Assembly (NCBI GenBank): GCA_035574155.1 | Contig: DATLZD010000075.1 | Span: forward strand, 5-64,004 | DNA: 64,000 bases | From: Dehalococcoidia bacterium | GTDB taxonomy: Bacteria; Chloroflexota; Dehalococcoidia; SM23-28-2; HRBIN24 | Direction: 5' to 3' | In this document: positions 1 through 64,000 of the stretch, piece after piece | How the letters are laid out: the number at the start of each line of letters is the position of its first letter | Numbering within the stretch: the first letter of the stretch is position 1 | Translations under genes and position numbers: made by a program | Notes under the pieces: generated by a model | Told to the model about the DNA's origin: nothing | Databases searched by the model: none | What the model saw: the letters and a program-made list of their open reading frames with translations, nothing else

Positions 1-518
1 CGTAGCACGTCGGCGGCCGTCAGCAGCTCCTGGGCGGTGATGGCGATGCCTGTCCCGTGGGGGTGCTCGACGCCCGGCAGGGTGGACGTCTGGTCGGGGG
101 TCGTGCCGTGCTGGTGGGCCTCCGGTGCCACCGCCACCTGCTCCTGGTGCCCGTCCGGGGGGTGCTGGGCAGCGGCCTCGGCGTGCTGGTGGCCACCGGC
201 AGAGGCCCCCAGCAGTAGAGCGAGGCTGGCCGTACCGGCCACCGCGGCCAGAGCCCCTGCCAGGGCCAGGCGGGCCACCGGGCCGGGGCGGCCCTCTCGC
301 AGCCTACCCACCAGGAACAGGCAGAAGGCGGCCACCAGCAGGGCCAGGCCAGCAGCGAACAGGTGGTGGCCCGGGTTCTCGGGCGCCAGCACCGCCTCGT
401 GGGCCGTCGCCTCGGGCGACAGCCTGTGCAGGCGGAGGTCCCAGACGAGGCCCACTAGCATGGTCAGCAGGCCGGCGAGGCCCAACCAAGGGCTCCAGCG
501 CACCATCCTGTCCAGCAT
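1..518 (-). CDS. His-rich membrane protein, 3' end truncated by window edge (not in ORF track)
   Basis: Hand translation from ATG at 518 (AGGAGG RBS upstream): MLDRMVRWSPWLGLAGLLTMLVGLVWDLRLHRLSPEATAHEAVLAPENPGHHLFAAGL..., about 3 TM segments, then GHQH/HQH/HPH motifs; open to position 1. Confidence 0.75.
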   Translation of the reverse strand, partial: MLDRMVRWSPWLGLAGLLTMLVGLVWDLRLHRLSPEATAHEAVLAPENPGHHLFAAGLALLVAAFCLFLVGRLREGRPGPVARLALAGALAAVAGTASLALLLGASAGGHQHAEAAAQHPPDGHQEQVAVAPEAHQHGTTPDQTSTLPGVEHPHGTGIAITAQELLTAADVL

Positions 519-576
519 GGCTATCCCTCCTGCCCTCACTGCGAGGCTGGTCCATGCCTAACTGACCAGTGGCCCA

Positions 577-582
577 ATTATA
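577..582 (-). promoter_or_regulatory. -10 box (TATAAT) for the His-rich membrane gene
   Basis: ATTATA on + strand in an AT-rich patch about 60 nt upstream of the ATG. Confidence 0.5.
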
Positions 583-609
583 TACCGCCCGTTACAGGCT
601 GGGGCCCGA

Positions 610-644
610 TTCTCATCGAACTCTAATCCAGGCCAGCCTAAAAT
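610..644 (+). promoter_or_regulatory. OmpR-type direct repeat (TCTCAT-N5-TCTAAT) plus -10 TAAAAT
   Basis: Hexamers at 611-616 and 622-627 (11-bp period), where a -35 would sit; TAAAAT at 639-644. Confidence 0.45.
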
Positions 645-653
645 GAGGGCGCC

Positions 654-1325
654 ATGAGAGTGCTGGTGGTGGAGGACGAGCGTCGACTGGCCCAGGTGGT
701 GCGGCGCGTCCTGGAGGAGGAGGGCCACAACGTCGACCTGGCCTACGATGGCGAGGAGGCCCTCTCCCTAGCCGTAGATGGCAGCTACGATGTCATCGTC
801 CTGGACATCCTGCTGCCCAAGCTGGACGGGGTGGAGGTGTGCCGCAGCCTCCGCCGGGCCCGGGTGGACGTGCCCGTGCTGATGCTGACGGCCCTGGACT
901 CGGTGGAGGACCGGGTGCGGGGGCTGGACGCCGGTGCCGACGACTACCTGCCCAAGCCTTTTGCCTTCCAGGAGTTGCTGGCCCGGATCCGGGCCCTGGG
1001 ACGGCGCCGCGTGGACCCGCGGGAGCCGGACCGCCTGCAGGTGGCCGACCTGGTGCTGGACCTGCGCCGGCGGCGGGCGGAGCGTGGGGGCAAGGTCATC
1101 GAGCTGTCGCCGCGGGAGTTCGCCCTGCTGGAGTTCCTGATGCGCAACGCGGGGCGGGTGCTGACCCGCAGCCAGATCTTGGACCACGTCTGGGGCTACG
1201 ACTTCGCGCCCGACTCCAACCTGGTGGACGTCTACATCGCCTATTTGCGGCGTAAGGTGGACAAGGGCCACTCGCGGGCCCTCATCCACACCGTTCGTGG
1301 CCACGGCTACATGCTCTCGGAGTAA
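654..1325 (+). CDS. OmpR-family response regulator
   Basis: Receiver motifs VVEDE, VLD(P-site), LTA, KPF; winged-helix C-terminus (REFALLEFL...TVRGHGY). Confidence 0.95.
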   Translation: MRVLVVEDERRLAQVVRRVLEEEGHNVDLAYDGEEALSLAVDGSYDVIVLDILLPKLDGVEVCRSLRRARVDVPVLMLTALDSVEDRVRGLDAGADDYLPKPFAFQELLARIRALGRRRVDPREPDRLQVADLVLDLRRRRAERGGKVIELSPREFALLEFLMRNAGRVLTRSQILDHVWGYDFAPDSNLVDVYIAYLRRKVDKGHSRALIHTVRGHGYMLSE

Positions 1326-1346
1326 TATGGGGCCGGAGGGGGTGCC

Positions 1347-2645
1347 GTGTTCTCCTCTGCCCGCCTGCGCCTCACCCTCTGGTTTGCCGGCGTGCTGGCC
1401 CTAGTGCTGGTAGCCATGGGCAGCGCCGTCTACCTGTCCACCCGGCAGTCGCTCCTGAGCAGCCTGGACGCTGACCTCCGTTCGCGGGCCAGCAAGGAGG
1501 TCGTCTCCTTGGTGGCCCGACTTTCGGAGGCGTCGCGGCGGCAGCTCCCGCTGGACCAGGTGCGGGTGGGCCCTGAGCGGCCTTCAGCCCCCTACTTCTA
1601 CGCCCTGCTCCGTGCCGATGGCCAGGTGCTATCGGCCAGCGCCAACACCGACCCCGCTGCCCTGCCCCCTGCCGAGGCCACCCGCGAGGCGGTCAACGGC
1701 GACCCCATCTTCGTCAATACCCGTGACCAGCAGGGCGAGGACATGCGCGTCTACCTGCTGCCCCTCAGCGGGCCGCGGGGGGGCTACGTGCTGGCGGTGG
1801 GCCGCAGCCGCGAGCCGGAGATGGACGCCCTCCGCCGGCTGCTGCTGGTGCTGGTGGGGGGCGGGGCCGCCGGGCTGGCGATGGCGTCGGTGGGCGGCTA
1901 CTTCCTGGCCGGGCTGGCGCTACGTCCCATCCGCCAGGCCCTCGAGCGCCAGCGGTCCTTCGTGGCCGACGCCTCCCACGAGCTACGCACGCCCCTGGCC
2001 CTCATCCGGGCCAGCGCCGAGCTGTTGCGGCGCCACCCCGAGGAGCCCATCGCCGCCCACCGGCAGGCCGTCGACGACATCGTGGCCGAGAGCGAGCGCT
2101 TGGGCCGGTTGGTGGGCCAGCTGCTGGTGCTGGCCCGGGCCGACTCCGGGCGCCTCTCCCTGAACCTGGAGAGGGTGGACCTGGCGGCTGTGGCCCGCGA
2201 TGTGGTGAGGCAGTTGGGCCAGCAGGCCAGCGACAGGGGCCTGGAGCTGGCCTGTCAGGCCGACGGCCCCGTCCGCGTCCGCGGCGACGAGGCCCGGTTG
2301 CGGGAGGTCCTCCTGATCCTCCTGGACAATGCCCTCAAGTTCACCGACGCCGGGGGCCGGGTGACGGTGCAGGTGGCCGAGGCTGCCGGCCGGGCCAGGC
2401 TGTCGGTCTCCGATACGGGCATCGGCATACCCCCCGAGCACCAGTCGCGCATCTTCGACCGGTTCTACCGGGTGGACAGGGCCCGCAGCCAGGACGGTGG
2501 CGCCGGCCTGGGTTTGGCCATCGCCAAGAGCATAGTGGAGGCCCACGAGGGACGCATCTGGGTCGAGAGCGAGCCGGGAAAGGGCAGCACCTTCCACGTG
2601 GAGCTGCCCCGCTCCGGGCCCCGTCGACGCCGCGAGGCCAGTTGA
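1347..2645 (+). CDS. Membrane sensor histidine kinase
   Basis: Two TM segments, H-box FVADASHELRTPL, N-box LLDNALKFT, G1 DTGIGI, G2 GAGLGLAI. Confidence 0.95.
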   Translation: MFSSARLRLTLWFAGVLALVLVAMGSAVYLSTRQSLLSSLDADLRSRASKEVVSLVARLSEASRRQLPLDQVRVGPERPSAPYFYALLRADGQVLSASANTDPAALPPAEATREAVNGDPIFVNTRDQQGEDMRVYLLPLSGPRGGYVLAVGRSREPEMDALRRLLLVLVGGGAAGLAMASVGGYFLAGLALRPIRQALERQRSFVADASHELRTPLALIRASAELLRRHPEEPIAAHRQAVDDIVAESERLGRLVGQLLVLARADSGRLSLNLERVDLAAVARDVVRQLGQQASDRGLELACQADGPVRVRGDEARLREVLLILLDNALKFTDAGGRVTVQVAEAAGRARLSVSDTGIGIPPEHQSRIFDRFYRVDRARSQDGGAGLGLAIAKSIVEAHEGRIWVESEPGKGSTFHVELPRSGPRRRREAS

Positions 2646-2669
2646 CAGGGGGAGCGGAAGGTGTAACTT
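2642..2669 (+). promoter_or_regulatory. Possible sigma70 promoter for tRNA-Leu/Gly
   Basis: TTGACA (overlaps HK stop) N16 TAACTT. Confidence 0.4.
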
Positions 2670-2686
2670 AGGATATGGCCGCCCGT

Positions 2687-2774
2687 GCCGAGGTGGCGGA
2701 AGATGGCAGACGCGCCGCCTTGAGGGGGCGGTGCCCGCAAGGGCGTGCGGGTTCAAATCCCGCCCTCGGCACCA
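2687..2774 (+). tRNA. tRNA-Leu(GAG)
   Basis: GCCGAGG/CCTCGGC acceptor stem, anticodon arm CCGCC-TTGAGGG-GGCGG, long variable arm, GTTCAAATCC, encoded CCA. Confidence 0.95.
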
Positions 2775-2784
2775 AGGCCTCGGA

Positions 2785-2859
2785 GCGGAAGTAGCGCAGC
2801 GGTAGCGCGCCTCCTTGCCAAGGAGGAGGTCGCGGGTTCGAATCCCGTCTTCCGCTCCA
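2785..2859 (+). tRNA. tRNA-Gly(GCC)
   Basis: GCGGAAG/CTTCCGC stem, CCTCC-TTGCCAA-GGAGG, GTTCGAATCC, CCA. Confidence 0.96.
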
Positions 2860-2949
2860 AATTCGTTTTGTCCCCACCTGGCAGGCCCTCAGGCAGCGGG
2901 CTATAATGCTGGTGGGCGGGCCGTAAGCCCCAGACCGCGGCATAGACGG

Positions 2950-3024
2950 GGCGACGTAGCCAAGGGGTTAAGGCAGGGGACTGCAAATCCCCGATCGCGG
3001 GTTCGAATCCCGCCGTCGCCTCCA
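2950..3024 (+). tRNA. tRNA-Cys(GCA)
   Basis: GGCGACG/CGTCGCC stem, GGGGA-CTGCAAA-TCCCC, U discriminator, CCA; TATAAT upstream at 2902-2907. Confidence 0.96.
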
Positions 3025-3036
3025 GCCCCTCAGCAC

Positions 3037-3187
3037 CCCTGTCCGTGAAACAGGGACGGCGACGTCCGCTGATGACCTTGGCTCGGTGAGGCTGACCACC
3101 ACGCGGCAGGGGGCCTGGTCGCTGGCCACCTTCGGTTCTTCTGGGAGGGGCCGAGACTCACCCCCAGCGCTCCCCCTTCGCCAGGAC
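3037..3187. ncRNA. Candidate structured RNA (rod-like fold), family unassigned
   Basis: Nested complementary segments found by eye: GGCGA 3058/TCGCC 3178, CGCTG 3067/CAGCG 3165, CTCGG 3082/CCGAG 3151, inner ACCA/TGGT. Confidence 0.3.
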
Positions 3188-3200
3188 GGCCCGGCAGCCC

Positions 3201-3229
3201 TTGACAGGGACGGCCGAGGGTGGTAGGCT
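3201..3229 (+). promoter_or_regulatory. sigma70 promoter of nadA
   Basis: TTGACA-N17-TAGGCT with extended -10 TG. Confidence 0.7.
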
Positions 3230-3242
3230 GGCGTCACAAGAA

Positions 3243-3259
3243 AGTGTCAGAATGACACT
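3243..3259. promoter_or_regulatory. Operator palindrome, NrtR-like (GT-N7-AC core)
   Basis: Perfect AGTGTCA-GAA-TGACACT between the nadA promoter and RBS. Confidence 0.65.
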
Positions 3260-3278
3260 AACTCGAAAGGGGAAGGCG

Positions 3279-4496
3279 ATGGCGACGCAGGCGCGGCCCC
3301 TGACCTTCATCAGCGAAGAGGACCTGCTCAACGAGGCCATGGAGTGCCCGGTGGACCGGGAGCTGGACACCCGCCCCCTGGCCCAGGAGCGGGCCTTCGC
3401 CTTTTGGCAGAAGGACATCCCCGAGGACTACTGGCACCTGACGGCCCCCGAGCTGAAGGAGCGCATCGAACGGGCGAGGGAGGCCTTGGGTCGCCGCTGC
3501 GTCGTCCTCGGCCACCACTACCAGCGGGAGGACATCATCCAGTTCGCCGACATACGCGGCGACTCCTTCAAGCTGGCCCAGTGGGCCGCCCAGCAGCCTG
3601 AGGCCGAGTTCATCGTCTTCTGCGGCGTCCACTTCATGGCCGAGGCAGCCGACATCCTCTCCCAGCCCCACCAGAAAGTGGTGTTGCCCAACATGGCCGC
3701 CGGCTGCTCCATGGCCGACATGGCCGACCCTGAGGACGTATACGCCTGCTGGGACGAGCTGCGAGAGGCGGGGATCGGGGACGTCCTGCCCGTCACCTAC
3801 ATGAACTCGGCCGCCAGCCTCAAGGCCTTCTGCGGGCGTCACGGAGGCATCGTGTGCACCTCGTCCAACGCCAAGCGGGTGTTCGAGTGGGCCTTCCAGC
3901 GGGCCGAGAAGGTCCTCTTCTTCCCCGACCAGCACCTGGGGCGCAACACCGGCCTCAAGCTGGGCATCCCCCTGGAGGAGATGGTCGTATGGGACTACAC
4001 GCTGCCCTACGGCAGCCTGGGGGGCAATAGCCTCGAGCAGCTCCGCCGGGCCAAGGTCATCCTCTGGCGGGGGCACTGCTCGGTCCACATGCGCTTCACG
4101 GTGCAGCAGATCCAGGAGGCGCGCCGCAAGCACCCCGATATCAAGGTCATCGTCCACCCCGAGTGCCGCATGGAGGTGGTGCAGGCGGCCGACATGGACG
4201 GCTCCACCGAGTTCATCGCCAGGACCATCGCCGAGGCGCCGCCAGGCAGCAAGTGGGCTGTCGGCACCGAGATCAACCTGGTGTCGCGCCTGGCCCGCGA
4301 GAACCCCGACAAGCTGGTCTTCTGCCTCGACCCGGTGGTGTGCCCCTGCTCCACCATGTACCGCATCCACCCTGCCTACCTGTGCTGGGTCCTGGAGGAG
4401 CTGGCCAGGGGCCGCCTGGTCAACCAGGTGAAGGTGGACGAGGAAACGGCCCACTACGCTCGCGTGGCCCTGGAGCGCATGCTGGCCGTGCCCTGA
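3279..4496 (+). CDS. nadA: Quinolinate synthase A (B. subtilis-type)
   Basis: LGHHYQ, FCGVHFMAE, AGCSMADM, GHCSVH, VHPEC, CPCSTM motifs; ATG 3279 follows GGAAGG RBS (the track's TTG at 3201 is the -35 box). Confidence 0.95.
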   Translation: MATQARPLTFISEEDLLNEAMECPVDRELDTRPLAQERAFAFWQKDIPEDYWHLTAPELKERIERAREALGRRCVVLGHHYQREDIIQFADIRGDSFKLAQWAAQQPEAEFIVFCGVHFMAEAADILSQPHQKVVLPNMAAGCSMADMADPEDVYACWDELREAGIGDVLPVTYMNSAASLKAFCGRHGGIVCTSSNAKRVFEWAFQRAEKVLFFPDQHLGRNTGLKLGIPLEEMVVWDYTLPYGSLGGNSLEQLRRAKVILWRGHCSVHMRFTVQQIQEARRKHPDIKVIVHPECRMEVVQAADMDGSTEFIARTIAEAPPGSKWAVGTEINLVSRLARENPDKLVFCLDPVVCPCSTMYRIHPAYLCWVLEELARGRLVNQVKVDEETAHYARVALERMLAVP

Positions 4497-4546
4497 TGTT
4501 GGCAGCCCCTCCCGTGCCGTAAAATGGGACGGGAGGTCCGGACCCC

Positions 4547-5080
4547 TTGGCCAGACGTTCCGCCCTTAAGCGCCTCATCGGCCGGGCCCAGCTGCGTCGT
4601 CGGGTGGCGGAACTGGCCCAGGAGATAGCCCGCGACTACCGTGACCGGCAGCCGGTGCTGGTGGGCACCCTCAAGGGGAGCTTCGTCTTCTTGGCCGACC
4701 TGGCCCGCAGGCTGCCCCTGCCGGTGGAGATAGACTTCATCGGCGCGGCCAGCTACGGCCAGGGACGGGAGAGCAGCGGCCAGGTCCACGTCTACCTCAC
4801 CCCCCGCTGCCACCTGCAGGGTCGTCACGTCATCCTGGTGGAGGACATCGTGGACACGGGGCTGACCCTGGCGGAGCTGCGCCGCTATCTGGAGGGGCAG
4901 GGACCGGCCAGCGTCCGCGTCTGTGCCCTGCTCATGAAGCGACGTGCCCACGAGGCGGGGGTCACGGTGGACTACCTGGGCTTCCTGGTGCCCGACGACT
5001 TCCTGGTGGGCTACGGCCTCGACTGCTCGGAGCGTTACCGCAACCTGCCCGACGTCTACGTCCTGGACGGGGAGGGATAG
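4547..5080 (+). CDS. hpt: Hypoxanthine phosphoribosyltransferase
   Basis: GTLKGS, PRPP loop VEDIVDTGLTL, FLVGYGLD; TTG start with GGGAGG RBS and TAAAAT at 4520. Confidence 0.9.
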   Translation: MARRSALKRLIGRAQLRRRVAELAQEIARDYRDRQPVLVGTLKGSFVFLADLARRLPLPVEIDFIGAASYGQGRESSGQVHVYLTPRCHLQGRHVILVEDIVDTGLTLAELRRYLEGQGPASVRVCALLMKRRAHEAGVTVDYLGFLVPDDFLVGYGLDCSERYRNLPDVYVLDGEG

Positions 5081-5082
5081 GT

Positions 5083-6822
5083 ATGGCCCGACCGCAGCCA
5101 CCCCTGCACCTGGAGCGGGTCATCGCTGCTGCCCGCGGCGACGAGCCGGGCGACCTGCTGCTGAAGAACGCCCGCATCGTCAACGTCTTCACCGCCGAGA
5201 TCGAGGAGGGGGACGTGCTGGTGAAGGACGGCTACATCGCCGGCATCGGCCCCGACTACCAAGCGCAGGTGGTGGCCGACCTCCGGGGCGCCTACCTGCT
5301 GCCCGGCTTCATCGACGGCCATGTGCACCTGGAGAGCAGCTACCTGTATGTGGACCAGTATGCCCGGGCGGTGGTGCCCAGGGGGACTACCAGCGTGGTG
5401 ACGGACCTGCACGAGCTGGCCAACGTGGCCGGCCTGCGGGGTCTCCGCCGCTACCTGCGGGACGCCCGCCGCCTGCCCCTGGACGTCTTCCTGATGGTGC
5501 CCTCCTGCGTGCCCGCCACCTTCGACCTGGAGACCTCCGGCGCCACCCTGGGCCCCAGGGAGATAAGGGCGGCCCTGCGCTGGCCCGAGGCCATCGGCCT
5601 GGGGGAGATGATGAACTTCCCAGGCGTCATCCAGGGCCACCACGCCTGCCTGGACAAGCTGGCTGCTGCCTGGGGCCACCCCCTGGACGGCCACGCGCCG
5701 AAGGTGGGCGGCAAGGCCCTCAACGCCTACCTGGCCGCCGGCCCCCGCTCTGACCACGAGACCACCCAACGGGGCGAGGGGCTGGAGAAGCTCCGGCGGG
5801 GCATGTTCCTCATGATCCGGGAGGGCACCACCGAGAAGAACCTGGAGGAGCTGCTGCCCCTGGTCACCGACGACACCTACCCCCGCTGCCTGCTGGTGGT
5901 AGACGACCGGTCCTGCCGCGACCTGCTACACGACGGCGACATGGACGCGGTGGTCCGCAAGGCCGTCCGCCTGGGGCTGCGGCCGCTGCGGGCCATCCAG
6001 ATGGCCACCCTGCACCCGGCCCTCTGGTTCGGGCTGCGCGACCGTGGCGCCGTGGCGCCCGGGTACGTGGCCAACCTCATCGTGGCCGACGACCTCCACG
6101 ACCTGCGTCCTCGTCAGGTCTATTACCGTGGCCAGCTGGTGGCCCAGGACGGCCGCCCCCTCTTCCAGGGGGTGCGGCGCATCCCCCGCTGGCTCCTGAG
6201 CACGGTGCGCCCAGTGCCCCTCAGCACCGAGGCCTTCCGGGTGCGGGCGCGGCCTGGCCCCCTGCCCGTCATCGAGATCGTGCCCCGCCAGATCATCACG
6301 CGGCGGGTGGAGGCGGAGCTGCCGCGACAGGACGGCTACGTGCTCCCCGACCCGGGGCAGGACATCATGAAGCTAGCGGTGGTGGAGCGGCACAGGGGCA
6401 CCGGCAACGTGGGGGTGGGCTTCGTGAAGGGGTTTGGCCTCAAGAGGGGGGCCATCGCCTCCTCCTTCGCCCACGATTCCCACAACATCGTCATCGTCGG
6501 CGCCGACGACGCCGACATGCTGCTGGCCTGCCAGGAGATATGGCGCATGCAGGGCGGTCTGACGGCCGTGTGCGACGGCCGGGTATTGGCCTCGCTGCCC
6601 CTGCCCATCGCCGGCCTCATGTCGCCGCGGCCTCTGGAGGAGGTGGTGGAGGGGCTGGAGCGGGTGGAGGCGGCGGCGCAGGAGCTGGGCGCCACCGTCC
6701 ATGCGCCCTACGCCGTCCTCTCTTTCCTGGCGCTGCCCGTCATCCCCGACCTGAGGGTCACCGACCGCGGCCTGGTGGACGTGATGGCCGCCCGCGTCCT
6801 GGACCTGACCCAGGTGGCGTAA
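5083..6822 (+). CDS. ade: Adenine deaminase
   Basis: DGHVHLESS, GEMMN, DGHAP, DHE, AHDSHNI motifs. Confidence 0.93.
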   Translation: MARPQPPLHLERVIAAARGDEPGDLLLKNARIVNVFTAEIEEGDVLVKDGYIAGIGPDYQAQVVADLRGAYLLPGFIDGHVHLESSYLYVDQYARAVVPRGTTSVVTDLHELANVAGLRGLRRYLRDARRLPLDVFLMVPSCVPATFDLETSGATLGPREIRAALRWPEAIGLGEMMNFPGVIQGHHACLDKLAAAWGHPLDGHAPKVGGKALNAYLAAGPRSDHETTQRGEGLEKLRRGMFLMIREGTTEKNLEELLPLVTDDTYPRCLLVVDDRSCRDLLHDGDMDAVVRKAVRLGLRPLRAIQMATLHPALWFGLRDRGAVAPGYVANLIVADDLHDLRPRQVYYRGQLVAQDGRPLFQGVRRIPRWLLSTVRPVPLSTEAFRVRARPGPLPVIEIVPRQIITRRVEAELPRQDGYVLPDPGQDIMKLAVVERHRGTGNVGVGFVKGFGLKRGAIASSFAHDSHNIVIVGADDADMLLACQEIWRMQGGLTAVCDGRVLASLPLPIAGLMSPRPLEEVVEGLERVEAAAQELGATVHAPYAVLSFLALPVIPDLRVTDRGLVDVMAARVLDLTQVA

Positions 6823-6830
6823 GGAACAGC

Positions 6831-7241
6831 ATGGGGCCCATCCCCCACCGGTGGCTTCGACAGGCCCGGGCTGACCTGGCGGCGGCGAGGGACTCGCTGG
6901 CCGCGGGCCACCACGAGTGGGCCTGCTTCCAGGCCCAGCAGGCTGCCGAGAAGGCCCTGAAGGCGCTGCTGCTGCAGCAGGGCCGCACAACGGTGGTCAC
7001 CCACTCGCTGGTGGACCTGGTCCAGGAGGCGGCCCGCTACCACCCATCGCTGGCCGGTCTTATGGAGGAGGCCAAAGTCCTGGACGCCTTCTACCTGCCG
7101 ACGCGCTATCCCAACGCCCTGGTCAGCGAGAAGGCACCGACGGAGTACTACAGTCGGGAGGACGCGGAGCGGTGTCTGTCCTGCGCCGAATCGATCCTGA
7201 GCGCCGCGACGAGCTGCTTCGAGAGCTACGGCAGTTCCTAG
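6831..7241 (+). CDS. HEPN domain protein
   Basis: From ATG 6831: A..DL..A...., ACFQAQQAAEKALKA, THSL, YLPTRYP. Confidence 0.88.
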   Translation: MGPIPHRWLRQARADLAAARDSLAAGHHEWACFQAQQAAEKALKALLLQQGRTTVVTHSLVDLVQEAARYHPSLAGLMEEAKVLDAFYLPTRYPNALVSEKAPTEYYSREDAERCLSCAESILSAATSCFESYGSS

Positions 7242-7513
7242 AGGAGCTGCGGACAGAGCTGCCCGTGGAGGCCGTTTACCTGTTCGGCTCTTTTGCCCGT
7301 GGGCGAGTGCACGAGGGTAGTGACATTGACCTTCTCATTATCGGCCACTTTCATGAACGCTTTCCCGAGCGCACCCTGAGGGTGCTCAGGCTCAACCGTC
7401 GCAACTTGCCTATTTCTCCCTTCTGCTACACCCCCCAAGAGATAGAGCGCGGCAAGGCGGAGGGTAACCCGTTCATTCTGGCTGCGCTGGCCGAGGGGCG
7501 GCGTCTCGTCTAG
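7172..7513 (+). CDS. Minimal nucleotidyltransferase (MNT)
   Basis: LFGSFARG-x4-GSDIDL motif; GTG start at 7172 with GGAGG RBS, overlapping the HEPN 3' end. Confidence 0.88.
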   Translation: MSVLRRIDPERRDELLRELRQFLEELRTELPVEAVYLFGSFARGRVHEGSDIDLLIIGHFHERFPERTLRVLRLNRRNLPISPFCYTPQEIERGKAEGNPFILAALAEGRRLV

Positions 7514-7555
7514 CTGTGGCCGGTTGGCCCCCCTAAAATCGAACTGGAAGCCCCG

Positions 7556-8059
7556 ATGCGCTGGGACGACATTCGCCCCGTGGAGCTGCCCCCGTCGGTG
7601 CCGGGGCAGCTCTTTCTGATGGCCATGCCCGGCCGTCAGCGCCCGCTCCAGCTCGACGTGGAGAGGGCCCTGGCGCTGGGAGTTACTGGCATCGTCAGCC
7701 TGGCCCCGCCCGACGAGGTGGCCGACAAGTCCCCCGAATACGCCGAGGCCATCGCCGCTGGCCGCCTACCCTTCCCGGTGGAGAGCTGCCCCATCGACAA
7801 CGGGGGCGTGCCCCGGGACCCGGAGGCGTTCCGTCGCTTCCTGCAGCGCACGGCCCAGAGGCTGCGACAGGGCGAGAGGCTGCTGCTGCACTGCGCCGCC
7901 GGGGTAGGGCGGACGGGCACTGCCGCCGTGGGGGTGCTGCTGGCCCTGGGAGTGGGGCTGGACGAGGCGCTGGACCTGGTGCGGCGGGCCGGGTCCTACC
8001 CTGAGACAGCCGAGCAGCACCAGCTGGTCCGCTGGCTGGCCGAGAGCGGCCTCGGCTGA
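7556..8059 (+). CDS. Dual-specificity/tyrosine-phosphatase-fold protein
   Basis: P-loop LHCAAGVGRTG; C-terminal PETAEQ. Confidence 0.85.
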   Translation: MRWDDIRPVELPPSVPGQLFLMAMPGRQRPLQLDVERALALGVTGIVSLAPPDEVADKSPEYAEAIAAGRLPFPVESCPIDNGGVPRDPEAFRRFLQRTAQRLRQGERLLLHCAAGVGRTGTAAVGVLLALGVGLDEALDLVRRAGSYPETAEQHQLVRWLAESGLG

Positions 8060-8103
8060 CCTCCCCTCTCCCTACGTGCTACTATCGCCTCGGGGGGAAT
8101 GCT

Positions 8104-9651
8104 GTGGTCGCCGCCTACGACTATGTTGTGGTCGGCTCCGGCATCGCCGGCCTCTATGCCGCCCTGTTGGCCGCCGAGCGGGGCACCGTGCTGGTCCTGA
8201 CCAAGGGGGCCATCGACGACGGCAGCACGCGCTGGGCGCAGGGGGGCATAGCTGCGCCGGTGGGGCCCGATGACTCCCCTGAGCTGCACCTGCGGGACAC
8301 CATCGCCGCCGGCGGAGGCCTGGTGGACGAGGCCGCTGCCCGCGTGTTGGTGGAGGAGGCGGCCGAGGCCATCCAGGACCTGGTGCGGCTGGGTGTCCCC
8401 TTCGATACGGTGGAGGGCGAGGTGGCCCTGGCCCGGGAGGGGGGCCACTCGCTGCCCCGCGTCCTCCATGCCGGCGGCGACGCCACCGGCGCCCACATGG
8501 AGGCCACCTTGGCCGCTGCCGTCCGCGCGGCCGGCATTCCGGTGCGGGAGCGCTGCCTGGCCACCCGCATCGTGGTGGAGGACGGGAGGGCAGCGGGGGT
8601 CGAGGTGTTGCACTGGCCCACCGGCCAGCGCCTGGCCTTCGGCTGTCGCTTCTTGGTGCTGGCCACGGGGGGCGCCGGGCGCATGTTCCGTTACACCACC
8701 AACCCGCCCGTGGCCACCGGCGACGGCATCGCTCTGGCCTACCGGGCCGGGGCCGAGGTCATGGACATGGAGTTCGTCCAGTTCCACCCCACCGCCCTCC
8801 GTTGGCCCGGGGCGCCGCCCTTCCTCATCACCGAGGCCGTGCGCGGCGAAGGGGCGGTGTTGCTGAACGCCCGCGGCGAGCGCTTCATGCCCCGCTACCA
8901 CCCTCAAGGCGAGCTGGCCCCCCGCGACGTGGTGGTGAGGGCCATGGTGGCCGAGATGGAGGCCGTGGGGGCCGACCACGTCCTCCTGGACTTGAGCCAT
9001 CTGCCGAGGGAGAGGGTGGTGGCCCGCTTCCCGCAGGTCTACCGCACCTGTATGGAGGTGGGGCTGGACATCACCCGCCGGCCGGTGCCCGTGTCGCCGG
9101 CCGCCCACTACACCATCGGCGGGGTGCGGACCGACCTCTGGGGCCAGACCACCCTGCCCGGCCTCTATGCCTGCGGCGAGTGTGCCTGCACCGGCGTCCA
9201 CGGCGCCAACCGCCTGGCTTCCAATTCCCTGCTGGAGAGCGTGGTCTTCGCCCGGCGGCTGGTCCGACGCACGGCCGAGGCCCCGACCGGCCATGCCCCC
9301 CTCTCTCCGGGGGCCGTGGAGCTGCCACCGCCCGGTCCTGCCGAGGCCCCGGCCCCCTCCCTGGAGGCGCTGCAGTCCCTCATGTGGGAGGAGGTGGGCA
9401 TCGTCCGCGACGGCCCGGGACTGGCGCGAGCGGTCGCCCTGCTGCGGGCGTGGGAGTCGGCCCTGCCGCCCGCCACCGACCGCGCCTCCCACGAGCTGGC
9501 CAACCTGCTGACCTGTGCCCGCCTGACGGCTGAGGCGGCGCTGCTCCGGGAGGAGAGCCGGGGCGTGCACTTCCGCCGTGACTTCCCGCAGCCGCGGGAG
9601 GAGTGGCGGCGGCGCATCGTCTTCCGCCGCGGAGAGGGGCAGGGACGATGA
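8104..9651 (+). CDS. nadB: L-aspartate oxidase
   Basis: GSGIAG FAD motif, AQGGI, EGGHS, QFHPT, EAVRGEG, HYTIGG, HGANRLASNSLLE, ESRGVH. Confidence 0.95.
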   Translation: MVAAYDYVVVGSGIAGLYAALLAAERGTVLVLTKGAIDDGSTRWAQGGIAAPVGPDDSPELHLRDTIAAGGGLVDEAAARVLVEEAAEAIQDLVRLGVPFDTVEGEVALAREGGHSLPRVLHAGGDATGAHMEATLAAAVRAAGIPVRERCLATRIVVEDGRAAGVEVLHWPTGQRLAFGCRFLVLATGGAGRMFRYTTNPPVATGDGIALAYRAGAEVMDMEFVQFHPTALRWPGAPPFLITEAVRGEGAVLLNARGERFMPRYHPQGELAPRDVVVRAMVAEMEAVGADHVLLDLSHLPRERVVARFPQVYRTCMEVGLDITRRPVPVSPAAHYTIGGVRTDLWGQTTLPGLYACGECACTGVHGANRLASNSLLESVVFARRLVRRTAEAPTGHAPLSPGAVELPPPGPAEAPAPSLEALQSLMWEEVGIVRDGPGLARAVALLRAWESALPPATDRASHELANLLTCARLTAEAALLREESRGVHFRRDFPQPREEWRRRIVFRRGEGQGR

Positions 9652-10511
9652 CGACGCCTCCGGCCCTGTCGCTGCATGAGGCGCACCTGCGCCGCCTGGC
9701 CGAGAACGCCCTCCTGGAGGACAGGGCCTATGACGACATCACCACCGCTGCCCTGGTCCCCGAGGGGCAGAGGGGACGGGCGGTCCTGCTGGCCAAGGCC
9801 GAGGGGGTCATCGCCGGGCTGCCGGTGGCCCGGGCCGTCTTCGTTGCTATGGACGCCGCCCTCCGGTTCACCCCCCATGTGGAGGAGGGGGCCCGCGTGG
9901 CCCCCGGCTCACGGCTAGCCACGCTGGAGGGGGCGGTGGCACCCATCCTGCGGGCGGAGCGGGTCGCCCTTAATTACCTGCAGCGCCTGTCGGGCATCGC
10001 CACCCTGACGGCCCGCTATGTGGAGCGGCTGCAGGGCACCGGCACCCGCCTGCGCGACACCCGCAAGACGACTCCCGGCCTGCGCACCCTGGAGAAGTAT
10101 GCTGTCCGCGTGGGCGGCGGCACCAACCACCGACTTAGCCTGGCCGACGGCGTGCTGGTGAAGGACAACCACCTGGCCGCCCTGCGTGCCCGTGGCCTGG
10201 GCATCGGCGATGCCGTCCGCCTGTTGCGGGAGGCCAACCCTGGCATGCCCGTGCAGGTGGAAGTGACGACGTTCCAGGAGGCAGAGCAGGCGCTGGCTGC
10301 GGGCGCCGACTCCCTGCTGCTGGACAACATGCCCCTGGACGAGATGCGCCGAGTGGTGGCCCTGGCCAAGGGCCGCGCTGTCTTGGAGGCCTCGGGGGGC
10401 ATAACCCTTGACAACGTGCGTCAGGTGGCCGAGACGGGGGTGGACTACGTATCGGTGGGGGCCATCACCCATTCGGCCCCAGCCCTGGACATCAGCCTGG
10501 AGCTGGAATGA
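9648..10511 (+). CDS. nadC: Nicotinate-nucleotide pyrophosphorylase (QAPRTase)
   Basis: ERVALN, DTRKTTPG, HRLSL, KDNH, LLDN, EASGG; ATGA overlap with nadB. Confidence 0.95.
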   Translation: MTTPPALSLHEAHLRRLAENALLEDRAYDDITTAALVPEGQRGRAVLLAKAEGVIAGLPVARAVFVAMDAALRFTPHVEEGARVAPGSRLATLEGAVAPILRAERVALNYLQRLSGIATLTARYVERLQGTGTRLRDTRKTTPGLRTLEKYAVRVGGGTNHRLSLADGVLVKDNHLAALRARGLGIGDAVRLLREANPGMPVQVEVTTFQEAEQALAAGADSLLLDNMPLDEMRRVVALAKGRAVLEASGGITLDNVRQVAETGVDYVSVGAITHSAPALDISLELE

Positions 10512-10730
10512 TGGAGGAAGGGCGCCGGGCGAGGTCCTGGCCATCGCCGTGCTGGAGTCGTGGGCCGGCGACGAGTCCGCTGCGTCGGTGGCCCCGGCCG
10601 TAGCTACCGGCTGCGCGCCCCCTCCAGGGCATGGCCGAGGGCTGGCCGGCACTCCGACTGCCAGAGCGGCCGTGTTGCGCGTCATCGGGACCAGCCGGAG
10701 CGGATAAGGCTGAGGGGGACCTAGGGGCAG

Positions 10731-12224
10731 ATGGTCAGCTTGGGGCCCCTCCGTAGGGCCAACCCTGCCCTGTGGGGCGTCCTGGCGCTGCTGGTGGCCG
10801 GCGGAGCCAGCGCCGCCCTCCACCACTTCTTCATCGCCCGTCGCTGGTGGCTGTGGGACATGCTGGGCCGGCCGCGGCGGGAGTTGGCCTTCCTCATCCG
10901 CTACGACTGGGACGACGCTGCCCTGTTCGGACTGCTGGTGGCGGCCCTCTTCGCCCTCTATGGCCTGGCCTGCTGGGGTGCCGCCCAACGGGGCCCCCGC
11001 TGGCTGGACGTCCTGCCGTTCCTCCTGGCGGCCCTGCTGGGGGTGGCCCTGCTGCCCTCCTATCCCGTCACCTCCAACGACATCTTTCACTACATCATGG
11101 AGGGGCGGATCTTCTGGCTCCACGGGGGCAACCCCTTGGTGGAGACGCCGAGCCAGTACTGGTGGGACCGCTACGTGGCCTACTCCGACTGGCTGAACTC
11201 GCCCGCCCCCTACGGTCCCGTCTGGGTCCTGTCCCTCTGGTTCCCGCAGCTGTTGCCCCAGAGGGACCCTGCCCTGGTGGTCCTCTCCTACAAGTCCCTG
11301 GCCCTGGCCTTTCACCTGCTGACGGGGGCGGGGGTCTGGCTGCTGGCGGGGCAGGTGGCACCCGAGCGCCGGCGGCTGGCCGCCACCATCTACACCTGGA
11401 ACCCGCTGCTCCTGTTCGTGACGGCGGTGGACGGGCACAACGATGTAGTGATGATGTGCTTCGCCGTATTCGCCGTCTACTTCGCCGTGCGGGAGCGCTG
11501 GCTCCTGTCGCTGCCGGTGCTGGCCCTGTCCGTCCTCAGCAAGTATGTCACCCTGCTCCTGGTGCCCCTGGTGCTCTGGTATGGCTGGCAAAGGGGTGGC
11601 TGGCGGGGAAGGGCGAGGCTGGCCCTGGGGGCTGGCCTGGCGGTGGCGGTAGGGGCGGCAGCCCTGGCCCCCTTCTGGCGCGGGACCGATACCTTCCGGG
11701 CCCTGACCAGCGACGAGCGGTCCTGGCTCTACGTGTCCCTGTCGGAGAGCCTCTATTTCGGACTCAACGACGTCATGTCCCGGCAGGCGGCCATGGACGT
11801 TGCCCAAGGCATCGCCCTGGCCATCTTCCTGGTGCCCTACGGCGTGGTGTTGTGGCGCTTGAGGGGCGGGGGCGAGGCGCTGGTGCGGGCCTGCTACCAT
11901 GCCCTGTTCTTCTACCTGGTTATCGCCGCCGGCATCTTCAACCCCTGGTACATCACCTGGGTGATGGCCCTGGCGGCGCCCCTGGCCGACCGCGCGGCCC
12001 TGGTGGCCTCGGCCTTCACCCTTATCGGTATGATGGCAGCCCACCGCGGCCCCACCCTCCTGCTCAACTTCCAGCGTCACTGGGGCCTCAGCCCGGGGCG
12101 GCCCCTTATGGCGGCGGTCCAGTTCATACCGGTGGTGCTGCTATGGCTGGCGTTAGAGGCCCGCAGGTTGTATAAGAGGGTGCAGATAGGGGCGAAAACC
12201 GTTGTCCTGGGCAGAAGCGGATAG
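10731..12224 (+). CDS. Polytopic GT-C glycosyltransferase (MptA/B / DUF2029-like)
   Basis: Many TM segments; SNDIFHY, PYGPVW, WNPL, GHNDV, FNPWY motifs. Confidence 0.7.
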   Translation: MVSLGPLRRANPALWGVLALLVAGGASAALHHFFIARRWWLWDMLGRPRRELAFLIRYDWDDAALFGLLVAALFALYGLACWGAAQRGPRWLDVLPFLLAALLGVALLPSYPVTSNDIFHYIMEGRIFWLHGGNPLVETPSQYWWDRYVAYSDWLNSPAPYGPVWVLSLWFPQLLPQRDPALVVLSYKSLALAFHLLTGAGVWLLAGQVAPERRRLAATIYTWNPLLLFVTAVDGHNDVVMMCFAVFAVYFAVRERWLLSLPVLALSVLSKYVTLLLVPLVLWYGWQRGGWRGRARLALGAGLAVAVGAAALAPFWRGTDTFRALTSDERSWLYVSLSESLYFGLNDVMSRQAAMDVAQGIALAIFLVPYGVVLWRLRGGGEALVRACYHALFFYLVIAAGIFNPWYITWVMALAAPLADRAALVASAFTLIGMMAAHRGPTLLLNFQRHWGLSPGRPLMAAVQFIPVVLLWLALEARRLYKRVQIGAKTVVLGRSG

Positions 12225-12354
12225 AAGCCCCATACGTTATTTTAATGTGGGAGGCCCTCTAGGCCCGTGGATGCCCTGGGGGAGCCCCATCGGGCCGGCC
12301 CGAGGGGCCCCGCCAGGCCGAAGGGAGCTCCACCACCGGTGAGGGAGGGTGCCC

Positions 12355-13449
12355 ATGGCTGAAGGCTGCCCCCTGAAGGGGCTTGTCCTCAGCGGGGGAC
12401 AGGGGACCCGTCTGCGCCCGTTCACCTACTGTCAGGCCAAGCAGTTGCTGCCGGTCGCCAACCGGCCTGTCCTCTTCTACGCCTTGGAGCAGATGGCGGA
12501 GGCCGGCATCGACGAGGTGGGCATCGTAGTGGGACAGACGGGCCCCCAGGTCCGCCAGGCGGTGGGTGATGGCTCGGCCTTCGGCCTCCGGGTGACCTAC
12601 ATAGAGCAAGAAGCACCCTTGGGCCTGGCCCACGCCGTGCTGACGGCCCGCCCCTTTCTGGGGGACGGCCCTTTTGTGGTCTTCCTGGGGGACAACTTGG
12701 TGGCCGAGAGCATCCGCCCCCACGTGGAGGCCTTCCTGGAACGGCGTCCCGCCTGCCAGCTGCTGCTGCAGTCCGTGTCCGATCCCCGCTCCTTCGGGGT
12801 GGCGGTGGTGGACGGCCAGCGGGTGGTGCGGGTAGTGGAGAAGCCCCAGGAGCCGCCCTCTGACCTGGCCATCGTGGGCGTATACATGTTCGATGGGGTG
12901 TTGTGGGATGCCCTGTCCGGCCTTCGCCCCTCGTGGCGGAACGAGTTAGAGCTGACCGATGCCATCCAACGGCTTATAGACGGCGGCCAGCGCGTGGAAT
13001 ACAGGTTATTGCAGGGGCCATGGGTTGACGTAGGCTCGCTGGAAAGCATACTAGAAGCGAACCGTGTCGCCCTGCAGCGCCTCTCCGCCCGCAACGAGGG
13101 CGTCGTGGACGCCGAGTCGCTGCTGGAGGGGCCGGTGGTGGTAGAGGCGGGGGCCTGTGTGGAGCGTAGTCGCCTCACAGGCCCCCTGGTCATCGGGTCT
13201 GGGGCACAGGTCCGGGAGTGCAGCCTGGGGCCGTTCGTGGCCATTGGCCGCGACTGCCGCCTGGAAAGGGTCTCCTTACAGGACAGCGTGGTGATGGACG
13301 GGGCCGTATTGGAGCGCATAGCCTGGCCCTTGGAGGGCTGCCTCATAGGCCGCCAGGCGGCCATCAGCGGCCCCTTCGACGACGGCGGCCGCTTTAGCCT
13401 CGCCCTGGCAGACCACTCGCGAATCCGCTTGCTGGACGGGGGGCCATGA
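12355..13449 (+). CDS. rfbA: Glucose-1-phosphate thymidylyltransferase, long form
   Basis: LSGGQGTRLRP, KQLLPVAN, PLGLAHA, EKP, ELELTDA; C-terminal left-handed beta-helix. Confidence 0.85.
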   Translation: MAEGCPLKGLVLSGGQGTRLRPFTYCQAKQLLPVANRPVLFYALEQMAEAGIDEVGIVVGQTGPQVRQAVGDGSAFGLRVTYIEQEAPLGLAHAVLTARPFLGDGPFVVFLGDNLVAESIRPHVEAFLERRPACQLLLQSVSDPRSFGVAVVDGQRVVRVVEKPQEPPSDLAIVGVYMFDGVLWDALSGLRPSWRNELELTDAIQRLIDGGQRVEYRLLQGPWVDVGSLESILEANRVALQRLSARNEGVVDAESLLEGPVVVEAGACVERSRLTGPLVIGSGAQVRECSLGPFVAIGRDCRLERVSLQDSVVMDGAVLERIAWPLEGCLIGRQAAISGPFDDGGRFSLALADHSRIRLLDGGP

Positions 13450-14492
13450 GGAACGGACTGCGCCTGCTGGTGACCGGGGGCTGTGGCTTCATCGGCAGTA
13501 ACTTCATCCTCTACCTGTTGCGCACCTATCAGGACGTCCAGGTTATCAACCTGGACTGCCTCACCTATGCCGGCAACCCCAGCAACCTCCTTGAAGTGGA
13601 GGGCGACCCCCGCTACCGCTTCATCCTGGGGGACGTGCGCGACTCGCGTCTGGTGAACGAGCTGGTGGCGGAGGTGGACTACATCGTCAATTTCGCCGCC
13701 CAGACCCATGTGGACCGTTCCCTCATGGACGGGGCCAGCTTCATCGCCACCAATGTGCACGGCGTGTTCGTGCTGTTGGACGCCTTGCGCCGCCACCGGC
13801 ACCTGCGCAAGCTGGTCCATATCTCCACCGATGAGGTCTACGGCGAGAGCTCCTGGCAGCATCCGGCGCGGGAGGATGACCCGCTGCGTCCGCGCAACCC
13901 CTACGCCGCCAGCAAGGCGGGGGCTGACCTGCTGTGTCTCTCATTCCATGCCGCCCATGGCCTGCCGGTGGTCATCGTTCGCCCGGTGAACATCGTGGGT
14001 CCGCGGCAGCACCCGGAGAAGGTGGTGCCCCTTTTCGTGACCAGCGCCCTACAGGACTTGCCTTTGCCCCTGTACGGCGACGGTCGTCAGGTGCGGGACT
14101 GGCTATACGTAGAGGACTTCTGTCGTGCCCTGGACCTGATCCTGCAGCAGGGGGAGCCGGGCCAGGTCTACAACGTAGGCGCTGACAACCCTCAGGAGAA
14201 CCTCCGCTTGGCCGAGGCCATCCTGGACATCCTGGGCAAGCCCCGCAGCCTCATCCGCTTCGTGGCCGACCGCCCTGGGCACGACCGCTCCTACACCCTG
14301 GACTCCAGCAAGACGCGGCAACTGGGCTGGACACGGGAGGTGGACTTCGCCACTGCCCTGGAGCGGACGGTGACCTGGTACCGCGACAACCCCTGGTGGT
14401 GGCGGCCCATCATCGAGGACCCCGTCTTCCGCGAGTACTATCGTCGCCAGTATGAGAGCCGGCTGCTGCAGGGGGTGCCCTACGGCGGCTAG
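13446..14492 (+). CDS. rfbB: dTDP-glucose 4,6-dehydratase
   Basis: TGGCGFIGS, LTYAG, AAQTHVDRS, STDEVYG, YAASK, DRPGHD. Confidence 0.92.
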   Translation: MRNGLRLLVTGGCGFIGSNFILYLLRTYQDVQVINLDCLTYAGNPSNLLEVEGDPRYRFILGDVRDSRLVNELVAEVDYIVNFAAQTHVDRSLMDGASFIATNVHGVFVLLDALRRHRHLRKLVHISTDEVYGESSWQHPAREDDPLRPRNPYAASKAGADLLCLSFHAAHGLPVVIVRPVNIVGPRQHPEKVVPLFVTSALQDLPLPLYGDGRQVRDWLYVEDFCRALDLILQQGEPGQVYNVGADNPQENLRLAEAILDILGKPRSLIRFVADRPGHDRSYTLDSSKTRQLGWTREVDFATALERTVTWYRDNPWWWRPIIEDPVFREYYRRQYESRLLQGVPYGG

Positions 14493-15631
14493 CCGCCGCG
14501 GCCCGGCGGCGGCTGGGGCGGCCTGCTGTCGGCCAGCGCCGCCCTGACCCCTGCCACCACCGCTGCCGCCTCTTCGTCCGTCAGCTCAGGAAAGAGGGGC
14601 AGCGTCACCACCCGCTGGGCGGCCCACTCGCTCACGGGCAGGTCTCCCTGGCGGTAGCCCAGGCGCCAGTAGGCGGGCTGCAGGTGGACCGGCGTCGGGT
14701 AGTGGACGTCGCTCTCCACCCCCATCCGCTGCAGGCGGAAGCGGAAGTCGTCCCGGTCCTCGACCCGCACCACGAACAGGTGGTAATTGTGGACCGCCCA
14801 GGGCCGCTCCACCGGTAGGGCGAGGGGCCCCTCGGCCAGCTCCTGGCAGTAGCGCTGGGCCAACTGGCGGCGGCGCTGGTTCCAGGCCTCCAAGTGGGGC
14901 AGCTTCACCGACAGGATGGCCGCCTGCAGGTCATCGAAGCGGCTGTTCAGGCTGTGATAGGAGTGGTGGAAGCGGTAGTGCTGGCCGTGGTTCCGCAGCA
15001 TGCGCAGGCGCTGGGCCAGGCTGTCGTCGTTGGTCAACACCATGCCGCCATCGCCCATGGCCCCCAGGTTCTTGGTGGGATAGAAGCTGAAGCAGCCCAG
15101 GTGCCCCAGGCCCCCCACCCGGTGGCCGTCGTAGGTGCTGCCGTGGGCCTGACAAGCGTCCTCCACCAGCAGCAGGCCGCGGCTCTGGGCCAGCTCCTGC
15201 AGGGGGCCCATGTCTGCCGGGTGTCCATACAGGTGCACAGCCACGATGGCGGCCGTGCGGGGCCCGATGGCCGCCCTCACCTGGTCCACGTCGATGGTGT
15301 AGGTGTCAGGCTCGATGTCCACCAGCACCGGCCTGGCGCCGGTGGCCAGGATGGCCGCCACGGTGGGCACCGCCGTGAAGGCGGGGGCAATGACCTCGTC
15401 ACCCTGGCCCACCCTCGCCGCCGTCAGGGCCAGACGGATGGCCTCGGTGCCGCTGCTGACGGCGATGCCGTGCTTGGTGCCCACATACTGGGCGAACTGG
15501 GCCTCGAAGGCCTCCACTGCTGGACCAAGGATGTAGCGGCCGCTGGCCATAACGGCGAGGACAGCCTCCTCTAGTTGCGGGCGCAGGGCTGCATACTGAC
15601 GGGTCAGGTCCACTACCGGCACCATGGTCAT
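14489..15631 (-). CDS. DegT/DnrJ/EryC1/StrS PLP aminotransferase
   Basis: SSGTEA, VHLYG, EDACQAHG, FSFYPTKNLG, GDGG; start set at the ATGA overlap with the upstream gene. Confidence 0.92.
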   Translation of the reverse strand: MTMVPVVDLTRQYAALRPQLEEAVLAVMASGRYILGPAVEAFEAQFAQYVGTKHGIAVSSGTEAIRLALTAARVGQGDEVIAPAFTAVPTVAAILATGARPVLVDIEPDTYTIDVDQVRAAIGPRTAAIVAVHLYGHPADMGPLQELAQSRGLLLVEDACQAHGSTYDGHRVGGLGHLGCFSFYPTKNLGAMGDGGMVLTNDDSLAQRLRMLRNHGQHYRFHHSYHSLNSRFDDLQAAILSVKLPHLEAWNQRRRQLAQRYCQELAEGPLALPVERPWAVHNYHLFVVRVEDRDDFRFRLQRMGVESDVHYPTPVHLQPAYWRLGYRQGDLPVSEWAAQRVVTLPLFPELTDEEAAAVVAGVRAALADSRPPQPPPGRGG

Positions 15632-16632
15632 CGCTCCAGATAGTATTCGCGGTGCTGGCGGAAGAAGTCCAGGGTGCGGGCTAGCCCTTCGGCCAGGGGG
15701 GTGCGGGCCTGCCATCCCAGGAGGGAGGCTATCTTGCGGCAGTCGGCGTAGAAGTCCCCCACCTCGATGCTGGCAGCCTCCCGCGGGAAGGGGACCGTCT
15801 CCACCTTCCCCTGCCCAGCCACCTGGACCACCAGCCGGGCCACTTCGCCCACGCTGGTGGGGGAGCCGCTGGCCACGTTGAAGACCTGCCCCAGGGCCCT
15901 GGGGTCGGCCGCTGCCAGGAGCAGGGCCTCCACCACGTCGTCCACGTAGACCAGGTCACGCTGCTGGCTGCCGTCGCCATAGACCCTGAGGACGCCTCCC
16001 TCCAGGGCCAGCCGCACGAACCAGCCCAGGAAGCCGTGACGGGCGTCCCGCACCGGCATGCGGGGCCCGTACACGTTGGCCAGCCGCATGCAGCAGACCT
16101 GCAACCCGTACACTCGGCTGTAGAGGAGATGGTACTCCTCGGCGGCCTTCTTGTGCACCCCGTTCACATCGGTGGGGCGCTGGGGGTGTTCCTCGTCCAC
16201 TGGGAGGTAAAGGGGACGCCCATACTGGGAGCGGCTGCCGGTGTAGACCACCACCGCCTCCGGACTGGCGGCGCGGACGGCCTCCAGCAGGCAGAGGTGG
16301 GCCCGGCAGTTCATCTCCAGGTCCAGGAGGGGGTCCTCCATGCTGCCCAGGTGGCTGGTGTGGGCGGCCAGGTTGAAGACGGCCTCCTGCCCCTCCAGCA
16401 GCCGCCGGCAGAGGTCGGCGTCACGCATGTCGCCGACGCAGACCTCCACGTCGCCCTGGACGTCCTCCAGGTTGTAGGGGTCACCGCCCTGACCGGGCAG
16501 GAGACAGTCCAGCACCGTCACCCGTGCCCCCAGGGCGGCGAGGCGGCGGGCCAGGTTGCTGCCGATGAAGCCGAGGCCGCCCGTCACCAGCACGCGGCGG
16601 CCCCTTGCCCAGGCGGAGATGTCCACGGTCAT
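15628..16632 (-). CDS. NAD-dependent nucleotide-sugar epimerase/dehydratase
   Basis: MTVDISAW..., TGGLGFIGS, NGVHK (Y-to-N variant of YxxxK), RLANVYGP, RDLVYVDD. Confidence 0.85.
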   Translation of the reverse strand: MTVDISAWARGRRVLVTGGLGFIGSNLARRLAALGARVTVLDCLLPGQGGDPYNLEDVQGDVEVCVGDMRDADLCRRLLEGQEAVFNLAAHTSHLGSMEDPLLDLEMNCRAHLCLLEAVRAASPEAVVVYTGSRSQYGRPLYLPVDEEHPQRPTDVNGVHKKAAEEYHLLYSRVYGLQVCCMRLANVYGPRMPVRDARHGFLGWFVRLALEGGVLRVYGDGSQQRDLVYVDDVVEALLLAAADPRALGQVFNVASGSPTSVGEVARLVVQVAGQGKVETVPFPREAASIEVGDFYADCRKIASLLGWQARTPLAEGLARTLDFFRQHREYYLER

Positions 16633-17375
16633 CCCTGTCGACGGGCCAAGGCCACCACCGAGAGGCCGAAGGGCAGGCGGATGGAGCGCACCAGGGCCGC
16701 CTCCAGCGTCATCAGGGCCAGGCAGGCGCGGTTGATGGGCCCCGGGACCGGCAGCAGGTCGCTCCTGCCGCCGCCGATGCCCGCCCGCTGCAGGAGCCGC
16801 CGCAGGGCGGCGACGGGAAAGAGGACAGTGTTGGCGTAGGTCAGACGCAGCACCGTGAACCCCGTCCGCCGCAGCTTGCGCCCCAACTCGCCAGCCCCGT
16901 AGCGGTGGTGGGTCCGCAGCACGCGGTCGTGGTCCGACCAGAGCCACTGGTAGGCGGGCACGCGCACCAGCAGCGCCCCTCCCGGGCGCAGCACACGGTG
17001 GAACTCGGCCAGGGCCGCCTCATCGGCGCCGGGGGGCAGCTGGCACAGCACATCGAAGGTGGCCAGGGCGTCGAAGGAGCCGTCGGCAAAGGGCAGGGCA
17101 TCGGCCGATGCCAGCAGGAGTGGCCAGGGGCCCCGGCGCCGGCACAGCTCCAGGGCGATGGGCGATACGTCCAGCCCCACCACCTGCTCGGCGTAACGCG
17201 AGAGGAACGCCAGGTTGCCACCGGTCCCGCAGCCCACGTCCAACAGCCGCCGGGCCTGGGTCTCCGGCAGGGAGTCCAGCAGGGCGGCGGCGATGCGGCG
17301 CATGCCCACGAACCACCAGTGGTCCTCCTCCAGGCGGAAGGTGGCCTCGAACTCGGCTCTCTGCAATCCCCTCAC
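16629..17375 (-). CDS. Class I SAM-dependent methyltransferase
   Basis: HWWF, LDVGCGTG, LPFADGSFD, WSDHD, HHRY. Confidence 0.85.
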   Translation of the reverse strand: MRGLQRAEFEATFRLEEDHWWFVGMRRIAAALLDSLPETQARRLLDVGCGTGGNLAFLSRYAEQVVGLDVSPIALELCRRRGPWPLLLASADALPFADGSFDALATFDVLCQLPPGADEAALAEFHRVLRPGGALLVRVPAYQWLWSDHDRVLRTHHRYGAGELGRKLRRTGFTVLRLTYANTVLFPVAALRRLLQRAGIGGGRSDLLPVPGPINRACLALMTLEAALVRSIRLPFGLSVVALARRQG

Positions 17376-18139
17376 TCCCCGTGAGGGAGGCGCTGGGCCG
17401 CCACCTGCTCTGGCTCGGGGACGGGGGGCCGCCGCGCCGCCAGCCGCAGGCGCAGGCGGACCAGGTCGCGCAGGGTGCGCAGGATGCGCCCGGGCCGGAA
17501 GAACTGGGAGCGCCCGTAGGGGCGAGGATAGTGGCGGACGGGCACCTCGGCAAAACGGGCGCCGGCCAGCTGCAGCCCCTTCACCAGCTCCACACAGAAG
17601 GCCCCGCTGTCTAGCCCCAGCTCAAGACGCCCCAGCAGGGCGCGGCGGATGAGACGAAAGTCGCAGTCCACGTCCCGCACCGGTAGCCCGAAGAGGGCGC
17701 GGACGGCCCGGTTGTAGAGGGCGCCGGCCAGCCGACGGTGGAGGCCATCGCCACGCCCCACCTTATAGCCATTGACCACGTCCACCCCCGGGGTCAGGGC
17801 GGCGGCCAAAAGCTCCAGGTCGCGAGGGTCGTACTGGGCATCGCCATCGGTGTAGAAGACGAACTCCTTGCTGGCGGCCAGCAGCCCCGCCCTCACCGCC
17901 GCCCCGTAGCCTCGGTTACGGTCATGGACGATGACCCTGAGCTCCGGCAGGAGGGAGCTGAGCTGGGACAGCACCTGGGGCGCATAGTCGCTACTGCCAT
18001 CGTCCACCACTATGATCTCGTAGTCCTCGGCCAGGCGCGGCAGCAGAGCGCGCACGGCCAGCACCATGCTGGCGATGGTCCCGCCGTCGTTGTAGCAAGG
18101 GAAGACGACGGAGATGCCCGAAAGCCTAGGCGCGGTCAT
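17372..18139 (-). CDS. GT2 glycosyltransferase (polyprenol-phosphate glycosyltransferase-like)
   Basis: VVFPCYND, VVDDGSSD, NRGYGAA, TDGDAQY, DVDCDFRL, EVPVRHYPR. Confidence 0.88.
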   Translation of the reverse strand: MTAPRLSGISVVFPCYNDGGTIASMVLAVRALLPRLAEDYEIIVVDDGSSDYAPQVLSQLSSLLPELRVIVHDRNRGYGAAVRAGLLAASKEFVFYTDGDAQYDPRDLELLAAALTPGVDVVNGYKVGRGDGLHRRLAGALYNRAVRALFGLPVRDVDCDFRLIRRALLGRLELGLDSGAFCVELVKGLQLAGARFAEVPVRHYPRPYGRSQFFRPGRILRTLRDLVRLRLRLAARRPPVPEPEQVAAQRLPHGE

Positions 18140-18167
18140 AGCCTTGGTCCCTGCGGCCGTCACGACG

Positions 18168-18189
18168 ATTATAGAACTTTAATCTTTAA
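18168..18189 (-). promoter_or_regulatory. -10 TATAAT with tandem TTAAAG repeat upstream of the GT2 operon
   Basis: ATTATA 18168-18173; CTTTAA at 18177 and 18184. Confidence 0.45.
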
Positions 18190-18228
18190 GGCCAAGACCC
18201 CTCGTGATGAGGAATATAGGGATGGGGG

Positions 18229-18765
18229 CTACCTGGTATCGGGCAGAAGGCCGGGGACGTCCTCCACCACGATCCGCCCCGCCTCCAGGTCCACTCGCAC
18301 GAACTCCTCCACGGCCGGCAGCAGCACCTCTCCCCGCTCTCCCCGCACCACCAGGACCTGGTTCCCGCCGCCCGTCTCCATCACCCGACGGACGGTGCCC
18401 AGGCGCTCGCCGCTGCTGGTGACCGCCTCCAGTCCGACGAGCTGGAAGTAATAGTATTCGCCCTCACCCAGGGGCTCCAGCTCTTCCTGGGGCAGCTCCA
18501 GGTAATGGAATCGGTAGGCCTCGGCGGCCGTGCGGTCCTCGATGCCCTCCAGCCGCAGGAGGACGCGGCCCCGTTGCCAGCGGCAGGAGAGGACCCGGTG
18601 TCTCCGCCCTGCCAAGAAGACATAACGGCCGGGGGCGAGCACCTCCGGTTCGGCCAGGGGGTCCACCAACAGCTCCCCCTCCAGGCCGAAGGGGCGGGCC
18701 ACCCTCCCCACGGCCACAAACCCCTCACGGACGTCGTCGGGAGGAGCAGGGCCCCGCTCGGCCAT
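18229..18765 (-). CDS. rimM: 16S rRNA processing protein RimM
   Basis: GRVARPFGLEGE, EYYYFQLVGL, PRC-barrel; follows rpsP-khpA. Confidence 0.93.
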   Translation of the reverse strand: MAERGPAPPDDVREGFVAVGRVARPFGLEGELLVDPLAEPEVLAPGRYVFLAGRRHRVLSCRWQRGRVLLRLEGIEDRTAAEAYRFHYLELPQEELEPLGEGEYYYFQLVGLEAVTSSGERLGTVRRVMETGGGNQVLVVRGERGEVLLPAVEEFVRVDLEAGRIVVEDVPGLLPDTR

Positions 18766-18782
18766 GCTCTCACAGGGGCCGG

Positions 18783-19010
18783 TCAGCCTATCTCCAGCAC
18801 GGCCCGCACGCCGCGGCGGGCGGCCGCCACCCGCAGGAGGGTGCGGAGGGCGTTGGCGATGCGGCCCTGGCGGCCGATGATACGGCCCATGTCCTCCTCG
18901 GCTACCCGCAGGCGCAGCACCACCTGGTCACCGGCGTCCTCCTCGGTGACCTGCACCTGCTCGGGGTGGTCGACGATGGCCCTGGCCACCAGCTCCACCA
19001 GTTCCTTCAT
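18783..19010 (-). CDS. khpA: KH-domain RNA-binding protein
   Basis: [18 protein letters not shown]; canonical position between rpsP and rimM. Confidence 0.92.
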
Positions 19011-19016
19011 GGGGCC

Positions 19017-19325
19017 TTACTCCTGTCTTGCGGCCTGGATGCGCGCCAGATGCTTGGTGTAGACGAAGGGCGGCAGTCCCGCCTTCTCCATTATGCCCAG
19101 GCGGGTGAAGAGCTTGGCCACTGCCTCGGTGGGCTGAGCACCCTGTTTGAGCCAGTAAACGGCCCGCTCCTCGTCCACCTCCACCTTGGCCGGGTCGGGC
19201 AGGGGGTCATAGTGGCCAATGATCTCCACGAAGCGCCCGTCCCTGGGGGCGCGGGCGTCGGCCACCACGATGCGGTAGAAGGGCCGGTTGCGTCGGCCCA
19301 TACGGGAAAGCCTTATCCGGAGCAA
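19017..19325 (-). CDS. rpsP: 30S ribosomal protein S16
   Basis: IRLSRMG...PFYRIVVADARAPRDGRF; TTG start with GGAGG RBS. Confidence 0.97.
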   Translation of the reverse strand: MLRIRLSRMGRRNRPFYRIVVADARAPRDGRFVEIIGHYDPLPDPAKVEVDEERAVYWLKQGAQPTEAVAKLFTRLGIMEKAGLPPFVYTKHLARIQAARQE

Positions 19326-19348
19326 GTCGGCACCTCCTGCACAGCGGT

Positions 19349-20680
19349 TCAGGACTTGGGCCAGCGGGAGAGGACCTGGCGGCCCTGGGCCTTGGCCATG
19401 GCCTGCATCAGGCGGCGCACCTGCCAGTACTGCTCCAGCAGGCGGTTCACCTCGGCCGGGCTGGTGCCCGAGCCGCGGGCGATGCGCCGTCGCCGGCTGC
19501 CGTCGATGATCTCCGGCCGCCGCCTCTCCTCGGGCGTCATAGACAATATTATAGCCTCTGCACGCTTGAGATAGCGCTCGTCTAGGGCCTCCGCCGGCAG
19601 TTGCCCCTTGATGGCGGCGAAGCCGGGCACCATCCCCAGCAGCTGCTGCAGGGGCCCCATCTTCTTGACTCGCTGGAACTGGAGGAGCAGGTCCTCGAGA
19701 GTGATCTCGCCCCGACGGGCCCGTTGGGCCAGCTCCTCCGCCTCCTGGCGGCTCACCTGCTCCTTGGCCTTCTCGATGAGGGTCAGGACGTCGCCCATGC
19801 CCAGGATGCGGCCGGCGAAACGGTCGGGATGGAACGGTTCCAGGGCATCGGGCCTCTCGCCGGTGCCCACGAACTTGATGGGCACGCCGGTGACGGCCCT
19901 GACCGACAGGGCCGCACCGCCACGGGCGTCGCCGTCCAGCTTGGTGAGCACCAGCCCCGTCAGCCCCAGGGCCTCGTGGAAGGCCTGGGCCGTGCGCACG
20001 GCCTCCTGGCCGGTCATGGCGTCGGCCACCAGCAGCACCTCCCTGGGGGAGAAGGCCTCCCGCAGGTCCTGTAGGGACGCCATCTCATCTTGGTCCAGGC
20101 GCAGGCAGCCGAAGGTGTCCACCACCACCACCGTGCTCCCGTCCCGGCGGGCCGCCTCCAGAGCCCGCCGGGCCAGCTCTCGGGGGGGGAGGCCTTCGTC
20201 GGGGGCCACCACGGGCACCCCCAGCTGCCTGCCCAGGGCCTGCAGCTGCTCGGCCGCCGCCACCCGGTAGGGGTCGGCGGCCACCAGCAGGGGGCGCTGG
20301 CCCTGCCGACGCAGGTGCAGCGCCAGCTTGGCGGCAGTGGTGGTCTTGCCCGACCCCTTCAGGCCCACCAGCATCACGGCCGCCGGCGAGGGTGAGAGCT
20401 CCAGGCGGGCGTGGCCGCCGCCCAGCAGCTCCTTCAGCTCCTGGTGGACGATGTCTATGACCTGCTGGGCGGGGCTGAGGCTCCGGTGCACCTGGGCGCC
20501 CAGGGCCCGCTCCCGCACCCGGGCCACGAACTGCCGCACCACCTGAAAGTTGACGTCGGCCTCCAGCAGGGCCAGGCGGACCTCCCGCAGGGCCTCGTCC
20601 AGGTCCCTCTCGCTGATGGTGCCGCGGCCGCCCAGGCGGCGGAAGATGGCCTGCAGCTTATCGGTCAGGGCGTCGAACAT
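19349..20680 (-). CDS. ffh: Signal recognition particle protein Ffh
   Basis: ALLEADV, GLKGSGKTT, TKLDGDARGG, M-domain SMTPEER..RIARGSG. Confidence 0.97.
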   Translation of the reverse strand: MFDALTDKLQAIFRRLGGRGTISERDLDEALREVRLALLEADVNFQVVRQFVARVRERALGAQVHRSLSPAQQVIDIVHQELKELLGGGHARLELSPSPAAVMLVGLKGSGKTTTAAKLALHLRRQGQRPLLVAADPYRVAAAEQLQALGRQLGVPVVAPDEGLPPRELARRALEAARRDGSTVVVVDTFGCLRLDQDEMASLQDLREAFSPREVLLVADAMTGQEAVRTAQAFHEALGLTGLVLTKLDGDARGGAALSVRAVTGVPIKFVGTGERPDALEPFHPDRFAGRILGMGDVLTLIEKAKEQVSRQEAEELAQRARRGEITLEDLLLQFQRVKKMGPLQQLLGMVPGFAAIKGQLPAEALDERYLKRAEAIILSMTPEERRRPEIIDGSRRRRIARGSGTSPAEVNRLLEQYWQVRRLMQAMAKAQGRQVLSRWPKS

Positions 20681-20760
20681 AGCCAGCCTCTAGTCTACGG
20701 CCCGGATGGGAGCGAGGGAAGGCAGCGGCCCTTCCCCGGCGGGTGGCCCAGGGGGCGTCC

Positions 20761-21816
<1,056 letters not shown>

Positions 21817-21873
21817 TTACCCCACCGCCGGGGCGGGGTCGAGGCCACGGCTGCCGTCAGGGCCAGGGGGCGG

Positions 21874-21902
21874 TTGACGACGGCTGTCGCCCTTGCTACA
21901 CT
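21874..21902 (+). promoter_or_regulatory. lexA promoter
   Basis: TTGACG-N17-TACACT with extended -10 TG. Confidence 0.7.
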
Positions 21903-21910
21903 TGTTCTAC

Positions 21911-21924
21911 CGAACAGGCGTTCC
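21911..21924. promoter_or_regulatory. SOS box (GAAC-N4-GTTC)
   Basis: CGAAC-AGGC-GTTCC between the lexA promoter and RBS. Confidence 0.8.
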
Positions 21925-21934
21925 AGGAGGGGAA

Positions 21935-22576
21935 ATGAGGGAGCTGACCCCTAAGCAGCGGCGCATCCTGGAGTTCATCCGCCGCTTCATCGAGGAACAC
22001 GACTATCCCCCCAGCATTCGCCAGATCCAGGAAGGCTGCGGCCTCAGCTCCACCTCGGTGGTGGACTACAACCTGCGCATCCTGGAGAGGCTGGGCTACA
22101 TCCGGCGCGACCGGGAGGTGTCGCGGGCCATCGAGCTGCTGGGCCCGGCCGGTAGGCGACGGCCGAGGCTGGTGCCCGTCCCCCTGGTGGGCACCATCGC
22201 GGCTGGCCAGCCCATCCCCGTGCCCAGCGAGGACGCCTGGTCACCATCGTGGGAGGATGTCCTGGAGTTGCCGGCCGACATGGTGGGCAACCGCCAGAAC
22301 GTATTCGCCGTGAGGGTCAGGGGCAACTCCATGGTGGACGCCCTGGTCTACGATGGCGACATTGTGGTGCTGGAGCAGACTTCGGCCGCCAGGGACGGCG
22401 AGATGGTGGCCGCCTGGCTGAAGCGCGAGGGCGAGGCCACCCTCAAGCGCATCTACCGTGAGGGCGACCGGGTGCGGCTGCAGCCTGCCAACGAGGCCAT
22501 GGCCCCCATATACACCGAGGCCGACAACGTTGAGGTGCAGGGGAGGGTGGTGGCCGTTCTCCGGTCCCTGTCCTAA
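21935..22576 (+). CDS. lexA: SOS repressor LexA
   Basis: YPPSIRQI, IAAG cleavage site, VRGNSM, ATLKR; ATG 21935 after GGAGG. Confidence 0.96.
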   Translation: MRELTPKQRRILEFIRRFIEEHDYPPSIRQIQEGCGLSSTSVVDYNLRILERLGYIRRDREVSRAIELLGPAGRRRPRLVPVPLVGTIAAGQPIPVPSEDAWSPSWEDVLELPADMVGNRQNVFAVRVRGNSMVDALVYDGDIVVLEQTSAARDGEMVAAWLKREGEATLKRIYREGDRVRLQPANEAMAPIYTEADNVEVQGRVVAVLRSLS

Positions 22577-23394
22577 TCGCTGCCCTCCCGCTCCCAGGGC
22601 AGGGGCGGTGGGCGCAAGGGCGGTGGCCGTCTCCCCTCCACGTAGTCCCGCAGCCCCTCCCGCATTTCGGCGGCGCGGAGGCTCTCCCGGTGAAGGTGGG
22701 CCTCCAGCGCCAGGCCATCGGGCAGGGGGAGGGCCAGCCCCCAAAGGGCGGCCAGGCGGTCGGTGCGCAGGGACGTCTGCGGATAGGTAGTCATGTGCTG
22801 GGCCACGGCGAGGGCCCGTTGCATGGCCTGTCCCTTGGGCACCACCTCCTGGACAAGGCCCATCCGCAGGGCCTGACGGGCATCGATGAGGGCACCCGTC
22901 TCGATGAGGTACAGGGCGTTACCCAGGCCCACGATGCGGGGCAGGCGTTGGGTGCCCCCGTCCACCAGCGGCACGCCCCAGCGGCGGTTGAGCACGCCAA
23001 ACTGGGCCGCCTCGTCGCAGATGCGGAAGTCGCACCAGCAGGCCAGCTCCAGGCCCCCGGCTACGCAGTAGCCGTTGATGGCGGCGATGGTGGGCTTGTG
23101 GACGTCGGTGACGCGGGTGAAGCCCATGGGCCCGTGGCGGTCGGCGCCTGGCCGGCGCGCGATTTGGACCTCTGAATCGTGGGCATATTTCAGGTCGAAG
23201 CCCGCGCAGAAGGACTCGTCGCCCGCCCCCGTCAGCACCAGCACGTCCAGGTCTGGGTCGTTGCGGAACTGCTCCACCGCCTCGTAAAGTAGCTGGGCCG
23301 TCTCGCCGTCGACGCAATTGCGGACCTCAGGGCGGTTGATAGTGACCACCCAGATGCGGCCTTGTCGCTCCGTCAGGACCTTGGGGCCTGGCAT
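22573..23394 (-). CDS. Enoyl-CoA hydratase/isomerase (crotonase) family
   Basis: FCAGFDLK, AGGLELACWCD, WGVPLVDGG. Confidence 0.9.
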   Translation of the reverse strand: MPGPKVLTERQGRIWVVTINRPEVRNCVDGETAQLLYEAVEQFRNDPDLDVLVLTGAGDESFCAGFDLKYAHDSEVQIARRPGADRHGPMGFTRVTDVHKPTIAAINGYCVAGGLELACWCDFRICDEAAQFGVLNRRWGVPLVDGGTQRLPRIVGLGNALYLIETGALIDARQALRMGLVQEVVPKGQAMQRALAVAQHMTTYPQTSLRTDRLAALWGLALPLPDGLALEAHLHRESLRAAEMREGLRDYVEGRRPPPLRPPPLPWEREGSD

Positions 23395-23471
23395 GGCGCC
23401 ACCTCCATGGCCGTGGCAGGGCCAGCATAGGCCCGGCCCCGGGCCACCGTCAAGGAAGGGAGCACACGTCC

Positions 23472-23500
23472 TTGACATAGCGGGCGGCGGCTGTTAGTAT
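23472..23500 (+). promoter_or_regulatory. sigma70 promoter for small ORF-darA
   Basis: TTGACA-N17-TAGTAT with extended -10 TG. Confidence 0.7.
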
Positions 23501-23541
23501 CGGCCCCGCCTCCGATACGGACATCGGCGGACAACAGTCCC

Positions 23542-23670
23542 ATGCGCTTCGTCGTCGGCTTCCTGCTGGGCCTGGCCCTGGGCGTCGCCTTGGGTGCCCT
23601 GCTGTTGCCTCGGCTGCAGGAGGAGCAACGCCGTCGCGAGGCCTTCCCACCGCCGGGGCCTGGGCGTTAG
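23542..23670 (+). CDS. Small single-TM protein, 42 aa (not in ORF track)
   Basis: MRFVVGFLLGLALGVALGALLLPRLQEEQRRREAFPPPGPGR; lies between a strong promoter and darA. Confidence 0.6.
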   Translation: MRFVVGFLLGLALGVALGALLLPRLQEEQRRREAFPPPGPGR

Positions 23671-23674
23671 GCCC

Positions 23675-24010
23675 ATGCAGACCTACAAGCTCGTCCTTAT
23701 CATCGCTGCCGACGTCGACGCTGACCGTCTGATGCACACCCTCGGCGAGAAGGGCATCCCCGTGACTAAGCTCAGCTCCAGCGGCGGCTTCCTGCGCCGG
23801 GGCAATACCACCCTCCTGTCCGGGGTAGAGGAGGAGCGGGTGGAGGAGGTGCTGGAGCTGGTGCGCCGCGAGTGCCGTGCCCGCACTGAGATGGTGCCCA
23901 TCCAGGCCCTGCCCTTCCCAGATGTGGCCCTGCCTGCCGGCCCTATCGAGGTCAGGGTAGGCGGGGCAGTGGTGTTCGTGTTACCCGTAGAGCACTTCGA
24001 GAAGACTTAG
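23675..24010 (+). CDS. darA: c-di-AMP receptor, PII-like (DarA/PstA)
   Basis: TKLSSSGGFLRRGNTT and VGGAVVFV motifs. Confidence 0.88.
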   Translation: MQTYKLVLIIAADVDADRLMHTLGEKGIPVTKLSSSGGFLRRGNTTLLSGVEEERVEEVLELVRRECRARTEMVPIQALPFPDVALPAGPIEVRVGGAVVFVLPVEHFEKT

Positions 24011-24030
24011 GGCGGCCCCGCAGGGCCGCC
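24011..24030. terminator. Hairpin between convergent darA and hppA
   Basis: GGCGGCCC-CGCA-GGGCCGCC perfect 8-bp stem; no clear U tract. Confidence 0.45.
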
Positions 24031-24055
24031 CCTCTATCCCTCCGGTCCCCGTAGG

Positions 24056-26305
<2,250 letters not shown>

Positions 26306-26448
26306 GGTTCACTACCTCCGTTCGGGGAGTGCGGCAACGGGTCGGGAGGGTGCGTCGGGCACAGCAAACCCGCCCCCGCTGCCCTCACGGGGTCGCATCA
26401 CGGGCCTTATCATACCATCCGCCATCGGTGGGTAAATGGGGCGGAGGC

Positions 26449-26565
26449 TCAACGGGTCGCGGTGCGGCGGGCCGCCTCGGCCGCCTGCTCCGCACGCCGT
26501 TTGGCCTTGAGCTTCTTCATCTTCTTGTGGTGCTTCTTGCGTGCCACCTTCTTGGGCTTGTTCAT
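26449..26565 (-). CDS. Small Lys/Arg-rich peptide, 38 aa (not in ORF track)
   Basis: MNKPKKVARKKHHKKMKKLKAKRRAEQAAEAARRTATR; GAAGGA RBS; AAG-rich coding-like codon use. Confidence 0.6.
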   Translation of the reverse strand: MNKPKKVARKKHHKKMKKLKAKRRAEQAAEAARRTATR

Positions 26566-26608
26566 GGTCCTTCACCCGCAGGCCGAGGGTGAGGAAAGGA
26601 CCGGCGCC

Positions 26609-26685
26609 TGGTGCCCCCGGCGGGATTCGAACCCGCGATTTCCACCTTGAAAGGGTGGCGTCCTGGGCCTCTAGACGACGGGGGC
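26609..26685 (-). tRNA. tRNA-Glu(TTC)
   Basis: GCCCCCG/CGGGGGC stem, CCACC-CTTTCAA-GGTGG, GTTCGAATCC, CCA. Confidence 0.96.
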
Positions 26686-26709
26686 CCACTTCCGCATTCT
26701 AGGGCAGAG

Positions 26710-27471
26710 ATGGAGCAGGAGCAAAGGCCCCCTTCCCTGCTGGTGGGATGCTGCGGCTGGCCCCAGGCCCGCTCCCGCTACTTCCACACGTTCCCCATCG
26801 TGGAGCTGCAGGAGACCTTCTATGACCCGCCATCCCTGGAGCGGGCGCGAAAGCTGCGACAGGAGGCCCCGCCAGGCTTCTCCTTCTCCCTCAAGTCCTG
26901 GCAGGTGGTGACCCATCCCGCCACCAGCCCCACCTACCGTCGGCTGCGCCGCCCCCTGTCCGCTGAGGAGGCGGCCCAGGCGGGCTTCTTCCGGCCGACG
27001 GAGGCGGTGTGGCGGGCCTGGCAACGCACCCAGGAGGTGGCCGAGGCCCTGGACGCCCGGGCCGTCGTCTTTCAGTGCCCGCCCAGCTTCGTCCCCCAGG
27101 AGGAGAACGTGGAGAACCTGCGCCGCTTCTTCGGTGCCATGCAGCGGGGCCGCTGGCTGCTGGCCTGGGAGCCCCGTGGCCGCTGGCCGCCGGAGCTGGT
27201 GGCCTCCCTGTGCCGCGAGCTGGGGCTAGTGCACGTGGTGGACCCCTTCCAGGGGCGGCCGGCCTGGGGCCAGTACGCCTACTTCCGCCTCCACGGTCGG
27301 GGTGGCTACCGCTATCGCTACAGCGACGAAGAGCTGGCCCAGCTCCTGGCCATCTGCAGGGAGGAGCTAGAGCTGGGGCGTCGGCCCGTCTACGTCCTGT
27401 TCAACAACACCCAGATGGGTGAGGACGCGGCGCGCTTCCTGTCCCTGGCCAGGAGGGAGGGGTTGGCCTAG
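26710..27471 (+). CDS. DUF72 (YecE-like) protein
   Basis: VGCCGW, ELQETFY, FQCPPSF, YFRLHG, LFNN. Confidence 0.88.
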   Translation: MEQEQRPPSLLVGCCGWPQARSRYFHTFPIVELQETFYDPPSLERARKLRQEAPPGFSFSLKSWQVVTHPATSPTYRRLRRPLSAEEAAQAGFFRPTEAVWRAWQRTQEVAEALDARAVVFQCPPSFVPQEENVENLRRFFGAMQRGRWLLAWEPRGRWPPELVASLCRELGLVHVVDPFQGRPAWGQYAYFRLHGRGGYRYRYSDEELAQLLAICREELELGRRPVYVLFNNTQMGEDAARFLSLARREGLA

Positions 27472-29378
27472 GGCGACGCGGAGGGGCGGGCAGGGACCGA
27501 GCGCTCCGGCGTCGGCGTGGCTACGGGGGCGGTGGCGCCGGCGGTTGGCGTCGGCGTGGGGCCCGGCGTGGGAGTGGGGGTTGGGCTGGGAGCGGGCTGG
27601 GGAGGGGCCCCGCCGCCGGCAGGCGTCAGGACCTGTACGTAGACCGCTTCCAGGCCGAGGACGGTGGACTTGGCCTGCACCTCCACCTCACTGCCCGGCT
27701 CGGGGCGACCGGCGATATGCGTGTCGGGCCCGACATGCACCGTGGCGTCGCCCACCAGCCAGGTGCCGTCGGCGCGGACCTCGCGCAGGGTGCCCCGCAG
27801 CTGCACCAGAACCCCCGACTCCTGGCCCAGGACCACCACTGCCCCGCGGGCCTCCACCCGGTCGCCCTCGCGGACGGCCTCCACCCTGACCAGGGAGCCG
27901 GGCGGCGGTGGGCTGGCGCCGGGCGGAGGGTCCACGGCCGTGCCCCCCACCAGCCACTTGCCGCCGCTGGAGCCCTGGTAGAGCCCCTGCACCCATAGGC
28001 TGCCGGAGGTGGGGGCGGCGGCGCTGAGGACCGTCACCTTGATGGCCACCAGCTCATCGCCCCGCCGCTGGGCCTGGACCCGGACGAAGGCCCCCTGTCG
28101 CGGCTCGCCGGCCTGGGCCTCGATAACGGTGGAAGGAGTGACGCGGAACAGCTGGCCGGCCACCCGCCACAGGGTGCCGCCCGAAGATAGGGAGAGGTCC
28201 TCCTCGGCTGTCCCATCCAGGGAGAAGGTGGAGACCAGGGCGGGGCCGCTCAGCAGGCGGACCTCGGTGGCCACCAGGGCATCGCTGCTGACATAGGCCC
28301 GCACCTGCACCGTGTCGCCCACAGTCACGGTGTCCAGGGCAGCCCCGCTGGCGAGGCGCACCAACCTGCCGTCCACGTCCAGCTCCTGTCCCTCGACCCT
28401 CCGGACCACGCCGCGGATGATGAGCTCCTGCCCCGGAGAGCCCACCACCGCCACCGTGAGGGCCCGCATGACCCGGTCGGAGTCGCGGCCCACCAGGACC
28501 CGCACCAGCTTCCCCTCCTCGATGGGGACGTCGCCCAGCGTGATGTCGCCCACCCGGACCTGGTAGGGGCCGATGAGCCAGACGCCCGGCTCGGAGGTGG
28601 CCCTGGCCACCCCTTCTACCTGGAGCAGGCCCCCGGCGATGCTCTCGGCCGGCAGGGCCACGCCCCTGCCCGCCAGCCGCAGGCGGGCGTTGTGCAGGCC
28701 GGCGATGGTGGCTACCAGGTCATCCCGTGCCCCGGTCCCTGTCTGGCCCGCCAGGCGGATGAGGTAGGCCTGCTGCCGCTCCAGACGGGCCTGTGCCTGC
28801 TGGGCCAGAGGGGTGTCATGGCCCTCCAGGAGACGAGAGGCGCGGGCTGCCCGGGAGCGGAGGGCTGCCAGGGCCTCCCCCGGCACCTGGCCCTGGCGGG
28901 CCAGGGCCCTCTCGATTTCGGCGATCCGTCTATCGGCCTGGTCCAGGAGCAGCCGGGCGCGCGCCTCCCGGTCCCAGGTGACCAGCACCTGGGCCTCCTC
29001 GCCCAGCAGCTTGACCCGGTAAAGGGGGTCGCCGGGCAGGCTGCGAGAGGCGGCCATGACCGTAACCGTCAGGCCCCCCGCCACGATGGCCACCACGCAG
29101 GCGGCGATGACGGCAGGCGCCAGCCACCGCCAGGGCCGCCGCACCCTGGCCGCCCGCAGTTGGGCGGCGCGGCGGCTGAAACGCAGCCAGCCCGAGGCCT
29201 GGGCGACGGGACGGGGCCGTGGCTCCCCCATCTCCCTGACGGCCTGGGCGGCCAGCAGCAAGGGGCGCAGTTCCTCGGCCAGGTCAGGGTAACGGGCGAG
29301 GCAGGACTCCAGCGACTCGCCCCGCTGCAGGGCGCTCAGGCAGTCGTCCAGGGCCTTCAGCAGGCGCCGGCGGCGCAT
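27468..29378 (-). CDS. Putative anti-sigma factor with DUF5667/DUF5666-like repeats and Pro/Thr tail
   Basis: CLARYP..AEELRPLL N-terminus, one TM, ASRSLPGDPLY.VK, repeated OB-like units, PTPTP tail; directly follows the ECF sigma. Confidence 0.7.
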   Translation of the reverse strand: MRRRRLLKALDDCLSALQRGESLESCLARYPDLAEELRPLLLAAQAVREMGEPRPRPVAQASGWLRFSRRAAQLRAARVRRPWRWLAPAVIAACVVAIVAGGLTVTVMAASRSLPGDPLYRVKLLGEEAQVLVTWDREARARLLLDQADRRIAEIERALARQGQVPGEALAALRSRAARASRLLEGHDTPLAQQAQARLERQQAYLIRLAGQTGTGARDDLVATIAGLHNARLRLAGRGVALPAESIAGGLLQVEGVARATSEPGVWLIGPYQVRVGDITLGDVPIEEGKLVRVLVGRDSDRVMRALTVAVVGSPGQELIIRGVVRRVEGQELDVDGRLVRLASGAALDTVTVGDTVQVRAYVSSDALVATEVRLLSGPALVSTFSLDGTAEEDLSLSSGGTLWRVAGQLFRVTPSTVIEAQAGEPRQGAFVRVQAQRRGDELVAIKVTVLSAAAPTSGSLWVQGLYQGSSGGKWLVGGTAVDPPPGASPPPPGSLVRVEAVREGDRVEARGAVVVLGQESGVLVQLRGTLREVRADGTWLVGDATVHVGPDTHIAGRPEPGSEVEVQAKSTVLGLEAVYVQVLTPAGGGAPPQPAPSPTPTPTPGPTPTPTAGATAPVATPTPERSVPARPSASP

Positions 29379-29380
29379 GC

Positions 29381-30004
29381 CTACCTCTCCGCCTCCCGGA
29401 GGTAGCGCTCGAGGGCCCTCAGGGCGCGGTGTTGCAGGGACTTGACGGAGCCCTCGCTGCGGCCCATGGCGCGGGCGATGGTGCGGTTGTCCAGCCCGTG
29501 CACGAACTTGAGGATGATGACCTGTCGCTGCTCGTAGGTCAGGCGCTGCAGCGCCCGCTGCAGGTCCTGGCGCTGGAGGGAGGCCTCGGCGCCGGCCTCG
29601 GGGTTGTGGTCGGCCAGGGGTGGGGCTGCCTGGTCCAGGCTGACCTCTTGCCGGCGCTTGCGCTTGCGGTGGTGGTCCACCACGCAGTTGTGGGCGATGC
29701 GGTAGATCCAGGCGGCCAGAGGCGTGCCGCGGAACCGATAACGGGGAAGCGCCTCCAGGACCCTAAGCATCACCTCGGAGGCGATGTCCTCCGCCAGGGC
29801 GGCGTCGCTGGTCTGGAGCAGGGCATACGAGTAGACGCGAGGGTAGTAGTGCTCGTAGATCCAGGCCAGGGCCCGCTCGTCCAGGTGCTGGGCACGCTGC
29901 ACCAGCTCCCACTCCTTCTGGGCCTGGGCCTCCCGTGCCCAAAAGGGGTGGGCCGCGTCGCTGGCGGGCGGGTCTAACGGCTCGGACAAGGCTATGGCCA
30001 ACAC
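29381..30004 (-). CDS. ECF RNA polymerase sigma factor
   Basis: AEDIASEV (region 2), WIYRIAHN, LT.EQRQVIILKF, GSVKSLQHRAL; start set at GTG 30004 (uncertain). Confidence 0.9.
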   Translation of the reverse strand: MLAIALSEPLDPPASDAAHPFWAREAQAQKEWELVQRAQHLDERALAWIYEHYYPRVYSYALLQTSDAALAEDIASEVMLRVLEALPRYRFRGTPLAAWIYRIAHNCVVDHHRKRKRRQEVSLDQAAPPLADHNPEAGAEASLQRQDLQRALQRLTYEQRQVIILKFVHGLDNRTIARAMGRSEGSVKSLQHRALRALERYLREAER

Positions 30005-30027
30005 CTCGTGCGTCCCCCAGCAGGAAA

Positions 30028-30053
30028 AACGCACGAGGCATATCTCTGGTTAC
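30028..30053 (-). promoter_or_regulatory. Putative autoregulatory ECF promoter
   Basis: GTAACC-N16-CGTT on the minus strand, matching the AAC/CGT pattern of ECF promoters. Confidence 0.45.
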
Positions 30054-30065
30054 GTCTAAGTGTAA

Positions 30066-30290
30066 TCAGTCGTCTCCGGTCTCAGGGGACAGGCCCAGCA
30101 GGCGGCGTCGCGCCCGCTCGTAACGCTCTTTGGCCCGCGCTTCCCGGTTCAGTAGCCCCTTGAGGCGGGGAGGGTCTAGCCTCTCCCCTTCCAACAGGAC
30201 CCGATGGAGGGCCTCCAGTTGCTGCAGCCAGGAGCGGTAGGCTTCCAGGTATTCCCGCTTGAGGTCTTCGTTGGGCGGGACGGGGGACAC
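30066..30290 (-). CDS. Hypothetical helical protein, 74 aa
   Basis: Coding-like amphipathic sequence; starts immediately after the ThDP enzyme stop. Confidence 0.6.
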   Translation of the reverse strand: MSPVPPNEDLKREYLEAYRSWLQQLEALHRVLLEGERLDPPRLKGLLNREARAKERYERARRRLLGLSPETGDD

Positions 30291-31964
30291 CTACAGGAAC
30301 CCTCCCCGCACGGAGCCGGCGATGGCCACGTCTATCAGTCGCGGCTCCTGGGCCTGCTGGGCCTCCCGTACGGCTGGCCCAATGTCCTGCGGGTCTTCCA
30401 GCCTCACCCCCTTCACGCCGAAGGCCCTGGCCAGGGCCACGAAGTCCACCTCGGGGTCGGTCAGGTCCATGGCCACAAAGGCCCGCCCCGCCGCCCCCTC
30501 TCCCAGATATTCCAGCATGTTGAGCTTGAGGATGCGGTAGCTGGCGTTGTTGGCGATGACCCAGGTGACCGGCACGCCATGGTGGGCTGCCGTCCACAGG
30601 GCCTGTATGGTGTAAAGGGCGGAGCCATCGCCCACCACCGCCAGCACCGGCCGCTCTGGACAGGCCAGCTTGAGGCCGATGGGCGCCGGCATGCCAGGCC
30701 CCAGCCCACCGCCAGCAGCCCGGAAGTGTTGTCCCGGCCCCAGCGACAGGTGGCGTCCCAGCTGTCCACCGACGGTGATGGACTCGTCGTAGAGCAGGGT
30801 CTCGGGGTGCAGGGCTCGGGCCAGCTCGTAGGCGAAGCGGGCCGGCGGCATGGGCCGCTCGTCCCAGCGTTGGCGGGCGCTGGCGTCCATGGCCTGGGCC
30901 ATGGCCTGGCGCAGGGAGGCCACCGCCTCCCGCCGCCGTTGGGCCGCCTCCCTCTGGCCCGGCGTCAGCCGCCTGGCCACCGCCTCCGCCAGCTCCTGCA
31001 GCGCCTGGGCTGGGTCGGCCAGGATGGCCAGGTGCACGGGCCAGTTCTTCCCCAGCTCCCAGGGGTCCAGGTCGATCTGGACCACGCGGCAGCCGGCGGG
31101 GAAGGGGTTCTCAGGGATGGGGAAGAGCCCGCGGAAGACTGGGGTCCCCACCGCCAGCACCAGGTCGGCCGCCGAGAGCTGGGCCTTGAGCCCCGCCGCC
31201 GATACCACGTTGAGGGGGCCGGCGTACAGGGGGTGGTCGGCGCCCACCGGCCCCACGGCACCGAAGGAGACGTGGAGCCGAGCCCCCACCATATCCGCCA
31301 GGGCAGCCAACTGGCGATGGGCATGGGCGGCCCCCGCCCCCGCCACCACCACGGGCGACTGGGCCTCCGCCAGCCACTGGGCAGCCTCCTCCACCGCCTC
31401 CCGCTCGGGGCGGACCGCCGTGCGGGCGTAGCTGGGGGGCGCCACCTCGGCCTCGGCCTCCTCGTCCATGACGTTGGTGGGCACCGACAGCAGCACCGGC
31501 CCCTGGGGCGGGGCCATCGCCACCTGGAAGGCCCTGCGCAACAGCATGGGCAGGTCGGCGGCGTCCTGGACCTCGACCGCCCACTTGGTGACGCTGCGGG
31601 CCATGCCCACCACGTCGCCCCAGAGGATGGGCTCCTGCTGGCCCCCCCGCTGCGGGTGCTGGCCCACGTAGACCACCATGGGGGCCCTCGTCCAGTAGGC
31701 GTTGTAGAGCATGCCCATGGCGTTGCCCAGCCCAGGGGTGATGTGCAGCTGCACGAAGGCGGGCACCGGCGACAGCCGGGAGTAGCCGTCAGCTATTCCC
31801 ACGGCCACGCCCTCGTGCAGGGCCAGCACGTATTGCAGCTGCGGGTAGTCGTTGAGGGCGTCCATGAAGGCCTGTTCGGTGGTGCCGGGGTTCCCGAAGA
31901 CGTGGCGGACGCCTGCCGCCAGCATCTGCTCCAGCATGAGGTAGCGGCCTTGCCTGCGGGACAC
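30291..31964 (-). CDS. ThDP-dependent enzyme (benzoylformate decarboxylase-like)
   Basis: FGNPGTTE, LHEGVA, GDGSALY...NNASY ThDP motif. Confidence 0.88.
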   Translation of the reverse strand: MSRRQGRYLMLEQMLAAGVRHVFGNPGTTEQAFMDALNDYPQLQYVLALHEGVAVGIADGYSRLSPVPAFVQLHITPGLGNAMGMLYNAYWTRAPMVVYVGQHPQRGGQQEPILWGDVVGMARSVTKWAVEVQDAADLPMLLRRAFQVAMAPPQGPVLLSVPTNVMDEEAEAEVAPPSYARTAVRPEREAVEEAAQWLAEAQSPVVVAGAGAAHAHRQLAALADMVGARLHVSFGAVGPVGADHPLYAGPLNVVSAAGLKAQLSAADLVLAVGTPVFRGLFPIPENPFPAGCRVVQIDLDPWELGKNWPVHLAILADPAQALQELAEAVARRLTPGQREAAQRRREAVASLRQAMAQAMDASARQRWDERPMPPARFAYELARALHPETLLYDESITVGGQLGRHLSLGPGQHFRAAGGGLGPGMPAPIGLKLACPERPVLAVVGDGSALYTIQALWTAAHHGVPVTWVIANNASYRILKLNMLEYLGEGAAGRAFVAMDLTDPEVDFVALARAFGVKGVRLEDPQDIGPAVREAQQAQEPRLIDVAIAGSVRGGFL

Positions 31965-32127
31965 CGCCTCGACCCTCGGCGCCGACTGCAGCAGGCCTAT
32001 AGTATCATCCGCCGTCGGCCCCCGTCACGGCACGGGGCGGCCGGGACAGGGCGCCTGGGCACCATCCATGGCCCGGGGCCCGCTGGCAGGGGCCGCTCTG
32101 GACGCCTGGGGGCAGGCCTCGAGGCCC

Positions 32128-32159
32128 CTGCCCGCTACGGGCCTAGCGGTAGCGGGCAG
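32128..32159. repeat. 11-bp inverted repeat downstream of tRNA-Glu
   Basis: CTGCCCGCTAC-N10-GTAGCGGGCAG. Confidence 0.6.
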
Positions 32160-32248
32160 CTGTCGGCGTTCAGGGACCCCCGGTGGCCATGGCGGCCTGT
32201 GGCCACCCACGGGACAGTGGCTAGGGGCCGCCGTGAAGGCGGAGGAAG

Positions 32249-32325
32249 TGGTGGCGCCTGCGGGATTCGAACCCGCGATCTCCGCCTTGAGAGGGCGGTG
32301 TCCTGGGCCACTAGACGAAGGCGCC
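32249..32325 (-). tRNA. tRNA-Glu(CTC)
   Basis: GGCGCCT/AGGCGCC stem, CCGCC-CTCTCAA-GGCGG, CCA. Confidence 0.96.
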
Positions 32326-32331
32326 ACTCAT

Positions 32332-32406
32332 TGGCTGCGGGGCTAGGATTCGAACCTAGAACCTCCTGGTCCAGAGCCAGGCGTGCTACCGTTACACCAC
32401 CCCGCA
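32332..32406 (-). tRNA. tRNA-Gln(CTG)
   Basis: TGCGGGG/CCCCGCA stem, CCTGG-CTCTGGA-CCAGG, CCA. Confidence 0.96.
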
Positions 32407-32466
32407 GCGCCAAGACCGATTTTAACAGCCCGCCCCCGCTAGCTGCAAAGGGGAGCCCTGGCGGCC

Positions 32467-32706
32467 TTAGCTCACGTGGGGATGGCTATGGTCGTGGATG
32501 TGGCCCTCGTGCTCGTGCTCCCGCTGCGGGTTCTCATGGGGCGCGTGGGAATGGGTCACCGCAGGATGGTTGTGTTCATGGGTGTGGGTCGCCACCAGGT
32601 GCTCCACCTCGCCACCGATGCCGCCCTTCACATGGTGCACTATGTGCACGTGCTGGTGGCTGTGGACCATCTCCTCGTGGCTGTGCTCCTGGAACCCGCT
32701 GGTCAT
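32467..32706 (-). CDS. Very His-rich small protein (23 His in 79 aa)
   Basis: GAGGAGG RBS; extended -10 TGCTAAAAT upstream; HxH repeats throughout. Confidence 0.8.
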   Translation of the reverse strand: MTSGFQEHSHEEMVHSHQHVHIVHHVKGGIGGEVEHLVATHTHEHNHPAVTHSHAPHENPQREHEHEGHIHDHSHPHVS

Positions 32707-32759
32707 GGCCGCCCCACCTCCTCGACGCTCTACTCATTTTAGCAAGGGGACGCTCGCTC

Positions 32760-34235
32760 CTAGGCCTCCCTCCGCAATTTCGAGAGGGCCTCCTCCAGCC
32801 GTGGCAGCGTCCTCTCCCTCCCCAGCAGCTCCATGCTCTGGAAGAGGGGCGGCGAGACGGTCCGGCCCGTCACCGCCACCCGCAGCAGCATGAACAGGTC
32901 GCCCGTCTTCAGGCCCAGCTCCTGGGCCAAGGGCCGCAGGGTGCCCTCCAGGGCCTCCGCTGTCCAGTCGGGCAGGGCCTGCAGCCTCAACAGGGCAGCC
33001 TCCAGCGCCCGCGCCGCTTCCTGGGGAGAGGAGGCGAAGCGCTTCCCCAGCAAGTCCGCCAGGGACGGCTCCACCCGTTCGGCGAAGAGGAAGGCGGCCA
33101 TCTCCACCGCCTCGGCCAGGGTGCGGATCCGCTCCTGCAGCAGGGGCACCGCCCGCAACAGAAGGCCCTGGTCCACCTGCCCGAAACGGCGCTGGAAGTA
33201 GGGCAGGAGGCGACGGGCCAGCTCCTCCGGCGGGAGGGAGCGGATATAGACGCCGTTCATCCAGTCCAGCTTCTCCTGGTTGAAGATGGCCGGACTGGCC
33301 GACACGCGGTCCAGGTCGAAGTGGCGCACGAAGGTCTCCCGGTCTATGACCTCGGTGTGGTCATCGAGGGACCACCCCAGCAGGCCCAGGAAGTTGAACA
33401 GGGCCTCGGGTAGGTAGCCCTTCTCCCGCAGCTCCCGCACCGACATGTCCCCGTGACGCTTGGAGAGCTTGGACCGGTCGGGTCCCAGGATCATGGGCAG
33501 GTGGGCGAAGCTCGGTGGCTCCCAGCCGAAGGCGTCGTAGAGCAAGACGTGGCGGGGCGTGGAGGGGATCCACTCCTCGCCCCTCAGCACATGGGTGATG
33601 CGCATGTAGTGATCGTCCACCACGCTGGCCAGGTGGTAGACCGGGTAGCCGTCGGACTTCAACAGCACGAAGTCGTCCAGGGTGTCATTGCGCACGGTGA
33701 TGTGGCCCCGGATCAGGTCGCGGAAGGCGGTCTCCCCCCAGAGGGGCGTGCGGAAGCGGACCACGGGCGTTATGCCCTGGGCCTCCATCTCCCTGCGCTC
33801 CCCGTCCGTCAGGTCGCGGCAGCGGCGGTCGTAGCGCGGCGGCTGGCGTCGGGCCATCTGCTCCTGGCGGACCCGCTCCAGCCGCTCGGGCGAGCAGTAG
33901 CAGTAGTAAGCGTGGCCCGCCTCCACCAGCCTGCGCGCCTCCCGCTGGTAGAGGTCGAGGCGTCGGGACTGGACGTAGGGACCGTAGGGGCCGACGTCAC
34001 GCGACGGGTCTTGCGGGTCGGGTCCCTCGTCCCACTCCAGGCCCAGCCACAGCAGGGCATCCATGATGGCCTCCACCGCTCCGGGGACCAGGCGCTCACG
34101 GTCCGTGTCCTCGATGCGCAGGACGAAGGCGCCGCCGTGGTGCCTGGCGAACAGCCAGTTGAACAGGGCGGTGCGCAGGTTGCCCACGTGAGGCTCCCCC
34201 GTGGGGGAGGGAGGGAAGCGGACGCGGACGCTCAT
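32760..34235 (-). CDS. gltX: Glutamate--tRNA ligase
   Basis: RFPPSPTG, HVGN (HIGH), LRIEDTD, CYC zinc region, KLSKR; next to tRNA-Gln/Glu. Confidence 0.96.
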   Translation of the reverse strand: MSVRVRFPPSPTGEPHVGNLRTALFNWLFARHHGGAFVLRIEDTDRERLVPGAVEAIMDALLWLGLEWDEGPDPQDPSRDVGPYGPYVQSRRLDLYQREARRLVEAGHAYYCYCSPERLERVRQEQMARRQPPRYDRRCRDLTDGERREMEAQGITPVVRFRTPLWGETAFRDLIRGHITVRNDTLDDFVLLKSDGYPVYHLASVVDDHYMRITHVLRGEEWIPSTPRHVLLYDAFGWEPPSFAHLPMILGPDRSKLSKRHGDMSVRELREKGYLPEALFNFLGLLGWSLDDHTEVIDRETFVRHFDLDRVSASPAIFNQEKLDWMNGVYIRSLPPEELARRLLPYFQRRFGQVDQGLLLRAVPLLQERIRTLAEAVEMAAFLFAERVEPSLADLLGKRFASSPQEAARALEAALLRLQALPDWTAEALEGTLRPLAQELGLKTGDLFMLLRVAVTGRTVSPPLFQSMELLGRERTLPRLEEALSKLRREA

Positions 34236-34346
34236 GCCTCTGCCATTGTAGCAGAGGGCCCCCGACCCAGCGTTGCCCGTCCCCATGGAGGCAGGTAAGG
34301 CAACGAGGGGACCGTAGTCCCCGCCGCGGGTGGGAGGATGTGGGGG

Positions 34347-34396
34347 TTGACGCCGACGCCCCCGACAGCTATAAGTGATAGTCAGATTTTGACTAT
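34347..34396 (+). promoter_or_regulatory. Promoter and operator of the PadR-modABC operon
   Basis: TTGACG-N17-TATAAG, then perfect ATAGTCA-N5-TGACTAT (34378-34396) overlapping the ATG. Confidence 0.65.
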
Positions 34397-34979
34397 GCGC
34401 CCCAACACCGACGCCGAATACGCCGTCCTGGGCCTGCTGGCCCAGGCGCCTCGCCACGGCTACGCCATCGCCAGGCAACTGGGGCCGTCAGCCCCCCTGG
34501 GCCAGGTGTGGCGCCTGCGCCGCAACGAGGTCTACGCCATCCTCGCCAAGTTGGAGGCCCAGGGCTGGGTGCAAAAGGAGGGGCCGGCCCAGGGGCCACG
34601 CCGTCGCGCCGTCTTCCGCCTCACGCCTCGGGGCGAGGCCGCCTTGCGCGAGTGGCTGTGGCGCCCCGTCCAAGGGCTGCGGGACATGCGCCTGGGCCTC
34701 CTGGGGCGCCTATACTTCGCCCGGATCCTGGCCCCAGAGGAGCAGGGCCCTCTGCTGCAGGCCCAGGCCGCTGCCCTGGGGCGTCGCTTGGCCGCCTGGC
34801 GGGAGGCCTACGACCGGGCCCAGGACCCCTTCGCCCGCTCCGTCTTCGACTTTCGCGCTGCCATGACCGAGGCCGCCCTTCAATGGCTGCAACGCTACAT
34901 GTCAGGGGGTGTCCATGAGCCGAGTACCGGTCCTGCTGCTCCTGCTCCCGCTCCTCGCCCTGACCGCCTGCGGCGCTGA
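34395..34979 (+). CDS. PadR-family transcriptional regulator
   Basis: YAVLGLLAQAPRHGYAI, VY.IL.KLE..GWV, RR..FRLTPRG; Vir_act_alpha_C-like C-terminal helices. Confidence 0.88.
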   Translation: MRPNTDAEYAVLGLLAQAPRHGYAIARQLGPSAPLGQVWRLRRNEVYAILAKLEAQGWVQKEGPAQGPRRRAVFRLTPRGEAALREWLWRPVQGLRDMRLGLLGRLYFARILAPEEQGPLLQAQAAALGRRLAAWREAYDRAQDPFARSVFDFRAAMTEAALQWLQRYMSGGVHEPSTGPAAPAPAPRPDRLRR

Positions 34980-35715
34980 CCAGGAGGAGGCTGCGGCCCC
35001 TGGCGCTCAGGACGGCCAGACTACCCTGCTGGTCTCGGCGGCGGCCAACCTGGCCGATGTGCTGCCTCCCCTGCTGGACGCCTTCCGCGACCGGACGGGC
35101 ATCCAGGCCCAGGTAAATTACGGCAACACTGCCCAGCTGGCGGCCCAGATCGAACGGGGGGCACCGGTAGACCTCTTCCTGGCCGCCGACCGGCAGCACG
35201 TGGAGACCCTGGCTGCCAAGGGGCTGGTCCTGCCCGACACGGTGCGGGTCTACGCCCGGGGCAAGCTGGTGCTGTGGACGCGGGAGGGCTCGGGCCTCGC
35301 CTTGGGCTCCCTGATGGACCTGACCTCCGCCCGCATCGGCCGTATCGCCATCGCCAACCCTGATCAGGCGCCCTACGGTGCCGCTGCCCGCCAGGCCCTG
35401 CAGCGCCTGGGGCTGTGGGAGGCCCTGCAGCCCAAGCTGGTCATCGCTGAGAACATCCAGCAGGCCCTCCAGTATGCCCGCTCGGGCAATGCCGACGTGG
35501 CCTTCACCGCCCTCTCCCTAGTCCTGAACGAGGGAGGGGCCAGGCTGGAGGTCCCCACCGACCTTTACGACCCCATCGACCAGGCCCTGGCGGTGGTGAG
35601 GGGGACGCCGCGGGAGGCGGCTGCCCGCCGCCTGGCCGACTTCCTGGCCAGCTCCGAGGCGGCCACCGTGTGGCAACGGTTCGGCTACGACCTGCCCGCC
35701 CTGGTGAGCAGGTAG
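34915..35715 (+). CDS. modA: Molybdate ABC transporter binding lipoprotein
   Basis: Lipobox LTAC, SAAANL, GAPVDLF, IANPDQAPYG.AA, ENIQQA. Confidence 0.88.
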   Translation: MSRVPVLLLLLPLLALTACGADQEEAAAPGAQDGQTTLLVSAAANLADVLPPLLDAFRDRTGIQAQVNYGNTAQLAAQIERGAPVDLFLAADRQHVETLAAKGLVLPDTVRVYARGKLVLWTREGSGLALGSLMDLTSARIGRIAIANPDQAPYGAAARQALQRLGLWEALQPKLVIAENIQQALQYARSGNADVAFTALSLVLNEGGARLEVPTDLYDPIDQALAVVRGTPREAAARRLADFLASSEAATVWQRFGYDLPALVSR

Positions 35716-35716
35716 C

Positions 35717-36361
35717 GTGCTCTCGGCCCTGCTGGTCTCCCTGAAGGTGGTGGGGGTGGCCACCTTGGTCATCGGGGTGGTCGGCACCCTCCTCGCCCTG
35801 CTGCTGGCCCGTGCCCGTTTTCCCGGGCGGACGGCGCTGGAGCTGTTGCTGACGCTGCCGCTGGTGCTTCCGCCCACGGTGGTGGGCTTCTTCCTGCTCT
35901 ACGTCCTCGGCCGTGGCAGCCCCCTGCGCGACTGGTTGGGGCTGGACCTCCTCTTCACATGGCAGGGGGCAGCGGTGGCCGCCTCGGTGGTGGGGCTGCC
36001 GCTGATGCTGCAATCGGCCCGGGCGGCTATCGCCGCCGTGGACCCCGAGCTGGAGGACGCAGCCCGCACCCTGGGCCGCTCCGAGCCGGAAATACTCCTG
36101 CGGGTGACCCTGCCCCTGGCCCACCGGGGGATCCTGGCCGGCCTCTTCCTGGGAGCGGCCCGTGCCCTGGGCGAGTTCGGCGCTACGCTGATGGTGGCAG
36201 GCAACATCCCCGACCGCACCCGCACACTGCCCATGGTGGTCTACGACGCCGCCCTCAACGGCGACCTGGCCCTGGCCGCCCAGACCTCGGCCCTGCTGAG
36301 CGGCATCGCCTTCATTGCCCTGGCCCTGACCCGCCGTCTGGAGCAGCCCGCCCGTCGCTGA
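35717..36361 (+). CDS. modB: Molybdate ABC transporter permease
   Basis: LPLVLPPTVVG, EAA loop, ARALGEFGAT, TRTLP. Confidence 0.9.
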   Translation: MLSALLVSLKVVGVATLVIGVVGTLLALLLARARFPGRTALELLLTLPLVLPPTVVGFFLLYVLGRGSPLRDWLGLDLLFTWQGAAVAASVVGLPLMLQSARAAIAAVDPELEDAARTLGRSEPEILLRVTLPLAHRGILAGLFLGAARALGEFGATLMVAGNIPDRTRTLPMVVYDAALNGDLALAAQTSALLSGIAFIALALTRRLEQPARR

Positions 36362-36363
36362 CG

Positions 36364-37500
36364 ATGGACCCGCGCCTGGTCGTCGACATAGAGAAGCGCT
36401 ACCCGGGCTTCCGCCTGCAGGTGCAGCTCGCGGTGGGGACAGAGGTGCTGGTGCTCTACGGGCCTTCAGGGGCCGGCAAGACCCAGACCCTGCGGGCCAT
36501 TGCGGGGCTGGTGCGTCCCGACCGAGGCGAGATCTGGCTGGACGGTCGCCCGCTGTTCCGCTGCGATGGGGGCCGCCGGCCGCTGAACGTGCCCGCCCAT
36601 AAGCGCCGCATCGGCTACGTCTTCCAGGACTACGCCCTCTTCCCTCACCTGACGGCCCTGGAGAACGTGGCCTTCGGCCTGCGAGGGCCGAGGCGGCGGG
36701 AGGAGGCCCTGAGTTGGCTGCGGCGCATGCGCCTGGAGCACGTGGCCCACCTCTACCCGTCCCAGCTGTCGGGCGGCCAGCGGCAGCGGGTGGCCATCGC
36801 CCGCACCCTGGCCACGGCACCCTCGGTCCTGTTCCTGGACGAGCCCTTCTCGGCCCTGGACTTGGACGCCAAGCGGCGCCTCCAGGAGGAGCTGCGGCAG
36901 CTGCAGCGGGAGCTGGGGCTGCCTGTGGTCTATGTGACCCACAGCCTGGAGGACGCCTTCGCCGTGGGCCACCGTATCGCCGTCATCGCTGACGGAAGGC
37001 TCCAGCAGGTGGGGCCCCTGTCGGAGGTGGTAGCCCACCCTGCCAACTGGCAGGTGGCCCGCGCCTTCGGTCTGCCCAACCTGGTGCGGGCCCGAGTGAG
37101 GCGGGCCAGCGCCGACGGCCTCCACCTGGACTGGGACGGCCAGGAGCTGCTGGCTGCCCCCAGGGAGCTATCGCCAGGGGAGGAGGTCCTGGCCTATATC
37201 CGCCCGGAGGAGGTGCGCTTTATCTATCCCGACCGCCCCCTGTCGGCGGCCGTGCGCCACAACCGCCTGCGAGTGCGGGTGTTGGAGCAGAGGCTCGTTC
37301 GGGATGCCCGCCTGGTGCGGGTACGCACGGCCGGCCCGCCCTGGGCCGAACTGGAGGTCCGCTCGCCCCCCAGCACCTACGCCGACCTGGCCCTGGTGCC
37401 CGACAGCGAGCTGGAGGTGGCCATCCGCCCCTCGGGCATCGTGGTGCTGGAGGCCCTGGCTCAGGCCGAGGCCAGCGCCGAGGGCTCCAGCCCCTCGTAG
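36364..37500 (+). CDS. modC: Molybdate ABC transporter ATPase with TOBE domain
   Basis: GPSGAGKT, FQDYALFPH, LSGGQRQR, LDEPFSALD. Confidence 0.88.
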   Translation: MDPRLVVDIEKRYPGFRLQVQLAVGTEVLVLYGPSGAGKTQTLRAIAGLVRPDRGEIWLDGRPLFRCDGGRRPLNVPAHKRRIGYVFQDYALFPHLTALENVAFGLRGPRRREEALSWLRRMRLEHVAHLYPSQLSGGQRQRVAIARTLATAPSVLFLDEPFSALDLDAKRRLQEELRQLQRELGLPVVYVTHSLEDAFAVGHRIAVIADGRLQQVGPLSEVVAHPANWQVARAFGLPNLVRARVRRASADGLHLDWDGQELLAAPRELSPGEEVLAYIRPEEVRFIYPDRPLSAAVRHNRLRVRVLEQRLVRDARLVRVRTAGPPWAELEVRSPPSTYADLALVPDSELEVAIRPSGIVVLEALAQAEASAEGSSPS

Positions 37501-39203
37501 CGGACGACGGCCGGAAAGAGTCTCAGCACCGTGCGGTCGTCGTCGATGCCGCCGAGGGGAGCCGACTGCAGCCGTCGGCGAACGAACAGCCCCGCCACCG
37601 CCGCCTTGCGGGCCGAGCCTGGGCCCTGCAGCTCCGCTGCCGCCTCCTCCAGCAGCAGGGACGCCTGGGCCACGTCGGCCAGCAGGGAGGCCAGCCGACG
37701 GGCATGGAGCTGACGCAGCTCCTCGTCGGCCCCCGAGAGGAAGGCTATCGCCTCCCTCGCCTGGGCCAGGGCACCCGCCGCCACCTGCCGTGGCCGCTGC
37801 AGGAGGCTGTGGTCGGCCCGCTCCAGGGCCGTCTCCAGGCGGGCGAAGAGGGCCTCGTGGGCCCCCTCCCGGGCTATGGCCCGCCAGACGTCCAGGGCGA
37901 TGATGTTCTCGGTGCCCTCCCATATGGTGTGGCACTGGGCGTCCCGCAGCTGGCGGGCCATGGGGAAGTTCTCGATGTAGCCGTTGCCACCCATGATCTC
38001 CAGCCCCTGGCTGGCCAGCTCCAGCCCCCGGCGGGCGGCCCGGAACTTGGAGAGGGGCACCAGGATGCGGTAGAGGCGCCTCGAGTCCTCATCGCCGCGG
38101 CGTCCCGAATGGGCATAGGTCTCGAAGACCAGTGCCGCCGCCGCCTCCACCTCCAGAGCCATCTCCACCAGCGTCTCCCTGACCAGGGGCAGGTCATGCA
38201 GGAGGCGGCCGAAGGCGCGGCGATGGGCGGCGTAGATGGCCGCCTCCAGGAAGCTGCGACGCATGATGCCCAGCGCCATGTTGGCTACCCCCAGGCGGGA
38301 GCCGTTGACCATGCTCATCATGCGGTTGAGGCCCCTCGCCTCGGAGGAATCGGCCCTGGGGCTAGAGAGGATATAGGCCTCGGCGTCCACGAAGTCCACC
38401 TCGGCCGTGGGCACCGAGCGCGTCCCCAGCTTGTCCTTGATGCGCTTGATGACGATGCCGTTGCGGGAGCCGTCGGCCCGCAGGGCCGGCACCAGGAAGA
38501 GGGCGATGCCCTTCAGGCCCTCCGGCGCGCCCTCGGGCCGGGCCAGGGTGACGATGGCCCTGGCATCCACGTTGGAGCAGAACCACTTGGAGCCGTTCAG
38601 CAGCCAGCGGTCGCCGTCCACCTGCCGGGCGGTGGTGGCGGTGCGGGAGAGGTCGGAACCGCCCTCCAGCTCGGTCATGAACATGGCCCCGTCCCAGCCC
38701 TGGTCGAAAGAAGGGGCCAGCAGCCGAGGCAGGAAGCGGGCCTTGACCTCGGCCGGCGCGTAGCGGGAGACTAGGTCGGCCACGCCCCCCGTCATGCCGG
38801 TGGCACAGACGAGGCCCGTGTCGGCCTGGCTCAGCATGTAGGTGAAGGCGGCGCCCAGCACCGACGGCACCTCCTCCCCCCGCGCCTGCAGGGCGTGAGG
38901 CCCCTGCTCCCAGACGTCCCGCTTGTTGGCCAGACCGTCCGGGTGGTGTACCACCTGGCACACCTCACGGCCCCAGGGGTCGTAGCGCTCAAGGCGGGGT
39001 GGGCTCTTGTCCACCGTCTCGGACCGCCGGGCGATGGTGCCGCCCACCAGCTCACCCCAGCGCACCAGGTGCACCTCTGCCCACTCCCGCCGCTCCTGCG
39101 GCAGGTGGCGGTCCATCAGGAAGCGCAGGTTGGGGTCCACTAGGTACCAGTTGAGGCCGATGGCCGACTCGAAGTCCTCGTAGCGGACGGGACCGTAGCT
39201 CAT
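37461..39203 (-). CDS. Acyl-CoA dehydrogenase, AidB-like
   Basis: MFMTELEGGSD, KWFCSN, KDKLGTRSVPTAE, IWEGTENI. Confidence 0.88.
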   Translation of the reverse strand: MSYGPVRYEDFESAIGLNWYLVDPNLRFLMDRHLPQERREWAEVHLVRWGELVGGTIARRSETVDKSPPRLERYDPWGREVCQVVHHPDGLANKRDVWEQGPHALQARGEEVPSVLGAAFTYMLSQADTGLVCATGMTGGVADLVSRYAPAEVKARFLPRLLAPSFDQGWDGAMFMTELEGGSDLSRTATTARQVDGDRWLLNGSKWFCSNVDARAIVTLARPEGAPEGLKGIALFLVPALRADGSRNGIVIKRIKDKLGTRSVPTAEVDFVDAEAYILSSPRADSSEARGLNRMMSMVNGSRLGVANMALGIMRRSFLEAAIYAAHRRAFGRLLHDLPLVRETLVEMALEVEAAAALVFETYAHSGRRGDEDSRRLYRILVPLSKFRAARRGLELASQGLEIMGGNGYIENFPMARQLRDAQCHTIWEGTENIIALDVWRAIAREGAHEALFARLETALERADHSLLQRPRQVAAGALAQAREAIAFLSGADEELRQLHARRLASLLADVAQASLLLEEAAAELQGPGSARKAAVAGLFVRRRLQSAPLGGIDDDRTVLRLFPAVVRYEGLEPSALASA

Positions 39204-39922
39204 GGCGCCTCCTTGCTGGCCTTCTGCCCCTGCTCTTCTGTCTGAGCGCACTCTAAAAACTTAGCGTTTGCCTTGTCAACGGGGGAAGGAGGGGACGCCT
39301 CGGCCGTCTCCTCTGACGGCTCCTCCAGGGCGGCCGTGATGCGCAGGGGGCGGCCCGTCAGCTCGGCGATGGCCTGGGCCACCTGGTAGGCCCGCCCGAA
39401 GCCCTCGTCCACCAGCTCCTGCTCCTCGGGGACGATGACCTGCCCCACCGAGAGGCGCTTGCCGCTGGTCTTGACCAGGACTATCTCCCACCCGCGTAGC
39501 TCGAAGGGGAAGGCGGGGCCGCGGCCCTCCGCTTCCCCCGCCTCCCAGTCGGCCAGCTCGATGTGGTCGATCTTCCAGAAGGGGACCAGCTCCACGGTGC
39601 CCAGGCCCAGCCCCAGCACCCCTTGCTGGAAGCGGGCCGACTGTTTGCGGGCGTCGAACAGGACGTGGGAGCCGAACAGCGAATAGACGGTGCCCATGCC
39701 GCCGATGGGCGTGAGGACCAGCGCCAGCAGCAGGACGACCGCCGCTGCTGCTGCCGGGAGCCGGTCCATGGTGAAGGCCAGGAGGACCAAGAGGCCCACC
39801 GCCAAGGACAACACCGATAGGGGGCCCACCACAGCGCTGCGCGAGGGGCGGATGTCCACCACCCCGGGCCGTAGGATGCAGAGGCGCCTGTCCAGGGGAA
39901 TGGTCTTGGCCGCCGTCGCCAT
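39200..39922 (-). CDS. Hypothetical two-TM membrane protein with PH-like cytoplasmic domain
   Basis: Two hydrophobic segments; ATGA overlap with the dehydrogenase; PH-like fold is only a guess. Confidence 0.65.
   Translation of the reverse strand: MATAAKTIPLDRRLCILRPGVVDIRPSRSAVVGPLSVLSLAVGLLVLLAFTMDRLPAAAAAVVLLLALVLTPIGGMGTVYSLFGSHVLFDARKQSARFQQGVLGLGLGTVELVPFWKIDHIELADWEAGEAEGRGPAFPFELRGWEIVLVKTSGKRLSVGQVIVPEEQELVDEGFGRAYQVAQAIAELTGRPLRITAALEEPSEETAEASPPSPVDKANAKFLECAQTEEQGQKASKEAP
39250..39279 (-). promoter_or_regulatory. Internal sigma70 promoter for the acyl-CoA dehydrogenase
   Basis: TTGACA-N18-TAGAGT in an AT-rich patch inside the upstream CDS tail. Confidence 0.5.
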
Positions 39923-40023
39923 CAGCCGCCACCGCCCTGCAGGGCCATTATAGGCCCGCCCTCGGCCAGCGTCAGTCCCGAAGCTGCCCTGGGCAGACTG
40001 CGGCGGCCCCGGCTGCGAGCGCG

Positions 40024-41340
40024 CTAGACGGTCACGCCGTAGAGGCGTCGCGCTTCCCGGCGCAGTTCGCCGCGGAAGTCAGGGTGGGCCACGGCGATGA
40101 GCTCGCCGATGCGCTGACGTATGCTTTTGCCCCGCAGGGTGGCGATGCCGTATTCCGTCACCACGTAGTCGACGAAGGTCCTGGGCACCGTCACCGCCGA
40201 CCCCTCCGGTAGCACGGGCACGATCCTGGTCCGACGCTCCCCCTGCACCAGGTGGCTGGAGGGCACCACCATCACCGAGCGGCCCCCGGGGGTATACTGG
40301 GCCGCCACCATGAAGGCCGTCTGCCCTCCCACCCCGGCCCAGATGCGGGTGCCGATGGTCTCCGAGACCACCTGCCCGGTGAGGTCCACGAAAAGGGCGT
40401 TGTTGACGCACACGTAGTTGCGTTGCTGGACCAGGACCCGCATGTCAGTAACGTAGCCGAACTCGTAAAGCTCGAAGACGGGGTTGCCGTCCATCATGGA
40501 CAGCTCCTCCGGGCTCAGGACCACGCAGCCGCTGGCCACCACCTTGCCTTCGTGCAGGCCCTTGTATTTGCCTGTGGCCACGCCGTTGGCCACCAGCTGG
40601 GGCACGCCCCCGGTGATCACCTCGGTGTGGAAGCCCAGGTCGTGCTTGTCCCCCAAGTAGAGGGCCAGGGCCGAGGAGACGGTGCCGATGCCCACTTGCA
40701 CCGTGTCCCGGTCCCTGACCAGCTCCTGGGCCACCAGCGTGCAGATGACCTCCGTCACGGCCACCTCTTCCTCCGAGCGGGCCGGGATGGGCAGGGGAGG
40801 CGGCTTCTGCCCTTCCACAAAGACGTCGATGTCCGACATATGGACGTAGTTCTTGCCCCCCGTCCTTATGAAGTCCTCGTGCACCTCGGCTATGACCCGC
40901 TTGGCCCGCCGGCACCAGGTGGGGGCATACCATACCCCCGACCCGAAGCTGCAGTAGCCGTTGCGGTCGGGCGGGGACACGGGCACCAGGAAGAAGTCGG
41001 GCTCTTGCACGTAGCCCGGCGGCAGGTCGTCCATCGTCCAGGCCGCCACCGGGATGTAGTCCACCAGGCCGGCATTGATGGGGTCCCGGTCCACCGCCGT
41101 GGCGTAGTTGCTGATGACGTGGAAGCTGGCGCAGTCGGCCTCCTCCCTGATCCAGGGGAAGAAGCCTGTGTAGACGACGGTGACGTCCCGCAGCTCTCGC
41201 CGCCGTTCGTATAACGCCTGACACAGGGCGAAGGGCATGGGGGTGAAGCCCTGCACGGCCACGCTGTCGCCCGAGCGAACGGCCCTCACCGCCTCCTCGG
41301 GCGTGGCGAGCTTGTCGGCCACCATGCTGCGCCAGTCCAC
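40024..41340 (-). CDS. Acetyl-CoA hydrolase/transferase family (4-hydroxybutyrate CoA-transferase-like)
   Basis: VSPPDRNGYCSFG, QVGIG, GFHTE catalytic Glu, GVGGQ, DYVVTEYGIA.LRGK. Confidence 0.9.
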   Translation of the reverse strand: MDWRSMVADKLATPEEAVRAVRSGDSVAVQGFTPMPFALCQALYERRRELRDVTVVYTGFFPWIREEADCASFHVISNYATAVDRDPINAGLVDYIPVAAWTMDDLPPGYVQEPDFFLVPVSPPDRNGYCSFGSGVWYAPTWCRRAKRVIAEVHEDFIRTGGKNYVHMSDIDVFVEGQKPPPLPIPARSEEEVAVTEVICTLVAQELVRDRDTVQVGIGTVSSALALYLGDKHDLGFHTEVITGGVPQLVANGVATGKYKGLHEGKVVASGCVVLSPEELSMMDGNPVFELYEFGYVTDMRVLVQQRNYVCVNNALFVDLTGQVVSETIGTRIWAGVGGQTAFMVAAQYTPGGRSVMVVPSSHLVQGERRTRIVPVLPEGSAVTVPRTFVDYVVTEYGIATLRGKSIRQRIGELIAVAHPDFRGELRREARRLYGVTV

Positions 41341-41451
41341 CTCTTCACCCCCTCTGGTGCTGGTCTGGTGGCGGACGGCAGCGTCTGGGGTGCCAGGCCT
41401 CGCGCCGCCGGCGCAGGGTCCACCCCCGGCGGCGTCGGGCCCCGACGCCGC

Positions 41452-42732
41452 CTACTGCTCCAGCCTGTTCAGGTCGGGCGCCCAGCCGATGATGCCCTCT
41501 CGTGCCAGCCTCTGGATCTCCTCCTGGGGGAGGCCCAGCAGCTCCCTCAGCACGTACTCGTTGTCCTGCCCAAAGAGGGGGGCGGCCTTGCGGTGGTGGG
41601 CGGCGACGCCCTCCAGGCGGAAGCCGATCCAGGGGTACTCGTGCTCGCCCACGATGTCCCTGGGCAGGGAGACGAAGAAGTCCCGCGCCCTAAGGTGGGG
41701 GTCGACCATCAGGTCCTGAGGTCTCAGGACCGCTCCCGCCGTCACACCCGCCTCCTGCAGCAGGTGCATCAGCTCCAGATGGGAGTGGCGCCGGGTCCAT
41801 TCGCCTATGAGGCAGTCCAGCTCATCCTCGTGGGCCTTCCGGCCGGTGGCCGTGGCGAAGCGCGTCTCCAGCGCCCATTCGGGGTTGCCCATGGCCCGCA
41901 CCAGCCGTCCCCACTCCTCGTCGTCGGCCACGGTGATGGCGATCCACGTATCGGGGTCCCTGCAAGGGTAGACGTTATGAGGCGCCATATACGGGTGCCT
42001 GGTGCCCATACGCCCGTGGGTCCGGCCGCAGAGCTGGTATTCCACCACCCGCCGGCCCATCAGGTAGGTGAAGGCCTGGGTCTGCGGTATCTCGATGAAG
42101 GCGCCCTGGCCGGTCCGGTTGCGGTGCCAGAGGGCCATCATAGTGGCGAAGACGGCGGTGTAGCCCAGGCTGGGGTCCGACATGGCGCCCATGGAGAACG
42201 GCGGCTCGTCGTCGCTATAGCCCGTGGCGTCGCTCCCCCCGCTCAGGTGCTCAAAGGTGAAGGCGAAGCCCACGTAGTCGGCAAGCCTGCTGCAGCTGGG
42301 GTAGGCCGGCATGGCCACCATAATGATATCGGGCTTGACGGCGCGCAGGTCTTCGTAGGTGAGCCCGAAGGAGCGCATCACGTGGTTGGCATGGTTCTCT
42401 ACCACCACGTCCGAGACCGACACCAGCTTTAGGAAGATCTCCCGCCCCTCCTCCCGCTTCAGGTCTACCGCCAGCCCCAGCTTGTTCAGGTTCACGGGGT
42501 TGAAGAGGGGACTGGTCTCCCAGCCGGTCACGTCCCCCAGGGGCCGCGAGGCCAGGCGGTAGCCGTCCAGGTAGGTGGGCGACTCCACCTTGATGACCTC
42601 GGCGCCGAAGGCGCCCATGATGGTGGTGGCCAGCGGCCCCGACCAGTAATGGGTGAAGTCCACCACGCGGACGCCCGCCAGGGGCAAGCGCCCGTCGGGC
42701 CTGGGGTCGCCTCGTTGGGCCTCGACGCTCAT
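41452..42732 (-). CDS. Class III CoA-transferase (CaiB/BaiF), catalytic Asp present
   Basis: VDFTHYWSGP, NLNKLG, MGAMSDPSLG, HPYMAPHNVYPC. Confidence 0.9.
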   Translation of the reverse strand: MSVEAQRGDPRPDGRLPLAGVRVVDFTHYWSGPLATTIMGAFGAEVIKVESPTYLDGYRLASRPLGDVTGWETSPLFNPVNLNKLGLAVDLKREEGREIFLKLVSVSDVVVENHANHVMRSFGLTYEDLRAVKPDIIMVAMPAYPSCSRLADYVGFAFTFEHLSGGSDATGYSDDEPPFSMGAMSDPSLGYTAVFATMMALWHRNRTGQGAFIEIPQTQAFTYLMGRRVVEYQLCGRTHGRMGTRHPYMAPHNVYPCRDPDTWIAITVADDEEWGRLVRAMGNPEWALETRFATATGRKAHEDELDCLIGEWTRRHSHLELMHLLQEAGVTAGAVLRPQDLMVDPHLRARDFFVSLPRDIVGEHEYPWIGFRLEGVAAHHRKAAPLFGQDNEYVLRELLGLPQEEIQRLAREGIIGWAPDLNRLEQ

Positions 42733-43949
42733 ATCACTCCTCCCCGACGCAGCAGGGCCAGGGCCTCGCTGTCCAGCCCCAGCTCCCCTCCCAGGACCTC
42801 CTGGTTGTGCTGGCCCAGCTGTGGCGCCGGCGACCGAACGCTCCAGGGATACCCCAGGAACTGGAAGGGCGCCCCGGGGAACCTCTCTATCACGCCCGCC
42901 CGGGGGTGCTCCAGGCGCCTGAAGAGCTGGACCGCCAGTAGCGGCTCGAAGTTGAGGACGTCTTCCGGGGTATGGAGCATGGCCATGGGTATCCGCTGCT
43001 CCAGCCCGATACGGAAGACCTCCTCCCGCGTGTGGTCCACGAACCAGGGGGCGAAGAGTTCGTAGAACTCCTGGCGGCGCCGCCAGCGGACGTCCAGGGC
43101 CAGCAGCTCAGGGTTCTCCAGCAGCTCTTCGTGGCCCGTCAGGCGACACATGGACTGCCAATGCTTGAAGGTCAAAAGGTAGACGCCGATGTAGCCGTCC
43201 TTGCAGCGGAACTCGCCCACGAAGGGCCGTCCCGAGCGTATGGTCCCCGGGATCACCGGCGGCAGCGGCACCGAGGCCAGCTTGGTCTGGAAGGACCATA
43301 TGACGGTGGGCGTCACCAGGCAGGAGGTGACCGTCTCCATGATGGAGACGTCCACCCTGCGACCGGCACCCCGTTGGTCGGCCTCGTAGAGGGCCATCAT
43401 CGTGCCCGCTGCCCCCACCATGCCGGCCACGAAGTAAAAGGCCTCATTGCCGATGTGGAGGGGCGGTCGGGTCGGTTCGCCCAGCATGTAGACATGGCCG
43501 CCCAGGGCCGCCAGCACCAGGTGGGACGCGCGGAACAGGCTGTAGGGGCCGCTCTGCCCAAAGGGGGTGACGGAGGTGATGACCAGCCTGGGGTTTAGGG
43601 CCCACAGCACCTCGGGGCCGAGCCCCATCTCTTCCAGGCTGCCGGGCGGATAGCTCTCCACCAGGACGTGGGCCTTGGCCACCAGCTTGAGCAGCAGCTC
43701 CCGGCCGGTGCGGCTCCCCAGGTTGAGGGTTATGCCCTTCTTGTTGGCATTGACGAACAGATGGGTAGGGCTGGCCTCCATGTCGGGGGCCCCGTTGGGG
43801 AAGGGCCCCCAGTGGCGGCAGATGTCGCCCAGGAAGGGGGGTTCTACCTTTATGACCTCGGCGCCGTAATCGCCCAGGATCCTGGCCGTGAAAGGGCCCG
43901 CCGCGCCGGTGCTTATATCGATGACCCTGATCCCGTCCAGTAGGGCCAT
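42729..43949 (-). CDS. Class III CoA-transferase subunit lacking catalytic Asp
   Basis: GPFTARILGDYGAEVIKVE, NANKKG, TPFGQSGP; Asp position reads GNEAFYFVAG. Confidence 0.88.
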   Translation of the reverse strand: MALLDGIRVIDISTGAAGPFTARILGDYGAEVIKVEPPFLGDICRHWGPFPNGAPDMEASPTHLFVNANKKGITLNLGSRTGRELLLKLVAKAHVLVESYPPGSLEEMGLGPEVLWALNPRLVITSVTPFGQSGPYSLFRASHLVLAALGGHVYMLGEPTRPPLHIGNEAFYFVAGMVGAAGTMMALYEADQRGAGRRVDVSIMETVTSCLVTPTVIWSFQTKLASVPLPPVIPGTIRSGRPFVGEFRCKDGYIGVYLLTFKHWQSMCRLTGHEELLENPELLALDVRWRRRQEFYELFAPWFVDHTREEVFRIGLEQRIPMAMLHTPEDVLNFEPLLAVQLFRRLEHPRAGVIERFPGAPFQFLGYPWSVRSPAPQLGQHNQEVLGGELGLDSEALALLRRGGVI

Positions 43950-44013
43950 GTCCCTCCTCTCCCGCACAGCTACGGCCGTTGGCTCGACCCTAGGCCCGCT
44001 TTGGTCGCTGCAT

Positions 44014-44042
44014 AATGTATCCAGACAACATGAATGTGTCAA
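44014..44042 (-). promoter_or_regulatory. sigma70 promoter of the leftward CoA-transferase operon
   Basis: TTGACA-N17-TACATT; ACAT-GA-ATGT palindrome overlaps the spacer. Confidence 0.7.
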
Positions 44043-44221
44043 CGGCATCGGGGAGAGGCCGTGCTGGGCGCCACAGCAGCCAGCGATGGTGGGGGCCGCG
44101 GTGGCCGCTGGGCGTGGGGCGGGGCCCTTGCGGGGCGCGCGGACGGGAAGGGCCCAGGGCGGCCCCGGGCTGGACCGCCCCCCCATGGCCCAGCCCCTTT
44201 GCGTCGGCCCGCTGCAACGTG

Positions 44222-44251
44222 TTGAACATGTCGTCGCCTTGGTGCTATAAT
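44222..44251 (+). promoter_or_regulatory. sigma70 promoter of the carboxylase operon
   Basis: TTGAAC-N18-TATAAT with extended -10 TG. Confidence 0.7.
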
Positions 44252-44334
44252 CCCGACCAAACCCGGCCGACAGTCCTGCCTATGATGCTGCCCAGGCGGT
44301 GACGCAGCGGGACGGGCTTAAACGAGGTGTGTAG

Positions 44335-46473
44335 ATGGCTCGTTATCTAATCGCCTGTGACGCCGGCGGCACCATGACCGACGTCATCGTCGTCCATGAG
44401 GACGGCCGCTTCGTCATCGGCAAGGCCCCCACCACCCCCTTCGACGAGAGCCAGGGCTTTGCCGAGTCCCTGGAGGACGCCCTCAGTTACTGGGGCATCA
44501 GCCTCGAAAAGGAGGGCCACGAGGTCTGCGAGGCCACCGACTCGGCCATTTACACCGGCACCAGCATGCTCAATGCGGTAATCAACATGTCTGGCCTCAA
44601 GACCGGGCTCATCACCACCCGCGGCTTCGAGGACGTGCTGGTGCAGGGCAGAGGCTCCCAGTCCTTCATCGGCGCCGACTGGCCCGAGATTACCCACATG
44701 CAGTACCGCAAGCACCGGCAGCCGCTGGTGCCCCGTCGACTCACCAGGGGGGTGACGGAACGGATAGACATGTTCGGCAACGTGGTCATCCCCCTCTACG
44801 AACACGAGGTGGAGAGGGCCGTGGAGGAGCTGCTGGACGAGGGCGTCCAGGCCCTGGCCATCGTCTTCCTCCAGTCCTACGTCAACCCGCAGCACGAGCT
44901 GCGGGCCAAGGAGATCGTGGAGGGTGTCCTAAGGCGCCGCGGCGTAGAGATCCCTGTCATCGCCTCCAGCCAGGTGTCCCCGGTGATAAGAGAGGTGTCC
45001 AGGGCCAACGCCACTGTGCTCCAGGCCTTCGCTGCCGAGCCCGCCCGCAAGCAGCTGTTCGGGGTGGAGGCGCGCATCCAGCAGTACGGCCACAAGCGGG
45101 CCCTGCGGACGGTCCTCTCCTACGGCGGCGTCACTAACATCCGCTACGACCGCCTGTTCGAGACCATCGTCTCGGGCCCCGTGGGCGGCGTCATGGGGGC
45201 CTATCACCTGGGCAATGCCCTGGGCATAGAGAACCTGGTCTGCTCCGACATGGGCGGCACCAGCTTTGACGTGGCCTGCATTACCGCCGGCGTGCTGCCC
45301 ATGGACCGGGAGCCCCCCTTCCAGCAGATGTATGTGAACGTGCCCATGATCGACATCCGGTCCATTGGGGCAGGCACCGGCACTTATATCAGGGTTGACC
45401 CCGAGACACGGCGCATCCGCCTGGGGCCCGACAGCGCCGGCGGCTATCCGGGCCCCGTCTTCTACAACATGGGGAACTTGACGCCCACCGTCGGCGACTG
45501 CGACCTCATCCTGGGGATCCTCAATGAGCACAACTATCTGGGCGGCCGCATCAAGGTCTACAAGGACCTGGCCTTCGAGGTGTTCAAGGAGAAGGTGGCC
45601 GACCCTCTGGGCCTGGACGTCTACACGGCGGCCGAGGCCTGCGTCGACCTCATCAACCTGGTGATGAGGGAGCACCTGGTGCGGACGGTCATGTTGGGCT
45701 ACGACCCCAGGGACTACGTGCTGCTGGGCTACGGCGGCGCCGGCCCCATGCACCTGGCCGGCTACGCCGGCGATTACCCCTGGCGGGGGGTGGCCACCGT
45801 GCCCTGGGCTGCCGCCTTCTCGGCCTGGGGCTGCGCCTGCATGGACTACTCCCACCGCCGCCACCGCAGCATATCGGCGGTGGTGCCCTTCGGGGCCGGC
45901 GAGGCCGAGAAGGAGTATGCCGGCCGCATCATCACCTCCACCTGGGAGGCCCTGGAGCAGGAGCTGCTGGAGGAGCTGACCCAGGAGGGCTTCCCCCGGG
46001 ACCGCATCAGCTTCCGGCAGATAGCCTATGTGCGCTACTATGGCCACCTCTTCGACGTGGAGGTGGAGTCGCCCCTGCCCCGCCTGGCCGGTGCCCAGGA
46101 CATGGACAGGCTCCTGGAGCGGTTCGAGCAGCTGTTCACGCGCATGTATACCCTGGCCGGCAAGCCCAGCTATCCCACCTACGCCGTCACCGAGGTGGCG
46201 GTGGTGGCCCAGGTGGACACCCCCAAGCCCGTGGTGCGCCGCTACGACCTGGAAGGCCCTGAGCCGCCTAAGCAGGCCCTCAAGGAGAGGCGGCAGGTGT
46301 TCCAGGGCGGCCGCTGGCAGCCGGCCAACATCTACGAGATGTCGGAGCTGCGGCCAGGCAACGTGATCGAGGGCCTGGCCGTCATCGAGGCGCCCAGCAC
46401 CACCCTGTTCGTGCCCGAGCAGTGGCGGGTGCGCATCGACGAATACGAGATCTACTGGCTGGAACGAAAGTAA
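44335..46473 (+). CDS. acxA: Acetone-carboxylase-family beta subunit (hydantoinase A/oxoprolinase, ATP-binding)
   Basis: DAGGTMTD, GKAPTTP, SGPVGG, DMGGTSFD, SIGAGTG, GPDSAG, PTVGDCD; symbol marks the family only. Confidence 0.85.
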   Translation: MARYLIACDAGGTMTDVIVVHEDGRFVIGKAPTTPFDESQGFAESLEDALSYWGISLEKEGHEVCEATDSAIYTGTSMLNAVINMSGLKTGLITTRGFEDVLVQGRGSQSFIGADWPEITHMQYRKHRQPLVPRRLTRGVTERIDMFGNVVIPLYEHEVERAVEELLDEGVQALAIVFLQSYVNPQHELRAKEIVEGVLRRRGVEIPVIASSQVSPVIREVSRANATVLQAFAAEPARKQLFGVEARIQQYGHKRALRTVLSYGGVTNIRYDRLFETIVSGPVGGVMGAYHLGNALGIENLVCSDMGGTSFDVACITAGVLPMDREPPFQQMYVNVPMIDIRSIGAGTGTYIRVDPETRRIRLGPDSAGGYPGPVFYNMGNLTPTVGDCDLILGILNEHNYLGGRIKVYKDLAFEVFKEKVADPLGLDVYTAAEACVDLINLVMREHLVRTVMLGYDPRDYVLLGYGGAGPMHLAGYAGDYPWRGVATVPWAAAFSAWGCACMDYSHRRHRSISAVVPFGAGEAEKEYAGRIITSTWEALEQELLEELTQEGFPRDRISFRQIAYVRYYGHLFDVEVESPLPRLAGAQDMDRLLERFEQLFTRMYTLAGKPSYPTYAVTEVAVVAQVDTPKPVVRRYDLEGPEPPKQALKERRQVFQGGRWQPANIYEMSELRPGNVIEGLAVIEAPSTTLFVPEQWRVRIDEYEIYWLERK

Positions 46474-46491
46474 GGCAGGGGGAGTGAGAGC

Positions 46492-48696
46492 ATGGTCGTT
46501 GGACGCGCCACCCTAAAGGAACAGGCGGCCCAGTATGACAAGCTCCTGCAGGAGACGGGCTGTCTCTTCGGCCTCACCGAGCTGAAGCGCAAGAAGGAGG
46601 ACCCCGGGACCTACGAGGCCGTGTGGCATATGCTCTTGAACGCCGTCAACACCGGCTGGGCGGTGGGCTGCAAGGTGTCGTCCTCCCCCATCGCCGTCGA
46701 GGGCGGCGATGCTGTCTGGTGCCTACACGTGCCTACGGGGGAGGTGGTGTGCAGCTCGCGGGGTATCACCGCCCACCCGGGGCTGCTATCGATGCTCATC
46801 CGGCGCATGATCGACCACGAGTACGAGGTGGACCCCGGCATCAACCCGGGCGACATCTTCGAGAACAACGACTCCCACTTCGGTGGCATCCACGGGCCCG
46901 ACTTCCAGACGGTGGTGCCCATCTTCTACAACGGGGAGCTGGTGGCCTGGGCCGCCGCCGTCAGCCACGTCATGGACGCCGGCTTCGTCATGCCCGGCTC
47001 CATCGGCTTCCTCAACCCGGACGTGTTCACCGACGGCATCTCCTTCGCCATGGAGAAAGTGGGCGAGGAGGACAGCTACTACCCGTGGTACGAGAAGCGC
47101 ATCCGCACCAGGACTAGGATCCCCGAATGGGTGCTGGGCGACGCCCGCGGGCGGCTGGCGGGCTGCCTGACCATCCGTCAGAAGTTCCTGGAGCTGGTGG
47201 AGAAGTACGGCATCGACTACATACGGGACGTGTTGAAGGAATACGTGGAGGACGGACGACGGTTCTGCCTGTCCCGGGTCAGGACCCAGATGATACCCGG
47301 CGTCATGCGCAAGTCCAACTTCAAGGACTTGGCCATGAAAGGCAAGCGGGTGATCCTCCCCCACCAGAACATCGACGTCCTCTTCAACCTGCCCATGCGG
47401 CTGGAGATCACCGGCGACGGCAAGGTCCGCTTTTCGCTGAAGGGCGCCAGCGGCTGGGTACCCTTCGGCGAGAACCTGACCCCCGAGGCCCTGCGCTCGG
47501 CGGCCATGAACGCCTTCTCCCACATGGTGGGCTTCGAGATGTTCAACTGGGGCATCATGGCCAGCTGGGAGCTGGAGGAGCCGCCGCCGGGCTCGTGGTG
47601 CAACCCCTACCCCCAGAACTACTTCGCCGCCACGGGCGTGGGCTGGGCGCCGGCCGTCATGTGGCTCAGCTCCATGTATGAGGTCTTCGGGCGCCTCTTC
47701 TACAGCCGTGGCTATGTGGAGGAGGTGGCGGCGGGGGCGGCCACCACCATGACGGCCGAGTTCTCGGGCTTCAACCAGTATGGCCTCTATACTGCTGGCC
47801 TCACCCTGGAACAGGCCAGCAATGGAGGCCCGGCCCGCGCCATCGCCGACGGGGAGACCAGCGCCTGGTGCATCTACACACCCAACGCCGACTTCGGCAA
47901 CGCCGAGGTCACAGAGCTCTACTATCCCATCGTCTACCTGGGCAGGAACATCGAGCCCGATTCGGGCGGCTACGGCAAGTACCGCGGCGGCCTGGGCCAC
48001 ACCGCCGTCTGGATGGTCAAGAACACCCCCGGCATCGAGTACCAGTGCGGCTGCGCCGGCCTGCGCAGCAAGATCGTCGGCAACCACGGCATGTTCGGCG
48101 CCTACCCCAGCTGGCCCGACCGTGGCAGCTACGCCATCGACACCAACGTCAGGGAGCTCATCGAGCAGAAGAAGCCCCTGGTGCACGAGCGCGGCGACCC
48201 CGAAGAGCCCGACCTGGCCAAAAACATCAAGGCCCGCATCCTGGAGACCAACGCCATCGCCCCCTTCGTGACCCCGGAGATAATGCACGAGTACGACATC
48301 ATCCTCCACCCCATATCGGGCGCCCAGGCCATCGGCGACCCGTTGGAGCGGGACCCCGAGCTGGTCAGGAACGATCTGAACAACGGCTGGACCAGGGAGT
48401 GGGTGGCCCGGGACATCTACGGCGTGGTGGCCACCTATGATGCCGATGCCAAGGAGTGGGTGGTGGACCTGGAGGCCACCGAGCGCCAGCGACAGGCCAT
48501 CCGCGAACGGCGCCGGGCCAGGGGCATCCCCTTCCGTCAGTGGTGGAAGCAGGAGCGGGAAAAGGTGCAGCGTCGGGAGGGGATGGCCGATGCCGTCAAG
48601 ACCATGTGGGCCACGGCCTGCGACCTCTCGCCCGATTACGGCCGGGACCTGAAGGCCTTCTGGAAGCTGCCCGAGGACTTCAGCTTCCAGGGCTGA
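46492..48696 (+). CDS. acxB: Acetone-carboxylase-family alpha subunit (hydantoinase B), divergent
   Basis: SSPI, AHPG, NNDSHFGGIHGPD, SHVMDAG, YSRGYVEEV.AG, SGGYGKYRGG, GDPLER, FWKLP. Confidence 0.85.
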   Translation: MVVGRATLKEQAAQYDKLLQETGCLFGLTELKRKKEDPGTYEAVWHMLLNAVNTGWAVGCKVSSSPIAVEGGDAVWCLHVPTGEVVCSSRGITAHPGLLSMLIRRMIDHEYEVDPGINPGDIFENNDSHFGGIHGPDFQTVVPIFYNGELVAWAAAVSHVMDAGFVMPGSIGFLNPDVFTDGISFAMEKVGEEDSYYPWYEKRIRTRTRIPEWVLGDARGRLAGCLTIRQKFLELVEKYGIDYIRDVLKEYVEDGRRFCLSRVRTQMIPGVMRKSNFKDLAMKGKRVILPHQNIDVLFNLPMRLEITGDGKVRFSLKGASGWVPFGENLTPEALRSAAMNAFSHMVGFEMFNWGIMASWELEEPPPGSWCNPYPQNYFAATGVGWAPAVMWLSSMYEVFGRLFYSRGYVEEVAAGAATTMTAEFSGFNQYGLYTAGLTLEQASNGGPARAIADGETSAWCIYTPNADFGNAEVTELYYPIVYLGRNIEPDSGGYGKYRGGLGHTAVWMVKNTPGIEYQCGCAGLRSKIVGNHGMFGAYPSWPDRGSYAIDTNVRELIEQKKPLVHERGDPEEPDLAKNIKARILETNAIAPFVTPEIMHEYDIILHPISGAQAIGDPLERDPELVRNDLNNGWTREWVARDIYGVVATYDADAKEWVVDLEATERQRQAIRERRRARGIPFRQWWKQEREKVQRREGMADAVKTMWATACDLSPDYGRDLKAFWKLPEDFSFQG

Positions 48697-48731
48697 GGGG
48701 CGCGACAACATACCGCTGCAGGTGGTGAGCC

Positions 48732-49295
48732 ATGTCCGAGTACGACATCAGCGAGATAGAGAAGCTGGCCGACGGCAAGCTCCCCTGGACCCGCGTCCAG
48801 GAGATCATGCGCCTGCCCAAGGACCCCGACCGCTTCTTCAAATGGCTGCGCATCCTCCAGTCGCGGGTGCCCTGGCCCGACCGCATCCTTCTGCCCCTGA
48901 CCACGGCCCTCTTCATCGTCCAGAAGGAGGACGGCCGCCGCCTGGTCAAGTGCCGCTGCGGCTATGAGTTCGACGACTACCGAATCAACTGGAAGCTCCA
49001 CGCCTTGGTCTACGTCCGGGAGACCGAGGAGCAGATGCGTGAGGTCTACCGGGGCCGTGAGATGCCCGATCCCACTTGGGTGCAGGTCCGCGAATACTAC
49101 TGCCCTGGCTGCGCCACCCAGCTGGAGGTGGAGGCCGTCCCCAGGGGCTGCCCCCCCGATTTCGAGTTCCTGCCGGACATCGACACCTTCTATGCTCAGT
49201 GGCTAGGGCAGCCCCTGGCGGGGCAGCCCTACGAGTTCGAGGACCGGACCCAGCAGCTCATCGACCAGTGGGCCAGAGAGGACTTGGGTAGCTGA
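48732..49295 (+). CDS. acxC: Acetone-carboxylase-family gamma subunit (Zn-binding)
   Basis: KDPDRF, CRCG, NWK, EYYCPGC, EVEAVP.G.P, FLPDIDTFY.QWLG. Confidence 0.9.
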   Translation: MSEYDISEIEKLADGKLPWTRVQEIMRLPKDPDRFFKWLRILQSRVPWPDRILLPLTTALFIVQKEDGRRLVKCRCGYEFDDYRINWKLHALVYVRETEEQMREVYRGREMPDPTWVQVREYYCPGCATQLEVEAVPRGCPPDFEFLPDIDTFYAQWLGQPLAGQPYEFEDRTQQLIDQWAREDLGS

Positions 49296-49318
49296 GATAC
49301 CGGGGCGGTGGCATCCTG

Positions 49319-50527
49319 ATGGCGCAGGCCCTCCAGGGCGTTACCGTTGTGGAGCTGGTGGACGGCTTCTGGGCCGGTCTGGGCACCACCTTTATGGCCG
49401 ACTTCGGCGCCCGGGTGGTAAAGGTCACTGCCGGTGCCTCCCCCCTGGACGGCCTCGCGAAGGCCCATCGCGATGTCCCCCCGGAGCACGTGAAGCACCT
49501 CTATCATCTGGTGGGGCGCAACAAGCTGGGCGTCGCCCTAGACCTGTCGGGGCAGGAGGGCCAGGACCTGCTGCGCCGGCTGGCGACGGCTGCCGACGTC
49601 TTCGTCAGCGACTGGCCCCGCCGCGATCTCGAGGCCCTCGCCCTGGACTACGAGTCGTTGCGGGCCAGGAGGGAGGACATCGTCTACGTCACGGCCTCGG
49701 GCTTCGGCCAGAAGGGGCCCGATGCTGACCTCCCGAACCTGGAGGAGCTGGCAGCGGCCCGCATCGGCCTCATGCCCATCCTCCCCCAGCCGGGGAGGCC
49801 GCCGGTGTATCCCGGCCACGGCCAGATCTACGCCTCGGGCCTCCTGCTGCTGGGGGCCAGCATCGCCCTCTGGCACCGCCAGCGGACGGGCGAGGGCCAG
49901 TGGGTGGACGTCTCCCTGTTGGCGGCGGGCATGTACGGCGCGACGCTGGACGTGCAGGCGTATCTGGCCATGCGCAGCGAGCGCTTCCTGCGCCCCATCT
50001 CCCGCTACGATGCCGGCAACCCCATGAGCGGGACCTACTACCTGACCAGCGACGGTCGCTGGCTGACCCTCACCATGCCCGACACGGACCGCTACTGGCC
50101 TCGGCTAGCCCCCCTGGTGGGGCTGGACCCGGCCGACCCCCGCTTCGACACCCACGAAAAGCGGTGCGAGGTGAACCGTCTGGAGCTGATCCGCTTGTTG
50201 GAGGAGGCCTTCCGGCGCGCCCCGTCCGACTACTGGAAGGAGGCCATGGAAGAACACGACCTTTCGGGCGACATCATCGAGGACTACTCATACCCGGCCA
50301 ACGACGAGTTCGCCCGCCTGAACGGCTACGTCCTATCGCTGGACCATCCCCTAATGGGGGATCTGAAGCTGCTGGGCTTCCCCATTTACATGAGCGAGAC
50401 CCCCGCCTCCCTGGACCGGCTGGCGCCGTGTCCCCATCAGCACACGGCCCAGGCCCTGCGTTCCCTGCTGGGGCTGTCCGAGGAGGAGGTGGTGGCCCTG
50501 CAGGAGAAGGGCGTCATCAGGCCCTGA
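49319..50527 (+). CDS. Class III CoA-transferase subunit lacking catalytic Asp
   Basis: MADFGARVVKV, GRNKLG, SGFGQKGP; Asp region reads PGHGQIYASG. Confidence 0.85.
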   Translation: MAQALQGVTVVELVDGFWAGLGTTFMADFGARVVKVTAGASPLDGLAKAHRDVPPEHVKHLYHLVGRNKLGVALDLSGQEGQDLLRRLATAADVFVSDWPRRDLEALALDYESLRARREDIVYVTASGFGQKGPDADLPNLEELAAARIGLMPILPQPGRPPVYPGHGQIYASGLLLLGASIALWHRQRTGEGQWVDVSLLAAGMYGATLDVQAYLAMRSERFLRPISRYDAGNPMSGTYYLTSDGRWLTLTMPDTDRYWPRLAPLVGLDPADPRFDTHEKRCEVNRLELIRLLEEAFRRAPSDYWKEAMEEHDLSGDIIEDYSYPANDEFARLNGYVLSLDHPLMGDLKLLGFPIYMSETPASLDRLAPCPHQHTAQALRSLLGLSEEEVVALQEKGVIRP

Positions 50528-50538
50528 CGGTAGACGAC

Positions 50539-51747
50539 ATGTTGCCTCTCGAAGGCCTGCGCATCGTCGACCTGACGGTATGGTTCCAGGGGCCGATAGC
50601 CACCCGACTGCTGGCCGACTTTGGGGCCGAGGTCATCCACCTGGAGAGGCCCCAGGGCGGCGACCCGGCCCGCGGCGTGAGGACCATCAGGGCCGTCCCT
50701 GTGGGGGACTGGAACCAGTACTTTCTGGTCAATAACCGCAACAAGAAGAGCGTGGCTGTCGACTTGAACCAGGAGGAGGGGCAGGCCATCGTCCATCGCC
50801 TGGTCCAGGAGTCGGACGCCTTCGTCACCAACCTGGCCCCGGAGCACCTGAGGCGCTGGAAGGTGGACTACGAGCACCTGCGGGCCATCAACCCCCGCCT
50901 GGTCTACGGCATGGCCAGCGGCTACGGCCGCTTCACGCCCACCCGTCGCCCCGCCTTCGACCTGACGGTCCAGGCCCTGACGGGAGTCATGGCCCGCCTG
51001 GGCGAGCCAGGCGAGCCTCCCATCTACCTGGGCATGGGCTCGGGCGACGCCATGGGCGGGCTGCTGCTGGCCGGGGGGGTGATGATGGCCCTCCTGGCCC
51101 GCAGCCACTTGGGCCGGGGACAGCTAGTGGAGGTGTCCCTCTACGGCGCCCAGCTCTATCTGGGCGCTCCCACCTTGCAGGCCTACCTGGCCAGCGGCGA
51201 CGACCGCCTACGCCGGCAGCGCTCCCGCCTGGAGCCCGTGAACCCCCTCAACAACGTCTTCCCCAGCTCCGACCGGTGGCTGGTCCTGTGCCTGCCCAAC
51301 GAGGACGGTGCCTGGCACGCCCTGTGCGAGACGCTGGAGCGGCCGGAGCTGGCCGCCGACCAGCGCTTCGCCACTCCCCAGTCCAGGGAGGCGAACTGCC
51401 GCCCGTTGACCGAGGCCCTGGACGACGTCATCAGCTCGCGGCCGGCCGAGCACTGGCTGCGCCGGTGGCGCCAGCGGGGCTTTCCCTGCGCTCCGGTCAA
51501 CACCCTGGCCGACCTGGCTGCCGACCCTCAGGCGTGGGCCAACGACTACCTGATGCGGGCCTACTGCCCGGAGATAGACCAGGAGGTGGACGTCCCCGGC
51601 ATGGCCCTGACCCTCTCCCGCACCCCCGGACAGATCCGGCACCTGGGGCCGGAGCTGGGCCAGGACACGGAGCAGGTGCTGGTAGAGGTCCTGGGCTACT
51701 CCTGGGACGACGTGATCCGATTCAAGGACAAGGGGGTGATCCTATGA
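50539..51747 (+). CDS. Class III CoA-transferase (CaiB/BaiF), catalytic Asp present
   Basis: VDLTVWFQGP, NRNKKS, GMGSGDAMGG, NPLNNVF, PELGQDTE. Confidence 0.9.
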   Translation: MLPLEGLRIVDLTVWFQGPIATRLLADFGAEVIHLERPQGGDPARGVRTIRAVPVGDWNQYFLVNNRNKKSVAVDLNQEEGQAIVHRLVQESDAFVTNLAPEHLRRWKVDYEHLRAINPRLVYGMASGYGRFTPTRRPAFDLTVQALTGVMARLGEPGEPPIYLGMGSGDAMGGLLLAGGVMMALLARSHLGRGQLVEVSLYGAQLYLGAPTLQAYLASGDDRLRRQRSRLEPVNPLNNVFPSSDRWLVLCLPNEDGAWHALCETLERPELAADQRFATPQSREANCRPLTEALDDVISSRPAEHWLRRWRQRGFPCAPVNTLADLAADPQAWANDYLMRAYCPEIDQEVDVPGMALTLSRTPGQIRHLGPELGQDTEQVLVEVLGYSWDDVIRFKDKGVIL

Positions 51748-52187
51748 CCGGAGCGGAAGAGGCGACCCAGGGGACGAAACGGGTCCCCTTCACCCAGGGC
51801 GCCTTCATGGAGACCCCACAAGGCCCACGCCTGATCGGCTCCAGGTGCCCCGCCTGCGGGACCGTCTTCTTCCCTAAGGCGGACGTGTGCCGGGTGCCCA
51901 GCTGCATGAGCACCACCGAGGAGATGCTGCTGGGGCCCCGCGGCAAGCTGTGGAGCTACAGCGTCCAGTATTTCAAGCCCCCTCCTCCCATACGGGTCGA
52001 GGAGCCCTTCCGGCCCTACGCCGTGGGGATGGTGGACATGGACGGGGTCCGGATCATCGGCATGCTGACGGAGGCGGACCTGGACGTCCTACGGCCGGAC
52101 ATGGAGGTTGAACTGGTAATTGACATGTTGTATCGTGACGCGGACGGCAACGAGGTGGTCACCTGGAAGTTCCGGCCTGTGCGTTGA
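51744..52187 (+). CDS. DUF35 Zn-ribbon/OB-fold protein
   Basis: GSRCPACG..FFP...C....C, GKLWSYS, PYAVG; ATGA overlap with upstream gene. Confidence 0.9.
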   Translation: MTGAEEATQGTKRVPFTQGAFMETPQGPRLIGSRCPACGTVFFPKADVCRVPSCMSTTEEMLLGPRGKLWSYSVQYFKPPPPIRVEEPFRPYAVGMVDMDGVRIIGMLTEADLDVLRPDMEVELVIDMLYRDADGNEVVTWKFRPVR

Positions 52188-52198
52188 GGAGGTAGGTC

Positions 52199-53383
52199 AT
52201 GAGAGAGGTAGCAGTGCTCGGGGTCGGTGCCCATCCCTGGGGCAGGTTCGATGCGATCCCCCTGTCCCAGATGTGTCGCGTGGCCATCGAGGCAGCCCTC
52301 AAGGATGCCGGCGTGAGCTGGAGGGAGATCCAGGCCGTCGTCGCCGGCGGCTCCCGCTTCTCGGGCGGCTACGGCTGGGCCCTCAACGGCAACGAGATGG
52401 CGGCGGAGATGGGCCTCAGCGGTATCCCCGTCTACAACCTCACGGCCGCCTGTGCCGCTGGCGGCAGCGCCTTCAACATCGCCTACACGCTGGTGGCCAG
52501 CGGCATGCACGACCTGGTGCTGGTCTTCGGCGGTGAGAAGCCGCCACGGGGCTTCTTCCCCCTCAGCCGGGACGAGGCCGATCCCCTGGACCCTCAGTTC
52601 CTGCAGGTGGTGGGTGCCGGCCTCACCGGCCCCGCTTTCTGGGCCATGCTGGCCAGGAGGCGTATGCATGACTACGGCACCACCGAGGAGCAGCTGGCCA
52701 AGGTGGTGGTCAAGGCCCGCCGCCTGGGCGCCCACAACCCCATAGCTAGGTACCGTCAGGAGATCACCGTCGAGGACGTCCTCAACTCGCCCATGGTGTG
52801 CTATCCCCTGCACCTCTTCGAGATCTGCGCCATCAGCGATGGCGCAGCGGCGGCGGTCCTGGCCTCCGCCGACGAGGCCCGCAAGCGGACCAGCCGCCCC
52901 GTCTGGGTGGCGGGCGCGGCCATCTGCACGGCCGAGCTGGGGGACGGGCTGCCCAGGGGCGTGTCGGCCATAGGTGGCTGCGCTCCCAGGGCCTACCACA
53001 GCGAGGTGGCCAAGGCCGTCCGCCTGGCCCTGGAGCGGGCCGGCATGGAGCCCAAGGACATCGACCTCATCGAGCTGCAGGAGAACATCCCCTACTACGA
53101 GCTGGCCCTGCCGGAGGAGTGGGGCTTCTGGGAGCCGGGCGAGGGCGAGAAGATGCTGGAGAGCGGCGAGACGCTCCCCACCGGCAGGACGCCGGTCAAC
53201 CCCAGCGGCGGCTTCCTGTCCTTCGGCGAGGCGACAACGGCCATGGGGGTGTGGCAGGTGTACGAGGTGGCCCTGCAGCTGCGCGGGGAGGCCGGCGCCC
53301 GGCAGGTGCCGGGGGCCAAGACGGGCCTGGCCCAGACCCTGGGCCTGGGTCCCAACGGCAGCGCCATCGTCCTCAAGAGGTAG
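52199..53383 (+). CDS. SCP2-type thiolase-fold protein with non-canonical active site
   Basis: NLTAACAAG, NPIA, CAISDGAAA, VNPSGG; ELQENI and GEATT replace HDAF and GHP. Confidence 0.85.
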   Translation: MREVAVLGVGAHPWGRFDAIPLSQMCRVAIEAALKDAGVSWREIQAVVAGGSRFSGGYGWALNGNEMAAEMGLSGIPVYNLTAACAAGGSAFNIAYTLVASGMHDLVLVFGGEKPPRGFFPLSRDEADPLDPQFLQVVGAGLTGPAFWAMLARRRMHDYGTTEEQLAKVVVKARRLGAHNPIARYRQEITVEDVLNSPMVCYPLHLFEICAISDGAAAAVLASADEARKRTSRPVWVAGAAICTAELGDGLPRGVSAIGGCAPRAYHSEVAKAVRLALERAGMEPKDIDLIELQENIPYYELALPEEWGFWEPGEGEKMLESGETLPTGRTPVNPSGGFLSFGEATTAMGVWQVYEVALQLRGEAGARQVPGAKTGLAQTLGLGPNGSAIVLKR

Positions 53384-53406
53384 TCCAGCGCAATAAGGAG
53401 TGGGCC

Positions 53407-54348
53407 ATGAAGTTCGGAGTCGGTCTGCCGGTAGTCCACCTTTACCCCGTGACCGCCAACCAGTGGGAGTATACGGCGCCGCCGTCGGTCGCGACCGAGA
53501 TCGCCCAGAAGGCCGATGAGTTGGGGTTCGACTTCCTCATCATCCCCGAGCACATCGTCATCCCCAACGAGATGCTGGAGACCATGGGTGCCCGCTACCC
53601 GGATGCCCTGGCGGCCATGGCCTTCATCGCCGGGGCCACCAAGAACATCAAGGTCCTGAGCTACATCCTGGTGCTGCCCTACCGGAACCCCATAGTGGCT
53701 GCCAAGACCATAGCCACCATGGACTTCCTGTCCAATGGGCGGGTGCTGGTGGGCACCGCCGTGGGCCACATGCAGCGGGAGTTCGAGATCCTGGGGGTGC
53801 CCTTCCACGAGCGAGGCAAGCTCATGGACGAGTACCTGCTGGCCATGAAGGAGCTGTGGACCCAGGACTCGCCGAGCTTCGAGGGCCGCTACGTCCGCTT
53901 CTCGGATATCCGCTTCGAGCCCAAGCCCGTGCAGAAGCCACACCCGCCCATCTGGCTGGGGGGCAACACCAAGCCTGCCATGCGGCGGGCGGCCAACCTG
54001 GGCGATGGCTGGATACCGTGGCTCATCGGCCCCGAGCAGATGCCCCAGTGCCTGGAGTACATCTTCTCGCAGCCAGGCTTCCAGAGCAGGTTCCCCAACG
54101 GCAAGGGGTTCGACGTGATCGTGCCCCTGGCCCGCTTCCAGGTAGAGGACTACTCCCACCGCGAGCTGGGTCCGACGGTGATGCCCCGCGGCAAGGACGA
54201 GATCGTCGAGGCTATCGGCCAGTGGAAGGAGGTGGGTGTGACGGGGGTGGTCATCAACTTCCCCCGCACCCGCAGCCCCGAGCAGGCGATGGACTGGTTG
54301 GAGTGGTATGCCAGGGAGATAGTCCCGGTCTTTAAGGACGGCTCCTGA
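53407..54348 (+). CDS. LLM-class oxidoreductase, probably F420-dependent (Rv2161c-like)
   Basis: IPEHIV, LVLPYRNP, DFLSNGR, PKPVQKPHPPIWLGG, GDGWIP. Confidence 0.85.
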   Translation: MKFGVGLPVVHLYPVTANQWEYTAPPSVATEIAQKADELGFDFLIIPEHIVIPNEMLETMGARYPDALAAMAFIAGATKNIKVLSYILVLPYRNPIVAAKTIATMDFLSNGRVLVGTAVGHMQREFEILGVPFHERGKLMDEYLLAMKELWTQDSPSFEGRYVRFSDIRFEPKPVQKPHPPIWLGGNTKPAMRRAANLGDGWIPWLIGPEQMPQCLEYIFSQPGFQSRFPNGKGFDVIVPLARFQVEDYSHRELGPTVMPRGKDEIVEAIGQWKEVGVTGVVINFPRTRSPEQAMDWLEWYAREIVPVFKDGS

Positions 54349-54375
54349 GAGCCGAGGACAGAAGAGGAGGTCATC

Positions 54376-55806
54376 ATGGCGCTCTGGCACAAGCTCAGGC
54401 TACCGGCGGCGCTGGCGGTCGTTGCCGCGTCGCTCCTCCTGGCCGTTGCCTGTGAGGGAGAGGAGGAGGCCCCTGCCACTCCCACCCCCGGCGCGGGCGG
54501 TCAGCAGCAGGTGCGGCCGGGAGCGGCGGGCATACCCAGCAACCCGCGCCAGGTGCGGGGGCTGGAGGGCATCCTCACGCTGGACGATGGGCTGGCCATG
54601 TTCCGGCAGCGTCCGGCCAGCGAGACGCGCACCGGCGTGACGTCCACCACCATCAAGCTGGGCCGAACAGCGGACATGTCGGGCCCCTTCGCCCCCTACG
54701 AGCCTTTCTGGGGGCGGATGTTGGAGGCCCTCATCAAGAGGATCAACGATGCGGGCGGCATCCACGGCCGACGTATCGAGCTGGTGACAGTGGACGACAA
54801 GTCTGACCCGGCCCTGGCCGTCCAAGTCACCCGCAGACTGGTGGAGCAGGACAACGTCTTCGCCCTGTTCTTCAGCATCGGTGCCCCTTCCCACGCGGCC
54901 GTGCACGACTACCACGTGCAGCGGCGGGTGCCCAACTTCTACTACTTCGACGCCTCTCCCCTGGGGATGGAGCCGGAGACGTCGCCCTATGACTACAACG
55001 GCCAGAACTCGGACCACATGAGCGGTCTGGCCATGGCCGAGGCCCTGTTCCGTATCGACCCCAATGCCCGGCCCATCCTGGTCTATGCTGACTTCCCCGC
55101 CTCCCAGGCCGGCCGCGACGGCATTCGTTATGGCGTCCAGAAGCAGGGCAAGAGCCTGGTGGGCGAGCTGTCCCACGACCTGACCCAACTCGATTTGACG
55201 TCCATCGCCCAGCAGGTCATCCGCTCCGGCGCCAACTGGGTGCTCTATCATGGCTCCATCACCCAGTCCATCTCGCTGGTGAAGGCCCTGCGGGACCTGG
55301 GCAGCAACATCCGGGTCTTCCAGTGGGGCTGGGTCCCTACCGGTGACCCCGGCAGCGATGCCCTGATGGATGGGACCTACCAGGTGACCTTCTTCTGCTC
55401 CCAGTTCTCCTGCCCCGACCGCCAGGTCTTCCAGCGCCTGCAGGCCGTAGCCCAGGAGGAGGGCGTACCTTATAACCCCTTCCTGTCGGTCCAAGCGCTG
55501 ATGGCGGTGGAGCACCTGGTGCGGGCCCTGGAGATGGCCGGTCCTGACCTGACCAGGGAAGGCTTCATCGAGGCCCTCAACAACGGGTTCGATGGCAGCT
55601 GGCAGTGCTCGGCCTGCCTCGCCCCTACCATCATGAACCCTCAGGACCACTGGATTAATGAGACCTACCTCATCACCCAGTGGCAGAACGCCTCCCGCCG
55701 CTTCCAGGTGCTGGGCACCCTGGACTACGAGACCAGCAAGGGCAGGGGCCTGAGGGGCAACCTGCCGGGATTCGATTGCCGCCCTGGCACCTGTCCCTGG
55801 AGGTAG
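54376..55806 (+). CDS. ABC-type solute-binding lipoprotein (type I, LIV-like)
   Basis: Lipobox LAVAC, GVTSTTIKLG, INDAGGIHGR.IEL...DD, LTREGFIEAL. Confidence 0.85.
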   Translation: MALWHKLRLPAALAVVAASLLLAVACEGEEEAPATPTPGAGGQQQVRPGAAGIPSNPRQVRGLEGILTLDDGLAMFRQRPASETRTGVTSTTIKLGRTADMSGPFAPYEPFWGRMLEALIKRINDAGGIHGRRIELVTVDDKSDPALAVQVTRRLVEQDNVFALFFSIGAPSHAAVHDYHVQRRVPNFYYFDASPLGMEPETSPYDYNGQNSDHMSGLAMAEALFRIDPNARPILVYADFPASQAGRDGIRYGVQKQGKSLVGELSHDLTQLDLTSIAQQVIRSGANWVLYHGSITQSISLVKALRDLGSNIRVFQWGWVPTGDPGSDALMDGTYQVTFFCSQFSCPDRQVFQRLQAVAQEEGVPYNPFLSVQALMAVEHLVRALEMAGPDLTREGFIEALNNGFDGSWQCSACLAPTIMNPQDHWINETYLITQWQNASRRFQVLGTLDYETSKGRGLRGNLPGFDCRPGTCPWR

Positions 55807-55841
55807 CGAGGGGCGGGGCGCAGGGGACATCAGGCGTCCTT

Positions 55842-55889
55842 GGTCGGGGGCCTGGTCGGGGGCGAGTCCCCCAGTCCAGGCCCCCGACC
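55842..55889. repeat. 14-bp perfect inverted repeat at the island end
   Basis: GGTCGGGGGCCTGG-N20-CCAGGCCCCCGACC; TGGTCGGGGG also directly repeated. Confidence 0.7.
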
Positions 55890-55945
55890 GTGCTGCGTCG
55901 CTGGGGCCGACCCGTCCGCCCTTGTCCTGCAGGTGATGGCCTTGT

Positions 55946-56710
55946 ATGATGCCCACAGGCCCCATGGTGCATCTGGTCCCCCTCGGCACCGGTAGCGCCT
56001 TCACCACGCCCAGCCGTTATTGGAGTGGCCTCCTGCTGGACGGCAGGCTCCTGCTGGACTGCCCGCCGACGGCGCTGCCCCACCTCAAGCGGCTGGGTGT
56101 GCCCCCCCAGCAGGTGGATGCCATCTTCATCACCCACTTCCACGGCGACCACTTCGCCGGCTACCCTTTTCTGGTCCTGGAATATGCCTATCTGAGCGCC
56201 AGGGAAGGGGACTTGGAGGTGGTGGTGCCCCCGGGGGGTGGCCCCTTCCTGGAGTCCTTCGTCGACCAGATGTTCCCCGACCTGTCGCGGCGCGAGGCCG
56301 GCTACCGTCGCATCTACGTGGAGGCACGGCCCGGTGGCCCCCAGGAGGTGGCGGGCGTCCGCTTCTGGTCGGTGCCCATGGAACATGCCCGCGACAAGCT
56401 CCAGGCCTTCGGCTATCGGCTGCAGTTGGCGGGCCTCACGGTAGCCTACAGCGGCGATGCCCAGTGGTCGCCGTCGTTGCTGGAGCTGGCGAGGGGCGCC
56501 GACGTCCTCGTCGTCGACTGCACCTACCCGACGCGAGGGCCGGAGCATATGGGGCTGGAGGACGTGCGGCTGTTGCGGGCCTCGCTGCCCCAGAGCACCC
56601 TTCTGCTCCTGACCCATTTGGGTGACGACGGCCTCGGCGCCGGCGGCCTGCCCAACACGGCGGTGCTGCGCGACCTGGAGACCTACCGCTTCGGCCGCGG
56701 CGGCGGGTGA
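55946..56710 (+). CDS. Metallo-beta-lactamase-fold hydrolase (RNase Z/PhnP-like)
   Basis: LGTGSAF, LLDC, THFHGDH, YSGD, DCT, LTH. Confidence 0.88.
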   Translation: MMPTGPMVHLVPLGTGSAFTTPSRYWSGLLLDGRLLLDCPPTALPHLKRLGVPPQQVDAIFITHFHGDHFAGYPFLVLEYAYLSAREGDLEVVVPPGGGPFLESFVDQMFPDLSRREAGYRRIYVEARPGGPQEVAGVRFWSVPMEHARDKLQAFGYRLQLAGLTVAYSGDAQWSPSLLELARGADVLVVDCTYPTRGPEHMGLEDVRLLRASLPQSTLLLLTHLGDDGLGAGGLPNTAVLRDLETYRFGRGGG

Positions 56711-56720
56711 GGAGAAGGGG

Positions 56721-57737
56721 ATGGGGGAGGTCGTGGCTGTCCTGGGGGCCGGGGCCTTCGGCACCGCCTTGGCCCAGGCTGCCGCCCACGCTGGTCACCA
56801 GGTCCGCCTCTGGAGCATCGAGGCGCCGGTCCTGGCGGAGATCCGTCAGCGTCGCCGCAACAGCCACTACCTGCCGGGAGTCCGCCTCCATCGGCGCATC
56901 CAGCCCTGCGAAGGCCTGACCGAGGCGGTGGCGGGGGCCTCACTCGTGCTGGTGGCGGTGCCGTCGCGGGCGGTAAGGGATGTGGCGCGGCAACTGGCAC
57001 GGACGGTATCGCCAGGGCAGGCGGTGGCCAACGCCGCTAAGGGTCTGGAGGAGGGCACCTCCCTGCGCATGTCACAGGTGTTGGAGCAGGAGCTGCCGGT
57101 GGCGGTGCGGGGGTCCATCGCCACGGTGGGAGGGCCGGCCATCGCCCGCGAGATGGCCCGGCGCCGTCCCACTGCCCTGGTGGCCGCGGCCCGCGAGCCT
57201 GAGGTGGCCGAGCTGGTCCAAGGCTGCCTGCAGAACGCCTGGGTGCGGGTGGCCGTCAGCCCCGACGTGGTGGGGGTCGAGGTCGCTGCCACCCTCAAGA
57301 ACGCCTACGCCATCGCCCTGGGGCTGTGCGACGGTCTAGGGATGGGGGCCAACGTCAAGGCCACCCTGACGGCCACTTGCCTGGCCGAGATGGCCGAGGT
57401 GGTGGTCTGCCTGGGAGGACACCGGGACACGGCCTACGGCCTGGCCGGCCTAGGCGACCTGCTGGCTACGGGCTACAGCCCTCACAGCCGCAACCGGACC
57501 CTGGGTGAAAAGATAGGGCGGGGCGAGGACTGGCGTCACTTCCTGGCCAGCAACACGGTGGAGGGGCCTGCAGCGGTGGAGGCCTGCCTGCGGCTGGTGC
57601 GCCCCCTGGGGCTGCCGCTGCCGGTCCTGACGGGGCTGCACGCCCTCCTGTTCCTGGGGGCCGATCCCATGGCCACCCTCATGGCGCTGCTGGAGGGGGC
57701 GCCGCCGTTACCGTCCTGGGGTTCTCAGCCTCGGTGA
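56721..57737 (+). CDS. gpsA: NAD(P)H-dependent glycerol-3-phosphate dehydrogenase
   Basis: GAGAFGTA, YLPG, AVPS, AKGLE, LKNAYAIA.G, GLAGLGDL, SRNR, VEG. Confidence 0.88.
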   Translation: MGEVVAVLGAGAFGTALAQAAAHAGHQVRLWSIEAPVLAEIRQRRRNSHYLPGVRLHRRIQPCEGLTEAVAGASLVLVAVPSRAVRDVARQLARTVSPGQAVANAAKGLEEGTSLRMSQVLEQELPVAVRGSIATVGGPAIAREMARRRPTALVAAAREPEVAELVQGCLQNAWVRVAVSPDVVGVEVAATLKNAYAIALGLCDGLGMGANVKATLTATCLAEMAEVVVCLGGHRDTAYGLAGLGDLLATGYSPHSRNRTLGEKIGRGEDWRHFLASNTVEGPAAVEACLRLVRPLGLPLPVLTGLHALLFLGADPMATLMALLEGAPPLPSWGSQPR

Positions 57738-58189
57738 AGGGCCTTGATGGCCTCGTCCAGCACGTGCCAGGCCAAGGTGGCGCACTTCACCCGCACGGGG
57801 AACTTCCTCACTCCGGAGAGGGCCTCCAGGTCTCCCAGCTCCGAGGGGTCCACCGTCTCGTCGCCCGTCATGAGGCGGTGGAAACGCTGATAGAGGTCTT
57901 CGGCCTGTTCCAGCGTGAGGCCCTGCACGGCCTCGGTGAGCATGGACGCCGAGGCCTGCGATATGGAGCAGCCCTGTCCCTGGAAGCGGGCCTCCTTGAT
58001 GACGCCGTCCTCCACCAATAGGTCCAGGGACACCTCGTCCCCGCACAGCGGGTTCTGTCCCTCGCGGCTGATGGTGGGCGAGGGCAGGCGGCCCCGGTTG
58101 CGGGGGCTGCGGTAGTATTCCAGGATGATGTCGCGGTAGAGGTCGTCCAGCGACTGCTCCTGCCGCTTCAGCTCTTCCCTGTCCAGCAT
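57725..58189 (-). CDS. sufU: SUF-type NifU/SufU scaffold/sulfur-transfer protein
   Basis: NPLCGD, GCSISQAS, FPVRVKCATL.W. Confidence 0.88.
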   Translation of the reverse strand: MLDREELKRQEQSLDDLYRDIILEYYRSPRNRGRLPSPTISREGQNPLCGDEVSLDLLVEDGVIKEARFQGQGCSISQASASMLTEAVQGLTLEQAEDLYQRFHRLMTGDETVDPSELGDLEALSGVRKFPVRVKCATLAWHVLDEAIKALHRG

Positions 58190-58287
58190 GGCCACGCCTA
58201 CAGTGTGGCACGAGCGGCCGGGGCTGGCAACCTCGACACCAGGAGAAGAGACCCTGAGAGGGGCCTGTGCTAGAATGGCCTTGCGCC

Positions 58288-58935
58288 ATGAAGGCCACCG
58301 GCGTCCGCCGACTGGTCAGGCCCATGTCCCTAGCCGACATCCCTCAGGTCGAGGAGATCGAGCGCGAGGCCTTCCCCAGCAGCTGGCCTCCCTCTGCCTT
58401 TCAACACGAGTTGCGCCACAACCGCATCGCGCGCTACCTGGTGGCGGTGGAGGAGCTGGGGCAAGATGAGGAGGTGCCGCCGCCTCCCGCTGTCGGCCTG
58501 GGGCGGGTATTGGTGGGGCTGCGACGGGCCCTGAGCGGCGAGGATACCCCACGGGAGCGGGTCCTGGGCTACCTCGGCATGTGGTTGCCGGCCGATGAGG
58601 CCCACATCATCGCCATCGCCGTGCGCTCGGCCTATCGCCGTCAGGGGCTGGGGGAGCTGTTGCTGATGGCCGGCCTGGAGCTGGCGCGACGGGAGGGTCG
58701 GACGCTGGCAACCTTGGAGTGCCGGGTCTCCAACGGGCCTGCCCAGGCCCTCTACTACAAATACGGGTTCCGACAGGTGGGTCTGCGCCCGCGCTACTAT
58801 TCCGACAACCTGGAGGATGCCTACGTCATGGCGCTGGACGGCCTCCACACCCCTGCCGTGGCCCGTCGGTTGGAGGAGCTGAAGGCCCTCTACCGCCAGC
58901 GCCGAGGAGAGGCCCACATCCTGATGGACCTGTAG
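58288..58935 (+). CDS. rimI: Ribosomal-protein alanine N-acetyltransferase (GNAT)
   Basis: EIEREAF..SW, EAHI..IAV, RRQGLG, LECRVSN..AQ.LY.KYGF, RPRYY.DN.EDA. Confidence 0.88.
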   Translation: MKATGVRRLVRPMSLADIPQVEEIEREAFPSSWPPSAFQHELRHNRIARYLVAVEELGQDEEVPPPPAVGLGRVLVGLRRALSGEDTPRERVLGYLGMWLPADEAHIIAIAVRSAYRRQGLGELLLMAGLELARREGRTLATLECRVSNGPAQALYYKYGFRQVGLRPRYYSDNLEDAYVMALDGLHTPAVARRLEELKALYRQRRGEAHILMDL

Positions 58936-58951
58936 CTGCAGGAGGTGCCAG

Positions 58952-59275
58952 GTGGCAGCCAGCGTGGAGCAGGCCATAGCCAGACTGCGTCGACAGCTGG
59001 AGCAGGTGCCGTGGCTGCGAGGCCGCGGCCCCGTTTCCTACCACTACGGGCAGTGGGTGGATGCCACCCACCATGCCCTCATGACCCTGTTCGGCGAGGA
59101 CTCACCCGAGGCGAGGGGGTTCCTGGAGATCGTGGGCACCGGCGCTGCCGAGCGGGGCTGGGGGGTGCCCCTAGCGCCCGACCACCAATGGGGGCTGCGG
59201 GCGCGGTTGGACCGTGCCGAGGGCTACCTTCGTCAGCTGCTGGAGGGCCTGGAACGACAGGCGCGGGCCCCGTAG
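58952..59275 (+). CDS. Hypothetical protein, 107 aa
   Basis: GTG start with GGAGG RBS, coding-like bias, co-oriented with rimI. Confidence 0.65.
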   Translation: MAASVEQAIARLRRQLEQVPWLRGRGPVSYHYGQWVDATHHALMTLFGEDSPEARGFLEIVGTGAAERGWGVPLAPDHQWGLRARLDRAEGYLRQLLEGLERQARAP

Positions 59276-59296
59276 CCCTTCCCCCAGGCAAGCCCA

Positions 59297-60007
59297 CTAG
59301 GGGCGGGCGCCTTCCAGGCCTTGGCTGGCCAGCGCCACCACATCGGCTGCCAGCGACAGGGGCAGTCGCGCGGTCTCGATGGTCAGGTGGTAGTGCTGGG
59401 GGTCGTCCGGCTCCACCTTCCACAGGCGGCGGTAGAAGAGGGTGCGGCCGCGGTCGGCCTGGGCCACCTGGCGGGCCGCTTCCTCCAGGCCCAGCCCCTC
59501 CCTCTCGGCGTAGCGTCGCACCCGGGTCTCCTTGGGGGCCAGGGCCAGCACGTGCAGGGCGCCGGGAAAGTCGCGCAGGGCCACATGGCTCCCGCGGCCC
59601 ATGATGACCACGTCGCCCCGGTAGGCCAGCTCCCGGAAGACGCCCGTCAGCACCTTCACGTAGAGGGCATCGTCGATGTCCGTCTCTTGGCCTTCCTCCA
59701 GCTGGGTGGCCATCTCGGTGTAGCTGCGGGAGAATATGACCTCCAGGCCGGTGCCGCCGGTGAGGGGGTCGGTGCCCAGGAGGGCAGAGCGCTCCAGGAA
59801 GCCCCGCAGCAGGGACGCTAGACGTTCCCTCAGCCCCAGACAGCGCTCGTCCCGCTCGGCCACCCTCTCCACCCGCACGCCAAGGCGGCGGGCGGCATCC
59901 ACCAGGATCTGCTGGTCGATGAGGTCGATCCCCAGCTTCTGGGCCACCAGGAGCCCCAGCTCGCGGGCGCCCGACCCGGCGGCACCTGAAACGGTGATGA
60001 CGGGCAT
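59297..60007 (-). CDS. Cytidylate-kinase-like family protein
   Basis: ITVSGAAGSG, VIMGRG, DR.R..FY, YHLTIET. Confidence 0.82.
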   Translation of the reverse strand: MPVITVSGAAGSGARELGLLVAQKLGIDLIDQQILVDAARRLGVRVERVAERDERCLGLRERLASLLRGFLERSALLGTDPLTGGTGLEVIFSRSYTEMATQLEEGQETDIDDALYVKVLTGVFRELAYRGDVVIMGRGSHVALRDFPGALHVLALAPKETRVRRYAEREGLGLEEAARQVAQADRGRTLFYRRLWKVEPDDPQHYHLTIETARLPLSLAADVVALASQGLEGARP

Positions 60008-60107
60008 CCCTTCTGTTTCCCCTCTCCTCCGCAACGACCTAGCATAGCGTCTCCCGCTACCCTTGGGAATGGGGGAGAGCAGTGGTCTACAATGGGCTGG
60101 GTGACCC

Positions 60108-60893
60108 ATGGAGGGCGCTCAGTCCTACCGCCTGCCGCTGTCCTACGTGCTGCGCTTCGCCGTGGCGGTGGCCCTGGGACGCCGACGTGAGGTGGGTCCG
60201 GACGCGGCGGCGGTGCTGGAGCGGGCCGGGCCGCCCCACCGCACGGTGGGCGAGGAGCACATCCCCCTGCGGGGCCCTTTCGTCCTGGTCGCCAACCACT
60301 ACGAGCGTCCGGGACTGAAGGTGTTCTGGGGCGGCATGCTCCTCACCGCCGCCGTCTGGCGACGGCGGGGCCAGTCGCCCCGCTGGCTCATGACCAGCGA
60401 GTGGTACAACTTCCGCCTGGGGCCGCTGCCGGTGCCGGTCTGGCTGCTGCGCTGGCTGTTCCGCCGCCTGGCCAGGGTCTACGACCTGGTCATCGTGCCC
60501 CGGGCGCCGGAGCGGGGCGTGGGACGGGCGGCCGCCCTCCGGGCCGTCCTCCAGGCTGCATCGCCCCAGGGGCGCCCCCTGGCCCTCTTCCCGGAGGGGA
60601 TCGGGAGCGGTCGCCTGCTGCGGCCCCCGGAGGGGGTGGGGCTGCTGCTGCTGGCCCTGAGCGAACGGGGCGTTCCCTGTCTGCCTGCCGGCCTGTTCGA
60701 GGAGGACGGGCACCTGGTGGCCCGTTTTGGCCCTCCCCTCCTGCTGCGGAGCGAGGGAGAGAAAGAGGAGCGTTTCCGGCGGGCCCGGGACCAGGCCATG
60801 CTGGCCATCGGCTCTCTTCTGCCCAGGGGCCTCTGGGGCGACTATGCCGCTGACCTGCAGCGGCTGCTGGAGCGGGGCGGGCACCTGGCCTAG
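60108..60893 (+). CDS. PlsC-like acyltransferase, atypical motif
   Basis: GPFVLVANHYERPG, LALFPEG, CLPAG. Confidence 0.7.
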   Translation: MEGAQSYRLPLSYVLRFAVAVALGRRREVGPDAAAVLERAGPPHRTVGEEHIPLRGPFVLVANHYERPGLKVFWGGMLLTAAVWRRRGQSPRWLMTSEWYNFRLGPLPVPVWLLRWLFRRLARVYDLVIVPRAPERGVGRAAALRAVLQAASPQGRPLALFPEGIGSGRLLRPPEGVGLLLLALSERGVPCLPAGLFEEDGHLVARFGPPLLLRSEGEKEERFRRARDQAMLAIGSLLPRGLWGDYAADLQRLLERGGHLA

Positions 60894-60904
60894 GGTGAGG
60901 AGGG

Positions 60905-62338
60905 ATGGCCGCCCACGATCCCCTGCCGACGATGCCCCTGCGCGACCGCCTGCTCTATGCCTCTGCCAGCTTCGGGGGCAACGTCCTCTCGCGCTCTCGC
61001 GACCTGTGGCTCATCTACTTCTACGCCCCTCCCGCTGATGCCGATATCCCGCGGCGCGTGCCGGTGCTGGTGCTGGGGGCGCTGCTGCTGGCGGCGCGGG
61101 TGATAGAGGCCCTGGACGATCCCCTCATCGGCTGGTGGAGCGACCGGACCCGCAGCCGTTGGGGACGGCGCATCCCCTTCGTGCTGTTCGCCACCCCCCT
61201 CTATGCCCTGTTCGCTGCCCTGCTGTGGACGCCGCCTGACCCCCACGAGAGCGCCCTGAACGCCGCTTACCTGTTCATTGTCCTGGAGGCATTTCACCTG
61301 TTCAGCACCCTGTCGGGGGGACCTTTCGAATCGCTGTTGCCCGAGATAGCGCCCCGCTCCCAGGACCGGGTCAGCATCGTCACCTGGCAGGTGTTCTTCG
61401 GGACCATTGGCGCCTTCGTGGCCTTGGTGGTGAGCGGGGTCATCGTGGACGTGGCGGGCTTCCAGGCCATGGGCATCACCATGGCGGTGCTGGCCTTCGT
61501 CTCCCGCTACGTGGGGCTGGCAGGGGCCTGGCGCCATGCCCGGCGCGACGTGGAGCCGGCCCGCATCGACTTCCTGCAAGCGGTCCGGTCGACGCTGGCC
61601 AACAGCCAGTTCCGCGCCTTTCTGCCCACCTTCATCCTGTTCAACGCCGCCATTTCCCTGCTGACCTCGGCCCTGCCCTACTGGGCCTCGGTGGTCCTGC
61701 TGCGGGGGCTGGAGCCGGAGATCGCACGTCTGGAGACGGGCCACGAGCTGACGTTACAGGTGGGGCCCCTGGAGGTGGGCGTGGGCGTGGGGACGGCAGT
61801 GGGGCTGCTGACGGGGGCGGCCATCCTGGTGGTCCTGGCCTCCCTACCCCTGGTCTACAGGCTAGCGGTGTGGAGGGGTAAGGCGTGGGTCTACTCGCGG
61901 GCGCTCCTCTATGGCTCCCTCTATCTGCCCTGGCTGGCCTTCATGGGGTTCGTACCGGGGATCGACCCCTTCCTGCAGGCGCTGTTCTTCGTGGCCCTCA
62001 TCGGCCTGCCCATGGCCGCCGTCTACACCTTCCCCAACGCCATCCAGGCCGACATAGTGGACTACGACTACCTGCTGACCGGCCAGAGGCGGGAGGCCAT
62101 CTACTACGCCACTCAGGCGACCCTGGAGAAGGTGGCCTCGGCCCTCTATCCAGCGGTGCTGGCCCTGCTCCTCTCCCTGGGTGCCAGCGTCGACAACCCC
62201 CTGGGCATCCGGTTGGTGGGGCCGGTGTCGGGGCTGGCCTGCCTGCTAGGGCTGTTGACCTTCCGGGCCTACCGCTTACCCGACCAAGTGACGGCCGAAT
62301 CGGTCCGCGGGCGGGGCCTCAGCCCCGAGCGGGCCTAG
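60905..62338 (+). CDS. MFS transporter, GPH (MelB-like) family
   Basis: DDPLIGWWSDRTRSRWGRRIPF, ADIVDYD...TG.RRE..YY. Confidence 0.9.
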   Translation: MAAHDPLPTMPLRDRLLYASASFGGNVLSRSRDLWLIYFYAPPADADIPRRVPVLVLGALLLAARVIEALDDPLIGWWSDRTRSRWGRRIPFVLFATPLYALFAALLWTPPDPHESALNAAYLFIVLEAFHLFSTLSGGPFESLLPEIAPRSQDRVSIVTWQVFFGTIGAFVALVVSGVIVDVAGFQAMGITMAVLAFVSRYVGLAGAWRHARRDVEPARIDFLQAVRSTLANSQFRAFLPTFILFNAAISLLTSALPYWASVVLLRGLEPEIARLETGHELTLQVGPLEVGVGVGTAVGLLTGAAILVVLASLPLVYRLAVWRGKAWVYSRALLYGSLYLPWLAFMGFVPGIDPFLQALFFVALIGLPMAAVYTFPNAIQADIVDYDYLLTGQRREAIYYATQATLEKVASALYPAVLALLLSLGASVDNPLGIRLVGPVSGLACLLGLLTFRAYRLPDQVTAESVRGRGLSPERA

Positions 62339-63030
62339 TCGGGGGCGCGGGGCGGTGTGGGGCCGGCCGGTGGGGTGGGGGCGGCCCCCGGCGGCCCGAA
62401 GACGATGATGACCTCGTCGCCGTCACGGGGCACGTAGTCCTCAAAGTCTGCCCGCGGCTGGCCGTTGACCAGGACCTGGACCTGCCCCTGCTGGCCCTGG
62501 AAGGGCCCTTCCCCGCAGGTATCCCCGTTGCGGAAGACCCGCGTGTCGCCCGGGACCTGGAGCGTATCGGGGGTGAGGATGCCGCCCCTGCCCAGGGCCC
62601 GGCCAGCATACTCGAAGAACTTGACCAGACGCGCGCCGCGCCCCTCCTCCGACGCGTTCTCGGGGTGGATGTGGATGTAGCCGTCCCCGTGGGTGTGGAC
62701 GCCGCCGGCGAAGACGGGTATGTTGGGCTGCTTCACCCCACATATCCAGATCTCGTAGCGGGCGTGCCAGTGGTCGCCCATCTTGGGGCTGATAGCCCCC
62801 GCCTCCCGGAACAGCACCAGCGCCAGGAAGATGGCCACCACCGCCACGGCGATGATGGCCACCGGCAGCCAGGGGGGTAGGTAGATGGCGATCCCCGCAC
62901 GGGGCTGGGGAGTCCGTGGCTGGGGCGGACGGCCGGTGCGGGGCTGGCCGCGCCGCCAGAAGGAAAGGGGGTGGGTGTCCTCCCGCCGCTGCTGGGCCCG
63001 TCGCGAGCGGCGCCGCTCGCGACGGCTCAT
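62335..63030 (-). CDS. Single-TM protein with His cluster (HWH...C...HTHGDGYIHIHP)
   Basis: Arg-rich N-terminus, one TM, extracytoplasmic domain, Pro-rich tail; ATGA overlap with rpiB. Confidence 0.72.
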   Translation of the reverse strand: MSRRERRRSRRAQQRREDTHPLSFWRRGQPRTGRPPQPRTPQPRAGIAIYLPPWLPVAIIAVAVVAIFLALVLFREAGAISPKMGDHWHARYEIWICGVKQPNIPVFAGGVHTHGDGYIHIHPENASEEGRGARLVKFFEYAGRALGRGGILTPDTLQVPGDTRVFRNGDTCGEGPFQGQQGQVQVLVNGQPRADFEDYVPRDGDEVIIVFGPPGAAPTPPAGPTPPRAPD

Positions 63031-63488
63031 GGGGCCGCCTCCGCTGGCTGGCGATAGAGGCGGTCCATCTCCTCCACCTTGGCGATGTTCTCGGCCTCGC
63101 TGGGGTCCGGCTCTGCGTTGAACCAGGCGTCCAGGATCTCCTTGGCCACAGCCTGGGAGGTGGAGCGCAGGCTGAGACAGAGGACGTTGGCCCGGTTCCA
63201 GGCGCGGGCCCCCCGGGCGGTCTCGGCGTCGTGGCAGAGGGCAGCTCGGATGCCGGGCACCTTGTTGGCGGCAATGGAGACGCCCGTGCCCGTCCAGCAG
63301 AAGAGTATGCCCTCGTCTGCCTCGCCCCTGGCCACCATCTCGGCCACCTGCCGGGCCACGTCGGCCCACTGCAGCGGTTCCCCGGCCAGAGGCCCCACCA
63401 GCCGCAGCTGGAAGCCTCGGCGCCGCAGCTCCTCCACCACGTAGTCAGTCAGGGGCGTGCGTTCGTCGCTGCCCACGGCCAGACGCAT
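63027..63488 (-). CDS. rpiB: RpiB/LacA/LacB family sugar-phosphate isomerase
   Basis: GSDE, FCWTGTGVSIAANKVPGIRAAL, ARAWNRANVLCL. Confidence 0.88.
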   Translation of the reverse strand: MRLAVGSDERTPLTDYVVEELRRRGFQLRLVGPLAGEPLQWADVARQVAEMVARGEADEGILFCWTGTGVSIAANKVPGIRAALCHDAETARGARAWNRANVLCLSLRSTSQAVAKEILDAWFNAEPDPSEAENIAKVEEMDRLYRQPAEAAP

Positions 63489-63546
63489 CCGCCTCGTCCT
63501 CCTTCGCAGTCCATTATATAGGCCACTGCGCCTCCGGAAACGGGGG

Positions 63547-64000
63547 TCAGGCCCGCAGCGGCCGTGCCACCTGGGGCCGCTCGTCCAGGAACAGGCGCAC
63601 GCGGTGGACGCGCCGCGGCGGCTGACGGAAGCCCAGGGCGGCCGTGACCTGCTCGGCCCGACCGGCCGTGTGCTGGTCGGTGCGCAGGCGCATGCCCAGC
63701 AGGAAGGCGCCGTCCTGCTCCTCTTCCAGCCACAGGTCGTAGACCAGGGCGCGCAGGTCGTAGCGGCGGACCTGCCCCTGGCGCAGGTGCTGCCAGGGGA
63801 TGGAATCGGCGGCCAGGAGGGCGGCGATGGCCTCCTCCACTTCGGCCCTGTCGCGGCCCTCGGCCTCCACCTGGACCTGGTACTCGGCCCAGCGGACCTG
63901 GGTCTGGAGGGCGGGAGCCCGCAGTCCCACCTCCCTCACGGCCACCACCTCGGTGCCCGGCACCACCTGGGCGTTGACCTGGCGCAGGAAGTCGCGCAGG
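63547..64000 (-). CDS. Radical-SAM-associated protein (TIGR03936/DUF2344-like), 5' truncated
   Basis: C-terminal pattern YDLRALV..L..., GRAEQV..ALG, RVHRVRL; frame open past the window edge. Confidence 0.7.
   Translation of the reverse strand, partial: LRDFLRQVNAQVVPGTEVVAVREVGLRAPALQTQVRWAEYQVQVEAEGRDRAEVEEAIAALLAADSIPWQHLRQGQVRRYDLRALVYDLWLEEEQDGAFLLGMRLRTDQHTAGRAEQVTAALGFRQPPRRVHRVRLFLDERPQVARPLRA

Follow-up and report, generated by a model that had tools for sequence, protein, structure and literature searches.

A deep-branching relative of acetone carboxylase, with its own CoA-transferase pair, in an accessory operon of a Dehalococcoidia bacterium

Gene content of the locus

The window (the whole 64,000-nucleotide stretch of DNA that we analyzed, from a Dehalococcoidia bacterium) contains two divergent groups of genes (Table 1). 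Searches against Pfam and NCBIfam found all of the genes listed in the first-pass annotation, and in the same places. The rightward operon runs from 44335 to 55806 on the + strand. Its genes are tightly packed (gaps of -4 to 35 nt), and the genes for CoAT4 and the DUF35 protein overlap by 4 nt. In the leftward group, the true start of CoAT1 is the ATG at 43949, which has a Shine-Dalgarno sequence. AcCoAT matches TIGR03948 from NCBIfam at 208 bits, which is under the cut-off.

The 385-nt spacer between the two groups contains sigma-70-like sites in both directions, back to back. In total, we observed three sigma-70-like matches in the spacer, versus 0.2 expected from shuffled sequences. The claim that both groups have back-to-back promoters fits these sites in the spacer. 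It does not extend to the ACAD and membrane protein genes, which have a separate promoter-like site (39975-39947 on the - strand), and the divergent arrangement is not conserved (see below). As previously noted, the window contains neither an AMP-binding ligase nor a dedicated regulator. It also contains no aldolase, ETF, or crotonase that might hint at the source of a ketone.

Table 1. Genes and promoter-like sites at the locus, with positions in the window.
Feature	Position	Strand	Evidence
Promoter-like site, rightward operon	44222..44251	+	TTGAAC-18-TGcTATAAT, extended -10
Carboxylase beta, HydA type, ATP-binding	44335..46473	+	Pfam Hydant_A_N, Hydantoinase_A, Hydant_A_C
Carboxylase alpha, HydB type, metal site	46492..48696	+	Pfam Hydantoinase_B
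Carboxylase gamma, Zn ribbon, Acetone_carb_G	48732..49295	+	PF08882, 135 bits
CoAT3, family III CoA-transferase subunit without the catalytic Asp	49319..50527	+	PF02515
CoAT4, family III CoA-transferase catalytic subunit	50539..51747	+	PF02515, motif GSGDAMGG
DUF35 partner protein, Zn ribbon and OB fold	51744..52187	+	PF12172, PF01796
SCP-x-type thiolase-like enzyme, Cys kept, both catalytic His missing	52199..53383	+	Pfam thiolase domains
LLM, F420-class luciferase-like oxidoreductase	53407..54348	+	TIGR03619
SBP, solute-binding lipoprotein, Peripla_BP_6	54376..55806	+	Pfam; lipobox LAVAC
Promoter-like site, leftward CoA-transferase genes	44014..44042	-	TTGACA-17-TACATT
CoAT1, family III CoA-transferase without the catalytic Asp	42729..43949	-	Pfam, Asp column
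CoAT2, family III CoA-transferase with the catalytic Asp	41452..42732	-	Pfam, Asp column
AcCoAT, family I acetyl-CoA hydrolase/transferase, butyryl-CoA:acetate CoA-transferase-like	40024..41340	-	Pfam
Membrane protein (240 amino acids), family unassigned by Pfam	39200..39922	-	no Pfam match
ACAD, AidB-like acyl-CoA dehydrogenase	37461..39203	-	Pfam

A divergent member of the acetone carboxylase family

All three carboxylase subunits score higher to acetone carboxylase (Acx) than to Apc. Beta scores 574 bits against the beta subunit from Xanthobacter autotrophicus and 373 bits against Apc gamma; alpha scores 384 bits (33% identity) against Xanthobacter Acx alpha and 151 bits against Apc delta. 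Gamma is 45% identical to its Xanthobacter counterpart and retains the Zn site (CxC...CxxC). It is the sole gamma in the genome. Gamma subunits are reported to be specific to Acx and Apc (PMC13677872).

The gene order (beta-alpha-gamma) and the Zn ribbon of gamma are shared with AcxABC from X. autotrophicus Py2 (PDB 5M45/5SVB) and Aromatoleum aromaticum, and among solved structures, Xanthobacter Acx is the top match for all three subunits. The metal ligands of alpha (an acidic residue and His-x2-Asp...His) are also shared: D73, H134, D137, and H159 align with E89, H150, D153, and H175 of Acx, with Asp replacing Glu89. These ligands are invariant across the clade that contains the window's alpha. 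However, that clade is separate and deep. In our tree of alpha, it has 100% support and its sister is another uncharacterized clade; both lie outside the Xanthobacter Acx branch and are distant from Apc delta. This agrees with the earlier proposal of a divergent Acx-family enzyme that stands apart from the characterized acetone carboxylases. Taken jointly with the pathway that we propose below, we have moderate confidence in the prediction that the rightward operon encodes a deep-branching ATP-dependent carboxylase of the acetone carboxylase type (alpha-beta-gamma), distinct from the characterized Acx.

A conserved pair of CoA-transferases and an atypical thiolase-like enzyme

The genes for CoAT3 and CoAT4 lie directly after gamma in most loci (44 of 58), and these span at least five phyla. 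All 45 orthologs of CoAT4 have the catalytic Asp, while CoAT3 has Tyr or Gln in this column, and none of its 50 orthologs have Asp. The proposed coupling of the carboxylase to a CoA-transferase is thus supported by a tightly co-conserved heteromeric family III pair, often with DUF35 and thiolase genes nearby. Orthologs of CoAT3 and CoAT4 are missing from the loci in Acidimicrobiia and Steroidobacteraceae, so not every locus has the full module.

The thiolase-like enzyme keeps the nucleophilic Cys (motif TAACAAG), but HDCF is replaced by QENI and GHP by GEA. This pattern is shared by 20 syntenic orthologs and, among 120 homologs, by about 115-119. Because both of the His residues that are found in every characterized thiolase are absent, the proposed cleavage step may be a different reaction, and plain thiolysis of the BbsAB kind, which had been suggested earlier, should not be assumed. 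An ortholog of this enzyme lies within the flanks (±7.5-10 kb) of the carboxylase in 15 of 41 loci. The thiolase/DUF35 pair is also found next to genes for NMO and ETF at sites where no carboxylase lies within 10 kb; therefore, it is not exclusive to the carboxylase pathway.

The LLM protein matches TIGR03619 at 220.8 bits (cut-off 166.9) and the genome contains cofD, which upholds its assignment to the F420 class.

The operon lies in accessory DNA

We found members of the carboxylase clade in metagenome-assembled genomes of Myxococcota, Binatia, Dehalococcoidia, Acidimicrobiia, and Gammaproteobacteria. All of them are from uncultured organisms. Within the class, only 3 of 301 genomes have an ortholog of the carboxylase, and it is missing from one genome of the same genus. 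The GC content of the block is 67.2%, versus 70.2% and 70.5% in its flanks. In this Dehalococcoidia lineage, the block from 39981 to 55900 is accessory, and the ACAD and membrane protein genes are outside it. Collinearity with other genomes of the genus begins at 44220, and the rightward promoter-like site lies just inside.

The first-pass annotation had joined both operons into a single route for a ketone that was probably aromatic or heterocyclic; in full, this model would run through F420-linked alcohol oxidation, carboxylation, CoA transfer, thiolysis, and ACAD-dependent steps. AcCoAT, CoAT2, and CoAT1 do share the low-GC accessory block with the carboxylase, and their orthologs are found only in the two carboxylase-bearing genomes of the genus. 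(CoAT1 is confined to these genomes; CoAT2 has a 92% identical ortholog only in G086, and the paralogs in other relatives are at most 43% identical.) The F420 class of LLM and the presence of cofD also fit such a pathway. But ACAD has orthologs (73-87% identity) in four relatives that lack the carboxylase (G299, G062, G140, and G260), and the membrane gene is conserved alongside it in relatives without the carboxylase; these two are core genes of the family, not island genes. The segment with the leftward operon is inverted in other genomes of the genus; G086 and metagenome relatives show this inversion of the divergent arrangement. Across 80 other loci, no orthologs of ACAD, AcCoAT, CoAT1, CoAT2, or SBP lie near the carboxylase, and LLM does so in only 3 of 41. 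Family relatives carry independent, paralogous CoAT-CoAT-AcCoAT modules elsewhere, and AcCoAT is one of several paralogs. There are no aromatic-pathway genes nearby. The full model, with both operons in a single route for such a ketone, is thus quite unlikely. The leftward CoA-transferases belong to the accessory block, and the link of CoAT1 to the carboxylase is uncertain. Judging by this distribution, LLM and SBP are lineage-specific additions to the rightward operon.

Neighbors of the carboxylase in other bacteria

In six loci from Acidimicrobiia, a second gamma is fused with DUF35 and ECH (crotonase) domains in a single ORF. In the adjoining protein, Gly replaces the nucleophile and there is a YDCF motif, a pattern that is an aldolase signature (PMC12329534); the top match of this protein in PDB is the aldolase TcLtp2. 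The neighbors at other loci include ETF, NMO, crotonases, a Sal/Ltp2-like aldolase, and CoxG/SRPBCC proteins. These neighbors suggest chemistry on branched or alicyclic acyl-CoA compounds. We found nothing to indicate the aromatic or heterocyclic substrate that was suggested earlier.

Comparison to known systems

Acx stands alone or adjoins acetoacetate enzymes, while the operon in the window continues with the CoA-transferase pair and the DUF35/thiolase-like pair. Apc and the Acr-type acetone carboxylase of Rhodococcus also carboxylate ketones at the expense of ATP; they belong to the same superfamily and have a small Zn subunit, and the Acr type takes longer aliphatic ketones (PMC13677872). 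However, these systems have a duplicated HydA and an epsilon subunit, and Pfam searches found neither in the window. Also, the enzyme presumed to activate the Apc product is a CoA ligase, instead of a transferase.

In anaerobic toluene degradation, BbsEF and BbsAB (PDB 9FN0 and 7PXP) comprise a family III CoA-transferase encoded by two genes, and then DUF35 and an SCP-x-type thiolase-fold enzyme, and CoA transfer replaces ligation there as well. The proteins are not orthologs: CoAT4 scores 142 bits against the B chain of 9FN0, which is less than for formyl-CoA transferase-like proteins, and the thiolase-like enzyme scores 157 bits against BbsB (cut-off 750). BbsB retains HDAF and GHP.

The Acidimicrobiia-type loci resemble the hydratase-aldolases of steroid side-chain degradation (ChsH1-ChsH2-Ltp2 and Shy-Sal), in that a Gly/YDCF thiolase-fold protein is encoded beside a DUF35-hydratase fusion. 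Retro-aldolases of this type give carbonyl compounds (PMC12329534). But the hydratase in the related loci is a crotonase instead of a MaoC-type protein, and it is additionally fused to the carboxylase gamma domain. The window has no hydratase-aldolase module, and its thiolase-like protein, which keeps the Cys, is not of the aldolase type.

Proposed pathway and alternatives

We think it probable that the operon encodes ketone carboxylation, CoA transfer, and C-C cleavage, and that the substrate is not acetone. Given the homology and the conserved ligands, beta would drive the activation of the ketone and bicarbonate with ATP, and the metal site of alpha would couple them to form a beta-keto acid. 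As suggested by the strict synteny, the CoAT3/CoAT4 heterodimer, with CoAT4 as the catalytic subunit and CoAT3 as its Asp-less partner, would convert this acid to a CoA thioester without additional ATP. The DUF35-bound thiolase-like enzyme might then cleave the beta-ketoacyl-CoA, or perform another C-C cleavage; it keeps the Cys nucleophile, with Gln and Glu replacing the two His. The substrate seems more likely to be a larger ketone (aliphatic, isoprenoid, or alicyclic) than acetone. In other lineages, such a ketone would be made on the spot by a hydratase-aldolase complex with a fused second gamma; in this genome, LLM may supply it from a secondary alcohol.

Alternatively, the enzyme could be a divergent acetone or butanone carboxylase, with acetoacetate passing through the family III CoA-transferase to a thiolase-like split into two acetyl-CoA. 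The gene order, the conserved gamma and metal ligands, and the structural matches to Xanthobacter Acx are all compatible with this, and Acx-like genes in Dehalococcoidia were earlier taken as evidence of acetone utilization (PMC4959651). We consider it unlikely. The 33% identity of alpha to Xanthobacter Acx is far from the ~68% among characterized Acx that is given in PMC10865871, the clade is deep, and the specificity of such deep AcxB clades is treated as uncertain (PMC13714315). Furthermore, the operon lacks the canonical acetoacetate enzymes, the known cases of DUF35/SCP-x-type partners act on bulky or branched substrates, and the neighbors at other loci (ETF, NMO, crotonase, aldolase, and CoxG/SRPBCC) speak against acetone. 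It is very unlikely that alpha-beta-gamma is instead an ATP-dependent hydrolase of cyclic amides or other rings (of the hydantoinase, oxoprolinase, or caprolactamase type) whose acid product is passed to the CoA-transferase. Such lactamases do belong to the superfamily, the top NCBIfam match of beta is the caprolactamase CapA (401 bits versus a cut-off of 1000), and Amidohydro_2 is often a neighbor. But the reportedly carboxylase-specific gamma is always present, and alpha retains the carboxylase metal ligands and groups with Acx instead of with hydantoinase B or CapB (69 bits).

In the literature that we searched, we found no description of this gene combination, in line with the earlier impression that it was not a described pathway. 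Our comparative analysis indicates that the carboxylase operon was acquired by this Dehalococcoidia genome and that the module is shared by many uncultured bacteria. In these bacteria, it would probably allow ketones larger than acetone to be broken down without oxygen.

Gene content of the carboxylase region

Pfam and NCBIfam scans confirmed every gene that the first-pass annotation had named (see the table). The G+C content of the window is ~70%, which makes raw ORF lists noisy, and gene starts were re-set by their Shine-Dalgarno context. Spacing between adjacent rightward genes is -4 to 35 nt. The 385-nt spacer between the two gene sets contains two sigma-70-like sites that point apart (3 matches versus 0.2 expected). 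The window contains neither a CoA ligase nor a dedicated regulator. The host is represented by a metagenome-assembled genome (MAG) from the Dehalococcoidia of ~2.0 Mb, which is 96% complete and in which gamma is a single-copy gene. The Ffh of this genome shares 94% identity with a protein labeled "Dehalococcoidia bacterium."

Genes and sites of the window, and the gamma fusion of the comparison loci
Feature	Position	Strand	Basis or remark
ACAD, AidB-like acyl-CoA dehydrogenase	37461-39203	-	Pfam/NCBIfam
Membrane protein, 240 aa	39200-39922	-	no family
Promoter-like site CTGACG-17-TATAAT	39947-39975	-	just upstream of the membrane-protein gene
AcCoAT, family I acetyl-CoA hydrolase/transferase	40024-41340	-	Pfam/NCBIfam
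CoAT2	41452-42732	-	Pfam/NCBIfam
CoAT1	42729-43949	-	Pfam/NCBIfam; start re-set from Shine-Dalgarno context
beta	44335-46473	+	HydA type, Pfam
alpha	46492-48696	+	HydB type, Pfam
gamma	48732-49295	+	Pfam
CoAT3	49319-50527	+	PF02515
CoAT4	50539-51747	+	PF02515
DUF35	51744-52187	+	Pfam
Thiolase-like protein (SCP-x type)	52199-53383	+	Pfam
LLM, luciferase-like oxidoreductase	53407-54348	+	TIGR03619
SBP, solute-binding lipoprotein	54376-55806	+	Pfam; lipobox present
gamma-DUF35-crotonase fusion	L067:18864-20639; also L038, L058, L069, L077, L080		Amidohydro_2 gene and Sal/Ltp2-like aldolase adjoin

A divergent clade of acetone carboxylase-like proteins

To our knowledge, the characterized ATP-dependent ketone carboxylases are of just two kinds: the acetone/butanone type (Acx) and the acetophenone type (Apc), together with its relative from Rhodococcus (Acr). 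Beta, alpha, and gamma are encoded together in the window, as expected for Acx (Pfam; PDB matches). All three are more similar to Acx from Xanthobacter autotrophicus than to Apc (alpha, 384 versus 151 bits; beta, 574 versus 373 bits; gamma, 157 versus 43 bits). In Apc/Acr-type heterodecamers, by definition, the HydA-type subunit is duplicated and there is a ~30-kDa epsilon subunit (PMC13677872). The window's operon has a single HydA gene, and no additional ~30-kDa gene lies between beta and CoAT3. The hydantoinase/oxoprolinase/caprolactamase type comprises HydA and HydB without gamma, unlike the window's operon, and the NCBIfam caprolactamase models scored below their cut-offs (CapA, 401 versus 1000; CapB, 69 versus 1000).

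We used alignments to solved structures to examine the active sites. The Mn ligands of alpha from Xanthobacter Acx are His150, Asp153, His175, and Glu89 (PMC5543143), and these align with His134, Asp137, His159, and Asp73 of the window's alpha, so the last ligand is Asp instead of Glu. The metal ligands are invariant in an alignment of 14 clade members. Gamma has a Cys4 Zn site, present as CxC...CxxC.

Even so, the window's proteins are only 33% (alpha) and 45% (gamma) identical to those of Xanthobacter, and none of the carboxylase subunits reached the cut-off of an NCBIfam equivalog. In a search of 1.84 billion cluster representatives, the window's clade formed a single 50% cluster, with the next relatives at 40% identity or below. 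In a tree of 103 sequences, this clade had 100% support and was sister to another uncharacterized clade; the two together branched outside the group with Acx alpha of Xanthobacter, and Apc delta was distant from both. Given the 33% identity and the separate clade, the window's proteins do not group tightly with experimentally characterized acetone carboxylases, which bears out the initial description of the enzyme as divergent. Deep clades of this kind are also given no assigned specificity in a 2026 study of marine AcxB (PMC13714315).

We viewed the locus of one member of the sister clade (P0121, 40% identical to the window's carboxylase; L088:1794-10054). Its neighbors are an SDR, an Asp/Glu-racemase-family gene, and a glycyl-radical enzyme with its activase; at this one locus, there is no adjacent CoA-transferase pair, and the association with CoA-transferases and DUF35 is missing. 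This is another uncharacterized context for ketone carboxylase, apparently an anaerobic one. Separately, Acx-like alpha genes with an internal TGA (in the Dehalococcoidia genomes G067, G185, G237, G118, G250, and others) could be read as encoding selenocysteine. We rejected this reading: the TGA is the stop codon of alpha, and gamma is next in the same frame.

Distribution of the carboxylase and of its neighbors

We found over 500 homologs of the carboxylase at 60-72% identity, and all of those with a source name come from MAGs. We selected 80 loci from species-representative genomes (every record title is that of a MAG). These span Myxococcota, "Deltaproteobacteria," Binatia, Dehalococcoidia/Chloroflexota, Acidimicrobiia, Gammaproteobacteria (Steroidobacteraceae and Halieaceae), and others. 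Among 301 genomes of Dehalococcoidia, just three contain an ortholog: the window's own, one from the same genus (at 97%), and one from the same order (at 68%). It is missing from another genome of the same genus and from three of the same family. Therefore, the carboxylase is an accessory trait in the Dehalococcoidia, probably acquired by horizontal transfer.

Co-conservation was examined by tblastn of the window's proteins against the 80 loci. Orthologs of the family III CoA-transferases CoAT3 and CoAT4 (45-61% identity) are directly after gamma in 44 of the 58 loci with enough downstream sequence. After this pair there is usually a third CoA-transferase, which in some loci is fused to CoAT4 (as in L085, 825 aa). 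Of the 41 loci with 7.5 kb or more on each side, 15 contain an ortholog of the thiolase-like protein (55-65% identity), and a DUF35 gene usually accompanies it. This DUF35/thiolase pair is downstream of the carboxylase in Dehalococcoidia, and in marine Myxococcota-type loci, it is within a divergent NMO-ETFbeta-ETFalpha-DUF35-thiolase unit. As for the other genes that had been assigned to a single island with the carboxylase, LLM is nearby in only 3 of the 41 loci, and ACAD, AcCoAT, the membrane protein, SBP, CoAT1, and CoAT2 are in none of the 80. LLM belongs to an F420-dependent class (TIGR03619; 220.8 bits versus a cut-off of 166.9), and cofD, for F420 biosynthesis, is present elsewhere in the genome (326 bits versus a cut-off of 257). 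The best-supported reading is that LLM and SBP are local additions to the operon in this lineage.

A gene for a CoxG/SRPBCC (START-like ligand-binding) protein is immediately upstream of beta at L052:7037-7621, L085:7146-7769, and L087:180-884. Such genes adjoin beta in loci from Chloroflexota, Myxococcota-type bacteria, and Acidimicrobiia; the window has none. Mo-hydroxylase genes in the Acidimicrobiia loci fit with hydrophobic substrates other than acetone.

The inverted segment and the accessory block

The segment of the window from 34378 to ~44200 (~9.8 kb) is inverted relative to the same-genus genome with the carboxylase (G086) and to 89%-identical metagenome contigs; across the relatives compared (L081, L082, and L099 among them), nucleotide identity is 87-92%. 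It carries PadR, modABC, ACAD, the membrane gene, AcCoAT, CoAT2, and CoAT1. In these relatives, PadR and carboxylase beta are arranged divergently. The back-to-back arrangement of promoters is therefore specific to the window's genome. At the breakpoints, we found only weak, chance-level matches to inverted repeats. The counterpart of the window's 16-21.8 kb region borders directly on the inverted segment in G086, and the 21.8-34.4 kb region is therefore elsewhere in that genome.

In the same-genus genome without the carboxylase, homology to the window begins at PadR and breaks off after the membrane gene (34370-39980); unrelated genes lie beyond. We therefore place the accessory block at 39981-55900. 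Its G+C content is 67.2%, as compared to 70.2% and 70.5% in its flanks, and no 15.9-kb window upstream of it (positions 1-39980) is below 69.0%.

The membrane gene and ACAD are outside the block and do not belong to the island. They are core genes of the family, kept as a pair (59-77% identity) in same-family genomes that lack the carboxylase, with no adjoining CoA-transferases. The membrane gene has its own promoter-like site and overlaps the start of ACAD by 4 nt, and the two look like a separate, translationally coupled unit. AcCoAT, CoAT2, and CoAT1 do lie in the block, and within the genus they co-occur with the carboxylase. They are one of several paralogous CoAT-CoAT-AcCoAT modules in the family, and these three genes are never linked to the carboxylase elsewhere. 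That these three proteins take part in the carboxylase pathway is possible but unsupported. Other such modules of CoA-transferases with AcCoAT are at G086:C31:176748-180460 and, in genomes without the carboxylase, on G260:C120, G062:C9, and G299:C6. Each genome of this family, at ~2 Mb, has 4-9 family III CoA-transferase paralogs, which resembles the CaiB-type expansions described for SAR202.

CoAT3 and CoAT4 are unlike subunits with one catalytic Asp

CoAT3 and CoAT4 are encoded by adjacent PF02515 genes and are 33% identical to each other. The catalytic Asp of family III is present in CoAT4 and CoAT2, and absent from CoAT3 and CoAT1. Among orthologs, it is found in 45/45 proteins of the CoAT4 type, 0/50 of the CoAT3 type, and 15/15 of the third transferase. 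This absolute split suggests that CoAT3 and CoAT4 form an obligate heterodimer in which there is a single active site. BbsEF, from anaerobic toluene degradation, is also a two-gene family III transferase of unlike subunits. The window's pair is unlikely to be orthologous to it, because the chains of the BbsEF structure (9FN0), at 142 and 88 bits, match less well than generic formyl-CoA-transferase-like proteins. Tandem fusions of two family III domains (800-831 aa) adjoin carboxylase or thiolase modules at L085:14094-16571, L086:20130-21183, and L102:1-881. The tandem fusions suggest that the third CoA-transferase works with CoAT4.

A thiolase-like protein without the catalytic histidines

As in BbsAB, the window encodes a DUF35 Zn-ribbon/OB protein beside an SCP-x-type thiolase. 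The structures nearest to the thiolase-like protein are SCP2-thiolase, archaeal thiolase, and BbsB. These keep both histidines (in HD[CA]F and GHP), whereas the window's protein has QENI for HDCF and GEA for GHP. The nucleophilic Cys is kept (TAACAAG). The same pattern is found in 20/20 syntenic orthologs and in 115-119 of the 120 best database homologs, so by these alignments the protein is a conserved His-less variant. The Gln could add to the oxyanion hole and the Glu could serve as the base. The retro-aldolases Ltp2 and Sal have Gly at the nucleophile position and YD[HC][FY]; with Cys and QENI, the window's enzyme is not of that kind.

The DUF35/thiolase pair is not exclusive to the carboxylase. 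At one locus, its neighbors are NMO, ETF, LLMs, a KstD-like flavoprotein, and MaoC hydratases, and no carboxylase lies closer than 10 kb. On an Acidimicrobiales contig, it is ~27 kb from the carboxylase. The His-less thiolases P0418, P0427, and P0498 are annotated as "transporter" at NCBI and as "acetyl-CoA acetyltransferase" at JGI; both names are probably wrong.

Gamma domains fused to DUF35 and crotonase beside an aldolase-like gene

In six Acidimicrobiia loci, a second gamma domain is fused to DUF35 and crotonase in one ORF of ~591 aa (Acetone_carb_G, zf-ChsH2, OB_ChsH2_C, and ECH_1 in Pfam). The best PDB match for the adjoining thiolase-fold gene is the steroid aldolase TcLtp2 (260 bits). 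When a 3-hydroxyacyl-CoA undergoes retro-aldol cleavage, one product is a carbonyl compound. The retro-aldolases Sal, SLP, and Ltp2, which bind the hydratase through DUF35, are defined by a YD motif and by Gly where thiolases have the nucleophile (PMC12329534). All six of the "thiolase2" proteins that we aligned, from L006, L038, L058, L069, L077, and L080 (five Acidimicrobiia and one Dehalococcoidia), have this Gly along with YDCF. In a same-order Dehalococcoidia locus, the carboxylase is followed by DUF35 and the His-less thiolase, and then by Amidohydro_2, an aldolase-like protein, DUF35, ECH, and LLM. The fusion of gamma to the aldolase complex, together with the carbonyl product of retro-aldol cleavage, argues that the carboxylase receives a ketone generated on site, from an acyl-CoA that is branched or carries a ring.

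Proposed pathway and its implications

In the best-supported reading of these sequences, the carboxylase would convert a ketone to a beta-keto acid using ATP, the CoAT3/CoAT4 heterodimer would form the thioester, and the His-less thiolase-like enzyme, bound to DUF35, would cleave the C-C bond; the F420-class LLM and SBP would be additions in the window's lineage. We found no description of this combination of carboxylase with CoA-transferase and DUF35 genes in the literature searched. We rate the enzyme superfamily as known, and the pathway architecture as both undescribed and conserved.

An aromatic or heterocyclic ketone had been proposed as the substrate. We discarded this proposal: no aromatic-pathway genes surround the carboxylase in any of the loci examined. 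The context favors larger aliphatic, isoprenoid, or alicyclic ketones over acetone. Carboxylation of isoprenoid ketones is known from older physiological work, which we treat as a lead only. For SAR202 bacteria, which have expanded CaiB-type CoA-transferases, oxygenase (BVMO) routes for alicyclic ketones have been proposed (PMC5395668). We speculate that carboxylation would be an oxygen-independent counterpart of the BVMO route.

A fuller version of this model, which is rather unlikely to be correct in all its parts, is that the clade carboxylates ketones derived from beta-branched or ring-bearing acyl-CoA (isoprenoid, sterol- or hopanoid-like, or other alicyclic compounds), formed by a hydratase-aldolase cut or by oxidation of secondary alcohols. 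ATP-free CoA transfer and retro-Claisen cleavage by the His-less thiolase would follow, giving an O2-independent alternative to Baeyer-Villiger oxygenases. The Zn-ribbon domains of gamma and DUF35 would link the carboxylase physically to the aldolase or thiolase, and the pathway would serve abundant, uncultured heterotrophs (Dehalococcoidia, Binatia, marine Myxococcota, and Acidimicrobiia) in degrading recalcitrant organic matter.

These genes define a third lineage of ATP-dependent ketone carboxylase. The lineage is a large one that extends across several phyla, and none of its members in the genomes examined is from a cultured organism. Its downstream chemistry is distinct and conserved: a CoA-transferase heterodimer that appears to be half-dead, a thiolase-fold enzyme minus both catalytic histidines, and fusions that tie the carboxylase to a hydratase-aldolase. 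The labels "acetone carboxylase" and "acetyl-CoA acetyltransferase" are unsafe for such genes. Should a larger or cyclic ketone prove to be the substrate, this would be an undescribed, O2-independent way to break inert ketones. If true, it would bear on the turnover of isoprenoid and alicyclic carbon in the subsurface and the dark ocean, and would provide a new CO2-fixing biocatalyst.

Follow-up and report, generated by a model that had tools for sequence, protein, structure and literature searches.

A separate clade of Acx-type ketone carboxylases from uncultured bacteria, with a rebuilt metal-site shell and possibly a substrate other than acetone

Introduction

Few ATP-dependent, biotin-free ketone carboxylases are known, namely those for acetone/butanone and acetophenone and the Rhodococcus enzyme Acr. 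A metagenome-assembled genome (MAG) of a Dehalococcoidia bacterium contains a stretch of 64,000 nucleotides (GCA_035574155.1, contig DATLZD010000075.1, positions 5 to 64,004 of the forward strand; here called the window) with genes for the beta, alpha and gamma subunits of an acetone carboxylase (Acx)-type enzyme. A preliminary description of this DNA proposed the same chemistry as acetone carboxylase acting on a different substrate, which raises the question of what the enzyme carboxylates. The first half of that proposal is well supported, and judged from its sequence the enzyme very probably carboxylates a ketone in an ATP-driven reaction. The second half, a different substrate, is plausible but not established.

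Gene order and subunit composition

ORF coordinates and Pfam matches place the three genes on the plus strand in the order beta-alpha-gamma with intergenic gaps of 18 and 35 nt. The beta gene (44335..46473) encodes an AcxA/HydA-like ATP-binding kinase subunit of 712 aa, recognised by Pfam and by 5svb_B. It is followed by the gene for the AcxB/HydB-like alpha subunit, which holds the metal site (46492..48696, 734 aa; Pfam Hydantoinase_B, 5m45_A and 5svb_A), and by that for gamma (48732..49295, 187 aa; Pfam Acetone_carb_G, 135 bits). These genes open a co-directional run of nine, extending from beta to a Peripla_BP_6 gene with gaps of at most 35 nt. Ahead of beta on the same strand lie a ribosome-binding site, GAGGTG (44324-44329), and a promoter-like site, TTGAAC-N18-(TG)TATAAT (44222..44251), which is a consensus match only; it agrees with the consensus at 10 of 12 positions, and six such sites were found against 0.8 expected in shuffled sequence. 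No AcxR-type activator was seen beside the locus.

The arrangement resembles AcxABC of Xanthobacter autotrophicus Py2 and Aromatoleum aromaticum (EC 6.4.1.6; PDB 5SVB, 5SVC and 5M45), for which the criteria are the order acxA, acxB, acxC and subunits of about 717, 776 and 168 aa, longer than their Apc and Hyd counterparts (PMC5214803). The window's beta and gamma fit these lengths. Its alpha falls about 40 aa under the canonical size and is longer than the counterparts in Apc (684 aa) and Hyd (about 580 aa). Apc (ApcABCDE of Aromatoleum aromaticum, PDB 5L9W) and Acr of Rhodococcus aetherivorans belong to the same superfamily, have a gamma-type Zn subunit and share the proposed phospho-enol and carboxyphosphate chemistry. 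Unlike them, the window's operon has neither a second kinase subunit (alpha′) nor epsilon, as it contains one HydA-like gene and no gene for a protein of about 30 kDa; similarity is also lower (151 bits, TM 0.73), and the NCBIfam models ApcA, ApcC, ApcD and ApcB score 192, 384, 159 and 40 bits against cut-offs of 1250, 1500, 1500 and 250. The statement that this is not the multi-subunit acetophenone carboxylase is thereby borne out. The HydAB enzymes (hydantoinase, oxoprolinase, caprolactamase) differ in having two subunits with a HydB of about 580 aa, where the window has a gamma subunit and an alpha of 734 aa; the CapB model reaches 69 bits against a cut-off of 1000.

The metal site and its aromatic shell

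Alpha aligns over its full length with Xanthobacter AcxB (5svb_A and 5m45_A; residues 2-731 on chain residues 18-743) with an E value of 1e-113, so that the relationship is homology and not chance, at 33% identity. An AlphaFold2 model built on a 104-sequence alignment has a pLDDT of 82 and a pTM of 0.85, with residues 441-476 (the pocket loops) and 163-181 below pLDDT 50. An earlier model from a shallow alignment of 23 sequences (pLDDT 62, pocket region below 50) was unusable. Foldseek places the model closest to the alpha subunit of the Xanthobacter enzyme (XaAC; TM 0.82-0.85), ahead of Apc (0.73) and the hydantoinases (0.56-0.60).

The metal ligands His134, Asp137 and His159 (46891..46968, plus strand) correspond to the Mn ligands H150, D153 and H175 of XaAC, and the motifs named in the preliminary description (AHPG, IHGPD and SHVMD) are all present. 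These three residues are invariant both in the window's clade and in the canonical clade, and they are kept throughout the HydB/Acx/Apc superfamily; their retention is therefore uninformative on substrate. The fourth, switchable Mn ligand of XaAC, Glu89, aligns with Asp73 (46708..46710, plus strand). All 120 clade members have Asp at this position, and all 73 canonical sequences have Glu. An E89D variant of the Xanthobacter enzyme retains activity (PMC12250083).

In Xanthobacter acetone carboxylase a patch of four tryptophans, Trp401, Trp408, Trp438 and Trp479, walls the Mn site (PMC10865871). All four are invariant in the canonical enzymes (73/73), whereas the clade (n=120) retains Trp401 alone. 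In the window it is W385 in GVGWAPAVMW (residues 382-391; 47635..47664, plus strand), where W408 aligns with L392, a position occupied by L or M in the clade. W438 is deleted from TTMTAEFSG (residues 418-426; 47743..47769, plus strand), as in each of the 120 clade members. Y462 takes the place of W479 in AWCIYTPNAD (residues 458-467; 47863..47892, plus strand), a Tyr position in 99% of the clade, and W459 of the same segment is new. The three segments had been singled out from the sequence as divergent from the acetone carboxylase motifs SYSWHF, NTSNWLQGG and AIWNPEGD. These motifs do occur at the aligned places in Xanthobacter AcxB, the segments surround the metal site, and the difference is consistent across the clade.

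The clade also gains an invariant W391, F424 and W459, and carries Y462 as well. The argument that lost tryptophans mean a larger pocket was rejected, as these aromatics have been moved and not removed; pocket size cannot be inferred from them, and the pocket may be no larger. Divergence goes beyond the metal-site segments, with 126 type-II divergent sites across the whole of alpha and hot spots at residues 281-300 and 501-540. Unlike in AcxABC, segment 498-546 is rebuilt (GGLGHTAVWMVKNTPGIEYQCGCAG versus GGCGFESLRMVWNAK--DWTMFFMG). A co-varying swap of the alpha-Glu85/beta-Asn578 latch (V69 and F573 in the window) was considered and dropped, since neither position is constant among clade members.

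Relative to AcxABC, the window's alpha is missing 16 residues at the N-terminus and about 30 at the C-terminus. As already remarked in the preliminary description, the chain stops just past FWKLP, with eight residues remaining, and Xanthobacter AcxB has another 33 residues after the alignment stops. The equivalent motif is likewise followed directly by the end of the gene in seven further non-canonical Acx-type alpha genes, so that a short end is the usual condition and the canonical tail the exception. In-frame stops in other Dehalococcoidia alpha homologues were examined as possible selenocysteine codons; they proved to be the alpha stop codon with gamma next in frame.

The beta and gamma subunits

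Beta matches Pfam Hydant_A_N, Hydantoinase_A and Hydant_A_C, and aligns over its full length with the acetone carboxylase beta subunit 5svb_B (574 bits). Its ASKHA ATP motifs are intact (DAGGTMTD at residue 9, DMGGTSFD at 305 and GGAGP at 467), and of the seven positions that line the ketone pocket predicted at the kinase site, four are shared with XaAC. Gamma aligns with 5m45_C (E 4e-45). Its CRCG/YYCPGC signature is retained, as had been described, and the four Zn-ribbon cysteines, Cys74, Cys76, Cys124 and Cys127 (bases 48951-49112, plus strand), align with those of XaAC gamma. All subunits are homologous to AcxABC over their full length, and the enzyme shares with it the His/Asp/His ligands, a carboxylate residue as the switch, the Zn-Cys4 gamma and the ASKHA motifs. 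The genome contains this one gamma gene only.

Phylogeny and distribution

By phylogeny the enzyme is a member of a separate, uncharacterised clade of Acx-type ketone carboxylases. The alpha subunit falls in a clade of its own (13 rows, 100% SH-aLRT, stem 0.38) and the Xanthobacter group is placed elsewhere in the 51-row Acx-type superclade, so that the window's alpha stands outside the experimentally validated clade. Acx-type alpha subunits form dozens of clusters at 50% identity, with the studied enzymes confined to one; pairwise identity among the characterised and cultured canonical enzymes is 68-99%, and canonical alpha subunits are 769-780 aa long. Among 8,000 candidates scored, 542 clade homologues were recovered at E <= 1e-30. 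All come from metagenomes or MAGs, of Chloroflexota, Binatia, Myxococcota, Acidimicrobiia and Gammaproteobacteria, and most of the genomes have a single gamma gene and no other Acx-type enzyme. The source lineages are common inhabitants of soil, sediment and the deep ocean.

Deeper-branching AcxB clades outside the validated clade have been described in Arctic Ocean MAGs, with the substrate considered uncertain by the authors (PMC13714315). By description they resemble the present clade in being environmental and outside the validated group; that paper analyses neither their active sites nor their operons. Acx homologues of Dehalococcoidia were earlier interpreted as acetone/butanone enzymes (PMC4959651).

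Neighbouring genes

Downstream of gamma, all on the plus strand, are two family III CoA-transferase genes, a feature that sets the locus apart from AcxABC. The first subunit, R1 (49319..50527; Pfam CoA_transf_3), is without the catalytic Asp and, in an alignment with SUGCT, has a gap where the MTD Asp would be. The second, R2 (50539..51747), carries it in GMGSGDAMGG, aligned with the formyl-CoA transferase residue of the MTD motif. The pair recurs downstream of the carboxylase genes across phyla (R1 in 34 and R2 in 35 of 53 related loci). Overlapping R2 by 4 nt is a gene for a DUF35 protein (zinc ribbon plus OB fold; 51744..52187), a thiolase partner resembling BbsA (51 bits) and present in 8/53 loci. 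Next comes an SCP-x/Ltp-type thiolase-fold protein (52199..53383; PRK06059, 383 bits; 9/53 loci), which matches a Methanothermococcus (archaeal) acetoacetyl-CoA thiolase model with 221 bits. After a 23-nt gap follows an F420-dependent LLM-class oxidoreductase (53407..54348; TIGR03619, 221 bits against a cut-off of 167), seldom conserved beside the carboxylase (4/53), and the run ends with a solute-binding protein (Peripla_BP_6, 54376..55806) for which no conservation was found in the related loci.

An Asp-less plus catalytic family III pair followed by DUF35 with a thiolase-fold protein recalls BbsEF and BbsAB of the benzylsuccinate pathway, and by this analogy the DUF35/thiolase pair would cleave a beta-ketoacyl-CoA. 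The similarity is distant (the BbsEF structure 9fn0 matches R2 with 142 bits and R1 with 80 bits), and the window's pair is coupled to a carboxylase instead of a glycyl-radical enzyme.

Clade loci usually have a thiolase or a MenB/BadI-like crotonase close to the carboxylase genes, and a candidate beta-keto-cleaving enzyme is found downstream in 33 of 44. The crotonase occurs in 21/53 loci and scores 242/227 bits with MenB/BadI-type models and 134 bits with generic hydratase models. Further partners are a third CoA-transferase (24/53), Mo-hydroxylase subunits (13-17/53) and, upstream, CoxG (23/55). The divergent genes upstream in the window, encoding two more CoA-transferases, an acetyl-CoA hydrolase/transferase and an AidB-like dehydrogenase, were excluded from the module because other loci do not conserve them alongside the carboxylase.

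Proposed function and alternatives

The locus is best read as encoding a working (alpha-beta-gamma)2 ATP-dependent Acx-type ketone carboxylase of a separate clade, with a modest preference for a substrate other than acetone. By analogy with the Xanthobacter enzyme, beta with ATP would phosphorylate both the enolised ketone and bicarbonate, and the two phosphorylated intermediates would move to the alpha metal site (H134, D137, H159). Asp73 would act there as the carboxylate switch, as Glu89 does in XaAC, and C-C bond formation would give a beta-keto acid. The heteromeric CoA-transferase (Asp-less R1 with catalytic R2) is predicted to convert this to a beta-ketoacyl-CoA for cleavage by the DUF35/thiolase pair.

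In a quite different and improbable reading the enzyme is not a carboxylase: it would be a hydantoinase/oxoprolinase-type hydrolase or lactamase dependent on ATP, or would work physiologically in the decarboxylating direction, its gamma-like subunit being incidental. N-methylhydantoinase and caprolactamase share fold and ligands with the large subunits, and gamma has a structural role far from the active sites (PMC5214803); among characterised members of the superfamily, however, gamma subunits occur only with carboxylases (PMC5214803, PMC13677872). The subunit lengths and the N- and C-terminal extensions are Acx-like and not Hyd-like, XaAC is the nearest fold, and the neighbouring genes code for CoA-ester enzymes, which suit a beta-keto acid, and not for amidases or enzymes acting on amino acids.

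Far more credible, if still the less favoured answer, is that the enzyme serves these uncultured lineages to carboxylate acetone (or acetone/butanone and other short aliphatic ketones), its pocket differences reflecting drift, metal choice or thermal adaptation and not substrate. Acetone would yield acetoacetate, R1/R2 acetoacetyl-CoA, and DUF35/thiolase two acetyl-CoA. The gene order is that of AcxABC, the subunit sizes are broadly similar, and the older interpretation of Dehalococcoidia homologues agrees with this substrate; with a single gamma and no other Acx-type enzyme in most clade genomes, this could simply be their acetone carboxylase. The four matching kinase-pocket positions and the thiolase's match to the archaeal acetoacetyl-CoA thiolase model point the same way; the archaeal acetoacetyl-CoA thiolase complex is made up of a DUF35/thiolase pair of this type. 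Moreover, the Apc-like Rhodococcus enzyme Acr was identified as an acetone carboxylase in a 2026 study, with CoA-transferases co-induced (PMC13677872). Very divergent relatives can thus carboxylate acetone, so that divergence is no predictor of substrate, and the window's combination of CoA-transferase and thiolase/DUF35 follows the logic of acetone catabolism described there. Against acetone stand the loss of three of four tryptophans invariant in canonical enzymes and an alpha only 33% identical to that of Xanthobacter, where canonical enzymes share 68-99%. No family III CoA-transferase is known to act on acetoacetate, and the third CoA-transferase, MenB/BadI-like crotonase, Mo-hydroxylase and CoxG would be superfluous for it.

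The lean towards a ketone other or larger than acetone, for example an alicyclic ketone or a keto-acid giving a dicarboxylate, comes from the clade-wide rebuilding of the metal-site shell and from conserved partners (family III CoA-transferases, MenB/BadI-like crotonase, Mo-hydroxylase, CoxG/SRPBCC) that exceed the needs of acetoacetate. Candidate routes would be cyclohexanone to 2-oxocyclohexanecarboxylate and pimeloyl-CoA, or, for methyl-keto acids, 5-oxohexanoate to 3-oxopimelate and levulinate to 3-oxoadipate, with a BadI-like hydrolase or thiolase cleaving or ring-opening the beta-ketoacyl-CoA. Somewhat short of an even chance, the clade may be the signature of an undescribed, oxygen-independent, horizontally mobile ketone-degradation module, in which a non-acetone ketone would pass from the carboxylase to a BbsEF-like CoA-transferase and then to a thiolase or BadI-like hydrolase. 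Uncultured Chloroflexota, Binatia, Myxococcota and Acidimicrobiia are put forward, equally tentatively, as its hosts.

Should the substrate be a non-acetone ketone, the clade would represent a new anaerobic-compatible entry of ketones into CoA metabolism, for instance of alicyclic or keto-acid products of recalcitrant organic matter, and a new C-C-forming biocatalyst. Should it be acetone, acetone carboxylation would reach several major uncultured phyla, and the tryptophan shell and Glu89 would not be required features. In Acidimicrobiia, gamma, DUF35 and crotonase are fused in one protein, which ties the carboxylase to its DUF35/crotonase partners and suggests that carboxylase and CoA-ester enzymes work as one assembly.

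The subunits and their place in the family

Genes for the beta (44335-46473, 712 aa, Hydantoinase_A domains), alpha (46492-48696, 734 aa, Hydantoinase_B) and gamma (48732-49295, 187 aa, Acetone_carb_G) subunits of an acetone carboxylase-type (Acx-type) enzyme run in the same direction and tightly spaced in the window, which has a GC content of ~70%. An exact-cluster look-up places the window in a Dehalococcoidia MAG lineage, with cluster mates named 'Dehalococcoidia bacterium' and 'bacterium HR24'. Over their full lengths the three subunits align with those of the solved acetone carboxylase from Xanthobacter autotrophicus (XaAC), alpha at E 1e-113, beta with 574 bits and gamma at E 4e-45. The genome holds this one gamma gene only. 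The preliminary description was right to exclude the multi-subunit acetophenone carboxylase (Apc): alpha′/epsilon genes are absent and Apc models score far under their cut-offs, so that the enzyme is clearly neither Apc nor Acr, the Apc-like acetone carboxylase of Rhodococcus.

A search of 1.8 billion representatives with the alpha subunit returned 305 proteins at E ≤ 1e-30. The window's clade forms a single 50% cluster, the next relatives lie at 40% and many more clusters (~730 aa) at 30-36%. In a tree of 102 representatives and XaAC, a 51-row Acx-type superclade (100% SH-aLRT) is split from shorter Apc/Hyd-like sequences, and inside it the group of XaAC and that of the window (13 rows, stem 0.38) form distinct clades, each fully supported. 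The window's alpha is 33% identical to that of XaAC (BLASTP). Weidenweber et al. (PMC5214803) base annotation on gene order, tree branch and subunit lengths; here the gene order agrees, the lengths roughly agree and the alpha subunit falls outside the validated branch. In marine MAGs, deep AcxB branches whose substrate is uncertain have already been reported (PMC13714315), and Dehalococcoidia homologues were earlier annotated as acetone/butanone enzymes (PMC4959651). Our literature search found no paper on the active-site signature of the window's clade, on its operon with CoA-transferase genes or on the gamma fusion described below.

A second AF2 model of alpha, from a deeper alignment than the first, poor one, reached pLDDT 82 and pTM 0.85, with loops 441-476 below pLDDT 50. 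Foldseek ranked XaAC alpha highest (TM 0.82-0.85), followed by Apc (0.73), N-methylhydantoinase (0.60) and caprolactamase (0.56).

The metal site and its surroundings

XaAC binds Mn through alpha-His150, Asp153 and His175, and nucleotide binding brings in Glu89 as a fourth ligand (PMC5543143). Around the metal site, Trp401, Trp408, Trp438 and Trp479 form a wall-like patch that restricts water access (PMC10865871). The preliminary description held that the window's enzyme keeps the metal ligands and differs from acetone carboxylase around them. The motifs that it quoted for alpha and gamma are all present in the translated ORFs, and the canonical ones that it gave (SYSWHF, NTSNWLQGG, AIWNPEGD) are indeed the XaAC sequence at the aligned positions. 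Both halves of the claim held when 120 alpha sequences of the window's clade were compared with 73 canonical ones, which come from cultured Alpha- and Gammaproteobacteria and share 71-99% identity with XaAC: no sequence of either set departs from the three ligands, and the Trp changes are clade-wide. Counted along the alignment, all four XaAC tryptophans fall exactly within the three flagged segments. All 73 canonical sequences have Glu85, Glu89 and the four Trp. In the window's clade Trp401 is retained as W385, the Trp408 position is Met or Leu, Trp438 is absent from 100% of the sequences and the Trp479 position is Tyr462 in 99%, while W391, F424 and W459 are new invariant aromatics. The segments GVGWAPAVMW, TTMTAEFSG and SAWCIYTPNAD are invariant inside this clade and were found in none of the other clades examined. 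As aromatics have been re-placed rather than just lost, we do not claim a larger pocket.

All of the HydB/Acx/Apc superfamily conserves the His/Asp/His set, and Apc-like and hydantoinase-like representatives are no exception. Its retention therefore shows a presumably working metal site, not specifically acetone-type chemistry. The Glu89 position is Asp73 in 100% of the window's clade (n=120). Since the E89D variant of XaAC forms acetoacetate at about the wild-type rate and E89A is dead (PMC12250083), the natural Asp73 is, by analogy, compatible with the carboxylate-switch mechanism.

Altogether 126 alpha positions, spread along the chain, are fixed differently between the window's clade and the canonical set, with peaks at residues 61-80 (the Mn-proximal helix region), 281-300 and 501-540, where GGLGHTAVWMVKNTPGIEYQCGCAG stands in place of GGCGFESLRMVWNAK--DWTMFFMG. 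Residues 498-546, rebuilt relative to canonical AcxB, carry new clade-invariant H503, C519, C521 and H532. For Apc, seven beta positions have been put forward as the lining of the ketone site (PMC5214803). Four of the seven are identical in the window's beta and XaAC, and three differ (F329/Met333, D340/Ala344 and I341/Met345, respectively); F329 and I341 are fixed in the window's clade.

Operon context

A promoter-like site, recognized by sequence match, lies upstream of beta. Downstream of gamma, with gaps of ≤35 nt, follow two family III CoA-transferases (R1 and R2), a DUF35 protein and an SCP-x/Ltp-type thiolase, then an F420-type LLM oxidoreductase and a solute-binding protein. Both R1 and R2 match the BbsEF structure; the catalytic Asp is absent in R1 and present in R2. 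A second family III pair (41452-44186) and an acetyl-CoA hydrolase/transferase (40024-41340; butyryl-CoA:acetate-like, 208 bits), all on the minus strand, diverge from the carboxylase promoter region; in other genomes they are not conserved beside the carboxylase.

Among 53 related loci with ≥6 kb downstream, R1 is found in 34, R2 in 35, a third family III gene in 24, a crotonase in 21, the window-type thiolase in nine and DUF35 in eight. By score the crotonase resembles the MenB/BadI type (242/227 bits vs 134 for generic hydratases). A candidate beta-keto-cleaving enzyme is encoded in 33 of the 44 loci with ≥8 kb downstream. Upstream, 23 of 55 loci carry CoxG (SRPBCC), nine XdhC and eight MobA; in many loci of Myxococcota, Binatia and Chloroflexota these genes precede beta.

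Acidimicrobiia are the main carriers of a second architecture, in which FAD (17 loci) and Mo (13 loci) subunits of the xanthine dehydrogenase family, an Amidohydro_2 protein (18 loci) and another thiolase (16 loci) occur instead. Seven loci (L035, L037, L050, L064, L071, L076 and L077) have FAD and molybdopterin subunits, Amidohydro_2 and thiolase directly after beta-alpha-gamma. In ten loci a ~600-aa protein joins DUF35 and a crotonase to a gamma domain that shares 63% identity with the window's gamma; such a Rosetta-stone fusion links the carboxylase with CoA-ester enzymes. This second gamma domain, in one ORF with the DUF35 zinc-ribbon/OB and crotonase domains, follows the ordinary gamma gene at a distance of ~6.6 kb (e.g., L037:18854-20659; also the Acidimicrobiia/Actinomycetes genomes G018, G023, G024, G025, G028, G029, G030 and G033).

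Mechanism and substrate

Homology shows a predicted (alpha-beta-gamma)2 ATP-dependent carboxylase with intact kinase and metal sites, an Asp73 switch and a Zn-gamma subunit; that it is not a carboxylase at all is very improbable. R1/R2 would convert the beta-keto acid product to a CoA ester, which the thiolase/DUF35 pair would cleave, and the gamma-DUF35-crotonase fusion independently supports such a functional link.

The substrate is somewhat more probably a ketone other than acetone, because the shell around the metal site is rebuilt clade-wide, the nearest models of the family III transferases act on dicarboxylates (glutarate, mesaconate, benzylsuccinate), and a BadI/MenB-like partner as well as Mo-hydroxylase and SRPBCC genes are present. 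Acetone or short aliphatic ketones are a less probable, still credible choice: they fit the logic of the window's own operon, the window-clade enzyme is usually the sole Acx-type enzyme of its genome, and Acr sets the precedent of an Apc-like enzyme found to use acetone (PMC13677872).

Distribution

Scoring of 8,000 candidates gave at least 542 homologues at E ≤ 1e-30, the best 120 of them 63-96% identical; all those recovered are of metagenome or MAG origin. The 80 loci in species-representative genomes, none from a cultured strain, are labelled Myxococcota, Binatia, Dehalococcoidia/Chloroflexota, Acidimicrobiia/Actinomycetes, Steroidobacteraceae, Halieaceae and others. Across 201 sampled Dehalococcoidia genomes the window's clade occurs only in the window's own genus and is missing from two genomes of the same family, so the module is patchy in distribution and probably mobile. 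Fifteen other genomes of the sample carry different Acx-type clades (31-34% identity, up to five copies per genome); Acx-type enzymes have diversified within this class. Such alpha paralogues, 31-34% identical to the window's, occur in G152 (five places), G156 and G219, and point to a wide, unstudied radiation of ketone carboxylase-like enzymes in Dehalococcoidia.

In loci of other Acx-type clades (L083-L088), read-through tallies give one internal stop because the gamma start stands in frame, a few codons after the alpha stop; selenocysteine was rejected, the stop being that of alpha. These alpha chains stop directly after an FW-LP-DF motif, like the window's alpha.
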